A stretch of 64,000 nt of DNA from Eledone cirrhosa. Taxonomy: Eukaryota. Every line of letters starts with the position of its first letter. Positions within the stretch are counted from its first letter, which is position 1. Below, piece by piece: positions 1-64,000 of the stretch. The stretch lies in assembly GCA_964016885.1 (NCBI GenBank), contig OZ024742.1:221154001-221218000 (forward strand). The letters run 5' to 3'. The notes beneath the pieces were generated by a model. That model worked only from the letters and a program-made list of their open reading frames with translations, was not told where the DNA came from and made no database searches. The translations under genes and the position numbers were made by a program.

Positions 1-15
1 TAAAACAATAGCATC

Positions 16-140
16 TTGAGTTCGAAGAATAAGTTACTCAACAATAAAATCGAAAGATCAATTTATTGTAACCATAGACTCAAAGAGAAGTTTTCGCACT
101 ACAAATCGAACGCTAACCTCTTACTACCAACTGACAAACT
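16..140 (+). mobile_element. possible 3' end of a Penelope-like element ORF (decayed)
   Basis: The peptide LLNNKIERSIYCNHRLKEKF resembles the LLNxxxE...CxH..K(F) tail after the GIY-YIG domain of Penelope-like elements. A pyrimidine-rich tract follows. Confidence 0.3.
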
Positions 141-836
141 GCATATACTTAGACTTTATACCCTCTTGTTGTATCTAAACCCTTTTAATTACCCCCAAAA
201 CCAATACCTATATCCCCCTCTTCTTCCTCATTCCTCTTCTATTTCTTCGTTTTCTTCCTTCCTTCCCTCCCCTTCTTGACTATCTTTTCTTTTCTTCTTT
301 CTCACCCCCTTCTTTGCTTTTATTTTTGTCATTATTATCTTTATCTTTATTTTTTATATATATATATATTTATCTCTTTATATCTCCCCCCCCCCCCCCT
401 CTCTCCCTCTCTATCCATCCCTCCCACTATGATAAATTTAATTCTCTTTAACTCACTACATTCCACGACATGAAGTCTGCTATCAAAACTGACCAAGGAA
501 TCCTTCCACCTCTACCCCTCCCTCCATCTCAGTTTGTCACTCTACTTCCTACCTCTTCCCCCTTCCTCTCTCTCTCTATACTATTCTGTCTGTCCCCTCA
601 CCTCCTGATTCCTCTCTCTATATACTAGTAAATACAATTCCAAATAAATGTTTTTCTCTATATATTAAGAATTATTTCAAGAGTAACTTACTCAAATTTT
701 GAAAATTTGGACTGTGAACAACAATTATAATTGAGTGGCTGCTATTTGCAGTATAGCAATATAAGGTTGCACTTACCAATGAAACGGTCGTAAATACCTG
801 GATAAAATCCTTCTCTTAATGCTTACCTGTGTTTTC

Positions 837-1658
<822 letters not shown>

Positions 1659-1735
1659 ATAAATTAACGGAGCCATAGGCCCTCGCCATTCCCTGTAAAT
1701 AATGTGCTCAAAGGAGAAGAAATCCTGAGCTCTTT

Positions 1736-2135
1736 AAAATACAATATGTTGAAAAGGTAACACACCAGAGAGAGATATACAGTGCGCTATCAATAAAACA
1801 GGGAAAAAAACCACCAGTGTAAGGCAGACTATAGACACGATAATTAAAAATATAAATTAAAGCGTAAATAAATACCTCTATAACTATATAACACACGTAC
1901 AAATCCAAAGAGATGTTTCGCCAGTAATTTGTTAACAGAAATGGAATAACCTCGGTTCATCAGCGTGTGTAAGGCTATACATTTCAGACAACACTAAGAG
2001 AATTTTAAAAGTGACTGTCCAGCTACACGTGGGAGAGAGAAGTCACAGGGTGTTTAAGGGCAGTGAACCTGTTTTATTGATAGCGCACTGTATATCTCTC
2101 TCTCGTGTGTTACCTTTTCAACATATTGTATTTTA
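1736..2135. mobile_element. about 67-bp inverted repeats enclosing a hammerhead-like motif (Penelope-type remnant)
   Basis: 1736-1802 (AAAATACAATATGTTGAAAAGG...TCAATAAAACAGG) recurs as its reverse complement at about 2068-2135. Confidence 0.6.
1891..1970 (-). ncRNA. type I hammerhead ribozyme-like motif (probably decayed)
   Basis: Minus strand reads ACACACG-CTGATGA-(imperfect stem II)-CGAAA-CATCTC...GTA-CGTGTGT. Stem I is 7 bp and the triplet is GUA, but 10.1/11.1 is an A.C mismatch. Confidence 0.55.
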
Positions 2136-3874
2136 TATATATATATATATATATACTTGATTATCTATCTATATATATATATAGTGTTAGAAAGTAAGGT
2201 GACACAAACAAGAGAAGGACAGTTGTCTACTACAGGTCACAGATGTTTCAGCACATTATAGACAATACATCTATCCATTGTGCGCCCATAGCCTTTTATC
2301 TATCAAAAAGCCATGAGGGAGAGAAGCAATAGCGAAGAGAGAGAAAGAAAGAAAAAAGAAAAAAAGGAGAGAAAAAAGGCGAAAACATACCAATAGAAGG
2401 GGGACAATGGCACATGTAAGTAAGTAACCGAGAAGAAATAAGACCAAGTTAAAAAAAGTCGTTGGGTTTAAGCCGAGGGCCCATATTAACAGAGGAGCAA
2501 AGTAAACACGTCTATTCTCAGTGAAAGCGAACGCAGAGAGAGAGAAAGACAGAGGAACCGGAAGTGAGTGGGACATAGAAGGCAGAGGGGGTTAGTAAGA
2601 GGGATAGGGAGAGAGAGAGAGGGGGAGGAAGAGGGAAAGGGAATTAATCCAAAGGGGTGGCATGACCAACCAGGACCAACAAACAAGCCTTCATCACAAA
2701 CTAGTCCTTTATCACAAGATAGAGTTAGAAATAGAAGATAAATAGAAAGTAAAGTGTGATGAAAGGAAGAAACGGAAAAAATGAGAAAAAATAATTGGGG
2801 AAAAAAAAACATGTGCGTATTCATGTGCCATCCAGCCACAGAAAATTAAGCTGAAACATATGAATAAGACATCACCTCACCTGTCTAGCTTCATGATGTG
2901 GCAGCCTGTTTAACCCATACAAGCATGGAAAATAGATGTTAAATGGTAATGATGAACACTTTAAAATGAACAGTTTTGTATCGTAGAATCAAAGTAGATG
3001 AAGATTGTGTAAAAACCCATCAGATTGACTGTTCCTGTAATTCAAAAGGTCAGTCTTGTCATACACTGTGTCACATTGAATCTTGGGTACGTGTTAATGG
3101 AATCAATGCCTATGAGAGGGGGGGGGGGATCCAGTCAGTACTAAGAAGACCCCACAGCAACCATGCAACATCCATTTTGAGAAACATCTTTCCCTGCTTC
3201 GGGCTCCAAAGGGGTCTTATAACGCCTTGCAAAATTTCTCTTGGAGGCCCTGAATAGAATGCTTAGTCACTTAGACATTAGTTTACAAGCAGGCTTTCAA
3301 ACAACTGGAACAGTTATCATAGAAAGTGATGGAGGTCCATTCCATTTTATTATGATACCCAATTTGAATTTAAGTGGAGAAGAGATGATCAGGAGGGTCA
3401 ATTTTGCCGTTTATTCTTTTAAGGATCAATAAAATAAAGTACCAGTTGAGGGTGGTGAATTGGTGGAGTTGTCAGAGCATTGGACATGATCTCTTACAGT
3501 ATCCATCCCAGCACTTTGTGTTTTGAGTTCAAATTCTGCCAAAAGATTCGAATGTATGATATGTTTTTTTTAATTGGTTGGTCTGGAGGAAGGAGTAGTG
3601 CCCATGCCCTTTACAGGTCAATCTAGATCAGAGAGATGTTTGAAAGAAAGGGCAGTGCTTCAAGACTAGTAAGCCTCAAGGAGCAGAGACCATTATAGTA
3701 ACAGTAGAATAGACAGGGGAAGGTGACAGCACATCTGTGGGCCAGAGACTGGAGAGTGTCTATGAGGACGAGTGTAATAAGAGTAGAAGAGAATATATTT
3801 CATCAGTGCCCCTACTGTAAAGTTGATTAAATATCATACATTGAAATTAAAATTTGAAGGGTATGCATCATTAT

Positions 3875-4370
3875 AATAATTGTTTCTACTTTTGGCACAA
3901 GGCCAGCAATTATCACAGTGTATTACTGGTACTTTATTTTATCGACCCTGTAAGGATGAAAGGCAAAGTTAACCTCATTATAATAATAGTCGATCACTCT
4001 AAGTAGTAACTAAATGGTGAATTGGCAGAGTCATAAAAACGTTAGATAGAATGTTTTGTGGTATTCATTTCAGCTCTTTACTCTCTGAGTTCAAATCTCG
4101 CCGAGGTCAACTTTGCCTTTCATCCATTCAAGGCCGATAAAAAAAAGTACCAGTCAAGTACTGGGATTGGCAGTATCAGTAGAGCGTAGGACAATATGCT
4201 TCGCAGAGTTATGACTCTTTGCATTTTGATTTTAAATCCTGCCGAATTTAGCTTTGCCCTTCATCCTTACAGGCTTGATAAAATAAAGTACCTGTAATGC
4301 ACTGGAGTTGATTTAATCGACTTTCTCCTCTCCCCAAATTGCTGGTCTTGATCCTATAGTAGAAATCATT
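3875..4370. mobile_element. cluster of tRNA-derived SINE fragments
   Basis: Recurrent motifs GAGTTCAAAT...CTTTGCCTTTCATCC...ATAAAATAAAGTACCAG in both orientations. The same family recurs at about 11300, 26075, 26755, 27240 and 30660. Confidence 0.7.
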
Positions 4371-5024
4371 ATATAACTAAAAGTGAGAGCAACTAATTTA
4401 TATTTTTGCCTTTTTTCTTCTTTGCTAGCTCTTACCTTCCATGGCCCTTTCCCCTACTGCTCCTTTGCCTTCTATGACCCCTTCAACCCCACTATTTTCT
4501 GTGACCCATACGGCCTATTAGTTTCCTATGCTCCTCATGAACCTCCCTGTATCCCTGGTGGGATAGTGCCCACTTTGGGAATCATTAATCTAAAAGAAAC
4601 TATTCAAATATTGCTTTATAAAAGAAAACATTCCTAGATTTTCAGGCAACAAGGTATTTTTAGAAATCCCTTATTACCTCTGACTTGCCTAGCAGTTAGT
4701 AATTATTTTAGTATTATTAGCACACCAGTCTAAAAGTGTTACAAGGTGTGTGAATCACGTGTTGACTTCATTGGAAGCGAATGTATTATTTTATTCTTTA
4801 ATTTGTTACCAATTATTAGACTGTGGCTATGCTGTTTAACAGCTGAAATGTGTGTAGTCATGTTACAATCTCATTTCAATTTAATATTATTCAAAAGCTA
4901 TGTAACATAGATCAATTGAATTTATTCAGACTTGTGACACCGAAGCTATATAACATATCTGCAACCTCATTTCAGTTTAATTTATTCATACTTGTGACAC
5001 TGAAGCTTTGCGTCGACGTTGTCA

Positions 5025-5200
5025 TCATTCATCATCAGCATCATTTAACGTCCATTTTCCACGCTTGCATGGGTAGGACGCGCTGTCCCTTTGTGAAAGA
5101 TCAGGTCAGGGACTGTGATTTTCTCACACAGAACTGATTTTGGCTTGGTTTGCATGGCTGGATGCCCTTCCTAATGCCAACCAGATGTACAGTGTAGATT
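5025..5200 (-). mobile_element. 3' part of a SINE-like element with an (ATG)n tail that seeds the 48-bp array
   Basis: CATCAT-TTAACGTCCATTTTCCACGCTTGC...GGCTGGATGCCCTTCCTAATGCCAACC, homologous to 20230-20470 and, inverted, to 24370-24518. Confidence 0.7.
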
Positions 5201-8200
5201 GGGTGCTTTTTGTCGTGACACCTACATGACCACTTTACAGTGTGGGTTGGGTGCTTTTTGTCGTGACACCTACATGACCACTTTACAGTGTGGGTTGGGT
5301 GCTTTTTGTTGTGACACCTACACAACCACTTCACAGTGTGGACTGGGTGCTTTTTGTCGTGGCACCTACATGACCATTTTACAGTGTGGACTGGTTGCTT
5401 TTTTGTCGTGACACCTGTATAACCACTTTACAGTGGGGACTGGGTGCTTTTTGTCGTGACACCTACATGACCACTTTACAGTGGGGACTGGATGCTTTTT
5501 GTCGTGACACCTACATGACCATTTTACAGTGTGGACTGGGTGCTTTTTGTCGTGACACCTACATGACCACTTTACAGTGGGGACTGGATGCTTTTTGTCG
5601 TGACACCTACATGACCACTTTACAGTGTGGACTGGGTGCTTTTTGTCGTGACACCTACATGACCACCATACAGTGTGGACTGGGTACTTTTTGTCGTGAC
5701 ACCTACATGACCACTTTACAGTGTGGACTGGGTGCTTTTTGTCGTGACACCTACATGACCATTTTACAGTGTGGACTGGGTGCTTTTTCTTGTGACACCT
5801 GTATAACCACTTTACAGTGTGGACTGGGTGCTTTTTGTCATGACACCTACACAACCACTTCACAGTGTGGATTGGGTGCTTTTTGTCATGACACCTACAT
5901 GACCATTTTACAGTGTGGACTGGGTGCTTTTTCTTGTGACATCTGTATAACCACTTTACAGTGTGGACTGGGTGCTTTTTGTCATGACACCTACACAACC
6001 ACTTCACAGTGTGGATTGGGTGCTTTTTATCGTGACACCTACATGACCACTTTACAGTGTGGACTGGGTGCTCTTTCTTGTGACACCTACATGACCACAT
6101 TACAGTGTGGATTGGGTGCTTTTTGTCAAGACACCTACACAACCGCTTCACAGTGTGAACAGGGTGCTTTTTGTCATGACACCTACATGACCACTTTACA
6201 GTGTGGACTGGGTGCTTTTTGTCGTGACACCTACATGACCATTTTACAGTGTGGACTGGGTGCTTTTTCTTGTGACACCTACATGACCACTTTACAGTGT
6301 GGACTGGGTGCTTTTTGTCGTGACACCTACACAACCACTTCACAGTGGGGACTGGGTGCTTTTTGTCATGACACCTACATGACCACTTTACAGTGTGGAC
6401 TGGGTGCTTTTTGTCATGACACCTACATGACCATTTTACAGTGTGGACTGGGTGCTTTTTTGTCGTGACACCTGTATAACCACTTTACAGTGGGGACTGG
6501 GTGCTTTTTGTCGTGACACCTACATGATCACTTTACAGTGTGGACTGGGTACTTTTTGTCATGACACCTACATGACCACTTTACAGTGTGGACTGGGTGC
6601 TTTTTGTCGTGACACCTACATGACCATTTTACAGTGTGGACTGGGTGCTTTTTGTCGTGACACCTACATGACCACTTTACAGTGTGGACTGGGTATTTTT
6701 TGTCGTGACACCTACATCACCACTTTACAGTGTGGACTGGGTGCTTTTTGTCGTGACACCTACATGACCACATTACAGTGTGGACTGGGTGCTTTTTGTT
6801 GTGACACCTACATGACCATTTTACAGTGTGGACTGGGTGCTTTTTCTTGTGACACCTGTATAACCACTTTACAGTGTGGACAGGGTGCTTTTTGTCAGGA
6901 CACCTACACAACCACTTCACAGTGTGGACTGGGTGCTTTTTGTCATGACACCTACATGACCACTTTACAGTGTGGACTGGGTGCTTTTGTCGTGACACCT
7001 ACATGACCATTTTACAGTGTGGACTGGGTGCTTTTTCTTGTGACACCTGTATGACCACTTTACAGTGTGGACTGGGTGCTTTTTGTCATGACACCTACAC
7101 AACCACTTCACAGTGTGGATTGGGTGCCTTTTATTGTGACACCTACATGACCACTTTACAGTGTACTGGATGCTTTTTGTCGTGACACCAACATGAACAC
7201 TTTACAGTGTGGACTGGGTGCTTTTTGTCATGACACCTACACAACCACTTCACAGTGTGGATTGGGTGCTTTTTATCGTGACACCTATATGACCACTTTA
7301 CAGTGTGGACTGGATGCTTTTTGTCGTGACACCAACATGAACACTTTACAGTGTGGACTGGGTGCTTTTTGTCATGACACCTACACAACCACTTCACAGT
7401 GTGGACTGGGTGCTTTTTATCGTGACACCTACATGACCACTTTACAGTGTGGATTGGGTGCTTTTTGTCGTGACATCTACATGACCACTTTACAGTGTGG
7501 ACTGGATGCTTTTTGTCATGACACCTACATGAACACTTTACAGTGTGTACTGGGTGCTCTTTCTTGTGACACCTACATGACCACATTACAGTGTGGACTG
7601 GGTGCTTTTTGTCATGACACCTACACAACCACTTCACAGTGTGGACTGGGTGCTTTTTATCGTGACACCTACATGACCACTTTACAGTGTGGATTGGGTG
7701 CTTTTTGTCGTGACATCTACATGACCACTTTACAGTGTGGACTGGATGCTTTTTGTCATGACACCTACATGACCACTTTACAGTGTGTACTGGGTGCTCT
7801 TTCTTGTGACACCTACATGACCACTTTACAGTGTGGACTGGATGCTTTTTGTCATGACACCTACATGAACACTTTACAGTGTGGATTGGGTGCTTTTTGT
7901 CGTGACATCTACATGACCACTTTACAGTGTGGACGAGGTGCTTTTTGTTGTGAACCTACATGACCACTTTACAGTGTGGACTGGGTGCCTTTTATCGTGA
8001 CACCTGTATAACCACTTTACAGTGTGGACTGGGTGCTTTTTGTCGTGACACCTACACAACCACTTCACAGTGTGGATTGGGTGCTTTTTATCATGACACC
8101 TACACGACCACTTTACAGTGTGGATTGGGTGCTTTTTATCGTGACACCTACATGACCACTTTACAGTGTGGATTGGGTGCTTTTTGTCGTGACATCTACA

Positions 8201-9270
8201 TGACCACTTTACAGTGTGGACTGGATGCTTTTTGTCATGACACCTACATGAACACTTTACAGTGTGTACTGGGTGCTCTTTCTTGTGACACCTACATGAC
8301 CACATTACAGTGTGGACTGGGTGCTTTTTGTCATGACACCTACACAACCACTTCACAGTGTGGACTGGGTGCTTTTTATCGTGACACCTACATGACCACT
8401 TTACAGTGTGGATTGGGTGCTTTTTGTCGTGACATCTACATGACCACTTTACAGTGTGGACTGGATGCTTTTTGTCATGACACCTACATGACCACTTTAC
8501 AGTGTGTACTGGGTGCTCTTTCTTGTGACACCTACATGACCACTTTACAGTGTGGACTGGATGCTTTTTGTCATGACACCTACATGAACACTTTACAGTG
8601 TGGATTGGGTGCTTTTTGTCGTGACATCTACATGACCACTTTACAGTGTGGACGAGGTGCTTTTTGTTGTGAACCTACATGACCACTTTACAGTGTGGAC
8701 TGGGTGCCTTTTATCGTGACACCTGTATAATCACTTTACAGTGTGGACTGGGTGCTTTTTGTCATGACACCTACACAACCACTTCACAGTGTGGATTGGG
8801 TGCTTTTTATCATGACACCTACATGACCACTTTACAGTGTGGATTGGGTGCTTTTTATCGTGACACCTACATGACCATTTTACAGTGTGGACTGGGTGCT
8901 TTTTCTTGTGACACCTACATGACTACTTTACAGTGTGGACTAGATGCTTTTTGTCGTGACACCTACATGATCACGTTACAGTGTGGACGAGGTGCTTTTT
9001 GTTGTGACACCTACATGACCACTTTACAGTGTGGACTGGGTGCTTTTTGTTGTGACACCTACGTCACCACTTTACAGTGTGGACTGGGTGCTTTTTGTTG
9101 TGACACCTACGTCACCACTTTACAGTGTGGACTGGGTGCTTTTTGTTGTGACACCTACATGACCACTTTACAGTGTGGACTGGGTGCTTTTTGTCCTGAC
9201 ACCTACACGACCACTATGCAGTGTGGACTGGGTACCTTTTGTCGTGACACCTACACGACCACTTTACAGT
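5190..9270. repeat. 48-bp minisatellite array (about 85 copies)
   Basis: Unit GTGTGGACTGGGTGCTTTTTGTCGTGACACCTACATGACCACTTTACA, with higher-order periods of 240 and 719 bp visible. Confidence 0.97.
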
Positions 9271-9382
9271 GAGTTGTGACACCAAAGCTATGTAACATAT
9301 CTACAACTTCATTTCAGTTTAATTTATTTATACTTGTGACACAGAAGCTATATAACATGTCTGTAACCTTATGTCAATTTAA

Positions 9383-9590
9383 CCCTTTAGCATTTAAACC
9401 AGCCATATCCAACCAGAATTTTCTCATCTATTTTTGTCCAAACTGCCTGTAAGTGGTCACTCATACTGATGTTAAGGTTTTGTTCTCAAAATAAATAACA
9501 TCAAAATCTCATAGATTCAATATTATATGAGAAAAAGCCTTTATCATGAAAATACAATAGTATATATAGAGTAATGTAAATGCTAAAGGG
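9383..9590. mobile_element. piggyBac-like MITE
   Basis: TTAA|CCCTTTAGCATTTA ... TAAATGCTAAAGGG|TTAA, i.e. 14-bp TIRs with a TTAA target duplication. Confidence 0.75.
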
Positions 9591-9699
9591 TTAATATATT
9601 CACATTTGTGACACTGAAGCTATGTAACATATCTACAACCTCATTTCACATTAATATATTCATACTTGTGACTCTGTAGATGGTAATACTGATAATTAA

Positions 9700-9735
<36 letters not shown>

Positions 9736-10094
9736 TATCATCATTATCATTGTCATCATTATCACGGTCATCATTGTCATTATCATTGTCATCATTGTAG
9801 TCATCATCATTGTCATCATTGTAGTCATCATCATTGTCATCATTGTAGTCATCATCATTGTCATCATTATCACAGTCATCATCATCATCATCATCATTGT
9901 AACATATCTTCAATTATCAGGTCTAGGCTTTAAAGATAAACTGTCAACATTTTCCATGACCCCTCATTACAATTGCAATGATGACACCACTTCCTCACTT
10001 CTAATGGAGTAGACTTTCCATGGTGTTAAATTACAGCATGATGATGATGATGACACTGATAATGATGATGATGATGATGATGATGACACTGATA

Positions 10095-10131
<37 letters not shown>

Positions 10132-10187
10132 CGACGATGGCGATGACAATGACGATGATGATGATGAGGATGATGATGACACTGATA

Positions 10188-10233
<46 letters not shown>

Positions 10234-10259
10234 CAATGACGATGATGATGGCAATTATG

Positions 10260-10292
<33 letters not shown>

Positions 10293-10529
10293 TTAATTAT
10301 CAGTATTACCATCTACAGAGTCACAAGTATGAATATATTAATGTGAAATGAGGTTGTAGATATGTTACATAGCTTCGGTGTCACAAATGTGAATATATTA
10401 ACCCTTTAGCATTTACATTACTCTATATATACTATTGTATTTTCATGATAAAGGCTTTTTCTCATATAATATTGAATCTATGAGATTTTGATGTTATTTA
10501 TTTTGAGAACAAAACCTTAACATCAGTAT
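9463..10529. repeat. long inverted duplication with facing (CAT)n and (ATG)n tracts
   Basis: 9463 to about 9730 is the near-perfect reverse complement of about 10265-10529. The (CAT)n tract is at 9700-9897 and the (ATG)n tract at 10038-10292. Confidence 0.9.
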
Positions 10530-10585
10530 CCACTACCAGCCTCATCATCATCAACAGCAACAACAATTTAAGCCAATGACCTCTT

Positions 10586-10850
10586 TTCTAGATTCTCTTC
10601 ACATTTTCTACATAACAAGCTATTCTAGATTCTCTTCACATTTTCTACATAACAAGCTATTCTAGATTCTCTTCACATTTTCTACATAACAAGCTATTCT
10701 AGATTCTCTTCACATTTTCTACATAACAAGCTATTCTAGATTCTCTTCACATTTTCTACATAACAAGCTATTCTAGATTCTCTTCACATTTTCTACATAA
10801 CAAGCTATTCTAGATTCTCTTCACATTTTCTACATAACAAGCTATTCTAG
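10586..10850. repeat. 37-bp tandem repeat, 7 copies
   Basis: Unit TTCTAGATTCTCTTCACATTTTCTACATAACAAGCTA, perfect copies. Confidence 0.95.
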
Positions 10851-11299
10851 TTTCTTTGAACACAATTGCGTGATATAGATATTCATTATTATTTAACAAT
10901 CATCTTCCACATTAGCAAGGCTTGGACTATTTAATAAATCAGTGATGCATTAATAACGTTATGTTTTCATGATCTACTACACCAGAGAATATACCAATAG
11001 ATTTTTAGTCAACACTGTACTGTAGGGTCTCGAATAATTGCCACCCACTTTTAATGAAGTAGACTTCCCATGGTTTTAAATTACAGCATAATGATTGTCA
11101 TGACGGTGATGATGATGACAATGATGATGGCAATGACTACGATGTTGATGAAGGTGAAGGTGACAATGACTGCGATGGCAAACATACAGATCTGCCAACC
11201 TCTAAAAACCCAAATGAGGAGTAGCATGAAAAAAATGCCTCAAAACGGGGAGAAATGGGGCAAAATAGGGAGATTTTACATAATTGTTTCTACTATTGG

Positions 11300-11472
11300 C
11301 ACAAGGCCAGCAAATACCCAGTGCATTACTGGTACTTTATTTTATCGACCCCGTAAGGATGAAAGGCAAAGTTAATCTCGGCGGGATTTGAACTCAGAAT
11401 GGCAAGGGCCGTAACTCTATGCGTCAAATCATGGTGTCCAACCCTCTACCGATACTGCCAATTCACCGCCTA
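11300..11472 (-). mobile_element. tRNA-derived SINE
   Basis: Minus-strand head GGCGGTGAATTGGCAGTATCGGTAGAG (A box) ... GAGTTCAAATCC (B box), followed by the shared body. Confidence 0.75.
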
Positions 11473-11703
11473 AAGGAGATTTTACATAATGAAATTTTAC
11501 ACCACCTAGGGAGATTTTACATAATGAAAGCTATACATATTTTCACAAGATAAGACATCTCTCACCTTCCCCAAAGTGGGTGGGAGATGTCCCTGTCGGA
11601 CTAAGAGTTTGACAGGTCTGAACATATATCTCCTTTGTTCTGACCTACACCATCTTCTTTTTGTGTTGGACAGAACAAAGGAGGAACACAAAATATGAAA
11701 TCA

Positions 11704-11746
11704 GTCACTGAGGAGGTCACAGAATGTATGATGAAAGAGCTTTGAC
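11704..11746 (+). ncRNA. minimal hammerhead-like motif
   Basis: GTCA-CTGAGGA-GGTCACAGAATGTATGAT-GAAA-GAGC-TT-TGAC. Stem I is 4 bp, stem III is near-palindromic and stem II is imperfect. Confidence 0.45.
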
Positions 11747-11792
11747 AATATATAAACAACCATCCGGTTATTGAACTAACCAATCAGAAATT

Positions 11793-12687
11793 TATATATA
11801 TAAAACTGAGGATGTCTGTCTGTATGTGTGTGTGAGTTTGAATCCCTAAAACTCGAGAACCACCCAACCGACTGTTTTCAAACTTTACACATGTAATACT
11901 TATGTTTCAGGGAGAGTAAATTTTCAATGCCCTAGGGACTGCATTAGGCGATTTAGCGATCTCTCTCTATAATTCTTAGTCTTTCTCTTTTTAGATAGAT
12001 ACATACATAAAACGTTGCGCCCTTATAATATCTGTCTGTATGTCTGTATGTCTGCATTACGTTACTTCCCTGAGGATGTCTGTGTGTGTGTGTGTGTGTG
12101 TGTCTGTGAGTTTGAATCCCTAAAACTCGAGAAGTACTCAACCGACTTTTTTCAAACTTTACATGTGTATTACTTATGTTTCGGGGAGTGTTATGCACAT
12201 AAAAAATTCAACTTTTTGATCCCTTAGGGCCCGCATTAGTTGAAAAACAGCACTTTTTTAGGTTTTTAGGGGTTTTTTGAGTCATTACGCCAGACTGATT
12301 TCCTTGAAATTGTAACTATGTATTAGTCAGTCTCTTCTTCATACCGTGAGCAAAGAAAATCCAACTTTTTTATGGCCTAGGTCAAAAACTTCATTTTTTC
12401 AGCTTTTTAGGGCTTTTTTGAGGCGTTACGTCTAGCTGATTTTCCCGAAATTTTAAGGCATATTATGCACATAAAAAAAATTCATTTTCTTGATCCCCTG
12501 GGGCCCGCATTAGGTGAAAACCTGCATTTTTCCTGAAAGTGTGCGTTGAAGATTATCCAGCCATCAGAGTATTCGGTTTATTTTCTTTACATATTGTCCA
12601 CGCATGCAGTTTTTCCACGATTAGGTCTGTTGTAGGCCCGTGTTCCAAAATACCTTATCCCGTGCAACGCCGGGTACCACTACTAGT
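11793..12687 (+). mobile_element. non-autonomous Helitron-like element
   Basis: Begins TATATATAAAACTGAGGATGTCTGTCTG, has an internal duplication, and ends with a GC hairpin CCCGTGCAACGCCGGG followed by CTAG-T. Confidence 0.65.
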
Positions 12688-12894
12688 TTATAATAAATTG
12701 AAGTGAAACCCAACAGGTGCATGTGTTTTTATTGGCAGCATGACCCTCCCAAAGTATAACAATGTCTGTTTCAACGCACACTTTCAGATAAGAAATCTTG
12801 CAAAACAAATTCAAAAACGAAGTATATATATATTGTTATATTTTGGTATTTTGGGAGGGTCATACTGCCAATATATATATATATATATATATAT

Positions 12895-13233
<339 letters not shown>

Positions 13234-13872
13234 CGAACTACCGTCCTGGGCTCATTGATATCTTTTTCCGTGCGTGATTTGGCTCAGTTCAGCCAATCGC
13301 TACCAGCGTATGGAAATGTATCTCAACATCCGCCCAAAGGGAGATATTCCCGCTTCTTTCGAAAACTCTTTCTCTTTGCATCTAGATCCCGTCAAAGTAA
13401 CACCTATTTGTTTTTGCTTAACAAATATTCCAAAATGTAGCTACCGAACTTTACCGCGGCCGAGCTCCTTACTTAAGCCACCGGATCGCTTCTTTTTTTA
13501 CAGCATCTTAATTTCTCTATTCATTTCTTATAGCATGCCAGCTAAACCTTTGTAATCGGTTTGTAAATAAATTATATATTAAAACATTATAAAGTCGTAT
13601 GATGCTATTTCCCACGACATTGCTTTTAACTGCTTCAATGGTGACTTCTGTGATACAATACACAAACATTAACATTCTCAACACATACATATATATCATC
13701 TATTAACTTCTTCTAAAATACTATCTTCTAAATATATATATATATATGCAAAAGTTCTATTTAAATTGTTGGGATACAACAAGTAAATATTTTTATAACT
13801 GATATAAAGCACTCGACAAGTATTTGGAGTAGATATACGATATTAATAAATGGAAACTATATTTATAAAACC

Positions 13873-13948
13873 ATATTTATTTCATTATAGATATTTCAGG
13901 GATACCAAATTAAATTATGGTATGCCTTCATCAGACAAAATACAATAT
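13873..13948 (-). ncRNA. type I hammerhead ribozyme, mirror copy
   Basis: Reverse-complement copy in the left arm of the palindrome, with stem III loop TATCTA. Confidence 0.7.
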
Positions 13949-14037
13949 ATAACAGTTTTACAAATAAGCTTTGACGTACCCTTTTAAAATGCGACCATTA
14001 TTTAGGGTACGTCAAAGCTTATTTGTAAAACTGTTAT

Positions 14038-14113
14038 ATATTGTATTTTGTCTGATGAAGGCATACCATAATTTAATTTGGTATCCCTGAAATATGTATA
14101 ATGAAATAAATAT
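14038..14113 (+). ncRNA. type I hammerhead ribozyme (Penelope-type, minimal stem III)
   Basis: ATATTGTATTTTGT-CTGATGA-AGGCATACCA[loop]TGGTATCCCT-GAAA-TATGTA-TA-ATGAAATAAATAT. The core is intact, stems I and II pair, and cleavage is predicted after 14100. Confidence 0.75.
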
Positions 14114-14147
14114 GGTTTTATAAATATAGTTTCCATTTATTAATATC

Positions 14148-14237
<90 letters not shown>

Positions 14238-14240
<3 letters not shown>

Positions 14241-14795
14241 TATGTATACGTACATACATATATGTATACAGACGTACAGTAGTATGTATATACATACATA
14301 CATGCACACATATATATATATATATGTACGTATGGGTTTACTGAACATTTATTATAATGCTCGGTTTGTTTGTAAACAAACAGCCCGAATTATTAGCCGT
14401 ACAGTGTTCAACACCCATTGTTGCCATTTTGTTCAACACTGACAAAGGAACGATGAACTAGTTTCTAGCTTATTAGCACCGTATACCTTCCTGTCAGTCG
14501 ATTGAACGTGTGAAAGTATATACTTTCCTTATGCATATTAACGGCTGAACAGCCTAATTTGCATATCGAGTGAGTTAGTCGGCCGGGCGTACCGAAAATG
14601 ATAAATGGAAAATATGAAATTTCATTTCTCACTCTTAGTACGGCTGATACTTAAATATAAGTATGTATACGTACATACATATATGTATACAGACGTACAG
14701 TAGACGCACACATATATATATGTACGTATGGGTTTACCGAACATTTATTATAATGCTCGGTTTGTTTGTAAACAAATAGCCCGAATTATTAGCCG
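14238..14795. repeat. direct duplication (14238-14399 and 14659-14795)
   Basis: AAGTATGTATACGTACATAC...GCCCGAATTATTAGCCG occurs twice, and the second copy abuts the Gypsy breakpoint. Confidence 0.8.
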
Positions 14796-17700
14796 ATGCT
14801 GGGCCACACAAAGTGGGTAGCTATCAGTTTTGCGTGCCGCGTACACCAGGATGTGTCAGGGAATGCAATGCAGAAAAAACGTCGCGTCGATGTTTCCAGG
14901 GCACGTAAGGGCGTTCATAGCCGGTGGAGATGCTGCACCAAATATATCCTGAAGCAGACGGTAGCGGGCATTCTTGCAATTTCAAGGATGAATTCTGTAG
15001 CTGTAGCAGTTCCCCGTCATCTTGTTGATCAGCTGAAATCTGCTGGAGATCGATAGTGGCAGTGGTGTGGATTGCATTAAGCTCCATGTGCGACAGGGCA
15101 TCAGCTGCTGAGCTGGTTGCGCCTTTAACGTGCCAAATGTCGGTTGTGTACTGGGAAATGAAGTCTAGATGTCAGACTTCCCTGGGTGAATGATGATCAG
15201 GCTTGGCGTTGAATGCATACACTAGCGGTTTGTGGTCAGTGTATATGGAGAACACGCGACCTTCTAGCATGTGTCGAAAATGTTTGACAGCAAGATATGC
15301 TGCCAATAATTCTCGACCGAATGTACTATACTTAATCTCGGCGGGTTTTAAGCGCTTGGAGAAAAAGGATACAAGTTGCCAAATACCGTGAGTGAGTTGT
15401 TGAAGCACGCCTCCAACTCCGGAATCCGATGCATCAGCCAATACACACATTGGGGCATCAGGGTTGGGGTAACTCAGCATTGTAGCCTCAGATAACATCT
15501 TCAATTCAGCGAAAGCGGTACGTTCTTTTTCGCTGAGATTGATGTTTGCGTTTTTGCTTGTTCACTGTACAGCAAATCCGTGAACGGTTGAGCTGTCTCT
15601 GCACAGTGAGGTATGAACCTTCGATAGAAGTTCACCAGGCCAAGAAATTCTCGCAGTTTGCGGAGAGATGTGGGTGGTGGAAAATCCACGATAGTTTTAA
15701 CTTTCTCCTGAAGTGGACGAATGCCATCTTTATCTATGATGTGTCCGAGAAAATGAAGGGACACAATGCTGAACTCGCACTTGCTGGGGTTGATGACGAT
15801 ACTATAATCTCGTAGACGTTGGAATAGCAAGTGCAGGTGCCTCTCATGTTCTTCATCGGAGCTGCTGGCCACGAGTAAGTCGTCGATGTATGCATATACG
15901 AAAGGCAGACCTCTGGTGACTATCGATGAAGCATTGGAATGCCTGCGCTACGTTGCAAAAACCGAAAGGCATACGCAGGAATTCGAACATTCCAAAGGGT
16001 GTTGTGACAGTGGTCTTCGGAATATCTGTGGGTTCTACAGGGATTTGATTATAAGCTTGCACAAGATCGATTTTGGAAAATATGCGAGCTCCGTGCAGCG
16101 AGCTAGAGAAGTCCAGTAGATGAGGCATTGGATATGAGTCAGGCACGATGCAGTTGTTCAGTGCTCAGTAGTCACCACAGATTCGCCAGTCGTTCCATGA
16201 CTTCTTAGGGACACAGTGTATGGGTGAGGATCAGTTGCTGCTGGACGGGCGTATTATTTCGAGGTCCAGCATGTGTTGAAATTACCGTTTCACAGACTTA
16301 AGACTGTCTGGTAGTAGCCTTCGAGGTCAGGCAGCGGCAGGTAGGCCGTGAGTTTTGATGTAATGGGTGACGCCGTGTTTTATAGGGCAGGTGTTAAATA
16401 CTGGTCGAGCTACATTTTGGTATTCTTTGAGTGTAGAGCTGTACCGGGTTGTCGTTGATGATTGTAAAATAACTGGACTGACTGTGGCTGTCCAAGCGGC
16501 TATGCCACGCTCAGTGAGACCAGTGGTGTCGTCAACGAGTCGTTGATGTTTTAGATCCACTAGGAGAAAGAAGTGATGAAGAAAATCAGCTCCTAAAATA
16601 GGGGTCGGCATCTTAGCTGCAACGAATACCCACTGGAAGGTGCAGCGTGGTCCTAAATTCAGTGTCAGGGTCTGCTCTCCGTAGGTTGGAATTGGTGATT
16701 GATTCACTGCTTGGAGTCAGACTGGTGTTTCTTTCTTGTTGCTAGGGGTGCAGGAAACTGGCATGATGCTGACTTCAGCACTGGTATCGACCAGAAAGCG
16801 CGTGCTTGTTACACGATCGGGGAGGAAAAACAGGCGACCTTGGATGTTAGGGCCAGAAATGTTCATCGCATTTAAGTTCCTAGCTGTGTCGTTTCCCTGG
16901 TTAGATGTCGGCACAAACGAACAGGGAGGGCTGCACTTGTGCACCCGCCTTCCGAATGTACGGTGGTACCAACACATTGCTGGTGAATGACAGGATGCAC
17001 TCGGACTTGTGGAGCGACGAGTTCGACTACTATCCGGTACATAGAAGGGTTACCCAGGGACAGGGCCTGAATTTGTTGCGTCAGGGCCTGTATTTGTGAT
17101 GCTTGCTGTGACAGTAAAGAATGGAAATCATGCACCTCTGTGGCACTGGAGGACTGAAGGAAAGGATTGGTGGGAGGAATGGCTGGCGTCACATTCGCTA
17201 AGGTTGAGTGCGAATGTGGTACTTCCGTGATTTTATCCGCCAGCTCAGTGAGTTCCTCGATGGAGATGGATTCTCTGGTAGACGCTAGAACAACTTGTGT
17301 GGTAGAAGGTAAACGCTGGAGGAAGAGTTGTTTAAAAATTTCATCTGGGAGGGTATATTCTTCCAGAAGCTGCTTCATTCGCCGTAGGAGTTGAGTTGGC
17401 TTTTTATCTCCTAATTCTTCAGCTATAAGGAGCTGGTGTAGGCACTTTTGCTACGACTCCGATGTCCTCTTAATTAGATTTGCTTTGAATCTGTCATCTG
17501 ACAAAGAGCCGGGTGGTGCCAAAATCAGGTCTTGGACAACGTTCATGATCTCCGTAGACAACGAACCAATGACGCGAGTTAAACGAGCTGCCTCGCTAAC
17601 AATCCGGTTCGATGCAAACTGAGCTTCTATATGTGCGAACCTTAGGACTGGGTCGTGTACCCAGAATGGTGGTATTCTCAACGTAATTGCTGCTTGAATT

Positions 17701-17835
17701 GCCATATCTATAGTGGATGAGTCGTCGTGTGTTAGAGGCGTGAAGTTTTGCAATGAAGCGAAGAATGTGATTCGCAAGCGTCGACAGTTAAAGTGAAGGC
17801 TGTGTTACTTTAGTTCGAGGTCAACATTATATAGT
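14796..17835 (-). mobile_element. decayed Ty3/Gypsy retrotransposon internal region (gag, protease, RT, RNase H, truncated integrase)
   Basis: Gag LRIPPFW..DP..F...EAQF and knuckle CWYH..FG....C..PC; protease FLVDTSAEVS; RT FSKIDL..AYNQIPV...[15 protein letters not shown]; RNase H DASDSGVGGVLQQ...ELLAAY...YTDHKPL; start of the integrase Zn-finger HSLTHPG. It has many stops and frameshifts, a PBS-like TGTTGACCTCGA and no LTR pair. Confidence 0.95.
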
Positions 17836-17845
17836 GATGGGGGTC

Positions 17846-18003
17846 AAGAACTTCGCTGTCAGCGGCCCAACTCCACCGAACGTCTCAAACACCACAGGCT
17901 GGAAAAAATAATTTTTTGATAAGTCCTGGTATTTCCGAATTTTATTCTGTTCAGCAGCAGAAACAGTGCCCGCTGCGGTGTCCATGATGTGGGAGGAGCA
18001 AAA
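17846..18003 (-). mobile_element. CRE-clade non-LTR retrotransposon fragment (restriction-like endonuclease region)
   Basis: Minus strand encodes ...FFQPVVFETFGGVGPLTAKFL and is homologous to 25550-25720. Confidence 0.65.
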
Positions 18004-18266
18004 AAGTAATTGACGTCCCAGATGAAGACATCTTACCTTTTACCTAGGGACAAGAAAGCAAGCTTCATATAGTTTTGACATACACATGTAATTTGTTTGT
18101 GCTTTCGTTCTGTAGGCATTGTATTATTATATTTCTTTTTATACAACTGTGAATAAACAAAAAAAATAGAGACGATTAAAAAAATGTTAATATTGCATAT
18201 AAACCAAAATTTATTTTAATGCATTTTAAAAAAGATTTTGATTATACAATTTTTGGGACACCCTAC

Positions 18267-18317
<51 letters not shown>

Positions 18318-18318
<1 letters not shown>

Positions 18319-18480
18319 CGAATGAGTTGTGGTAAGGAACCAGATGGACCATAACGCACCAGAGTACTCAATACTTAGGGTAGTAGAGTGGGTAATAGGA
18401 GAAAGTATTTCTGGACTAAAAGTCCAGAAATAGCCGTCGAAACGGCTTGAGCTTGCCGTCGGGGTCATACTTTCTCCTAT
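18318..18480. mobile_element. second, inverted copy of the 12895-13088 element
   Basis: 18318-18400 is the reverse complement of about 13002-13086, and the adjoining part matches the palindrome arm. Confidence 0.7.
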
Positions 18481-19657
18481 ATATATCATCATCATCATCG
18501 AGGCTGTTGTAGTCTGTTGTTGTTGTTGTTGGAATTTGGAGACCGTGGTAGTAGTTGTGAGACTGTGTTAGTAAGAGAGAGATATGGTATGTATATCTCT
18601 GAATGGTCTGTAGTAACTGTGACATACCGTGGCTTGCAGACAGCGGTGAATCTTCCGCATTTGTGTTCTGTAATAGTAGGGTCCCAATCGCTCTGGGTGT
18701 ATCTGTAGACCTCATGGGGTCTGTTGAATAGTGGTGAATCTTTACATAGCTTGTTCTGTAGTGGGTGCTCCGATGTCTCTGTGCTTGATAGCTTGATACA
18801 GGCTCTATATATAACTGTCACTTCCTGTTCCCCAACCCGAGGGGACAGTCAACACATCAACCTGTCTACACCAAAAAAGTGTTGACCTAGAATTTAACCT
18901 TTAGGTATCACCCAAAGTTCAAGGCGCGGACAGATTTCGCTACACTTACATAGGAATACAAGTGAAATCATAAACTCGTCATCTACGTAAACCTCTTGTT
19001 GAGTCAAGCAACGCCGTACGCTAAAGCTATCCATAATAAGAAGTATTCACAACCTCTAATTGGATTACCTTTGCAAGCAGGGAAAAGCGGACGTAAAATG
19101 ATGATGATGATGATATAACGATATTTTGTTATCCTTTATATATATATATATATATATAGTAATAATAATAAATTTGAAGACTAAAATCCAAAGAGGGCTC
19201 GATAAGGATAAATATATATATCAAATATATAAGAAGCGTAGAGCAAATATTTATTAAAATAACAGATAGAAGTTTAAGCAAAGAATCGCTGCTTTCGCCC
19301 TTAACGGGATCTTTTGAAACTAAAAAAATCAATCTGTGAACGCAGAAGTAAATATTTCGAAAAACGTTGCAGCCGAAGGAAAACAGGAAGACGATTCTTT
19401 GGTTCGTGAAGACGTTCCCTGGCAATGAACGGAAAAAGGCGAAGATAATACGTCGTTATGTGGAGCAATGAGAATATTTACACGCAAAGACAAAACCACG
19501 TTTATGGTATAAATGAAATTGTAGACTAATATTCTATTTAGGAAACCGAATGATTCTTGGCTTCAGAGTTAAGAATAATTGTTTCTACTTTAGGCAAAAG
19601 GCCAAGAATAATGTAATAAATTAGTAGAACAAAAATGACAGAGGTTATTAAAATCTG

Positions 19658-19718
<61 letters not shown>

Positions 19719-20229
19719 GCAGAAAATAATAATTATTACCAGTTTAGCAGAAGGATAATAATTATAACAACAATAATGATAATATCAACAACAATAATAA
19801 TATGTATTTTTGTTGTAGCAGGAAAGGTATGGTTTTGTTAGGTTAAAGTATAGCAGTTAGAGGTTTAGTTTTAATGAAGTGTGAGAGAAGTGAATGTTTG
19901 TGGAATTAGTCGTAAAGTCTTACTTAGTCAAATCACGCATGAATAGTTTATGAATGCACCAAAAGAAAGTAGCTTGCTACATATATATATATATATACGC
20001 ATTCACACATATGTTTATACATATAATATTTATGTGTGCATATACATTCTCCTGCTAGAACAAAACCTCAAGGGTCATGATCATGGAAAGGTAGGGATTT
20101 TCATTTCATATGTTCAAAGCCTACATGGGAAATAATTGAATACAATGTATGGAGTTATATCCCTAAAAGATTTGTGTTTGATTCTCATCCCCACTAGTTA
20201 CCAATGTAATTGACTGTTCATACATATGT

Positions 20230-20472
20230 CATCATCATCATCATCGTTTAACGTCTATTTTCTACGCTAGCATGGGTTAGACAGGTTGTCCCATTTGAGG
20301 CAAGTCGGGTCCTTGCTCATACAGAACTGATTTTCACTTGGTTTCTACACCTGGATACCTTTCCTAACACCAACCACATTTACAGTGTGTGCTGGATACT
20401 TTTTGTCATGGCACTGACATGACCACTTTACAGTGTGTACTGGGTGCTTTTTGTTGTGACATCTATACAACC
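20230..20472 (-). mobile_element. SINE-like element with about 2 copies of the 48-bp satellite monomer
   Basis: Same head as 5025-5200, followed by TTTACAGTGTGTGCTGGATAC...GACCACTTTACAGTGTGTACTGGGTGCTTTTTGTTGTGAC. Confidence 0.75.
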
Positions 20473-20572
20473 AATGTATGTAAAATGGAGATGTGACTTA
20501 ACCACATGACCTACAAAACCTCAGTTCAAAATATATGGTTCATTAGAGAGTGTTGACATGATTATATATCCT

Positions 20573-23153
20573 TGTAGTGACCTACACTCTGTGGGCTCAT
20601 ATACATTCTACGTGCGTTATTTGGCTGTCCAGCCAATGACCGCCAGTGGAGGAGAGTGTATCTCTACGCGCCCTGAGGGAAAAATTCCCGCGTCGATTCG
20701 AGAAATCGCTCTCTTGCTGCTTGAACCGTTGAAAGGTAAACACCTATTTTCTTTCGCCATGAAATCACTAGCCAATATGTAACACAACAACATAACCACG
20801 GGCCTGGCAACACTTCAGCCAGTAGACCGTGCCTTTCTGAAAATCTTAATTTGTTTGTTTTATTTCTCTTGGCTTGTCAGCTCTACTCAGCCCAACCCTT
20901 GTTAATAAATAATGTAAAACAAGCTAAAGTCATTGTCGATATTCCTACCATATCTTTCTACCGAACTGGTTACTCATGGCGCTATAACTATTACATTACT
21001 ACATCTATATAATACTACTAAGACGGAGGAGTATATAAGTATGAAATGCTCCTTTAAAACATATATGTACATCAACCACACATTTCTGTTAAAAGTGGTG
21101 ACCCTGAAAGAAAAAAAAATAATAGGAACTGGTGTTGTATGTATATAGAAAAAAAATTAATTAGCAGCATTTAAAAATAAAATTTTTTAAACACGAACAC
21201 GGGGAGATTTCAAAATGGCTACCGACAAGTCCTGTCTACAATCAACTATCAACAACAGCAGCAGCAACGACAACATTGGTTAACCGCTGACCATGGACAA
21301 CGGAATAACTATGTGGCAGCTTCATAGCCTTACCGATACAAACCACCATGCATCATATTGTTTACTTCTATGCCTTCACATGTATTTTCAAAATTATAGC
21401 CCGGAGACATTTTTTTCTTTCGATACGGCTTTCTGCAATACAAACAAGCAACACAACCTTATGTCACATGAGGTGGCAGGATGGTAAAATGGCCACGAAA
21501 ACTCTCAAAAACAATACACATCTAACCCCTAGTGACATTAACAAACTTCTTTTTCAGTTTTCAGATAGAACTAGTGTCAGAAAGTCTGTACACTGGTGAT
21601 GTATGAACTATTTGACTTTGAAAAACTTTGAACTTACCATTGAGCATTAATTTTCTCTGCTCCCTTATATTGACTTTGAATTATCAGTTTGTTACATTCA
21701 CATTTTTCTTTGTAAAATGCATTTACTTGTTTTGTGCTCCTTTGCTATTTGCTTGCTCATGTTTTTTATTCATTCATTTTCTTTGCTGTATTACATGCCT
21801 GCATATGCACACACATTTCTTTGTCACACACCATGTTGTTGTCTATGATCTTCAAGCATTGTAAGATTCTGCGAGATCCTTTTTCACCTTCCGGAGGTAC
21901 CAAAACATGCTATAGACACTTGCAGTTTAATTCACCTGCACCGCAACACGAGAATGCTAATTGCAGCTGGATTCAAACAGTTCGCATCTCGTTGCACACT
22001 CATTGTCCATTAGCATAACAACCTCCATCTTGTTACTTTACTCGACTCACTGGGAAAACAACAAATGGAACTAGACCTGCCAGCATTTCCACCATTTCTT
22101 CTGTGGAATTTACACTTCAACTACTACCCACCTACAGATTCAACTTGCTTTTTTTCTTTTCAAAGCAACCAGCCATTGTTTCCTGGCTGCCTAGCACTTC
22201 TGGCAATTCATCTGGGAGGCCGAAAATTTTTCGCCTACCCATCATCTTCTTGCCAGCTTTGCTACATTTATCATAACAGCCATACAGCTCTGGTAAAGCA
22301 TGAACAACACCATCATTGACAACAGCTACTGGTAAACTACCATAACAGCTTCATCCACAGCTACTGGTACAACACTTACCATTAACATTTAATGCAAGAA
22401 CAGCAACTTCGCCCATGTCAGACTTTATCCGTTTTCTGTTAGACCCCTGGTGGTCACGTATAAATAGCAGAACAACTAGTCATTTGACACAGCGGCTCAA
22501 CATGGCCCTTAGCGCCTCATTTTTCTTCTTGTATGTGTTCTTTTGTTCAATTTTTTTCATTGATGAGCTCTTTCAGCATTTTTCCTGCTGATTCAATAAT
22601 AATTATCGTCTGACAACTAGGAAGTGGGTATTGTAGTGACCTATATTCCACGGGCTCATATACATTCTCCGTGCGTTATTTGGCTCAGCCCAGCCAATGA
22701 CCGCCAGTGGAGGAGAATGTATCTCTACGTGCCCTGAGGGAAAAATTTCCCGCGTCGATTCGAGAAATCGCTCTCTTGCTGCTTGAACCGTTGAAAGGTA
22801 AACACCTATTTTTATTTCGCCGTGAAATCACTAGCCAATATGTAACACAACATAACCACGGGCCTGGCAACACTTCAGCCAGTAGACCGTGCCTTTCTGA
22901 AAATCTTAATTCGTTTGTTTTATTTCTCTTGGCTTGTCAGCTCTACTCAGCCCAACCCTTGTTAATAAATAATGTAAAACAAGCTAAAGTCGTTGTCGAT
23001 ATTCCTACCATATCTTTCTACCGAACTGGTTACTCATGGCGCTATAACTATTACATTACTACATCTATATAATACTGCTAAGACGGAGGAGTATATAAGT
23101 ATGAAATGCACCTTTAAAACATATATGTACATCAACCACACATTTCTGTTAAA
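20573..23153 (+). mobile_element. non-autonomous LTR retrotransposon (about 520-bp LTRs, 1.5-kb non-coding interior)
   Basis: LTRs 20573-21093 and 22632-23153 (TGTAGTGACC...CTGTTAAA), PBS TGGTGACCC after the 5' LTR, purine tract AGGAAGTGGG before the 3' LTR, and (A)TCCT target duplication on both sides. Confidence 0.9.
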
Positions 23154-23627
23154 TCCTCATCATCATCAGTCTCACATCCATGTTTCTATATTGGCATAGC
23201 TTGAGTCAGGCTTTTTGAGGTAGAATTCTATGGCCAGATGTCTATCATTATGCCAACGCTCACTTGGTTACACTATTGAATGCAAAGAGAAGTGATGAGA
23301 TAAACAAAAACACAGACACACATGTATGTGTGTATATATATAAATATATATATAGATAGATAAATATACATGGGTGTGTATGATTGTGTATAGAAGATTA
23401 TATTAATAAAAGGAATTCCAACTTTGTCTGATTTACTCGTTTTATTTACAATCCTTTAAAATTTATAATGGCATTAGAATGAAATAGTATGGTAGAATAT
23501 GAAATGTTAAGTGTTAATTGAAAAAGTACTTTCATGCTTTCGCAATCTTCAGGTTCATATTGTGTGGAGACAGTCAAGTTTACAATTTTCAACAGTTTTC
23601 AAGTTTGCATATTTCTGAAGTCTGTTT

Positions 23628-23900
23628 CAAGCCAGGAGGCTCATCAGGCTGGCGCCTATCCCGGTAAAATGCTGTAAAGCGACTGAGTGTACAAGACTTC
23701 CCCCCTGGACAGAATGCCACTCTATTGCAAGGTTAAACTCCCAGCTATTGCTGGTACTCATTTTCAGCTGAGTACACTGGAGCAACATGAAATGGAGTGT
23801 TTTGGCCAAGAACAAAACACACAACCCAGCCCAGGAATCAAACCCACAACATTATGATCATACATCCAACACCCTTATCACTAGGCCACACACCTCCACA
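23628..23900 (-). mobile_element. tRNA-derived SINE, probably Nin-domain-like
   Basis: GGCTCATCAGGCTGGCGCCTATC...GGTACTCATTTTCAGCTGAGT...AGTGTTTTGGCCAAGAAC, with the tRNA-like head at the right end. The family name is from memory. Confidence 0.55.
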
Positions 23901-24177
23901 ATATACATATATATTGAAGGTGCATGGCTAGAGAATTAGATTCGCAATCGTGAGGTTGTGAATTTGATTCCCAGACCGGCCGATGCATTATGTCCTTGAG
24001 CAAGACACTTTATTTCCTGTTGCTCCTTTTGCCTGGATTTGCGATTGGTAGATAGTATTAGCAATTAGAAAGAAGAATGGAAACATTGTTTCCTCGGACT
24101 GATTTGATGAGCTCCACTCCACTCCTTAAGCGAATGAGGTCTGGGATCTTGTCGATCGACTGTTTTATATATATATT

Positions 24178-24518
24178 GGAAGCACATGGCTTAGTGGTTA
24201 GAGCATTGGCCTTGCAATCGAAACGTTGTGTGTTCAATTCTCAGACTGGGTGATATGTTGTTTCCTTGAGCAAGACACTTTATTTCACATTGCTCCAGTT
24301 TACTCAGCTGTATAAATGAGATGATAGGGACTGGGGTCCCTATCATTCCACTGCAAAGTGGTCGTGGAGGTTCCACGGCAAAAAAGCACCCAGCACTCAC
24401 TGTAAATGAGGTTGGTGTTAGGAAGGGCATCCAGCTGTAGAAATCAAGCCAGAATCAGTTCCCCTCCCACCCTTGCAAGCAGGGAAAAGTGGACGTAAAA
24501 TGAAATGATGATGATGAT
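24178..24518 (+). mobile_element. SINE with a tRNA-like head and (ATG)n tail
   Basis: TGGCTTAGTGG (A box), GTTCAATTC (B box), CCTTGAGCAAGACACTT, AAAAGCACCCAG...GGAAGGGCATCCAGC, ending GATGATGATG. Confidence 0.75.
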
Positions 24519-24857
24519 ATATATATATATATATAGTTGTACAGTTTCAATCTACCAATTTAATTTTCAAGGCATTGGTCAGACCGGGGCTATAGTAGGG
24601 TGATTCCACATGGTGGGACAGAACCCCAAACCATATGTTTACAAAGCAAACTTCTTAAACATAGATCCATGCCTGCACCTAGTTGTTTAATCAATTGGAT
24701 GATTTAGTCCTTAAATTATCAATAGAAGTGGCTGAGTATTCCACATACATTTGTACCTTTATTGTAATTCCCAAGTAGAATCAACATAATATTGTGTGAT
24801 AAAGCTGGACTGTTGAATTACAGGTACAATTTATCTGACAAGCTTCCATACAGTTTC

Positions 24858-25445
24858 TGTCTACCCTATTTCACTGACAAGGTTTTGGTAAAAGATGTTT
24901 GTCCTAAGATGTTCAGCAGTGGGATTGAACCCAGATGAACCTTGTGAATGAGAAATGGATTTTTTAACCATTGAAAGTACAAAACTTCAGTTCAAAATAT
25001 ATGGTACATTGTAAATACTATATATAAAATAGAGTTGTTATCTCTATTCAATTGTCAACCACTTTACAGAGTGTCCGTGGTGTATTTTATCATGGCACCA
25101 ATATGAGAAGGTGTTATGTCTTCAGCAGGATTAAATGGTCCTCTCAACCCTATGTTATCTCTACTTATTCAGCAACTGTTTTACAGAGTGTATTTGTTGT
25201 ATTTTATCATGAGACTAGAACAAGGGAGGTTGCTTTAGCCCCTACATGGCAATAGAGTTCTCTCCCCTCTACCCTATTTCACTGACAAGGTTTTGGTAAA
25301 AGATGTTTGTCCTAAGATGTTCAGCGGTGGGACTGAATCCAGAAGAACCCCATGATTGAGAAATATATTTTTTAACCACTGAATGTACAAAACTTCTGTT
25401 CAAAATATATGGTACATTGTAAATACTGTATATAAAATAGAGTTC
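24858..25445. repeat. direct duplication of about 175 bp (24860-25036 and 25268-25444)
   Basis: CTACCCTATTTCACTGACAAGG...TATAAAATAGAGTT occurs twice. Confidence 0.8.
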
Positions 25446-25547
25446 TGACTTATACATGAGTACATACAGTAAATGGTTAAATTAACAATTTAAAATTAAA
25501 TTAAGAAAAAAGAAGATGACTTGTATAAATAATGAAAAGATATTTCT

Positions 25548-25851
25548 TTTGCTCCCTCTGACATCATGGATGGTACGGTAAATGTGGGGGACACTGCTTC
25601 TATTTGCTGAACGGAATAAAATTCGGAGATACTTGGTTTTATCTAACAATTATTTTTTCCTGCCTGTGGTGTTCGAGATGTTTGGTGGAGATGGACCTCT
25701 GACAGTGAAGTTCTTGTCATCGCTGGTGGCTCGCCTTACTGAGGTTTTTGGTGATGCCAGTGAGGATGCCTGGTTGTTTAAGCGCCTTAGCCTCGCTATC
25801 ACCCATGGTAATGCTGTGAGTGTGTTGGCTTGCGTCAAAATATTCCAATGA
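25548..25851 (+). mobile_element. 3' end of a CRE-clade non-LTR retrotransposon
   Basis: FLPVVFEMFGGDGP...F...L....GD......LFKRLSLAITHGNA matches the C-terminal RLE signature (F.P...E..G..G...QRLS.A.QRGNA). Confidence 0.75.
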
Positions 25852-25951
25852 CTCTTTTGGTGTGTGACAAATTGTTGCACTTAATTGTGAATTGATGGTT
25901 GTTTTTGTTTTTGTTTCCTCCATTTTTTTTTCTTTTGCTTTTGGTGCGTTA

Positions 25952-26738
25952 TCTATATATATAAAACTGTAGTTGTCTGCGTATCCTTATTTTTGCAAAG
26001 TCTATACAAATCCACATTTCTACTCCGATTGACTTCAAACTTGCATTTATATATTCCTTGCGGTATAAAGATATTGTTTCTACTTTTGGCACAAGGCCAG
26101 CAATTACCCAGTGTATTACTGGTACTTTATTTTATCGACCCTGTAAGGATGAAAGGCAAAGTTAACCGCGGTGTAAAGATATTAACTGCAGTTTTTATTT
26201 TTCAATTTTCTGTTGTTAGGCGCCGGTTATCGATCTCCGTCGAGCCCTTATAATATCTGTCTGCATGTCTGACTGTCTGCATTACAACATTCTGATGAAC
26301 ACGTCATTGCTGACGTATTATCTTTGCTACATTCACACACACACACACACACACATATATAAATATACATATATACTTATATATACACGTATATATATAT
26401 ATACACATATATACATATACACACACATATATACACATATACATATCTGCTATGACACTGGAACCTTCTGCAACTTAACCTGTGACTTTCTCTTTCACAT
26501 TTACTCCAAAAGGCCAAAACAGAGGAGTATGAAAAGAAGGGGCTCAACAATATTTCTATGAACAATGCACGTAGACAGCTAAACTGTACTTTCAACTTCT
26601 TAATTTTCTCCAAATAAAACAAGTTTCCTGTCAGTATATTTTCGAGAGTTTTTAACAAGCACTCACACATAAACGTTTCTCATTGGAAGTGCTATTGCCA
26701 ATGTTCTTACCTATGCAATGCTGGGATACACTGTTAGT
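25952..26738 (+). mobile_element. non-autonomous Helitron-like element with a nested SINE fragment
   Basis: 5' TCTATATATATAAAACTG and 3' CCTATGCAATGCTGGG...TTAG-T, similar to 11793-12687. A SINE piece lies at 26075-26167. Confidence 0.55.
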
Positions 26739-27384
26739 ATTTAAATAAAATAATTGTTTCTAATTTTGGCACAAGGCCAGCAATTACTCCAGCAATTATT
26801 GGTGCTTTATTTTATTGCCCCCTTAAGGATGAAAGACAAAGCTAACCTCAGTGACATTTGAGCTCAGAACATAAAGGGCCATAACTCTATGCTGCAAAGC
26901 ATGGTGTCTGACGCTCTACCGATACTGCCAATTCACAATAATAATGAAAATTATTGTGTACAGTGCTCAGGTGCACTACAATTTGTAAGGTTCATAGCAA
27001 TAGTTAATTGTATTAATTATATGTGTTTATATTTTCATTCTGAAAGAATTAATTATGAGCAATTTATAAGTTATTTATGTGAATAAAGTATATTTTATAG
27101 TTGCTTTCCTCATAACTATGTTAATAATATATATTTTTTTATTGAAAATTTGCAGAAGTATGTCTTCTGATGTGTAGATTATGATTATGTTGAAAAATAT
27201 TAATTTAATAAAACAAAAACAAAAAAACAACTTTCATTATTGTTTTGTGGCATTTAGTTACAACTTTCTACATTCTGAATTCAAATCCTGTTGAGGTCAG
27301 CTTTGTCTTTCAACAAAATAAAGTACCAGTTAAGTACTGATGTTTTTTAACATCCTATTCAAACAGAGTCTTTTAACATCCTAT

Positions 27385-28815
27385 TTAAACAGAGTCTCTC
27401 TAAGGGTGAAGTACCACACAGTGGAAATCAGCCACAATCATTCCTATATTTATGAAAGGTAAGAGGGCAGATCCAGCTAACTATAGACCGGTATCTCTGA
27501 CATCTGTTATATCAAAAGTGATGGAAAAGGTAATATCAGAAGACATCATGGAACACTTGAAGAACAATGCCTTAATGTGCCCTGATCAACATGGCTTCGC
27601 CTGTGGGAAATCTACAACGACCAATTTACTTGAAGTACTGGATTTATGGACAGAAGCTCTAAGTCATAATCTGTCGGTTGATGTTATCTTTCTAGGCTAT
27701 GCAAAAGTGTTTGACAAGGTTCCTCATGAACGGCTGCTGAAACAGACAAAAACTTTTGGAATCAAAAACAATATACTGAAATTGATGGGAAATTTCTTTA
27801 CATATGGAAACAACGTGTTTCAGTCAACACCACATTTTCAGAATGGGCGGAAGACAGGAGTGGTGTACGACAGGGTACAGTCCTGAGTCCCCCGCTGTTC
27901 TCGCTTTTTGTCAATGATATCCTAGCATTACTAGAGAGTTCTATCTTGATGTTTGCTGATGATACAAAGATATATCAAGCAATAGCAGATCTACAAGAGG
28001 CTCACTAGACTAACTTGCAAAATGATCTCAACCAGCTTCAATTGTGGTCCAACTGCATACAAATGAAATTCTACCCAGAAAAATGCAAAGTAATGCATGT
28101 TGGCAATCTTGGGCACATGTATACAATGACAAAGGAAGATACTACAACTCACACACTTCTTCAGGTCAAAGAAGAAAAAGACTTGGGAGTTATCATTGAC
28201 CATGGCCTAACATTCAGCAGTCACCTACAAGCACAAGTCAACAAGGCAAATAGAACTCTGGATGCTCTGAAACACACCTTCTTTGTACTGGAAAAACATC
28301 CTTCACACTCCTGTATAAAAGCCTGATACATCCACACCTTGAGTATGCCTCCATTATATGGGCACTCAAGTTAAAGAGAGACAACAACATTATTGAAAAT
28401 GTTCAGCGAAGAGCAACATGCCCCGTCCAGGGGCTCTCTTCACTACCCTACAATGAACGTCTTCAGGCTTTGGGAGTCCTGATGCTAGAGTATAAGGCAG
28501 AGGGCAGACATCATACAAGCTTTTAAAATACTAAATGAGTTCAATAAAGTACAGTACACTAGAAGGTATCCAATCTGCAGCAATGCACTGTTCAGAGTGG
28601 CACTCAGCAGGACTACACAAGGACACAACCTGAAGCTCTAGGTGCAGCACCGACCAAGTCCTAGGAACCACTTCTTTTCTGCACGTGTGATAAATCACTG
28701 GAACAACCTCAAATAAGAAACAGTTGACTCACCCTCAGTCAACATTTTAAAGTCAAAGCTCGAGAAGGAGTGGACCAACCACCTTCACAAGTTTAACTAT
28801 TGCTTCTCGTATTGA
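27385..28815 (+). mobile_element. 5'-truncated, frameshifted CR1-clade LINE reverse transcriptase
   Basis: NYRPVSLTSVISKVMEK, QHGF..GKSTTTNLL, AKVFDKVPHERLL, MFADDTKIY, KCKVMH and EKDLGV, spread over several frames. Confidence 0.93.
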
Positions 28816-28956
28816 TGCCCATCTAAGAGGCATTGATACCAAGTGATGCTTGATACTCAGAAGAGGATCATCTCTACCTTAGTATGAGTCTAATTACCCT
28901 TAACAGGTACCAAATGACCATACTTAAGATATATTACTTAAACATTTTTTTTTTTT

Positions 28957-29597
28957 TTCGCGTGCTACCAACTACTCTGACCTGCAAGATTATCGCACTC
29001 GATTTTATCCCTTGGAAAACGGGTGGGATGCGTCCCTCAACACTTCTTCCCCGGAGTTTTTTTTTTACGTGTGTTATCAATGAATACGACCCCCAAAGCA
29101 ATCGGAAACGCCTAGATTTGTAGAAAAATGAGGGTGAAAGGATGCGAAAAGTTCAGCGGAGTTTTGCATAGCTACACATCTCGCTCGATTTTGGTGGGAA
29201 ATAATTATTTTTACTTGTTTTTTCTGAACCTCTTAGATGCTCGAAATAGACTCTTTTCCGGATTAGGGTTAGTTAGGGTTTCTGTTTTACGCGGAGGAAG
29301 GGGGAGGGGCAATTACGAGCATCTAAGAGGTCAGATTAGTTGATAGCAAAAAAAAAAAAAAGGTAATACAATTATTTCCGACCAAACGTGAGAGGTGTGT
29401 ACATCTGCGAAACTCCGACGGTCTTTTCACCCCCTTTTCACTCCCATTTGTCTACAGATCTGGTTACCGATTGGTTTGGAGGTCATATTCGTCGATAACA
29501 AGCAAAAAAAAAAAAAAAAAAAGAGAAAACTCCGAGGATGTGGGAGGAGCACCAATCCTCCGAGCATCTTAGAAGTTAGATTAGTTGATAGCACACG
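28957..29597. mobile_element. diverged foldback element with a TTAGGG-containing centre
   Basis: About 28957-29210 is a diverged reverse complement of about 29365-29597. An inner IR (29223-29243 and 29316-29335) surrounds GATTAGGGTTAGTTAGGGTT. Confidence 0.65.
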
Positions 29598-29955
29598 ATT
29601 AAAAACAACAACAAACGAGGAAAAAATGTTTTTTGCCACTGAGATCCAGGGAGTGTTTTATAAATTTACAATAATATTAACCAGGGTAATGTTATAGGTT
29701 GTCTATAGGAAGGTAATGACATTTCTACAATTATAAAAATGCGAAAAACCAAAACACGCACGCACGGACCCACACATAGATACATACAATTACATTTAAT
29801 CAACATAATGACAGTTATGAGAAAGTTATGAGGAAATAGAAACGAAAAATAGATATTTAAAGACGAAACTATATTTACGTGTCATTAATATAACGTACAT
29901 ATATATATATATATTGTTATATTTTAAAGAGGGTCATGTTGTTATAATATTGCAA

Positions 29956-29962
29956 TATATAT
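29956..29962 (+). promoter_or_regulatory. TATA-like element at -29 of the type A RNA gene
   Basis: TATATAT begins 29 nt upstream of the predicted +1, the same spacing as in the type B gene. Confidence 0.5.
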
Positions 29963-29984
29963 GTTATTTTCTACATCAATATCT

Positions 29985-30076
29985 GTGTGCGGGCTTAGCC
30001 GTGTGGTTACTTCGATACATAATACTGAAATTATTTCTCCAATCTGCGACCACTGGCGCCATTCCGCGCACTTTTT
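29985..30076 (+). ncRNA. vault RNA-like Pol III gene, type A (copy 1)
   Basis: Sequence GTGTGCGGG-CTTAGCCGTGTGGTTACTTCGA...CGACCACTGGCGCCAT-TCCGCGCAC-TTTTT. The A-box-like TAGCCGTGTGG is followed by TTACTTCG, as in human vtRNA (TTAGCTCAGCGGTTACTTCG...GAGACCCGCGGGCGCT, recalled). There is a 9-bp terminal stem, inner helices GCC/GGC and GTGGTT/GACCAC, a T5 terminator and TATATAT at -29. Confidence 0.8.
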
Positions 30077-30418
30077 GGCCTTGTTTTACATAGTGACTTT
30101 AAAGATTTAACCTTTTTTGTTTGTTTGTATCCCTACATAACATCTAGCTATATTTGAGAGAAATTTGTTTACTATATCGCCAGCTGATGGAGACTCATTA
30201 CATAGTGACTTTTCTCTATGACTCATTAACCTACGTATCAACAAGTCCTGCACATCTAATCGAATTATTTCCCTATTACAAATTTTATGCGTCATTTGAA
30301 AAAAAATTATCTTCTCTCAATATACTTGTTCTTATGAAAAAGAAAAGAAAAGAAAAGTTCTTTTGAATACAATTTGAAATCATTTGTGATACTATAACAT
30401 AATATAACATTTATACAG

Positions 30419-30426
30419 TATATATA
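30419..30426 (+). promoter_or_regulatory. TATA-like element at -29 of the type B RNA gene
   Basis: TATATATA begins 29 nt upstream of the predicted +1 and is retained in all B and C copies. Confidence 0.5.
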
Positions 30427-30447
30427 GTTAATTTGTTAATACCAGTT

Positions 30448-30550
30448 GGGTGTGGGAGCTTAGCCGTGTGGTTACTTCGTTCATACCTAATATCTAAGCA
30501 GATGTTTTCAAACCTAACGACCACTGGCGCTGTCTCGTACATTCTTTTTT
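30448..30550 (+). ncRNA. vault RNA-like Pol III gene, type B (copy 1)
   Basis: Sequence GGGTGTGGGAG-CTTAGCCGTGTGGTTACTTCG...TTTCAAACC (B-box-like)...CGACCACTGGCGCTGT-CTCGTACATTC-T6. The terminal stem differs in sequence from type A but still pairs. TATATATA lies at -29. Confidence 0.8.
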
Positions 30551-32190
30551 GTCCCTTAAGCGCTGTCTCGTACATTCATTTTTGTCCCTTAAGCACCATC
30601 GTCACAAATTATTTTATATTTTATTTTCAGCAACTCACCACTTCAATATTTTCTGTGTATCGATAAGGCGTCAGATAACGATTTGCGGCATAGTTATCTC
30701 CCTTTACGTTTTGAGTTCAAATCCAGACTAGGTTAAGCTTTACCTTTCATCCTTACAGAGTCGATACAATAAAATATCGGTAACTCACTGGCGTCGATTT
30801 AATCGATTTCGCCACAAAATTGTTGGTCTTGTACCTAAATCAGAAACCATTATTATTTTAAAATGAGTTCAAATCAGCCAAGATCAGCTTTGCTTTTCAT
30901 CCTTCCGGGACCAATTAAGTAAAGTACAAGTTATGAACTGGTTTGACATTATCGAACTTCCCCTTCAAATTACAGGCCTTGTGTCTAAACTAGAAGGGGC
31001 GCAGCCCAAACACTGCCCTGCCCTAGTGACTTCATTTTTGCAATTCTACTGTTTGTTTGTGTGTGTCTGTATGTGGTAATGGTGTTCTGCTCTTGATTGT
31101 AAGATCATGAGTTCAATTCCCTGTGATATGTGTCCTTGTACAAAATACTTTATTTCACGCTGCTCCACCTGGCAAAATCAAGTTGTACTTGTCATTCAAA
31201 GAGCCCCATCACACTGAATCTCCCTGAGAGCTATGTTAATAGCACACGTGTCCATGGATTACTCAGCTACTTGCATGTTAATTTCATCTGCAGGCTGTTC
31301 CGTTGGTCGAACAGTTGGAGCACCCATCGTCGGAACCGACAGAGGCCCAACAGCAGCAATAGTGCATGTGTGTGTGTGTGTGTGTAATGCCTGGCTCTTT
31401 ATTGATTTGTTACTTTTGTAAACCATAAACATATGATTTGATACACACCATATGCTTGTAGCTTGAACGTGACAAAACGAAGGGAGCCATCAATATTATA
31501 AAAATAGTCATATTCTTGGGATAAATCCAAATGTGATACCACTAAGTAATTTCATTTGGCCTTGATAGACTAGCTAGCCCTGTGCCACCAAACATGATGG
31601 CTAATTGTAGTATTTTGTTTAATAATTCTTTTATTATAAACTTTTTTGTGTGGATAGACTATCCACAACTAACATAGATAACCAAGATAATATATTTGTG
31701 TGAATATCTATACATTTATGTATATGTATGGTCCTGAGTTGTAGGGATGCCGTATTGATATACTACATTTTTTGAACATTTGAAGCCTACCGGAACCCAT
31801 CCCTCTCCAGGACTGAGTACAGTAGATTTATTCAAGAGCGAGGAAGAATTGACACAAGTACTAGACTGGTACTTCTTTTACCGACCTCAAAAGGATGAAA
31901 CTCGGCGCGATTTGAACTCAGAGAACAGAAAGCCGGAACAAATTCCATAAAGCTTCCTATCCGACGTTCTGATGACTCTGCCAATTCGCTGCTTTTATCT
32001 ATACATTTATATGTATGAGTATAAAATATAAACACACAAACACATATACACTCATACAAATATAGATATATTCACACAAACACATATTCACACGCATACA
32101 TTCACACAAGTGATATAAACACATAAAAAATAACATCATCATCATCATCATCATCGTTTAACATCTATCTTCCACGCTAGCAGAAAGCCG

Positions 32191-33151
32191 GTAATATCAC
32201 TTGAGAGTATTGGGTGCATCTTATTGTGGCACCAGTAATATCACTTTACAGAGTATTGAGAGCATCTTATTGTGGCACCAGTAATATCACTTTACAGAGG
32301 ATTGGATGCATCTTATTGTGGCACCCATAATATCACTTTATAAGAGTATTGCGAGCATTTAATTGTGGCACCAGTAATATCACTTTACAGAGTATTGGGA
32401 GCATCTTATTGTGGCACCAGTAATATCACTTTACAGAGTATTGGGAGCATCTTATTATGGCACCAGTAATATCACTCTACAGAGTATTGGGAGCATCTTA
32501 TTATGGCACCAGTAATATCACTCTACAGAGTATTGGGAGCATCTTATTATGGCACCAGTAATATCACTTTAAGAGAGTATTGGGTGCATCTTATTGTGGC
32601 ACCAGCAATATCACTTTACGAGAGTATTGGGTGCATCCTATTGTGGCACCCATAATATCACTTTACAGAGTATTGGGTGCATCTTATTGTGGCACCCATA
32701 ATATCACTTTACAGAGTATTGGGTGCATCTTATTGTGGTACCAGCAATATCACTTTACAAGAGTATTGGGTGCATCTTATTGTGGCACCCATAATATCAC
32801 TTTACAGAGTATTGGGTGCATCTTATTGTGGCACCAGTAATATCACTTTACAAGAGTATTGGGTGCATCTTATTGTGGCACCCATAATATCACTTTACAA
32901 GAGTATTGGGAGCATCTTATTGTGGCACCAGCAATATCACTTTACAGAGTATTGGGTGCATCTTATTGTGGCACCAGTAATATCACTTTACGAGAGTATT
33001 GGGTGCATCTTATTGTGGCACCAGTAATATCACTTAACGAGTCTATCAGGTGCATCTTATTGTGGCACCAGTAATATCACTTTACGAGAGTATTGGGTGC
33101 ATCTTATTGTGGCACCAGTAATATCACTTTACAAGAGTATTGGGTGCATCT
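32191..33151. repeat. 46-bp satellite array (about 21 copies)
   Basis: Unit GAGTATTGGGTGCATCTTATTGTGGCACCAGTAATATCACTTTACA. Confidence 0.97.
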
Positions 33152-33958
33152 CGCTCGATTTTGCTGGCAAATAATTATCTTTCCTTGTTTTTTCTGAACC
33201 TCTTAGATGCTCGAAATCGACTCTTTTCCGGATTAGGGTTAGTTAGGGTTTCTGTTTTACGCGGAGGAAGGGGGAGGGGCAATTACGAGCATCTTAGAGG
33301 TCAGATTAGTTGATAGCAAAAAAAAAATAAAGAGGTGATACAATTATTTCCGACCAAACGTGAGAGGTGTGTACATCTGCGAAACTCCGACGGTCTTTTC
33401 ACCCCCTTTTCACTCCCATTTGTCTACAGATCTGGTTACCTATTGGTTTGGAGGTCATATTCGTCGATAACAAGCAAAAAAAAAAAAAAAAAAAGAGAAA
33501 ACTCCGAGGATGTGGGAGGAGCACCAATCCTCCGAGCATCTTAGAAGTTAGATTAGTTGATAGCACACGATTAAAAACAACAACAAACGAGGAAAAAATG
33601 TTTTTTGCCACTGAGATCCAGGGAGTGTTTTATAAATTTACAATAATATTAACCAGGGTAATGTTATAGGTTGTCTATAGGAAGGTAATGACATTTCTAC
33701 AATTATAAAAATGCGAAAAACCAAAACACGCACGCACGGACCCACACATAGATACATACAATTACATTTAATCAACATAATGACAGTTATGAGAAAGTTA
33801 TGAGGAAATAGAAACGAAAAATAGATATTTAAAGACGAAACTATATTTACGTGTCATTAATATAACGTACATATATATATATATATATTGTTATATTTTA
33901 AAGAGGGTCATGTTGTTATAATATTGCAATATATATGTTATTTTCTACATCAATATCT

Positions 33959-34050
33959 GTGTGCGGGCTTAGCCGTGTGGTTACTTCGATACATAATACT
34001 GAAATTATTTCTCCAATCTGCGACCACTGGCGCCATTCCGCGCACTTTTT
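33959..34050 (+). ncRNA. vault RNA-like gene, type A (copy 2)
   Basis: Same sequence as 29985-30076, in the second copy of the unit. Confidence 0.8.
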
Positions 34051-34412
34051 GGCCTAGAGATTTTAAAGATTTAACGTTTTTTGTTTGTTTGTATCCCTAC
34101 ATAACATTCTAGCTATATTTGAGAGAAATTTGTTTACTATATCGCCAGCTGATCGAGACTCATTACATAGAGACTTTTCTCTATGACTCACTAACCTACG
34201 TATCAACAAGTCCTGCACATCTAATCGAATTATTTCCCTATTACAAATTTTATGCGTCATTTGAAAAAAAATTATCTTCTCTCAATATACTTGTTCTTAT
34301 GAAAAAGAAAAGAAAAGAAAAGTCCTTTTGAATACAATTTGAAATCATTTGTGATACTATAACATAATATAACATTTATACAGTATATATAGTTAATTTG
34401 TTAATACCAGTT

Positions 34413-34515
34413 GGGTGTGGGAGCTTAGCCGTGTGGTTACTTCGTTCATACCTAATATCTAAGCAGATGTATTCAAGCCCAACGACCACTGGCGCTGTCT
34501 CGTACATTCTTTTTT
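34413..34515 (+). ncRNA. vault RNA-like gene, type B (copy 2)
   Basis: Near-identical to 30448-30550, with substitutions confined to the variable loop (GTATTCAAGCCC). Confidence 0.8.
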
Positions 34516-35146
34516 GTCCCTTAAGCGCTGTCTCGTACATTTATTTTTGTCCCTTAAGCACTATCGTCACAAATTATTTTATTTTCAGCAACTCACCACT
34601 TCAATATTTTCTGTGTATCGATAAAGCGTCGGATAACGATTTGCGGCATAGTTATCTCCCTTTACGTTTTGAGTTCAAATCCAGTCTAGGTTAAGCTTTA
34701 CCTTTCATCCTTACAGAGTCGATAAAATAAAATATCGGTAACTCACTGGCGTCGATTTAATCGATTTCCCCACAAAATTGTTGGTCTTGTAAAGTATAGT
34801 TAACATGTCTATGTATAATTGATAAAAGAAAAAATATATAACAAAACAATGGACTAAGGGAGATAATTAGGAAGGTTTAGTCTCTTGTCAAATTATGGGA
34901 GTGAAGTTATAAATACGAAATTGATGCGCCTTGATCTTAATTTTTATTCGAATTTATTTACCTTTATCTACCTGTCTATGTCAGGGCTTCCTAAAGTGAT
35001 TTGATATCAGCCTCCAAAACAGAGATCGATAAGCTTACCCAGGGAATCAATTGAACTTATTGGCAAAAACCTGACATTTCTATCAGAAATAAAAATATAT
35101 AAAATAATATAAAATCTAACTTATATAGGTTTCTGATTTATATATA

Positions 35147-35348
35147 ACTAGATGAGGACGACGTCTTCTCCCACTTTCTGTCACCCCCACACACCCACTC
35201 ACTCATTCTGTTTCTCTAAACCTGACATTCCCTTCTCTCTCTCCATGTACATATCTCCTCCTTTCTCTCTCTATATATAGACGAGGATGACGTAACTTTC
35301 TGTCTATCTACCTCTTTCAGTCATCTTGAAAACACACGGCTTCCCTTT

Positions 35349-35381
<33 letters not shown>

Positions 35382-35469
35382 CTCGTTTGGCGTTTCCACT
35401 CTCTATATAAAGTGAACTTGATGGAGGGACGGACGGACATACATACATCGCTCTTATTATAATATAGAT
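35147..35469 (-). mobile_element. short non-autonomous Helitron-like element
   Basis: Minus strand begins TCTATATTATAATAAGAGCGATGTATGTATGTCCGTCC and ends GACGTCGTCCTCATCTAG-T. Confidence 0.5.
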
Positions 35470-35764
35470 TAGTCTTTATTTTCTGTTTACCGATTTATTT
35501 ACTGACTTATACATTTTTGTACATGGGTGCGGGTCGATGAGGGGAATCAAGGATTCTATGAATGGGTCTATAAAGTTTCGAGATTCTTGCGTTATGTCTA
35601 CCTGCTAATTTTCCATCTATCTTTATTGTTACCTACCTGCAATTTTGTTGTCTCAATTTCTCTCTGGTCTATCTCACTGTCAGTATGTCTGCTTGTCTAT
35701 CTCACAGTCTGCCTATATATCTCATTGCCTGCCTGACTGTCGTCTGTCTACTTTATTCTTCTTC

Positions 35765-36030
35765 ACCCACTTATTCCTGAGAGGGTTGTGGGGGCAGAGA
35801 CCTCAAACAATCCTTCCAGCGGATCCTATCAGAAGCAACCATCTCCAACTGATCCAATTGGATCCCCAAGCGAGACCAGCCAAGCTCATGGGTGTTATCC
35901 AACCATGTTGCTCTGGGTCTCCTGCTGGTTGGTTTTGCCCGTAAAATATGTTGCACAATTCTTTCCTTAGACATTCTAACCATATGCCCATAGTATTAGG
36001 CATAATGTCTACGTGACTATCCACATTTTA
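35765..36030 (-). mobile_element. RTE-like LINE 3' fragment
   Basis: VRMSKERIVQHIL......RRPRATWLD...............ASDRIRW resembles the RTE C-terminal motif (GRP...W.D...A.DR..W). Confidence 0.65.
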
Positions 36031-37002
36031 GGTGTCTGTCTGACTAGTCATCTATCAATATAAGTTTCTCTCTGTCCCACTGTGATTATGAAGGATAATC
36101 TAAAGGTGCACAGCTCTACTGTCTACTTCTCTATCTACCTATCTGTCTGTCTACCAGTTTGATGACGTCATAGCATGGGACTGCCTAGACATGGTCATAT
36201 CCCAAATGCTCCCTGGTTGGGTTACCTACAGTAAGCTTGAGGAATTTCAGGGAGCAACTGGTAAGGAAATCAATTTAAGGTAACATTTAAAATTAAGTGA
36301 GTAAACAAAGGGTAAATTGATTAAAAATTACACAAATGGTAAGCAAATTTCATCAAAGGATGGAGTGGGAAACCCAAATTGACAAAATTTCTTCTATACT
36401 GGTGGTAGTCTCCGAAATCATAAGGTGAATTTGGTATTGAATGTCTTCCTTTTGAAGTTTAGATAAATGTTTGGTTCTAGTGGGCTTTCAAAATGAGCTG
36501 GCTGTTTGTTAGAGTTCATATTTGCTGGCATGATATATCCTGTACACTCTGTAAGTGGCTGATGTTAGGAAAGGCATCCAACCATAGAAACCATGCCAAA
36601 TGTGGAACATATGAACAGGATGAGTTCTCACCAACCAATCTAGTCTTGGTTTGCATAGATTGTCGCAGTCCATGTCATATGGAAGGTGAACATAAATGAT
36701 AATGGCGATGAATGATTATATACAGCCACATGATGTATATTGGATTTTAAGTCTGCTTCCTGTACTGGCATGGGTTGAATGGATCATAAAAGTTGAAGTC
36801 AGCTTTGTGTATTCTGAAGTCCTGCCTCCTGGCAGTGGAAAAATGGCGAAATAAGGCTGAATAGTCACGGATAGTCAACTCTTGTTCAAAGATACTGCTC
36901 TCCTAGATATGTTTGAAGGGGGAGAGGGAACCAAGCCACACTTGTATGTTGCATTTTTGGAATGGGATCTACAGTTGGATGCCCTTTTAAATGCTAACCA
37001 CC

Positions 37003-37722
37003 TTACACAGAATACAGGGTGCATCTTATTGTGCAACCAGCAATATCACTTTTTGAGACTATTGGGAGCATCTTATTGTGGATCCAGTAATATTACTTTA
37101 CAGAGTATTAGGTGCATCTTATTGTGGCACCAGTAATATCACTTTACAGATTATTGGGTGCATTTTATTGTGGCACCAGTAATACCACTTTACGAAAGTA
37201 TTGGGTGCATCTTATTGTGGCACCAGTAATATCACTTTACAGAGTATTGGGTGCATCTTATTGTGGCACCAGTAATATCACTTTACAGAGTATTGCGTTC
37301 ATCTTATTGTGGCACCAGTAATATCACTTTACAAGAGTATTGGGTGCATCTTATTGTGGCACCAGTAATATCACTTTACAGAGTATTGGGTGCATCTTAT
37401 TGTGGCACCAGCAATATCACTTTACGAGAGTATTGAGTGCATCTTATTGTGGCACCCATAATATCACTTTACAGAGTATTGCGTTCATCTTATTGTGGTA
37501 CCAGCAATATCACTTTACGAGAGTATTGTGTGCATCTTAATGTGGCACCAGTAATATCACTTTACAGAGTATTGGGTGCATCTTATTGTGGCACCAGCAA
37601 TATCACTTTACAGAGTATTGTGTGCATCTTATTGTGGCACCCATAATATCACTTTACAGAGTATTGCGTTCATCTTATTGTGACACCAGCAATATCACTT
37701 TACGAGAGTATTGGGTGCATCT
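37003..37722. repeat. 46-bp satellite array (about 15 copies) growing out of a SINE body
   Basis: Preceded by TTGGATGCCCTTTTAAATGCTAACCACCTTACA, and the first monomers are the most diverged. Confidence 0.95.
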
Positions 37723-39861
37723 CGCTCTATTTTGGTGGGAAATAATTATCTTTCCTTGTTTTTTCTGAACCTTAAAGATTTAACCCTTTTTTGTTTGTTT
37801 GTATCCCTACATAACATCTAGCTATATTTGAGAGAAATTTGTTTACTATATCGCCAGCTGATGGAGACTCATTACATAGTGACTTTTCTCTATGGCTCAT
37901 TAACCTACGTATCAACAAGTCCTGCACATCTAATCGAATTATTTCCCTATTACAAATTGTATGCGTCATTTGAAAAAAATTATCTTCTCTCAATATACTT
38001 GTTCTTATGAAAAAGAAAAGAAAAGAAAAGTCCTTTTGAATACAATTTGAAATCATTTGTGATACTATAACATAATATAACATTTATACAGTATATATAG
38101 TTAATTTGTTAATATGTGTTTGGTGTGGGAGCTTAGCCGTGTGGTTACTTCGTTTATACTTAAGAACTATCCAAATGTTTTCAAAGCTAACGACTACTGG
38201 CGCTGTCTCGTACATTCATTTTTGTCCCTTAAACAAATTTATCACCACCATCGTCACAAATTATTTTATTTTCAACAACTCACCACTTCAATATTTTCTG
38301 TGTATCGATAAGGCGTCAGATAACGATTTGCGGTATAGTTATCTCCCTTTACGTTTTGATTTCAAATGCAGTCTAGGTTAAGCTTTACCTTTCATCCTTA
38401 CAGAGTCGATAAAATAAAGTATCGGTAACTCACTAGCGTCGATTTAATCGATTTCCTCACAAAAATGTTGGTCTTGTACCTAAATCAGAAACCATTATTA
38501 TTTTAAAATGAGTTCAAATCAGCCAAGATCAGCTTTGCTTTTCATCCTTCCGGGACCAATTAAGTAAAGTACAAGTTATGAACTGGTTTGACATTATCGA
38601 ACTTCCCCTTCAAATTACAGGCCTTGTGTCTAAACTAGAAGGGGTGCAGCCCAAACACTGCCCTGCCCTATGCCCAGAGCCCATCACCCTCTCCTTCTTC
38701 TGTGGTCAAAAGTCTTTGCTTTTTTCCTTCTTTTCCTCTTAACTATGGCATTTATAGTCCTTTCCTCTACTTTCCCATACAACTAGATCTGCCCTTTTTT
38801 TTACCCCTTCCCTTTTTTCTCATTACTTTTGTTTTTATCTTTCCTTTTCATATTTCCATCATTGTATAACTTATTTTTTATTTGTATATAAATATTTGTG
38901 TATTATTGGTGCTCTATACAGAATATATTAATCTCTAATCCCAAAATTATATGTTAGCATATAAAAAGAATGTTCTAGTTTATTTCTATAGTGACTTGAT
39001 TTTTGCAATTCTACTGTTTGTTTGTGTGTGTCTGTATGTGGTAATGGTGTTCTGCTCTTGATTGTAAGATCATGAGTTCAATTCCCTGTGATATGTGTCC
39101 TTGTACAAGATACTTTATTTAACGCTGCTCCACCTGGCAAAATCAAGTTGTACTTGTCATTCAAAGGGCCCCATCACACTGAATCTCCCTGAGAGCTATG
39201 TTAACAGCACACGTGTCCATGGATTACTCAGCTACTTGCATGTTAATTTCATCTGCAGGCTGTTCCGTTGGTCGAACAGTTGGAGCACCCATCGTCGGAA
39301 CCGACAGAGGCCCAACAGCAGCAATAGTGCATGTGTGTGTGTGTGTGTGTGTAATGCCTGGCTCTTTATTGATTTGTTACTTTTGTAAACCATAAACATA
39401 TGATTTGATACACACCATATGCTTGTTGCTTGAACATGACAAAACGAAGGGAGCCATCAATATTATAAAAATAGTCATTATTCTTGGGATAAATCCAAAT
39501 GTGATACGACAACGTAATTTCATTCGGCTCTGATAAACTAGCTAGCACTGTGCCACCAAAAATGATGGCTAATTGTAGTATTTTGTTTAATAAGACAACA
39601 GAAAGCCGGAACAAATTCCATAAAGCTTTCTATCCGACGTTCTAATGACTCTGCCAATTCACTGCTTTTATCTATATATTTATATGTATGAGTATAAAAT
39701 ATAAACACACAAACACATACACTCATACAAATATAGATATGTTCACACAAACACATATTCATATTCACATGCATACATTCACACAAGTGATATAAACACA
39801 TAAAAACTAACATCATCATCATCATCGTTTAAAATCTATCTTCCACGCTAGCAGAAAGCCG
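37718..39861 (+). repeat. amplified unit copy 3, unique part
   Basis: Lacks the roughly 0.87-kb segment containing the type A gene (junction CTGAACC|TTAAAGATTT) and has a further deletion of about 300 bp near 39592. Confidence 0.9.
38122..38223 (+). ncRNA. vault RNA-like gene, type C (B-related, copy 1)
   Basis: Sequence GGTGTGGGAGCTTAGCCGTGTGGTTACTTCG, a diverged loop, then CGACTACTGGCGCTGTCTCGTACATTCATTTTT. The C>T change keeps pairing as G-U. Confidence 0.75.
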
Positions 39862-42800
39862 GTAATATCACTTTAGAGTATTGGGTGCATCTTATTGTGG
39901 CACCAGTAATATCACTTTACACGAGTATTGGGTGCATCTTATTGTGGCACCAGTAATATCACTTAAGAGTATTGGGTGCATCTTATTGTGGGCACCAGTA
40001 ATATCACTTTACAGAGTATTGTGTGCATCTTATTGTGGCACCAGTAATATCACTTTACGAGAGTATCGGGTGCATCTTATATGTGACACCAGTAATATCA
40101 CTTTACGAGAGTATTGGGTGCATCTTATTGTGGAACCAGTAATATCACTTTACAGAGTATTGGGTGCATCTTATTGTGGCACCAGTAATATCACTTTACG
40201 AGAGTATTGGGTGCATCTTATATGTGCCACCAGTAATATCACTTTACAGACTATTAGGTGCATCTTATTGTGGCACCAGTAATATCACTTTAGAGTATTG
40301 GGTGCATCTTATTGTGGCACCAGTAATATCACTTTAGAGTATTGGGAGCATCTTATTGTGGCATCAGTAATATCACATTACAGAGTATTGGGAGCATCTT
40401 ATTGTGGCACCAGTAATATCACTTTACAGAGGATTGGGTGCATCTTATTGTGGCACCAGTAATATCACTTTAGAGTATTGGGTGCATCTTATTGTGGCAC
40501 CAGTAATATCACTTTAGAGTATTGGGTGCATCTTATTGTGGCATCAGTAATATCACTTTACAGAGTATTGGGAGCATCTTATTGTGACACCAGTAATATC
40601 ACTTTACAGAGGATTGGGTGCATCTTATTTTGATACCAGTAATATCACTTTACAGAGTATTGGGTGCATCTTATTTTGGCACCAGCAATATCACTTTACG
40701 AGAGTATTGGGTGCATCTTATTGTGGCACCAGTAATATCACTTTACGAGAGTATTGGGTGCATCTTATTGTGGCACCAGTAATATCACTTTACAGAGGAT
40801 TGGGTGCATCTTATTTTGATACCAGTAATATCACTTTACAGAGTATTGGGTGCATCTTATTTTGGCACCAGTAATATCACTTTACAGAGTATCGGGTGCA
40901 TCTTATTGTGACACCAGTAATATCACTTTACAAGAGTATTGGGTGCATCTTATATGTGACACCAGTAATATCACTTTAGAGTATTGGTTGCTTCTTATTG
41001 TGGCACCAGTAATATCACTTTACAGAGTATTGAGTGCCTCTTATTGTGGCACCAGTAATATCACTTTACAGAGGATTGGGTGCATCTTATTTTGATACCA
41101 GTAATATCACTTTACGAGAGTATTGGGTGCATCTTATTGTGGCACCAGTAATATCACTTTACAGAGTATTGGGTGCATCTTATTGTGGCACCAGTAATAT
41201 CACCTTACGAGAGTATTGGGTGCATTTATATGTGACACCAGTAATATCACTTTAGAGTATTGGTTGCTTCTTATTCTTGCACCAGTAATATCACTTTACA
41301 GAGTATTGAGTGCCTCTTATTGTGGCACCAGTAATATCACTTTACAGAGGATTGGGTGCATCTTATTTTGATACCAGTAATATCACTTTACGAGAGTCTT
41401 GGGTGCATCTTATATGTGACGCCAGTAATATCACTTTACAGAGTATTGGGTGCATCTTATTGTGGCACCAGTAATATCACTTTACAGAGTATTGGTTGCT
41501 TCTTATTTTGGCACCAGTAATATCACTTTACGAGAGTATTGGGTGCATCTTATTGTGGCACCAGCAATATCACTTTACAGAGTATTGAGTGCATCTTATT
41601 GTGGCACCAGTAATATCACTTTACAGAGTATTGGGTGCATCTTATTGTGGGACCAGTAATATCACTTTACATAGTATTGGGTGCATCTTATTTTGGCACC
41701 AGTAATATCTCTTTACAGAGTATTGAGTGCATCTTATTGTGGCACCAGTAATATCACTTTACAAGAGTATTGGGTGCATCTTATTGTGGCACCAGCAATA
41801 TCACTTTACAGAGTATTGGGTGCTTCTTATTGTGGCACCAGTAAAATCACTTAACGAGTCTATCAGGTGCATCTTATTGTGGCACCAGCAATACCACTTT
41901 ACAGAGAATTGGGTGCCTCTTATTGTGGGACCAGTAATATCATTTACAGGGGATTGGGTGCATCTTATTGTGGCACCAGTAATATCACTTTACAGGACTA
42001 TTGGGAGCATCTTATTGTGGCACCAGTAATATCACTTTACGAGACTATTGGGTGCATCTTATTGTGGCACCCATAATATCACTTTACAGAGTATTAGGTG
42101 CACCTTATTGTGGCACCAGTAATATCACTTTACAGAGTATTGGGAGCATCTTATTGTGGCATCAGTAATATCACTTTACAGAGTATTGGGTGCATCTTAT
42201 TGTGGCACCAGTAATATCACTTAACGAGTCTATCAGGTGCATCTTATTGTTGCACCAGTAATATCACTTTACAGAGTATTGGGAGCATTTTATGTTGCAC
42301 CAGCAATACCACTTTACATAGAATTGGGTGCATCTTATTGTGGCACCAGTAATATCACTTTAAGAGAGTATTGAGAGCATCTTATTTTGGCACCAGTAAT
42401 ATCACTTTACAGAGTACGAGGTGCATCTTATTGTGTCATCAGTAATATCACTTTACAGAGTATTGGGTGCATCTTATTGTGGCATCAGCAATATCACTTT
42501 ACATGACTATTGGGAGCATGTTATTGTGGGACCAGTAATATCACTTTACGAGAGTATTGGGTGCATCTTATTGTGGCACCAGTAATATCACTTTATAGAG
42601 AATCGGGTGCATCTTATTGTGGCACCAGTAATATCACTTTACAGAGGATTGGGTGCATCTTATTATGGCACCAGTAATATCACTTTACAGAGTATTGGGT
42701 GCATCTTATTGTGAAACCAGTAATATCACTCTACGAGAGTATTGGGTGCATTTTATTGTGGCACCAGTAATATCACTTTACAGAGTATTGGGTGCATCTT

Positions 42801-45800
42801 ATTGTGGCACCAGTAATATCACTTTAGAGTATTGGGAGCATCTTATTGTGGCATCAGTAATATCACTTTACAGAGTATTGGGAGCATCTTATTGTGGCAC
42901 CAGTAATATCACTTTACAGAGGATTGGGTGCATCTTATTTTGATACCAGTAATATCACTTTACAGAGTATTGGGTGCATCTTATTTTGGGACCAGCAATA
43001 TCACTTTACGAGAGTATTGGGTGCATCTTATTGTGGCACCAGTAATATCACTTTACGAGAGTATTGGGTGCATCTTATTGTGGCACCAGTAATATCACTT
43101 TACAGAGTATTGGGAGCATCTTATTTTGATACCAGTAATATCACTTTACAGAGTATTGGGAGCATCTTATTTTGGCACCAGCAATATCACTTTACAGAGT
43201 ATTGGGTGCATCTTATTGTGGCACCAGTAATATCACTTTACAGAGTATTGGGTGCATCTTCTTGTGGCACCAGTAATATCACTTTACAAGAGTATTGGGT
43301 GCATCTTATATGTGACACCAGTAATATCACTTTAGAGTATTGGTTGCTTCTTATTGTGGCACCAGTAATATCACTTTACAGAGTATTGAGTGCCTCTTAT
43401 TGTGGCACCAGTAATATCACTTTACAGAGGATTGGGTGCATCTTATTTTGATACCAGTAATATCACTTTACAGAGTATTGGGTGCATCTTATTTTGGCAC
43501 CAGCAATATCACTTTACGAGAGTATTGGGTGCATCTTATTGTGGCACCAGTAATATCACTTTACGAGAGTATTGGGTGCATCTTATTGTGGCACCAGTAA
43601 TATCACTTTACAGAGTATTGGGAGCATCTTATTTTGATACCAGTAATATCACTTTACAGAGTATTGGGAGCATCTTATTTTGGCACCAGCAATATCACTT
43701 TACAGAGTATTGGGTGCATCTTATTGTGGCACCAGTAATATCACTTTACAGAGTATTGGGTGCATCTTCTTGTGGCACCAGTAATATCACTTTACAAGAG
43801 TATTGGGTGCATCTTATATGTGACACCAGTAATATCACTTTAGAGTATTGGTTGCTTCTTCTTGTGGCACCAGTAATATCACTTTACAGAGTATTGAGTG
43901 CCTCTTATTGTGGCACCAGTAATATCACTTTACAGAGGATTGGGTCCATCTTATTTTGATACCAGTAATATCACTTTACGAGAGTATTGGGTGCATCTTA
44001 TTGTGGCACCAGTAATATCACTTTACAGAGTATTGGGTGCATCTTATTGTGGCACCAGTAATATCACTTTACGAGAGTATTGGGTGCATTTATATGTGAC
44101 ACCAGTAATATCACTTTAGAGTATTGGTTGCTTCTTATTGTCGCACCAGTAATATCACTTTACAGAGTATTGGGTGCATCTTATATGTGACACCAGTAAT
44201 ATCACTTTACAGAGTATTGGGTGCATCTTATTGTGGCACCAACAATATCACTTTACAGAGTATTGAGTGCATCTTATTGTGGCACCAGTAATATCACTTT
44301 ACAGAGTATTGGGTGCATCTTATTGTGGGACCAGTAATATCACTTTACATAGTATTGGGTGCATCTTATCTTGGCACCAGTAATATCACTTTACAGAGTA
44401 TTGAGTGCATCTTATTGTGGCACCAGTAATATCACTTTACAAGAGTATTGGGTGCATCTTAGTGTGGCACCAGCAATATCACTTTACAGAGTATTGGGTG
44501 CATCTTATTGTGGCACCAGTAAAATCACTTAACGAGTCTATCAGGTGCATCTTATTGTGGCACCAGTAATATCACTTTACAGAGTATTGGGAGCATCTTA
44601 TTGTGGCACCAGCAATACCACTTTACAGAGAATTGGGTGCCTCTTATTGTGGGACCAGTAATATCACTTTACAGGGGATTGGGTGCATCTTATTGTGGAA
44701 CCAGTAATATCACTTTACAGGACTATTGGGAGCATCTTATTGTGGCACCAGTAATATCACTTTACGAAACTATTGGGTGCATCTTATTGTGGCACCCATA
44801 ATATCACTTTACAGAGTATTAGGTGCACCTTATTGTGGCACCAGTAATATCACTTTACAGAGTATTGTGAGCATCTTATTGTGGCATCAGTAATATCACT
44901 TTACAGAGTATTGGGTACATCTTATTGTGGCACCAGCAATATCACTTTACAGGGTATTGGGTGCATCTTATTGTGGCGCCAGTAATATCTCTTAATGAGA
45001 CTATAGGGTGCATCTTATTGTGGGACCAGCAATATCACTTTACAGAGTATTGGGTGCATCTTATTGTGGCACCAGTAATATCACTTAATGAGACTATAGG
45101 GTGCATCTTATTGTGGCACCAGTAATATCACTATACAGAGTATTGGGTGCATCTTATTGTGGCATCAGTAATGCCACTTTACAGAGTATTGGGTGCATCT
45201 TATTGTGGCACCAGTAATATCCCTTTACAGAGTATAGGGTGCATCTTATTGTGTCACCAGTAATATCACTTTACGAGAGTATTGGGTGCATCTTATTGTG
45301 GCACCAGTAATATCACTTTACAGAGTATTGGGTGCATCTTATTGTGGCACCAGTAAGCTCACTTTGCAGAGTATTGGGTGCACCTTATTGTGGCACCAGC
45401 AATATCACTTTACAGAGTATTGGGTGCATCTTATTGTGGCACCAGTAATATCACTTTACAGAGTATTGGGTGCATCTTATTGTGGCACCAGTAACTTCAC
45501 TTTAGAATATTGGGTGCATCTTATTGTGGCACCAGTAATATCACTTTACAGAGGATTGGGTGCATCTTATTGTGGCACCAGCAATATCACTTTACAGAGT
45601 ATTGGGTGCATCTTATTTTGGCACCAGTAATATCACTTTACGAGAGTATTGGGAGCATCTTATTGTGGCACCAGCAATATCACTTTACAGAGTATTGGGT
45701 GCATCTTATTTTGGCACCAGTAATATCACTTTACGAGAGTATTGGGAGCATCTTATTGTGGCACCAGTAATATCACTTTACGAGAGTATTGAGTGCATCT

Positions 45801-48800
45801 TATTGTGGGACCAGTGATATCACTTTACAGAGTATTGGGTGCATCTTATTGTGGCACCAGCAATATCACTTTACAGAGTATTGGGTGCATCTTATTGTGG
45901 CACCAGTAAAATCACTTAACGAGTCTATCAGGTGCATCTTACTGTGGCACCAGTAATATCACTTTACAGAGTATTGGGAGCATCTTATTGTGGCACCAGC
46001 AATACCACTTTACAGAGAATTGGGTGCCTCTTATTGTGGGACCAGTAATATCACTTTACAGGGGATTGGGTGCATCTTATTGTGGCACCAGTAATATCAC
46101 TTTACAGGACTATTGGGAGCATCTTATTGTGGCACCAGTAATATCACTTTACGAGACTATTGGGTGCATCTTATTCTGGCACCCATAATATCACTTTACA
46201 GAGTATTAGGTGCACCTTATTGTGGTACCAGTAATATCACTTTACAGAGTATTGGGAGCATCTTATTGTGGCATCAGTAATATCACTTTACAGAGTATTG
46301 GGTGCATCTTATTGTGGCACCAGTAATATCACTTCACAGAGTATTGGGTGCATCTTATTGTGGCGCCAGTAATATCTCTTAATGAGACTATAGGGTGCAT
46401 CTTATTGTGGGACCAGCAATATCACTTTACAGAGTATTGGGTGCATCTTATTGTGGCACCAGTAATATCACTTAATGAGACTATAGGGTGCATCTTATTG
46501 TGGCACCAGTAATATCACTTTACAGAGTATTGTGTGCATCTTATTGTGGCATCAGTAATGCCACTTTACAGAGTATTGGGTGCATCTTATTGTGGCACCA
46601 GAAATATCCCTTTACAGAGTATAGGGTGCATCTTATTGTGTCACCAGTAATATCAATTTACGAGAGTATTGGGTGCATCTTATTGTGGCACCAGTAACAT
46701 CACTTTACAGAGTATTGGGTGCATCTTATTGTGGCACCAGTAAGCTCACTTTACAGAGTATTGGGTGCACCTTATTGTGGCACCAGCAATATCACTTTAC
46801 AGAGTATTGGGTGCATCTTATTGTGGCACCAGTAATATCACTTTACAGAGTATTGGGTGCATCTTATTGTGGCAACAGTAACTTCACTTTAGAATATTGG
46901 GTGCATCTTATTGTGGCACCAGTAATATCACTTTACAGAGGAATGTGGTGCATCTTATTGTGCCACCAGCAATATCACTTTACAGAGTATTGGGTGCATC
47001 TTATTTTGGCACCAGTAATATCACTTTACGAGAGTATTGGGTGCATCTTATTGTGGCACCAGCAATATCACTTTACAGAGTATTGGGTGCATCTTATTTT
47101 GGCACCAGTAATATCACTTTACGAGAGTATTGGGAGCATCTTATTGTGGCACCAGTAATATCAAATTACGAGAGTATTGAGTGCATCTTATTGTGGCACC
47201 AGTAATATCACTTTACAGAGTATTGGGTGCATCTTATTGTGGCACCAGTAATATCATTTTACGAGAGTATTGGGTGCATCTTATTGTGGCACCAGTAATA
47301 TCACTTTACAGAGTATTGGGTGCATCTTATTGTGGCACCAGTAATATCACTTTACGAGAGTATTGGGTGCATCTTATTGTGGCACCAGTAATATCCCTTC
47401 ATAGAGAATTGGGTGCATCCTATTGTGACACCAGTAATATCGCTTTACAGAGGATTGGGTGCATCTTATTGTGGCACCAGCAATATCACTTTACAGAGTA
47501 TTGGGTGCATCTTATTGTGGCACCAGTAATATCACTTTAAGAGAGTATTGAGAGCATCTTATTATGGCACCAGTAATATCACTTTACAGAGTACGAGGTG
47601 CATCTTATTGTGTCATCAGTAATATCACTTTACAGAGTATTGGGTGCATCTTATTGTGGCATCAGCAATATCACTTTACATGACTATTGGGAGCATGTTA
47701 TTGTGGCACCAGTAATATCACTTTACGAGAGTATTGGGTGCATCTTATTGTGGCACCAGTAATATCACTTTATAGAGAATCGGGTGCATCTTATTGTGGC
47801 ACCAGTAATATCACTTTACAGAGGATTGGGTGCATCTTATTATGGCACCAGTAATATCACTTTACAGAGTATTGGGTGCATCTTATTGTGGCACCAGTAA
47901 TATCACTTTACAGAGTATTGGGTGCATCTTATTGTGGCACCAGTAATATCACTTTACAGAGGATTGGGTGCCTCTAATTGTGGCACCAGTAATATCACTT
48001 TACAGAGGATTGGATGCATCTTATTGTGGCACCAGTAATATCAATTTACAGAGTATTGGGTGCCTCTAATTGTGGGACCAGTAATATCACTTTACAGAGG
48101 ATTGGGTGCATCTTATTGTGGCACCAGTAATATCACTTTACAGAGTATTGGGTGCATCTTATTGTGGCACCAGTAATATCACTTTACAGAGTATTGGGTG
48201 CATCTTCTTGTGGCACCAGTAATATCACTTTACAAGAGTATTGGGTGCATCTTATATGTGACACCAGTAATATCACTTTAGAGTATTGGTTGCTTCTTCT
48301 TGTGGCACCAGTAATATCACTTTACAGAGTATTGAGTGCCTCTTATTGTGGCACCAGTAATATCACTTTACAGAGGATTGGGTCCATCTTATTTTGATAC
48401 CAGTAATATCACTTTACGAGAGTATTGGGTGCATCTTATTGTGGCACCAGTAATATCACTTTACAGAGTATTGGGTGCATCTTATTGTGGCACCAGTAAT
48501 ATCACTTTACGAGAGTATTGGGTGCATTTATATGTGACACCAGTAATATCACTTTAGAGTATTGGTTGCTTCTTATTGTCGCACCAGTAATATCACTTTA
48601 CAGAGTATTGGGTGCATCTTATATGTGACACCAGTAATATCACTTTACAGAGTATTGGGTGCATCTTATTGTGGCACCAACAATATCACTTTACAGAGTA
48701 TTGAGTGCATCTTATTGTGGCACCAGTAATATCACTTTACAGAGTATTGGGTGCATCTTATTGTGGGACCAGTAATATCACTTTACATAGTATTGGGTGC

Positions 48801-51800
48801 ATCTTATCTTGGCACCAGTAATATCACTTTACAGAGTATTGAGTGCATCTTATTGTGGCACCAGTAATATCACTTTACAAGAGTATTGGGTGCATCTTAG
48901 TGTGGCACCAGCAATATCACTTTACAGAGTATTGGGTGCATCTTATTGTGGCACCAGTAAAATCACTTAACGAGTCTATCAGGTGCATCTTATTGTGGCA
49001 CCAGTAATATCACTTTACAGAGTATTGGGAGCATCTTATTGTGGCACCAGCAATACCACTTTACAGAGAATTGGGTGCCTCTTATTGTGGGACCAGTAAT
49101 ATCACTTTACAGGGGATTGGGTGCATCTTATTGTGGAACCAGTAATATCACTTTACAGGACTATTGGGAGCATCTTATTGTGGCACCAGTAATATCACTT
49201 TACGAAACTATTGGGTGCATCTTATTGTGGCACCCATAATATCACTTTACAGAGTATTAGGTGCACCTTATTGTGGCACCAGTAATATCACTTTACAGAG
49301 TATTGTGAGCATCTTATTGTGGCATCAGTAATATCACTTTACAGAGTATTGGGTACATCTTATTGTGGCACCAGCAATATCACTTTACAGGGTATTGGGT
49401 GCATCTTATTGTGGCGCCAGTAATATCTCTTAATGAGACTATAGGGTGCATCTTATTGTGGGACCAGCAATATCACTTTACAGAGTATTGGGTGCATCTT
49501 ATTGTGGCACCAGTAATATCACTTAATGAGACTATAGGGTGCATCTTATTGTGGCACCAGTAATATCACTTTACAGAGTATTGGGTGCATCTTATTGTGG
49601 CATCAGTAATGCCACTTTACAGAGTATTGGGTGCATCTTATTGTGGCACCAGTAATATCCCTTTACAGAGTATAGGGTGCATCTTATTGTGTCACCAGTA
49701 ATATCACTTTACGAGAGTATTGGGTGCATCTTATTGTGGCACCAGTAATATCACTTTACAGAGTATTGGGTGCATCTTATTGTGGCACCAGTAAGCTCAC
49801 TTTGCAGAGTATTGGGTGCACCTTATTGTGGCACCAGCAATATCACTTTACAGAGTATTGGGTGCATCTTATTGTGGCACCAGTAATATCACTTTACAGA
49901 GTATTGGGTGCATCTTATTGTGGCACCAGTAACTTCACTTTAGAATATTGGGTGCATCTTATTGTGGCACCAGTAATATCACTTTACAGAGGATTGGGTG
50001 CATCTTATTGTGGCACCAGCAATATCACTTTACAGAGTATTGGGTGCATCTTATTTTGGCACCAGTAATATCACTTTACGAGAGTATTGGGAGCATCTTA
50101 TTGTGGCACCAGCAATATCACTTTACAGAGTATTGGGTGCATCTTATTTTGGCACCAGTAATATCACTTTACGAGAGTATTGGGAGCATCTTATTGTGGC
50201 ACCAGTAATATCACTTTACGAGAGTATTGAGTGCATCTTATTGTGGGACCAGTGATATCACTTTACAGAGTATTGGGTGCATCTTATTGTGGCACCAGCA
50301 ATATCACTTTACAGAGTATTGGGTGCATCTTATTGTGGCACCAGTAAAATCACTTAACGAGTCTATCAGGTGCATCTTACTGTGGCACCAGTAATATCAC
50401 TTTACAGAGTATTGGGAGCATCTTATTGTGGCACCAGCAATACCACTTTACAGAGAATTGGGTGCCTCTTATTGTGGGACCAGTAATATCACTTTACAGG
50501 GGATTGGGTGCATCTTATTGTGGCACCAGTAATATCACTTTACAGGACTATTGGGAGCATCTTATTGTGGCACCAGTAATATCACTTTACGAGACTATTG
50601 GGTGCATCTTATTCTGGCACCCATAATATCACTTTACAGAGTATTAGGTGCACCTTATTGTGGTACCAGTAATATCACTTTACAGAGTATTGGGAGCATC
50701 TTATTGTGGCATCAGTAATATCACTTTACAGAGTATTGGGTGCATCTTATTGTGGCACCAGTAATATCACTTCACAGAGTATTGGGTGCATCTTATTGTG
50801 GCGCCAGTAATATCTCTTAATGAGACTATAGGGTGCATCTTATTGTGGGTCCAGCAATATCACTTTACAGAGTATTGGGTGCATCTTATTGTGGCACCAG
50901 TAATATCACTTAATGAGACTATAGGGTGCATCTTATTGTGGCACCAGTAATATCACTTTACAGAGTATTGTGTGCATCTTATTGTGGCATCAGTAATGCC
51001 ACTTTACAGAGTATTGGGTGCATCTTATTGTGGCACCAGAAATATCCCTTTACAGAGTATAGGGTGCATCTTATTGTGTCACCAGTAATATCAATTTACG
51101 AGAGTATTGGGTGCATCTTATTGTGGCACCAGTAACATCACTTTACAGAGTATTGGGTGCATCTTATTGTGGCACCAGTAAGCTCACTTTACAGAGTATT
51201 GGGTGCACCTTATTGTGGCACCAGCAATATCACTTTACAGAGTATTGGGTGCATCTTATTGTGGCACCAGTAATATCACTTTACAGAGTATTGGGTGCAT
51301 CTTATTGTGGCAACAGTAACTTCACTTTAGAATATTGGGTGCATCTTATTGTGGCACCAGTAATATCACTTTACAGAGGAATGTGGTGCATCTTATTGTG
51401 CCACCAGCAATATCACTTTACAGAGTATTGGGTGCATCTTATTTTGGCACCAGTAATATCACTTTACGAGAGTATTGGGTGCATCTTATTGTGGCACCAG
51501 CAATATCACTTTACAGAGTATTGGGTGCATCTTATTTTGGCACCAGTAATATCACTTTACGAGAGTATTGGGAGCATCTTATTGTGGCACCAGTAATATC
51601 AAATTACGAGAGTATTGAGTGCATCTTATTGTGGCACCAGTAATATCACTTTACAGAGTATTGGGTGCATCTTATTGTGGCACCAGTAATATCATTTTAC
51701 GAGAGTAATGGGTGCATCTTATTGTGGCACCAGTAATATCACTTTACAGAGTATTGGGTGCATCTTATTGTGGCACCAGTAATATCACTTTACGAGAGTA

Positions 51801-54800
51801 TTGGGTGCATCTTATTGTGGCACCAGTAATATCCCTTCATAGAGAATTGGGTGCATCCTATTGTGACACCAGTAATATCGCTTTACAGAGGATTGGGTGC
51901 ATCTTATTGTGGCACCAGCAATATCACTTTACAGAGTATTGGGTGCATCTTATTGTGGCACCAGTAATATCATTTTACGAGAGTATTGGGTGCATCTTAT
52001 TGTGGCACCAGTAATATCACTTTACAGAGTATTGGGTGCATCTTATTGTGGCACCAGTAATATCACTTTACGAGAGTATTGGGTGCATCTTATTGTGGCA
52101 CCAGTAATATCCCTTCATAGAGAATTGGGTGCATCCTATTGTGACACCAGTAATATCGCTTTACAGAGGATTGGGTGCATCTTATTGTGGCACCAGCAAT
52201 ATCACTTTACAGAGTATTGGGTGCATCTTATTGTGGCACCAGTAATATCATTTTACGAGAGTATTGGGTGCATCTTATTGTGGCACCAGTAATATCACTT
52301 TACAGAGTATTGGGTGCATCTTATTGTGGCACCAGTAATATCACTTTACGAGAGTATTGGGTGCATCTTATTGTGGCACCAGTAATATCCCTTCATAGAG
52401 AATTGGGTGCATCCTATTGTGACACCAGTAATATCGCTTTACAGAGGATTGGGTGCATCTTATTGTGGCACCAGCAATATCACTTTACAGAGTATTGGGT
52501 GCATCTTATTGTGGCACCAGTAATATCACTTTAAGAGAGTATTGAGAGCATCTTATTATGGCACCAGTAATATCACTTTACAGAGTACGAGGTGCATCTT
52601 ATTGTGTCATCAGTAATATCACTTTACAGAGTATTGGGTGCATCTTATTGTGGCATCAGCAATATCACTTTACATGACTATTGGGAGCATGTTATTGTGG
52701 CACCAGTAATATCACTTTACGAGAGTATTGGGTGCATCTTATTGTGGCACCAGTAATATCACTTTATAGAGAATCGGGTGCATCTTATTGTGGCACCAGT
52801 AATATCACTTTACAGAGGATTGGGTGCATCTTATTATGGCACCAGTAATATCACTTTACAGAGTATTGGGTGCATCTTATTGTGGCACCAGTAATATCAC
52901 TTTACAGAGTATTGGGTGCATCTTATTGTGGCACCAGTAATATCACTTTACAGAGGATTGGGTGCCTCTAATTGTGGCACCAGTAATATCACTTTACAGA
53001 GGATTGGATGCATCTTATTGTGGCACCAGTAATATCAATTTACAGAGTATTGGGTGCCTCTAATTGTGGGACCAGTAATATCACTTTACAGAGGATTGGG
53101 TGCATCTTATTGTGGCACCAGTAATATCACTTTACAGAGTATTGGGTGCATCTTATTGTGGCACCAGTAATATCACTTTACACGAGTATTGGGTGCATCT
53201 TATTGTGGGACCAGTAATATCACTTTACAGAGGATTGGGTGCATCTTATTGTGGCACCAGTAATATCACTTTACAGAGTATTGGGTGCATCTTATTGTGG
53301 CACCAGTAATATCACTTTACAGAGGATTGGATGCATCTTGTGGTGGCACCAGTAATATCACTTTACAGAGTATTGGGTGCCTCTAATTGTGGGACCAGTA
53401 ATATCACTTTACAGAGGATTGGGTGCATCTTATTGTGGCACCAGCAATATCACTTTACAGAGTATTGGGTGCATCTTATTTTGGCACCAGTAATATCACT
53501 TTACGAGAGTATTGGGTGCATCTTATTGTGGCACCAGCAATATCACTTTACAGAGTATTGGGTGCATCTTATTTTGGCACCAGTAATATCACTTTACGAG
53601 AGTATTGGGAGCATCTTATTGTGGCACCAGTAATATCACTTTACGAGAATATTGAGTGCATCTTATGGTGGCACCAGTAATATCACTTTACAGAGTATTG
53701 GGTGCATCTTATTGTGGCACCAGTAATATCACTTTACGAGAGTATTGGGTGCATCTTATTGTGGCATCAGCAATATCACTTTACAGAGTATTGAGTGCAT
53801 CTTATTGTGGCACCAGTAATATCACTTTACAGAGTATTGGGTGCATCATATTGTGGCACCAGTAATATCACTTAACGAGTCTATCAGGTGCATCTTATTG
53901 TTGCACCAGTAATATCACTTTACAGAGCATTGGGAGCATCTTATTGTTGCACCAGCAATACCACTTTACATAGAATTGGGTGCATCTTATTGTGGCACCA
54001 GTAATATCACTTTAAGAGAGTATTGAGAGCATCTTATTATGGCACCAGTAATATCACTTTACAGAGTACTAGGTGCATCTTATTGTGTCATCAGTAATAT
54101 CACTTTACAGAGTATTGGGTGCATCTTATTGTGGCACCAGCAATATCACTTTACGAGAGTATTGAGTGCATCTTATTGTGGCACCAGTAATATCACTTTA
54201 CGAGAGTATTGGGTGCATCTTATTGTGGCACCAGTAATATCACTTTATAGAGAATTGGGTGCATCCTATTGTGACACCAGTAATATCACTTTACAGAGGA
54301 TTGGGTGCATCTTATTGTGGCACCAGCAATATCACTTTACAGAGTATTGGGTGCATCTTATTTTGGCACCAGTAATATCACTTTACGAGAGTATTGGGTG
54401 CATCTTATTTTGGCACCAGTAATATCACTTTACGAGAGTATTGGGTGCATCTTATTGTGGCACCAGTAATATCACTTTATGAGAGTATTGAGTGCATCTT
54501 ATTGTGGCACCAGTAATATCACTTTACATGAGTCTTGGGTGCATCTTATTGTGGCACCAGCAATATCACTTTACAGAGTATTGAGTGCATCTTATTGTGG
54601 CACCAGTAATATCACTTTACAGAGTATTGGGTGCATCTTATTGTGGCACCAGTAATATCACTTAACGAGTCTATCAGGTGCATCTTATTGTTGCACCAGT
54701 AATATCACTTTACAGAGTATTGGGAGCATTTTATGTTGCACCAGCAATACCACTTTACATAGAATTGGGTGCATCTTATTGTGGCACCAGTAATATCACT

Positions 54801-56163
54801 TTAAGAGAGTATTGAGAGCATCTTATTATGGCACCAGTAATATCACTTTACAGAGTACGAGGTGCATCTTATTGTGTCATCCGTAATATCACTTTACAGA
54901 GTATTGGGTGCATCTTATTGTGGCATCAGCAACATCACTTTACATGACTATTGGGAGCATGTTATTGTGGCACCAGTAATATCACTTTACGAGAGTATTG
55001 GGTGCATCTTATTGTGGCACCAGTAATATCACTTTATAGAGAATCGGGTGCATCTTATTGTGGCACCAGTAATATCACTTTACAGAGGATTGGGTGCATC
55101 TTATTATGGCACCAGTAATATCACTTTACAGAGTATTGGGTGCATCTTATTGTGAAACCAGTAATATCACTCTACGAGAGTATTGGGTGCATTTTATTGT
55201 GGCACCAGTAATATCATTTTACAGAGTATTGGGTGCATCTTATTGTGGCACCAGTAATATCACTTTACAGAGTATTGGGTGCATCTTATTGTGGCACCAG
55301 TAATATCACTTTACAGAGGATTGGGTGCCTCTAATTGTGGCACCAGTAATATCACTTTACAGAGTATTGAGTGCATCTTATTTTGGCACCAGTAATATCA
55401 CTTTACAGAGGATAGGATGCATCTTATTGTGGCACCAGTAATATCACTTTACAGAGTATTGGGTGCCTCTAATTGTGGGACCAGTAATATCACTTTACAG
55501 AGGATTCGGTGCATCTTATTGTGGCACCAGTAATATCACTTTACAGTGTATTGGGTGCATCTTATTGTGGCACCAGTAATATCACTTTACAGAGTATTGT
55601 AAGCCTCTAATTGTGGGACCAGTAATATCACTTTACAGAGGATTGGGTGCATCTTATTGTGGCACCAGTAATATCACTTTACAGAGTATTGGGTGCATCT
55701 TATTGTGGCACCAATAATATCACTTTACAGAGTATTGGGTGCATCTTATTGTGGCACCAGTAATATCACTTTACACGAGTATTGGGTGCATCTTATTGTG
55801 GGACCAGTAATATCACTTTACAGAGGATTGGGTGCATCTTATTGTGGCACCAGTAATATCACTTTACAGAGTATTGGGTGCATCTTATTGTGGCACCAGT
55901 AATATCACTTTACAGAGTATTGGGTGCATCTTATTGTGGCACCAGTAATATCACTTTACAGAGTATTGGGTGCATGTTATTGTGGTACCAGTAATATCAC
56001 TTTACAGAGTATTGGGTGCATCTTATTGTGACACCAGCAATATCACTTTACGAGAGTATTGGGTGCATCTTATTGTGGCACCAGTAATATCACTTTACAG
56101 TGTATTGGGTGCATCTTATTGTGGCACCAGCAATATAACTTTACGAGAGTATTGGGTGCATCT
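39862..56163. repeat. 46-bp satellite array, about 16.3 kb (about 350 copies), with higher-order repeats
   Basis: Continuous 44-47-bp monomers, with variant patterns recurring at offsets of 4438, 1387 and 278 bp. Confidence 0.97.
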
Positions 56164-59100
56164 CTCTCGATTTTGGTGGGAAATAATTATCTTTCCTTGT
56201 TTTTTCTGAACCTTAAAGATTTAACCCTTTTTTGTTTGTTTGTATCCCTACATAACATCTAGCTATATTTGAGAGAAATTTGTTTACTATATCGCCAGCT
56301 GATGGAGACTCATTACATAGTGACTTTTCTCTATGGCTCATTAACCTACGTATCAACAAGTCCTGCACATGTAATCGAATTATTTCCCTATTACAAATTG
56401 TATGCGTCATTTGAAAAAAAATTACCTTCTCTCAATATACTTGTTCTTATGAAAAAGAAAAGAAAAGAAAAGTCCTTTTGAATACAATTTGAAATCATTT
56501 GTGATACTATAACATAATATAACATTTATACAGTATATATAGTTAATTTGTTAATATGTTTTTGGTGTGGGAGCTTAGCCGTGTGGTTACTTCGTTTATA
56601 CTTAAGAACTATCCAAATGTTTTCAAAGCTAACGACTACTGGCGCTGTCTCGTACATTCATTTTTGTCCCTTAAGCAAATTTATCACCACCATCGTCACA
56701 AATTATTTTATTTTCAACAACTCACTACTTCAATATTTTCTGTGTATCGATAAGGCGTCAGATAACGATTTGCGGTATAGTTATCTCCCTTTACCTTTTG
56801 ATTTCAAATCCAGTCTCGGTTAAGCTTTACCTATCATCCTTACAGAGTCGATAAAATAAAGTATCGGTAACTCACTGGCGTCGATTTAATCGATTTCCTC
56901 ACAAAAATGTTGGTCTTGTACCTAAATCAGAAACCATTATTATTTTAAAATGAGTTCAAATCAGCCAAGATCAGCTTTGCTTTTCATCCTTCCGGGACCA
57001 ATTAAGTAAAGTACAAGTTATGAACTGGTTTGACATTATCGAACTTCCCCTTCAAATTACAAGCCTTGTGTCTAAACTAGAAGGGGCGCAGCCCAAACAC
57101 TGCCCTGCCCTATGCCCAGAGCCCATCACCCTCTCCTTCTTCTGTGGTCAAAAGTCTTTGCTTTTTTCTTTCTTTTCCTCTTAACTATGGCATTTATAGT
57201 CCTTTCCTCTACTTTCCCATACAACTAGATCTGCCCTTTTTTTTACCCCTTCCCTTTTTTCTCATTACTTTTGTTTTTATCTTTCCTTTTCATATTTCCA
57301 TCATTGTATAACATATTTTTTATTTGTATATAAATATGTGTGTATTATTGGTGTTCTATACAGAATATATTAATCTCTAATCCCAAAATTATATGTTAGC
57401 ATATAAAAAGACTGTTCTAGTTTATTTCTATAGTGACTTGATTTTTGTAATTCTACTGTTTGTTTGTGTGTGTTTGTATGTGGTAATGGTGTTCTGCTCT
57501 TGATTGTAAGATCATGAGTTCAATTCCCTGTGATATGTGTCCTTGTACAAGATACTTTATTTAACGCTGCTCCACCTGGCAAAATCAAGTTGTACTTGTC
57601 ATTCAAAGGGCCCCATCACACTGAATCTCCCTGAGAGCTATGTTAACAGCACACGTGTCCATGGATTACTCAGCTACTTGCATGTTAATTTCATCTGCAG
57701 GCTGTTCCGTTGGTCGAACAGTTGGAGCACCCATCGTCGGAACCGACAGAGGCCCAACAGCAGCAATAGTGCATGTGTGTGTGTGTGTGTGTGTAATGCC
57801 TGGCTCTTTATTGATTTGTTACTTTTGTAAACCATAAACATATGATTTGATACACACCATATGCTTGTTGCTTGAACATGACAAAACGAAGGGAGCCATC
57901 AATATTATAAAAATAGTCATTATTCTTGGGATAAATCCAAATGTGATACCACTAAGTAATTTCATTTGGCCTTGATAGACTAGCTAGCCCTGTGCCACCA
58001 AAAATGATGGCTAATTGTAGTATTTTGTTTAATAATTCTTTTATTATAAACTTTTTTGTGTGGATAGACTATCCACAACTAACATAGATAACCAAGATAA
58101 TATATTTGTGTGAATATCTATACATTTATGTATATGTATGGTCCTGAGTTGTAGGGATGCCGTATTGATATACTACATTTTTTGAACATTTGAAGCCTAC
58201 CGGAACCCATCCCTCTCCAGGACTGAGTACAGTAGATTTATTCAAGAGCGAGGAAGAATTGACACAAGTACTAGACTGGTGCTTCTTTTACCGACCTCAA
58301 AAGGATGAAACTCGGCGCGATTTGAACTCAGAGAACAGAAAGCCGGAACAAATTCCATAAAGCTACCGATCCGACGTTCTGATGACTCTGCCAATTCGCT
58401 GCTTTTATCTATACATTTATATGTATGAGTATAAAATATAAACACACAAACACATATACACTCATACAAATATAGATATATTCACACAAACACATATTCA
58501 CACGCATACATTCACACAAGTGATATAAACACATAAAAACTAACATCATCATCATCATCATCGTTTAACATCTATCTTCCACGCTAGCAGAAAGCCGGTA
58601 ATATCACTTTAGAGTATTGGGTGCATCTTATTGTGGCACCAGTAATATCACTTTACAAAGTATTGCGAGCATCTTATTGTGGCACCAGTAATATCACTTT
58701 ACAAGGGTATTGGGAGCATCTTATTGTGGCACCAGTAATATTACTTTACAGAGTATTGGGTGCATCTTATTGTGGCGCCAGTAATATCACTTTACAGAGG
58801 ATTGGGTGTATCTTATTGTGGCACCAGTAATATCACTTTAGAGTATTGGGTGCATCTTATTGTGGCACCAGCAATATCACTTTACAGAGTATTGGGTGCA
58901 TCTTATTGTGGCACCAGTAATATCACTTTACAGAGTATTGGGTGCATCGTATTGTGGCACCAGCAATACCACTTTACAGAGAATTGGGTGCCTCTTATTG
59001 TGGCGCCAGTAATATCACTTTACAGAGGATTGGGTGCATCTTATTGTGGCACCAGTAATATCATTTTACGAGACTATTGGGTGCATCTTATTGTGGCACC

Positions 59101-60327
59101 CATAACATCACTTTACAGAGTATTGGGTGCACCTTATTGTGGCACCAGTAATATCACTTTACAGAGTATTGGGAGCATCTTATTGTGGCATCAGTAATAT
59201 CACTTTACAGAGTATTGGGTGCATCTTATTGTGGCACCAGTAATATCACTTTACAGAGTATTGGGTGCATCTAATTGTGGCACCAGTAATATCACTTTAC
59301 AGAGTATTGGGTGCATCTTATTGCGGCACCAGTAATATCACTTTACAGAGTATTGGGTGCACCTTATTGTGGCACCAGCAATATCACTTTACAGAGTATT
59401 CGGTGCATCTTATTGTGGCACCAGTAATATCACTTTACAGAGTATTGGTTGCCTCTAATTGTGGGACCAGTAATATCACTTTACAGAGGATTGGGTGCAT
59501 GTTATTGTGGCACCAGTAATATCACTTTACAGAGTATTGGGTGCATCTTATTGTGGCACCAGTAATATCACTTTACAGAGTATTGGGTGCATCTTATTGT
59601 GGCACCAGTAATATCACTTTACAGAGTATTGGGTGCATCTTATTGTGGCACCAGTAATATCACTTTACAGAGTATTGGGTGCCTCTAATTGTCGGACCAG
59701 TAATATCACTTTACAGAGGATTGGGTGCATCTTATTGTAGTACCAGCAATATCACTTTATTAGAGTATTGGGTGCATCTTATTGTGGCACCATTAATATC
59801 ACTTTACAGAGTATTGGGAGCATCTTTTTGTGGCACCCATAATATCACTTTACAAGAGTATTGCGAGCATTTAATTGTGGCACCAGTAATATCACTTTAG
59901 AGTATTGGGTGCATCTTATTGTGGCACCAGTAATATCACTTTACAGAGGATTGGGTGCATCTTATTGTGGCACCAGTAATATCACTTTACAGAGGATTGG
60001 GTGCATCTTATTGTGGCACCAGTAATATCACTTTACAGAGTATTGGGTGCATCTTATTGTGGCACCAGTAATATCACTTTACAGAGTATTGGGTGCATCT
60101 TATTATGGCACCAGTAATATCACTTTACAGAGGATTGGGTGCATCTTATTGTCGCACCAGTAATATCACTTTACAGAGTATTGGGTGCATCTTATTGTGA
60201 CACCAGCAATATCACTTTACGAGAGTATTGAGTGCATCTTATTGTGGCACCAGTAATATCACTTTACAGTGTATTGGGTGCATCTTATTGTGGCACCAGC
60301 AATATAACTTTACGAGAGTATTGGGTG
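56159..60327 (+). repeat. amplified unit copy 4 (46-bp array at 58598-60331)
   Basis: Exact 4169-bp offset to copy 5 (e.g. ORFs 57537 and 61706). Confidence 0.93.
56564..56665 (+). ncRNA. vault RNA-like gene, type C (copy 2)
   Basis: Same sequence as 38122-38223. Confidence 0.75.
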
Positions 60328-63300
60328 CATCTCGCTCGATTTTGGTGGGAAATAATTATCTTTCCTTGTTTTTTCTGAACCTTAAAGATTTAACCCTTTT
60401 TTGTTTGTTTGTATCCCTACATAACATCTAGCTATATTTGAGAGAAATTTGTTTACTATATCGCCAGCTGATGGAGACTCATTACATAGTGACTTTTCTC
60501 TATGGCTCATTAACCTTCGTATCAACAAGTCCTGCACATCGAATCGAATTATTTCCCTATTACAAATTGTATGCGTCATTTGAAAAAAAATTATCTTCTC
60601 TCAATATACTTGTTCTTATGAAAAAGAAAAGAAAAGAAAAGTCCTTTTGAATACAATTTGAAATCATTTGTGATACTATAACATAATATAACATTTATAC
60701 AGTATATATAGTTAATTTGTTAATATGTGTTTGGTGTGGGAGCTTAGCCGTGTGGTTACTTCGTTTATACTTAAGAACTATCCAAATGTTTTCAAAGCTA
60801 ACGTCTACTGGCGCTGTCTCGTACATTCATTTTTGTCCCTTAAGCAAATTTATCACCACCATCGTCACAAATTATTTTATTTTCAACAACTCACCACTTC
60901 AATAATTTCTGTGTATCGATAAGGCGTCAGATAACGATTTGCGGTATAGTTATCTCCCTTTACCTTTTGATTTCAAATCCAGTCTAGGTTAAGCTTTACC
61001 TATCATCCTTACAGAGTCGATAAAATAAAGTATCGGTAACTCACTGGCGTCGATTTAATCGATTTCCTCACAAAAATGTTGGTCTTGTACCTAAATCAGA
61101 AACCATTATTATTTTAAAATGAGTTCAAATCAGCCAAGATCAGCTTTGCTTTTCATCCTTCCGGGACCAATTAAGTAAAGTACAAGTTATGAACTGGTTT
61201 GACATTATCGAAGTTCCCCTTCAAATTACAAGCCTTGTGTCTAAACTAGAAGGGGCGCAGCCCAAACACTGCCCTGCCCTATGCCCAGAGCCCATCACCC
61301 TCTCCTTCTTCTGTGGTCAAAAGTCTTTGCTTTTTTCTTTCTTTTCCTCTTAACTATGGCATTTATAGTCCTTTCCTCTACTTTCCCATACAACTAGATC
61401 TGCCCTTTTTTTTACCCCTTCCCTTTTTTCTCATTACTTTTGTTTTTATCTTTCCTTTTCATATTTCCATCATTGTATAACATATTTTTTATTTGTATAT
61501 AAATATGTGTGTATTATTGGTGTTCTATACAGAATATATTAATCTCTAATCCCAAAATTATATGTTAGCATATAAAAAGACTGTTCTAGTTTATTTCTAT
61601 AGTGACTTGATTTTTGTAATTCTACTGTTTGTTTGTGTGTGTTTGTATGTGGTAATGGTGTTCTGCTCTTGATTGTAAGATCATGAGTTCAATTCCCTGT
61701 GATATGTGTCCTTGTACAAGATACTTTATTTAACGCTGCTCCACCTGGCAAAATCAAGTTGTACTTGTCATTCAAAGGGCCCCATCACACTGAATCTCCC
61801 TGAGAGCTATGTTAACAGCACACGTGTCCATGGATTACTCAGCTACTTGCATGTTAATTTCATCTGCAGGCTGTTCCGTTGGTCGAACAGTTGGAGCACC
61901 CATCGTCGGAACCGACAGAGGCCCAACAGCAGCAATAGTGCATGTGTGTGTGTGTGTGTGTGTAATGCCTGGCTCTTTATTGATTTGTTACTTTTGTAAA
62001 CCATAAACATATGATTTGATACACACCATATGCTTGTTGCTTGAACATGACAAAACGAAGGGAGCCATCAATATTATAAAAATAGTCATTATTCTTGGGA
62101 TAAATCCAAATGTGATACCACTAAGTAATTTCATTTGGCCTTGATAGACTAGCTAGCCCTGTGCCACCAAAAATGATGGCTAATTGTAGTATTTTGTTTA
62201 ATAATTCTTTTATTATAAACTTTTTTGTGTGGATAGACTATCCACAACTAACATAGATAACCAAGATAATATATTTGTGTGAATATCTATACATTTATGT
62301 ATATGTATGGTCCTGAGTTGTAGGGATGCCGTATTGATATACTACATTTTTTGAACATTTGAAGCCTACCGGAACCCATCCCTCTCCAGGACTGAGTACA
62401 GTAGATTTATTCAAGAGCGAGGAAGAATTGACACAAGTACTAGACTGGTGCTTCTTTTACCGACCTCAAAAGGATGAAACTCGGCGCGATTTGAACTCAG
62501 AGAACAGAAAGCCGGAACAAATTCCATAAAGCTACCGATCCGACGTTCTGATGACTCTGCCAATTCGCTGCTTTTATCTATACATTTATATGTATGAGTA
62601 TAAAATATAAACACACAAACACATATACACTCATACAAATATAGATATATTCACACAAACACATATTCACACGCATACATTCACACAAGTGATATAAACA
62701 CATAAAAACTAACATCATCATCATCATCATCGTTTAACATCTATCTTCCACGCTAGCAGAAAGCCGGTAATATCACTTTAGAGTATTGGGTGCATCTTAT
62801 TGTGGCACCAGTAATATCACTTTACAAAGTATTGCGAGCATCTTATTGTGGCACCAGTAATATCACTTTACAAGGGTATTGGGTGCATCTTATTGTGGCA
62901 CCAGCAATATCACTTTACAGAGTATTGGGTGCATATTATTGTGACACCAGTAATATCACTTTACAGAGTATTGGGTGCATCTTATTGTGGCACCAGTAAT
63001 ATCACTTTACAGAGTATTGGATGCATCTTATTGTGGCACCAGTAATATCACTTTAGAGTATTGGGTGCATCTTATTGTGGCACCAGTAATATCACTTTAC
63101 AGAGTATTGGGTGCATCTTATTGTGGCGCCAGTAATATCACTTTACAGAGGATTGGGTGTATCTTATTGTGGCACCAGTAATATCACTTTAGAGTATTGG
63201 GTGCATCTTATTGTGGCACCAGCAATATCACTTTACAGAGTATTGGGTGCATCTTATTGTGGCACCAGTAATATCACTTTACAGAGTATTGGGTGCATCT

Positions 63301-64000
63301 TATTGTGGCACCAGCAATACCACTTTACAGAGAATTGGGTGCCTCTTATTGTGGCGCCAGTAATATCACTTTACAGAGGATTGGGTGCATCTTATTGTGG
63401 CACCAGTAATATCATTTTACGAGACTATTGGGTGCATCTTATTGTGGCACCCATAACATCACTTTACAGAGTATTGGGTGCACCTTATTGTGGCACCAGT
63501 AATATCACTTTACAGAGTATTGGGAGCATCTTATTGTGGCATCAGTAATATCACTTTACAGAGTATTGGGTGCATCTTATTGTGGCACCAGTAATATCAC
63601 TTTACAGAGTATTGGGTGCATCTAATTGTGGCACCAGTAATATCACTTTACAGAGTATTGGGTGCATCTTATTGCGGCACCAGTAATATCACTTTACAGA
63701 GTATTGGGTGCACCTTATTGTGGCACCAGCAATATCACTTTACAGAGTATTCGGTGCATCTTATTGTGGCACCAGTAATATCACTTTACAGAGTATTGGT
63801 TGCCTCTAATTGTGGGACCAGTAATATCACTTTACAGAGGATTGGGTGCATGTTATTGTGGCACCAGTAATATCACTTTACAGAGTATTGGGTGCATCTT
63901 ATTGTGGCACCAGTAATATCACTTTACAGAGTATTGGGTGCATCTTATTGTGGCACCAGTAATATCACTTTACAGAGTATTGGGTGCATCTTATTGTGGC
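60328..64000 (+). repeat. amplified unit copy 5 (46-bp array from 62767, running off the window)
   Basis: Near-identical to copy 4. Confidence 0.93.
60733..60834 (+). ncRNA. vault RNA-like gene, type C (copy 3, one helix substitution)
   Basis: As type C, but CGTCTACTGG replaces CGACTACTGG. Confidence 0.7.

Follow-up and report, generated by a model that had tools for sequence, protein, structure and literature searches.

The window, the 64,000-nt stretch of DNA analysed here, contains the first half of what is very probably a vault RNA cluster in a cephalopod of octopod type. Its 15 tandem genes fall into two types, and their transcripts, likely made by RNA polymerase III (Pol III), would be 90–100 nt panhandles predicted to bind TEP1 and to reside partly in vault particles. 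The array spans 67 kb and comprises 15 same-strand copies (four of type A and 11 of type B) interspersed with a 46-bp satellite. Seven copies, those of the original prediction, lie in the window and eight more in the 33 kb past its end.

The seven cassettes had been placed at 29985, 30448, 33959, 34413, 38122, 56564 and 60733, and each of these positions is the first G of a terminal stem. The shared 5′ motif, the length of 92–103 nt and the T5–6 ending described for them are borne out in all seven: a 21-nt 5′ motif occurs seven times in the window, without mismatch and always on the + strand (0.00 expected, 100 shuffles), with the T run included, the cassettes measure 92 nt in type A and 102–103 nt in type B, and the T runs are T5 or T6. 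Scored with the Rfam covariance models, all seven reach 36.4–43.3 bits for RF00006 (gathering threshold 34), with matches that span model positions 1–99 and include both conserved blocks. Besides these cassettes, nothing in the window reaches any of the 4227 Rfam family thresholds.

Only five distinct sequences, of two types, make up the seven window copies, all on the + strand. The type A genes at 29985..30076 (92 nt with T5; panhandle z −2.91, 0/200 shuffles as stable) and 33959..34050 have the same sequence, and each scores 43.3 bits. Type B1 is found at 30448..30550 (103 nt with T6, 41.4 bits, z −3.04, 3/200 shuffles) and, with three loop changes, at 34413..34515 (41.1 bits, z −1.92); in both, the 3′ end and terminator are repeated in a 33-bp tandem duplication (30527..30594, also 34492–34559, + strand). 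Type B2 occupies 38122..38223 (T5, 41.4 bits; z −1.43 and 17/200 shuffles, folded from 38121), 56564..56665 (same sequence, 41.4 bits) and 60733..60834. This last window copy is the only one to carry a 3′ block substitution, as had been noted; at 36.4 bits (z −0.45, 59/200 shuffles) it is the weakest and possibly a pseudogene. Judged by sequence, the window cassettes are genuine vault RNA-family genes.

A vault-model match could also arise through a shared A box if the cassettes headed a SINE or some other repeat of tRNA origin; dispersed copies do occur on nine other contigs, and one relic runs directly into a common repeat. We regard this explanation as highly improbable. In 3.0 Gb, the 20-nt 5′ motif at one mismatch or fewer has 23 matches, 15 of them in the cluster, while the 3′ motif has 17 matches genome-wide and the type C motif six at three mismatches. 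These searches, which rest on motif patterns and may miss more diverged copies, gave 25 places overall, 10 of them outside the cluster and mostly 5′-half relics. The SINE head was rejected on this copy number, since hundreds to thousands are expected of a SINE; the thousands of copies that the original prediction had named as its counter-case are not seen. In addition, no tRNA was called, the cassettes are followed by neither an A-tail nor a shared body, and the RF00006 match takes in both conserved blocks.

The dispersed 5′-half relics probably arose by reverse transcription; if so, the vault RNA genes were transcribed in the germ line. Seven dispersed 5′ halves match the parent at −10..−1 (0.6–0.9), with no parental match upstream (0.23–0.35) or beyond the loop (0.13–0.37), and a genome search with the 3′ pattern turned up no 3′ half standing by itself. 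Retrocopies of small structured RNAs truncated at the 3′ end (‘tailless’) are a known class. The relics, and the relics only, resemble these in beginning at the RNA 5′ end, stopping in an A/T-rich internal stretch and lacking parental flanks; unlike in clear tailless retrocopies, target-site duplications are mostly unclear, with (TA)n in 2/7, 6–8 bp candidates in 3/7 and none in 2/7. A type C copy on C4 scores 33.9 bits against the RF00006 cut-off of 34. The full-length type C copy lacks a TATA, yet most relics derive from type C.

All eight folded sequences pair 5′ with 3′ in a panhandle, and stability relative to shuffles is clear for types A and B1 and weak for B2 (z −1.43 and −0.45). When a 19-pair structure taken from type A was imposed on 11 sequences drawn from the three types (A, B and C), 94.3% of 209 cells were paired, versus 36–55% when it was slid. 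Covariation is thin: across the 11 sequences, one of the 19 pairs has changed on both sides and seven on one side, the pair score being reached by 18/500 shuffles and one two-sided pair by 398/500. The 5′ block is kept between types A and B (93% identical), whereas the flanks are only 63–65% identical, the level of the AT-rich background. The modelled folds show the potential of the 5′ and 3′ blocks to pair into a 90–100 nt panhandle around a variable loop. The TROVE domain of TEP1 would bind these paired blocks, and the loop, differing between paralogs, would stay free.

The candidate partners are present in the host genome. MVP repeat and shoulder exons lie on C24, in keeping with the earlier statement that molluscs have major vault protein, and C4 carries a TEP1-type gene, whose TROVE, DUF4062 and NTPase pieces share a strand and are arranged as in TEP1 (the DUF4062 and NTPase matches partly under the Pfam cut-off); both consist of exon pieces, with no full gene model. 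On these sequence matches, the host appears to encode both vault proteins. It also encodes seven-unit haemocyanins and has at least 121 protocadherin (PF08266) matches, from 150 scored of 255 candidates; both features point to a cephalopod, most likely an octopod, and, with the RF00006 match, agree with the proposed cephalopod vault RNA locus. The gnathostome VTRNA1 locus is linked to the protocadherin cluster and ZMAT2. Protocadherin linkage is not shared here despite the large expansion in the host, as none of the 121 matches (150 of 255 candidates scored) is on C3, the chromosome carrying the cluster, and no protocadherin-sized ORF was seen in the 334 kb around it.

Promoter and terminator signals suggest that the cluster RNAs are likely made by Pol III. 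A TATA-like box lies at −29, counted from a +1 predicted from the terminal stem: for type A at 29956..29963 and the equal place before 33959, and for type B at 30419..30426 and the equal places before 34413, 38121, 56563 and 60732 (all + strand). Across the cluster, it is at −29 in 14 copies and −27 in one, against a chance background of 2.2% per 5-nt slot, with upstream flanks that amount to two independent cases. The internal box A has one mismatch to the consensus in 13/15 copies, and an oligo-T terminator (T4–T6) directly follows the terminal stem in 15/15. Pol III would start at the first G of the stem, guided by the A box and upstream TATA, and would stop in the T run. The relics and the variable inner 5′ flank are at most indirect hints of a discrete Pol III transcript.

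The U6 genes of the genome have their TATA at the corresponding position: of five examined, three have it at −30 and the other two at −28 and −35. A U6-type (type 3) promoter was rejected for the cluster: the TATA is present, but the upstream element common to the U6 genes, which sits at −76 to −78 in three types of U6 upstream region, does not occur in the 400 nt next to any of the 15 copies, which leaves the promoter partly unexplained. Vertebrate vault RNAs have the B box at the 3′ block. Here, 0/15 copies have a perfect box B match; one-mismatch candidates occur at +26 (type A) and +56/+59 (type B), none inside the 3′ block, where there is a 3-nt gap relative to the RF00006 model. Box B is also barely conserved in Fasciola vault RNAs, as described in part of PMC8824774, and so is not a strict criterion for invertebrate vault RNAs. 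Similarity between the A and B upstream regions (1/300 shuffles) was set aside as a TA-repeat at unequal positions. CRE/TRE-like 7-mers at −160 to −257, in type B only, were not counted as evidence.

The gene copies sit in duplicated 2–4 kb units that are 93–99% identical, flanks included, with the satellite at their borders. In the window, the 46-bp satellite forms blocks at 32191..33151 (between gene units; 20.7 copies, 91% matches), 37017..37722 (15.2 copies), 39862..56163 (16 kb, 352.7 copies), 58598..60332 (37.7 copies) and 62767..64000 (26.9 copies, continuing past the window end). An exact-match comparison for a 4.4-kb satellite duplication was broken up by indels. Contigs from three runs of one sample, possibly the source of the assembly itself, cover 30/30 bins of 29100–39700 and carry no copy number.

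Unequal crossing-over between the satellite blocks bordering each unit is the likely route by which the array expanded, and a number of the young copies are thus probably passengers. A stronger version, in which only one or two ancestral genes are active and satellite-driven duplication has carried along most of the 15 as silent passengers, is a credible but less probable reading. It is favoured by the near-identity of the units including their flanks, by the small number of distinct sequences (10 in 15 copies), by the weak folding of B2, and by conserved-block changes with lower scores: 14/15 copies pass the RF00006 cut-off, the fifteenth (72882) scoring 30.8 bits, and the 80546 copy (34.1 bits) and the 60732 and 65083 copies (36.4 bits) are low. 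Against it, the TATA and a T run of 4–6 are kept in 15/15 copies and the A box, at one mismatch, in 13/15; the −40..−21 zone has 0/20 variable sites among the 11 type B copies, which is not significant (p 0.24). This reading is compatible with the vault RNA family call and differs solely in the number of working copies.

Among the 11 type B copies, the loop is more variable than the flanks (12/36 versus 40/404 sites, p 3e-4), and in one B1/B2 pair the identity is 79.5% for the loop and 97–98% for the flanks. Such divergence might suggest that these vault RNA-descended RNAs now act chiefly away from vaults, the loop of each paralog binding partners of its own; most mammalian vault RNA lies outside the particle (PMC3762200), and human vtRNA1-1 binds p62, according to part of PMC7058938. 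We consider this unlikely. Variability in type B is also raised over the 20 nt upstream of +1 (5/18 sites, p 0.03), a pattern that transcription-associated mutagenesis, described for Pol III genes (PMC6130373), predicts without any need of selection, and type A loops are invariant (0/33 sites in four copies). The fixed B1/B2 differences (8/36 in the loop versus 2/404 in the flanks) come from a partly circular test, since the loop itself was the basis for telling B1 from B2. More doubtful still is the proposal that octopods amplified a 15-gene array with a stripped promoter (A box and TATA, no B box or U6 element), in which the loop-distinct types A, B1 and B2 are kept apart amid spacer homogenisation since every loop has its own binding partner. 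Were it true, the array would be a natural test bed for vault RNA loop function; if loop variants are selected and bind different proteins, it would address the long-open question of what the loop is for.

The further claim that the locus extends vault RNAs to protostomes fails, because they are already known from molluscs and other protostomes: limpet, leech and flatworm vault RNAs are in Rfam, and the liver fluke has five (from parts of PMC2770079 and PMC8824774). Passages of Copeland 2009 (PMC2770079) state that two lophotrochozoan lineages have vault RNA homologs. In Fontenla 2022 (PMC8824774), vault RNAs of Lottia gigantea (mollusc) and Helobdella robusta (annelid) are used from RF00006, Macrostomum is named, and Fasciola hepatica has five expressed vault RNAs (vtRNA1–5), four of them within 133.3 kb. 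A published description of a cephalopod vault RNA was not found in the literature searched, a search partly diluted by loose terms.

With the vertebrate VTRNA1 cluster, as covered by RF00006 and excerpts of PMC7058938, the array has in common the 5′ block with A box and GGTTACTTCG, the 3′ block, the full-length model match, panhandle, variable loop and oligo-T end, and tandem paralogs with a composite promoter including upstream elements. It differs in copy number (15 versus 3+1 in human), in its satellite-laced units and in lacking both a canonical B box and, among the candidates scored, any protocadherin match on its chromosome. Lottia gigantea, Helobdella robusta, Macrostomum lignano and Fasciola hepatica belong to the same superphylum as the host, and Lottia to the same phylum; lophotrochozoan vault RNAs, from what PMC8824774 describes in part, share the box A and TTACTTCG motif, a B box that is weak at best and clustered paralogs, with Lottia compared by description. 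Unlike the Fasciola cluster in that source, the array has a cephalopod host and more copies in half the span, and expression is shown for the Fasciola genes and predicted for the array. TBsRNA-10 of Trypanosoma brucei, alike by description, is a Pol III transcript linked to both TEP1 and MVP, but is a single gene found by biochemistry (parts of PMC12547018 and PMC7916137); the trypanosome vault RNA co-purifies with MVP (PMC12547018), and it shows that the family long predates deuterostomes. With molluscs, annelids, flatworms and trypanosomes already included, the known range of vault RNAs is unmoved. The value of the locus is a clean cephalopod annotation that offers sequences of three types, a probable promoter and, in the retro-relics, a marker of the probable 5′ end. 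What sets it apart from the known systems is modest: its high copy number, a TATA at −29 without a clear B box, the lack of protocadherin linkage, and loops that diverge between paralogs far beyond their flanks.

The seven vault RNA copies in the window (starting at 29985, 30448, 33959, 34413, 38122, 56564 and 60733) all carry the 21-nt 5′ motif on the plus strand with no mismatches, and the motif was absent from shuffled sequences. The starts, lengths, T runs and last-copy substitution of the original prediction were all reproduced on re-measurement, and the covariance model that it proposed as a check, RF00006 (cut-off 34 bits), matched all seven copies over model positions 1–99 with 36.4–43.3 bits. 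No other Rfam family exceeded its own cut-off anywhere in the window, and a tRNA gene search of the window called none. Judged from sequence, the locus is a genuine cluster of vault RNA genes, and the genome is octopod-like; membership of the family is borne out by each sequence feature tested apart from box B.

The cluster continues beyond the window. Across the 2,996 Mb of the genome, a 20-nt pattern (up to one mismatch) has 23 matches; a single array on contig C3 accounts for 15 of these, and the following 80 kb downstream of the window holds eight further copies. The array spans 67 kb, from window position 29985 to about 97263, with all copies on one strand, and comprises four copies of sequence type A and 11 of type B (10 distinct sequences); a four-mismatch scan of 334 kb around it returned the same 15 copies and nothing more. 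All but one passed the RF00006 cut-off (14/15), the copy at 72882 scoring 30.8 bits. The gene-bearing units are 93–99% identical among themselves, with 46-bp satellite blocks in between, and the array probably grew by unequal crossing-over between these blocks. A 48-bp satellite at window positions 5188–9271 (85 copies) is ∼66% alike to the 46-bp satellite and has long stop-free frames on both strands.

The array flanks are mainly transposon remains. LTR-type retrotransposon remains lie on the minus strand at about 14800–17850 of the window, with gag-, protease-, RT- and RNase H-like pieces recognised by eye, and inverted repeats surround microsatellites at 13830–14156 (95%, 328 nt) and 9463–10529 (81%, ∼1.1 kb). 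The only host-gene candidate in the flanks is a putative exon ∼52 kb upstream of the array (L065:8294–8686, minus strand), which by eye resembles a homoserine/serine O-acyltransferase-like hydrolase and has no Pfam match.

In predicted folds, the 5′ and 3′ blocks pair in all eight sequences folded, with z-scores against shuffles of −2.91 for type A, −3.04 and −1.92 for B1, −1.43 and −0.45 for B2 (type B is divided by its loop), and −2.19 for type C. Nineteen pairs taken from the type A structure are paired in 94.3% of cells of an 11-sequence alignment, compared with 36–55% when slid, and one of the 19 is broken in all eight type B rows. One pair changed on both sides and seven on one side; 18 of 500 shuffles matched the pair score and 398 of 500 the two-sided pair count, and covariation support for the structure is thin.

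For promoter scoring, we assumed consensus motifs. Thirteen of the 15 copies carry box A with one mismatch, and all 15 end in a T4–T6 run. Relative to +1, the predicted first stem G, a TATA-like box lies at −29 in 14 copies and at −27 in one, against a background chance of 2.2% per 5-nt slot; three of five U6 genes examined in the same genome have TATA at −30. The upstream flanks of types A and B are unrelated (65% in a gapped AT-rich alignment, similar to 63% downstream), and the U6 element at −76 to −78, common to three U6 upstream types, is missing upstream of the vault RNA copies. The 3′ block holds no canonical box B, and one-mismatch candidates occur at differing positions in types A and B. 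Since vertebrate vault genes are described as using internal boxes and upstream elements together (PMC7058938), and box B is described as barely conserved in Fasciola vault RNAs (PMC8824774), we read the promoter here as a variation on a known theme. U6 snRNA genes also form a tandem array (G000:C19:31,780,605–31,840,331 of the genome assembly; 32 genes among the matches listed, spaced ∼1.8 kb apart), which holds a U6 variant that is altered in its 5′ stem; at six of 11 loci examined there, the upstream element is displaced ∼190 nt by other sequence, with TATA kept. In this genome, Pol III genes may generally be amplified in tandem.

Variation among the 11 type B copies is concentrated in the loop (12 of 36 sites, versus 40 of 404 in the flanks; p = 3 × 10−4) and just upstream of +1 (5 of 18 sites; p = 0.03), while the conserved blocks are no different from the flanks. 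In one B1/B2 pair, identity is 79.5% across the loop and 97–98% in the flanks, and fixed differences fall at 8/36 loop versus 2/404 flank sites between these classes, which are themselves defined by the loop. Type A loops are invariant (0/33 sites in four copies). The bolder reading of this divergence is that the loops are under selection. The simpler reading is that the excess in the loop and near +1 would reflect transcription-associated mutagenesis, under which active tRNA genes are reported to diverge ∼fourfold more in their inner 5′ flank (PMC6130373).

Pattern searches of the genome, which miss more diverged copies, found ten related places outside the array. These are one full-length type C copy (L022, C4:22,848,497, at 22.85 Mb; 33.9 bits with RF00006), a type B copy on C21 whose 5′ end is damaged, a short inner piece on C1, and seven dispersed 5′ halves. 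Identity of the seven 5′ halves to a parent is 0.6–0.9 over the 10 nt preceding box A, 0.23–0.35 further upstream and 0.13–0.37 beyond the loop, and comparison with each other revealed no common flanks. A 3′ pattern matched 17 places in the genome (the 15 array copies, the type C copy and the C21 copy), with no lone 3′ half. Reverse-transcribed, 3′-truncated copies have this look, the 5′ half being kept and parental flanks absent; the relics point indirectly to germ-line transcription in the past, with the RNA starting close to the predicted 5′ end. Most of the seven show no clear target-site duplications. Most dispersed relics derive from type C (L023–L027 and L100); the only full-length type C copy has no TATA and differs from its relics at two adjacent letters, and the gene that actually gave rise to them may have been lost or be absent from the assembly. 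A type A 5′-half relic (L021, C7:2,385,436) lies amid the C7 protocadherin genes (matches at 1.97–8.7 Mb), probably by chance, being one of ten dispersed places.

The molluscan haemocyanin domain has 39 matches in the genome. Grouped by position, these form five seven-unit genes on C1 (173.74–173.91 Mb) and C26 (21.93–22.02 Mb), and C27 has two weaker matches; two weak matches that contain stops were counted as first exons of a split unit. We take structures 4YD9 and 6R83 to be squid and the remaining entries, apart from 1JS8, to be gastropod. For the terminal unit on C1, 1JS8 gives 854.9 bits and 4YD9_C 738.3, and none of the listed units from the remaining entries exceeds 513.8. The C26 terminal unit scores nearly equally against the octopus and squid structures (650 versus 658.6 bits), which suggests an old paralog. 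Of 255 protocadherin candidates, 150 were scored, giving 121 N-terminal matches; almost every one lies in an open frame of ∼800–1000 aa, and they fit the protocadherin expansion of coleoids. 1JS8 is from Enteroctopus dofleini, and seven haemocyanin units are described for octopods and Nautilus as opposed to eight for squids and cuttlefish (PMC4491423); gastropod haemocyanin is also described with eight (PMC2881123). The seven-unit haemocyanins and the protocadherin matches fit an octopod, in line with the cephalopod host originally proposed, and an octopod is the best reading of these sequences.

Genes for vault proteins also appear to be present. MVP is represented on C24 by three shoulder exons and further repeat exons (37 of 122 frames of this region scanned for domains). 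One strand of C4 carries TROVE exons and, after them, DUF4062 in two pieces (30.4 and 22.5 bits; cut-off 24.7) and NTPase in one (22.7 bits; cut-off 27.1), with 80 of 283 frames scanned; this order would be that expected of TEP1, whose architecture we in part assumed. A second TROVE locus, on C10, is presumably Ro60. A TROVE domain is described for TEP1 (PMC3762200), and DUF4062 is likewise described for it in the literature.

The human vault RNA cluster is described as lying between ZMAT2 and the protocadherins (PMC7058938), whereas none of the 121 protocadherin matches (150/255 candidates scored) is on the array's contig. Co-purification of vault RNA with MVP is reported for trypanosomes (PMC12547018; also PMC7916137). 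No description of a cephalopod vault RNA was found in the literature searched, most subscription papers being outside its scope; routine genome annotation has probably already labelled cephalopod orthologs, because the stock Rfam model suffices to detect the genes described here. The proposal that the locus extends vault RNA to protostomes is not new. Homologs in two lophotrochozoan lineages are noted by Copeland 2009, citing Mosig 2009 (PMC2770079), and Fontenla 2022 drew Lottia and Helobdella vault RNAs from RF00006, named Macrostomum, and reported five expressed genes in Fasciola, four of them inside 133.3 kb (PMC8824774). The array is an additional locus of a family whose presence in protostomes is already known.

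Follow-up and report, generated by a model that had tools for sequence, protein, structure and literature searches.

Vault RNAs, as portrayed in the available sections of PMC7058938, show limited conservation outside the promoter boxes, have paired ends and a variable centre and occur in small clusters accompanied by pseudogenes; a part of PMC8824774 puts their length at 80–150 nt. Binding of vault RNA by TEP1 is recorded for mammals and trypanosomes (PMC7058938 and PMC12547018, both in part), the loop of human vtRNA1-1 is a protein-binding site according to an excerpt of PMC11012908, and PMC13404743 describes what vault RNAs do as a matter not yet settled, human cells included. Among invertebrates only a few examples exist, for the most part predictions. 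For the lophotrochozoans the available part of PMC8824774 gives Rfam entries from Lottia gigantea, Helobdella robusta and Macrostomum lignano, together with five putative vtRNAs of Fasciola hepatica. Literature searches that covered largely papers outside subscription, and part of PMC11855390 among them, returned no report of a cephalopod vault RNA in the text they reached, and octopus genomes annotated automatically with Rfam may already contain entries for the genes described here.

The DNA analysed is a window of 64,000 nucleotides from Eledone cirrhosa, and 154 kb around it were read. We hold with considerable confidence that two elements within it, A and B, are divergent vault RNA genes belonging to a tandem array of 15, and that Pol III likely transcribes them into RNAs of about 90–100 nt whose ends, predicted to pair as a panhandle, are likely kept paired by selection. 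In the 154 kb the array comprises 15 vault RNA genes (four of type A, four of type B and seven of type C) over about 67 kb. They sit in 11 units, mostly with a 46-bp satellite between units, and seven units lack A, all through one common deletion junction. The copies in the window all lie on the + strand: A1 (29985..30076; an 87-nt body at 29985–30071 and a T5 terminator at 30072–30076), B1 (30450..30550; a 93-nt body at 30450–30542, then TC and a T6 terminator at 30545–30550), A2 (33959..34050, the same sequence as A1), B2 (34415..34515, three loop changes from B1), C1 (38123..38224), C2 (56565..56666) and C3 (60734..60835, one inner pair of which is broken by A71T). Sequence of the A, B and C types is also present in contigs of four runs; three of these runs are one sample, which may be the source of the assembly, so they are not independent, and such contigs do not give copy number. 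The 46-bp satellite blocks (no strand assigned) lie at 32191–33151, 37017–37722, 39862–56163, 58598–60332 and 62767–64000, the last running past the end of the window. From the unit boundaries we infer that the array was amplified by unequal exchange at these blocks, which would have grown and shrunk it by birth and death, and some copies carry pair-breaking changes, as such turnover would explain. The block at 39862–56163 (16.3 kb) looks akin by eye to a 48-bp satellite at 5188–9271, a similar 48-bp repeat is found inside an MVP intron (L025:123–764) and the satellite family seems to be dispersed in the genome. The window also holds broken retroelement remnants, namely an LTR-type pol region matching reverse transcriptase (14824–17804, − strand) and a LINE-type reverse transcriptase fragment (27410–28326, + strand).

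Set beside the human vtRNA1-1/1-2/1-3 cluster and vtRNA2-1 (RF00006), in so far as these are described in the available part of PMC7058938, the locus has the same general character: RNAs of about 90–100 nt, an internal box A, the GGUUACUUCG motif, paired ends, a variable central loop, a T-run, clustered paralogues and dispersed pseudogenes. It differs from the human vault RNAs in having 15 array genes as against one to four, in the satellite between units and in box B, which is degenerate in B and C and, in A, absent from its usual position. All seven window copies score above the gathering cut-off of the Rfam Vault model (RF00006), at 36.4–43.3 bits against 34 (A1 43.3, B1 41.4, C3 36.4), that is by only 2–9 bits, and the match spans model positions 1–99, including both helices and the GGUUACUUCG motif, which is specific to vault RNAs. 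A genome-wide search with RF00006, in which 49 candidates were scored, gave 11 matches at E ≤ 0.001, all within the array, and exact matches to the motif number 17 in the whole genome. Length and T-run ending (87 nt plus T5 in A; 93 nt, TC and T6 in B) agree with the vault RNA range given above. The host appears to encode the protein partners, judged from exons: three MVP shoulder exons lie on contig C24, an adjoining exon of MVP shares 91% identity with the protein of Octopus bimaculoides and Argonauta hians (the others 88% or less among the 120 of 1474 matches listed), and TROVE exons lie on contig C4, where the named relatives of the one exon tested are TEP1. A PDB search with the TROVE exon gave no match. 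The modest scores (36–43 bits) and the degenerate box B are what one might expect if a small Pol III RNA of another kind, or the head of a SINE, matched the vault model by chance, but this we consider extremely improbable in view of the extent of the match, with GGUUACUUCG and both helices, the low copy number, the MVP and TEP1-like genes and the four 5′ halves of a fourth type described below, which have no common tail; no tRNA was found in the window either. A tRNA-derived SINE in particular was rejected, as the motif occurs in exact form just 17 times genome-wide, the window gave no tRNA call and those halves have no common sequence downstream. The A/B locus thus adds a member to a known RNA family; it is not a new kind of RNA.

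The anatomy of the genes is that of a Pol III unit. On the + strand a 22-nt block of A (29993..30014) is identical to 30458..30479 in B, and it contains a box-A-like 11-mer at +12..+22 (one mismatch to the box A consensus) with TTACTTCG directly behind it, a motif named as the lophotrochozoan vault motif in PMC8824774. A second identical block, of 13 nt (30047..30059 in A, 30518..30530 in B, + strand), supplies the 3′ strand of the inner helix. A box-B-like 9-mer with one mismatch to the box B consensus lies in the B1 loop (30506..30514, + strand); it occupies +57..65 in B1, B2 and C1, and one dispersed copy also keeps it. Against the same consensus, A lacks a box-B-like motif at the usual position, its closest match lying at +26; the Fasciola vtRNAs likewise have a weak box B (PMC8824774). 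A motif scan placed TATA-like elements on the + strand at −29 of A (29956..29962) and at −31 of B (30419..30425), the latter within a zone (−40..−11) that has no substitution among the B and C copies; 10.6% of AT-matched positions have such a motif starting at −33..−27. Pol III would transcribe each gene from +1 to the T-run, beginning at the GTGTG at +1, using the internal box A and the TATA-like element near −30 and stopping at the T-run. The 3′ end of B1 with its terminator is repeated as a 33-bp tandem duplication (30527..30594, + strand), of which C has one unit only. B2 too carries the 33-bp repeat with a second terminator (34492–34559). The duplication loosely resembles the second box B and terminator found behind human VTRNA1-1 (as given in part of PMC7058938), but is without box B. 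About 150 bp behind B1, at 30692–30800, lies a SINE-like repeat of very high copy (depth near 1e6), which holds a near-perfect box-B-like motif at about 30714–30724; this could be an extragenic B box or irrelevant to B1.

Comparison of A with B bears on the earlier note, which had taken the two as diverged paralogues conserved only in motifs and helices. Their spacing of 463 bp holds for a B start at 30448 (from 29985), and becomes 465 bp in register (29985 against 30450); the two extra 5′ G residues of B (30448–30449) lie upstream of the likely +1 and are variable among copies. Of the identical blocks that had been proposed, the 13-nt one is as described and the one put at 21 nt is in fact the 22-nt block (29993–30014 = 30458–30479). 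None of the 35 block positions differs between A and B as against 18 of the 32 aligned loop positions (P = 5e-8). The flanks are indeed dissimilar, the 200-nt stretches aligning no better than shuffles (P = 0.27 upstream, 0.85 downstream), and the loops, said to be dissimilar as well, do differ at those 18 positions but show a borderline likeness (P = 0.065). The arms differ at nine of 20 positions, on a par with the loop (P = 0.57), yet eight of nine pairs stay. Both terminal stems had been said to pair: A pairs at 9/9 positions and B at 8/9 in register, with a G·G mismatch in B that had gone unmentioned. The 9-bp terminal stem carries seven substitutions in register, and going from A to B the nine pairs change from G-C to G-U (twice), U-G to U-A, G-U to G-C, G-C to A-U and C-G to G·G, with three staying the same. 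Compensation in the strict sense, claimed for the stems as a whole, is therefore confined to one pair changed on both sides (G-C to A-U), four of the changes being one-sided and one pair being broken. The observation that type C replaces GACCAC by GACTAC is correct, and the change turns G21-C73 into G-U and keeps the pair. As to the conclusion that A and B are functional RNAs independently of the vault assignment, functional structured RNAs they very likely are, mainly because of the Rfam vault match, the Pol III gene anatomy and the dispersed copies that start at +1; the independence is weaker, with one compensatory and one broken pair. Since the 22-nt block holds box A, its conservation alone cannot tell constraint on RNA from constraint on DNA. 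The A/B split predates the dispersed copies, each of which can be assigned to a type, so that the age is a relative one; the loops change fast and loop divergence is therefore unfit for dating the split.

The predicted structure is a panhandle with two helices. In MFE and consensus folds of an alignment of nine distinct array sequences and one dispersed copy, 94.2% of cells pair, as against 36–55% when partners are slid. Fold z-scores are −3.05 for A and −2.41 for B on the + strand; B2, C1 and C3 fold weakly when taken singly (−1.57, −1.26 and −0.75). The minus strand of B gives no fold (z +0.40), which means that B pairs by virtue of G-U pairs in its sense strand, and the opposite strand of A folds as well as the sense (z −3.46). 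We considered whether A and B might be transcribed vault RNA homologues in which the blocks are kept as DNA promoter elements (box A and its neighbours) and by gene conversion, the pairing being a by-product of arms that tolerate transitions. The 5′ arm is G/U-rich and transitions therefore often keep pairing, and in simulation the probability of retaining at least eight of nine pairs after seven random substitutions is 0.013 without bias, 0.020–0.026 at 50% transitions and 0.056–0.13 at 80%, the last range favouring such a by-product; the local share of transitions is, however, merely 37/80. That box A lies inside the 22-nt block fits a promoter element, as does the inner helix, in which six of ten pairs are invariant and so give no covariation signal, but the 13-nt 3′ block is complementary to the 5′ block and distinct from the box-B-like motif (+57..65), and the G-U pairs that B needs are present only on the transcribed strand. 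In a control that ignores relatedness, 387 of 500 shuffles equalled the single pair changed on both sides, and 15 of 500 reached the percentage paired together with the covariation score. By a hand tally in which the G-C to A-U pair counts as two steps, nine of ten stem changes between gene types keep their pair compared with 10 of 22 in the dispersed copies (P = 0.024), the type-level figure arguing against a by-product and the dispersed-copy figure being in keeping with one; with the four copy-private core changes of the array included, three of which break pairs, the comparison becomes 10 of 14 against 10 of 22 (P = 0.18). Support for selection on pairing is thus modest, and A versus B alone is suggestive as a sign of structural selection. 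Taking these points together we give the promoter-element explanation only a small chance, and regard it as likely that the end-to-end pairing of A and B has been kept by selection on the RNA.

Outside the array there are 13 dispersed vault RNA copies, on contigs C1, C2 (three), C3, C4 (two), C7, C15, C18, C19, C21 and C1367. For 12 of these (L050 was excluded as it is without a 5′ end) identity to the gene is 107/132 over +1..+11 and 125/360 over −30..−1, and the longer copies end at or before the terminator. Such a pattern is expected of copies made from RNA (processed pseudogenes). The start of homology at the predicted +1 places +1 at GTGTG and, on this sequence evidence, implies past transcription of the vault RNA genes in the germline. 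In the 10 copies searched no convincing target-site duplication was seen, the matches being microsatellite or distant short ones. Three matches to the 3′ motif alone (L065–L067), without a 5′ half, were treated as chance. An A-type 5′-half copy (L036, G000:C7:2385424-2385464) sits between protocadherin genes of C7 (at 2.07 and 3.15 Mb), probably by coincidence. The seven B-type copies have decayed evenly, with 23 of 266 core sites and 23 of 227 loop sites changed (about 9–10%). Relative to an inferred source, the majority sequence of these copies, C differs at 3/53 core and 10/36 loop sites (P = 0.005), and B at 2/53 core and 4/36 loop sites (P = 0.22). Five further members of the dispersed set (L037, L057, L058, L059 and L062) have A-like arms and share a loop unlike that of A, B or C, and we refer to them as type D. 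The sole full-length D copy (L037:1501-1593; G000:C4:22848498-22848590) scores 33.9 bits; in the four D-type 5′ halves the match stops at about +49 at an A-rich tract and the flanks are unrelated. Their common end could be explained by internal priming or by a stable 5′-half RNA. No source gene of type D is present among the array genes, pointing to one that was lost or is unassembled.

Variation inside the array was counted per site over the 11 B and C genes: 12/38 in the loop, 9/11 at −10..0, 0/30 at −40..−11, 5/55 in the core and 53/694 in the distal flanks. The loop is thus about 4x and the 10 nt upstream about 11x more variable than the distal flanks (P = 4e-5 and 9e-9), the stretch concerned lying at 30440–30520 in B1, and the absence of variants from −40..−11 is not significant alone. 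The elevation of the proximal flank is seen among B copies alone (4/11, P = 5e-4), and among C copies alone nothing is elevated. The core is not depleted of variants relative to the distal flanks (P = 0.61); a lower core variation at P = 0.024 was discarded, as that value was inflated by non-homologous flanks and becomes 0.61 when only aligned spans are used. Active tRNA genes, in the available text of PMC6130373, have near-gene mutation rates 7–10 times higher with the core held by selection, and the array, with its conserved core and highly divergent inner 5′ flank, resembles them; on this reading the core would be constrained relative to a hypermutable setting. The excess of C-to-T and G-to-A changes recorded for tRNA genes in that same text is not shared, since the B-versus-C changes are not transition-rich (five of 14 between −7 and +96 by hand count), and conversion or selection on the loop is accordingly possible as the cause of its fast change. 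Equal core and distal-flank variation is also what would be seen if the array consisted of vault RNA pseudogenes in decay that had been multiplied passively along with the satellite, any signs of selection being inherited from source genes, and pair- or box-A-breaking changes in B3, B4 and two C copies, together with a T4 run only in two C copies, point the same way. Set against decay are the lack of any other intact high-scoring vault locus (all 11 of the matches at E ≤ 0.001, from the 49 candidates scored, being in the array), the tRNA-gene-like excess of variation in the loop and proximal 5′ flank and the five CpG sites, all of which are intact in the array sequences aligned (10 of the 15), as against changes at about 12 of 40 covered sites in the dispersed copies (hand count). 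We therefore think it very unlikely that the array is a set of pseudogenes.

If A, B and C are working vault RNA genes, the ends of each RNA would pair into a panhandle, and, together with TTACTTCG, the conserved helices would make a scaffold that is recognised by TEP1 and the vault particle and aids stability, a role suggested by homology to the mammalian and trypanosome vault RNAs. The central loop would be the type-specific part, free to diverge and so giving A, B, C and, among dispersed copies only, D. A bolder version, in which octopods hold an expanded and diversifying vault RNA repertoire, with a satellite-driven array of 15 genes on one scaffold, loops driven apart by positive selection into distinct riboregulators and type D lost except as retrocopies, strikes us as rather doubtful. 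Coming from a cephalopod and combining several loop types on a common scaffold with an inferred start site and dispersed copies that act as a built-in neutral control, the locus is a convenient system for asking which positions count in TEP1 binding and whether the loop types have different partners.

In its genomic setting the array is unlike the gnathostome VTRNA1 locus in not being linked to a protocadherin cluster, a link that belongs to the vertebrate locus and does not define the family. Of 255 candidates, the 150 that were scored yielded at least 121 Cadherin_2 matches in long open frames. These lie on C2, C7 and some further contigs, with none of the 121 on the array contig C3. So large a protocadherin set fits an octopod genome, the expansion of this family being known in cephalopods. 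Large clusters lie at C2:237.7-253.7 Mb, C2:331.7-339.6 Mb and C7:2.0-8.7 Mb. ZMAT2, the other gene to which the gnathostome locus is linked, was not located by a zf-U1 search, which is not specific for it. The closest likeness is to the lophotrochozoan vault RNAs, compared here by description and not by alignment: as in the accessible account of PMC8824774, box A is followed by TTACTTCG, box B is weak, there is a panhandle and the genes are clustered (four of five Fasciola genes in 133 kb). The present locus differs from these in being a cephalopod case, in an array that holds more genes at closer spacing (15 within about 67 kb) and in its record of dispersed RNA-derived copies; it stands out by how large the array is, by its retrocopies and by how fast the loop changes.
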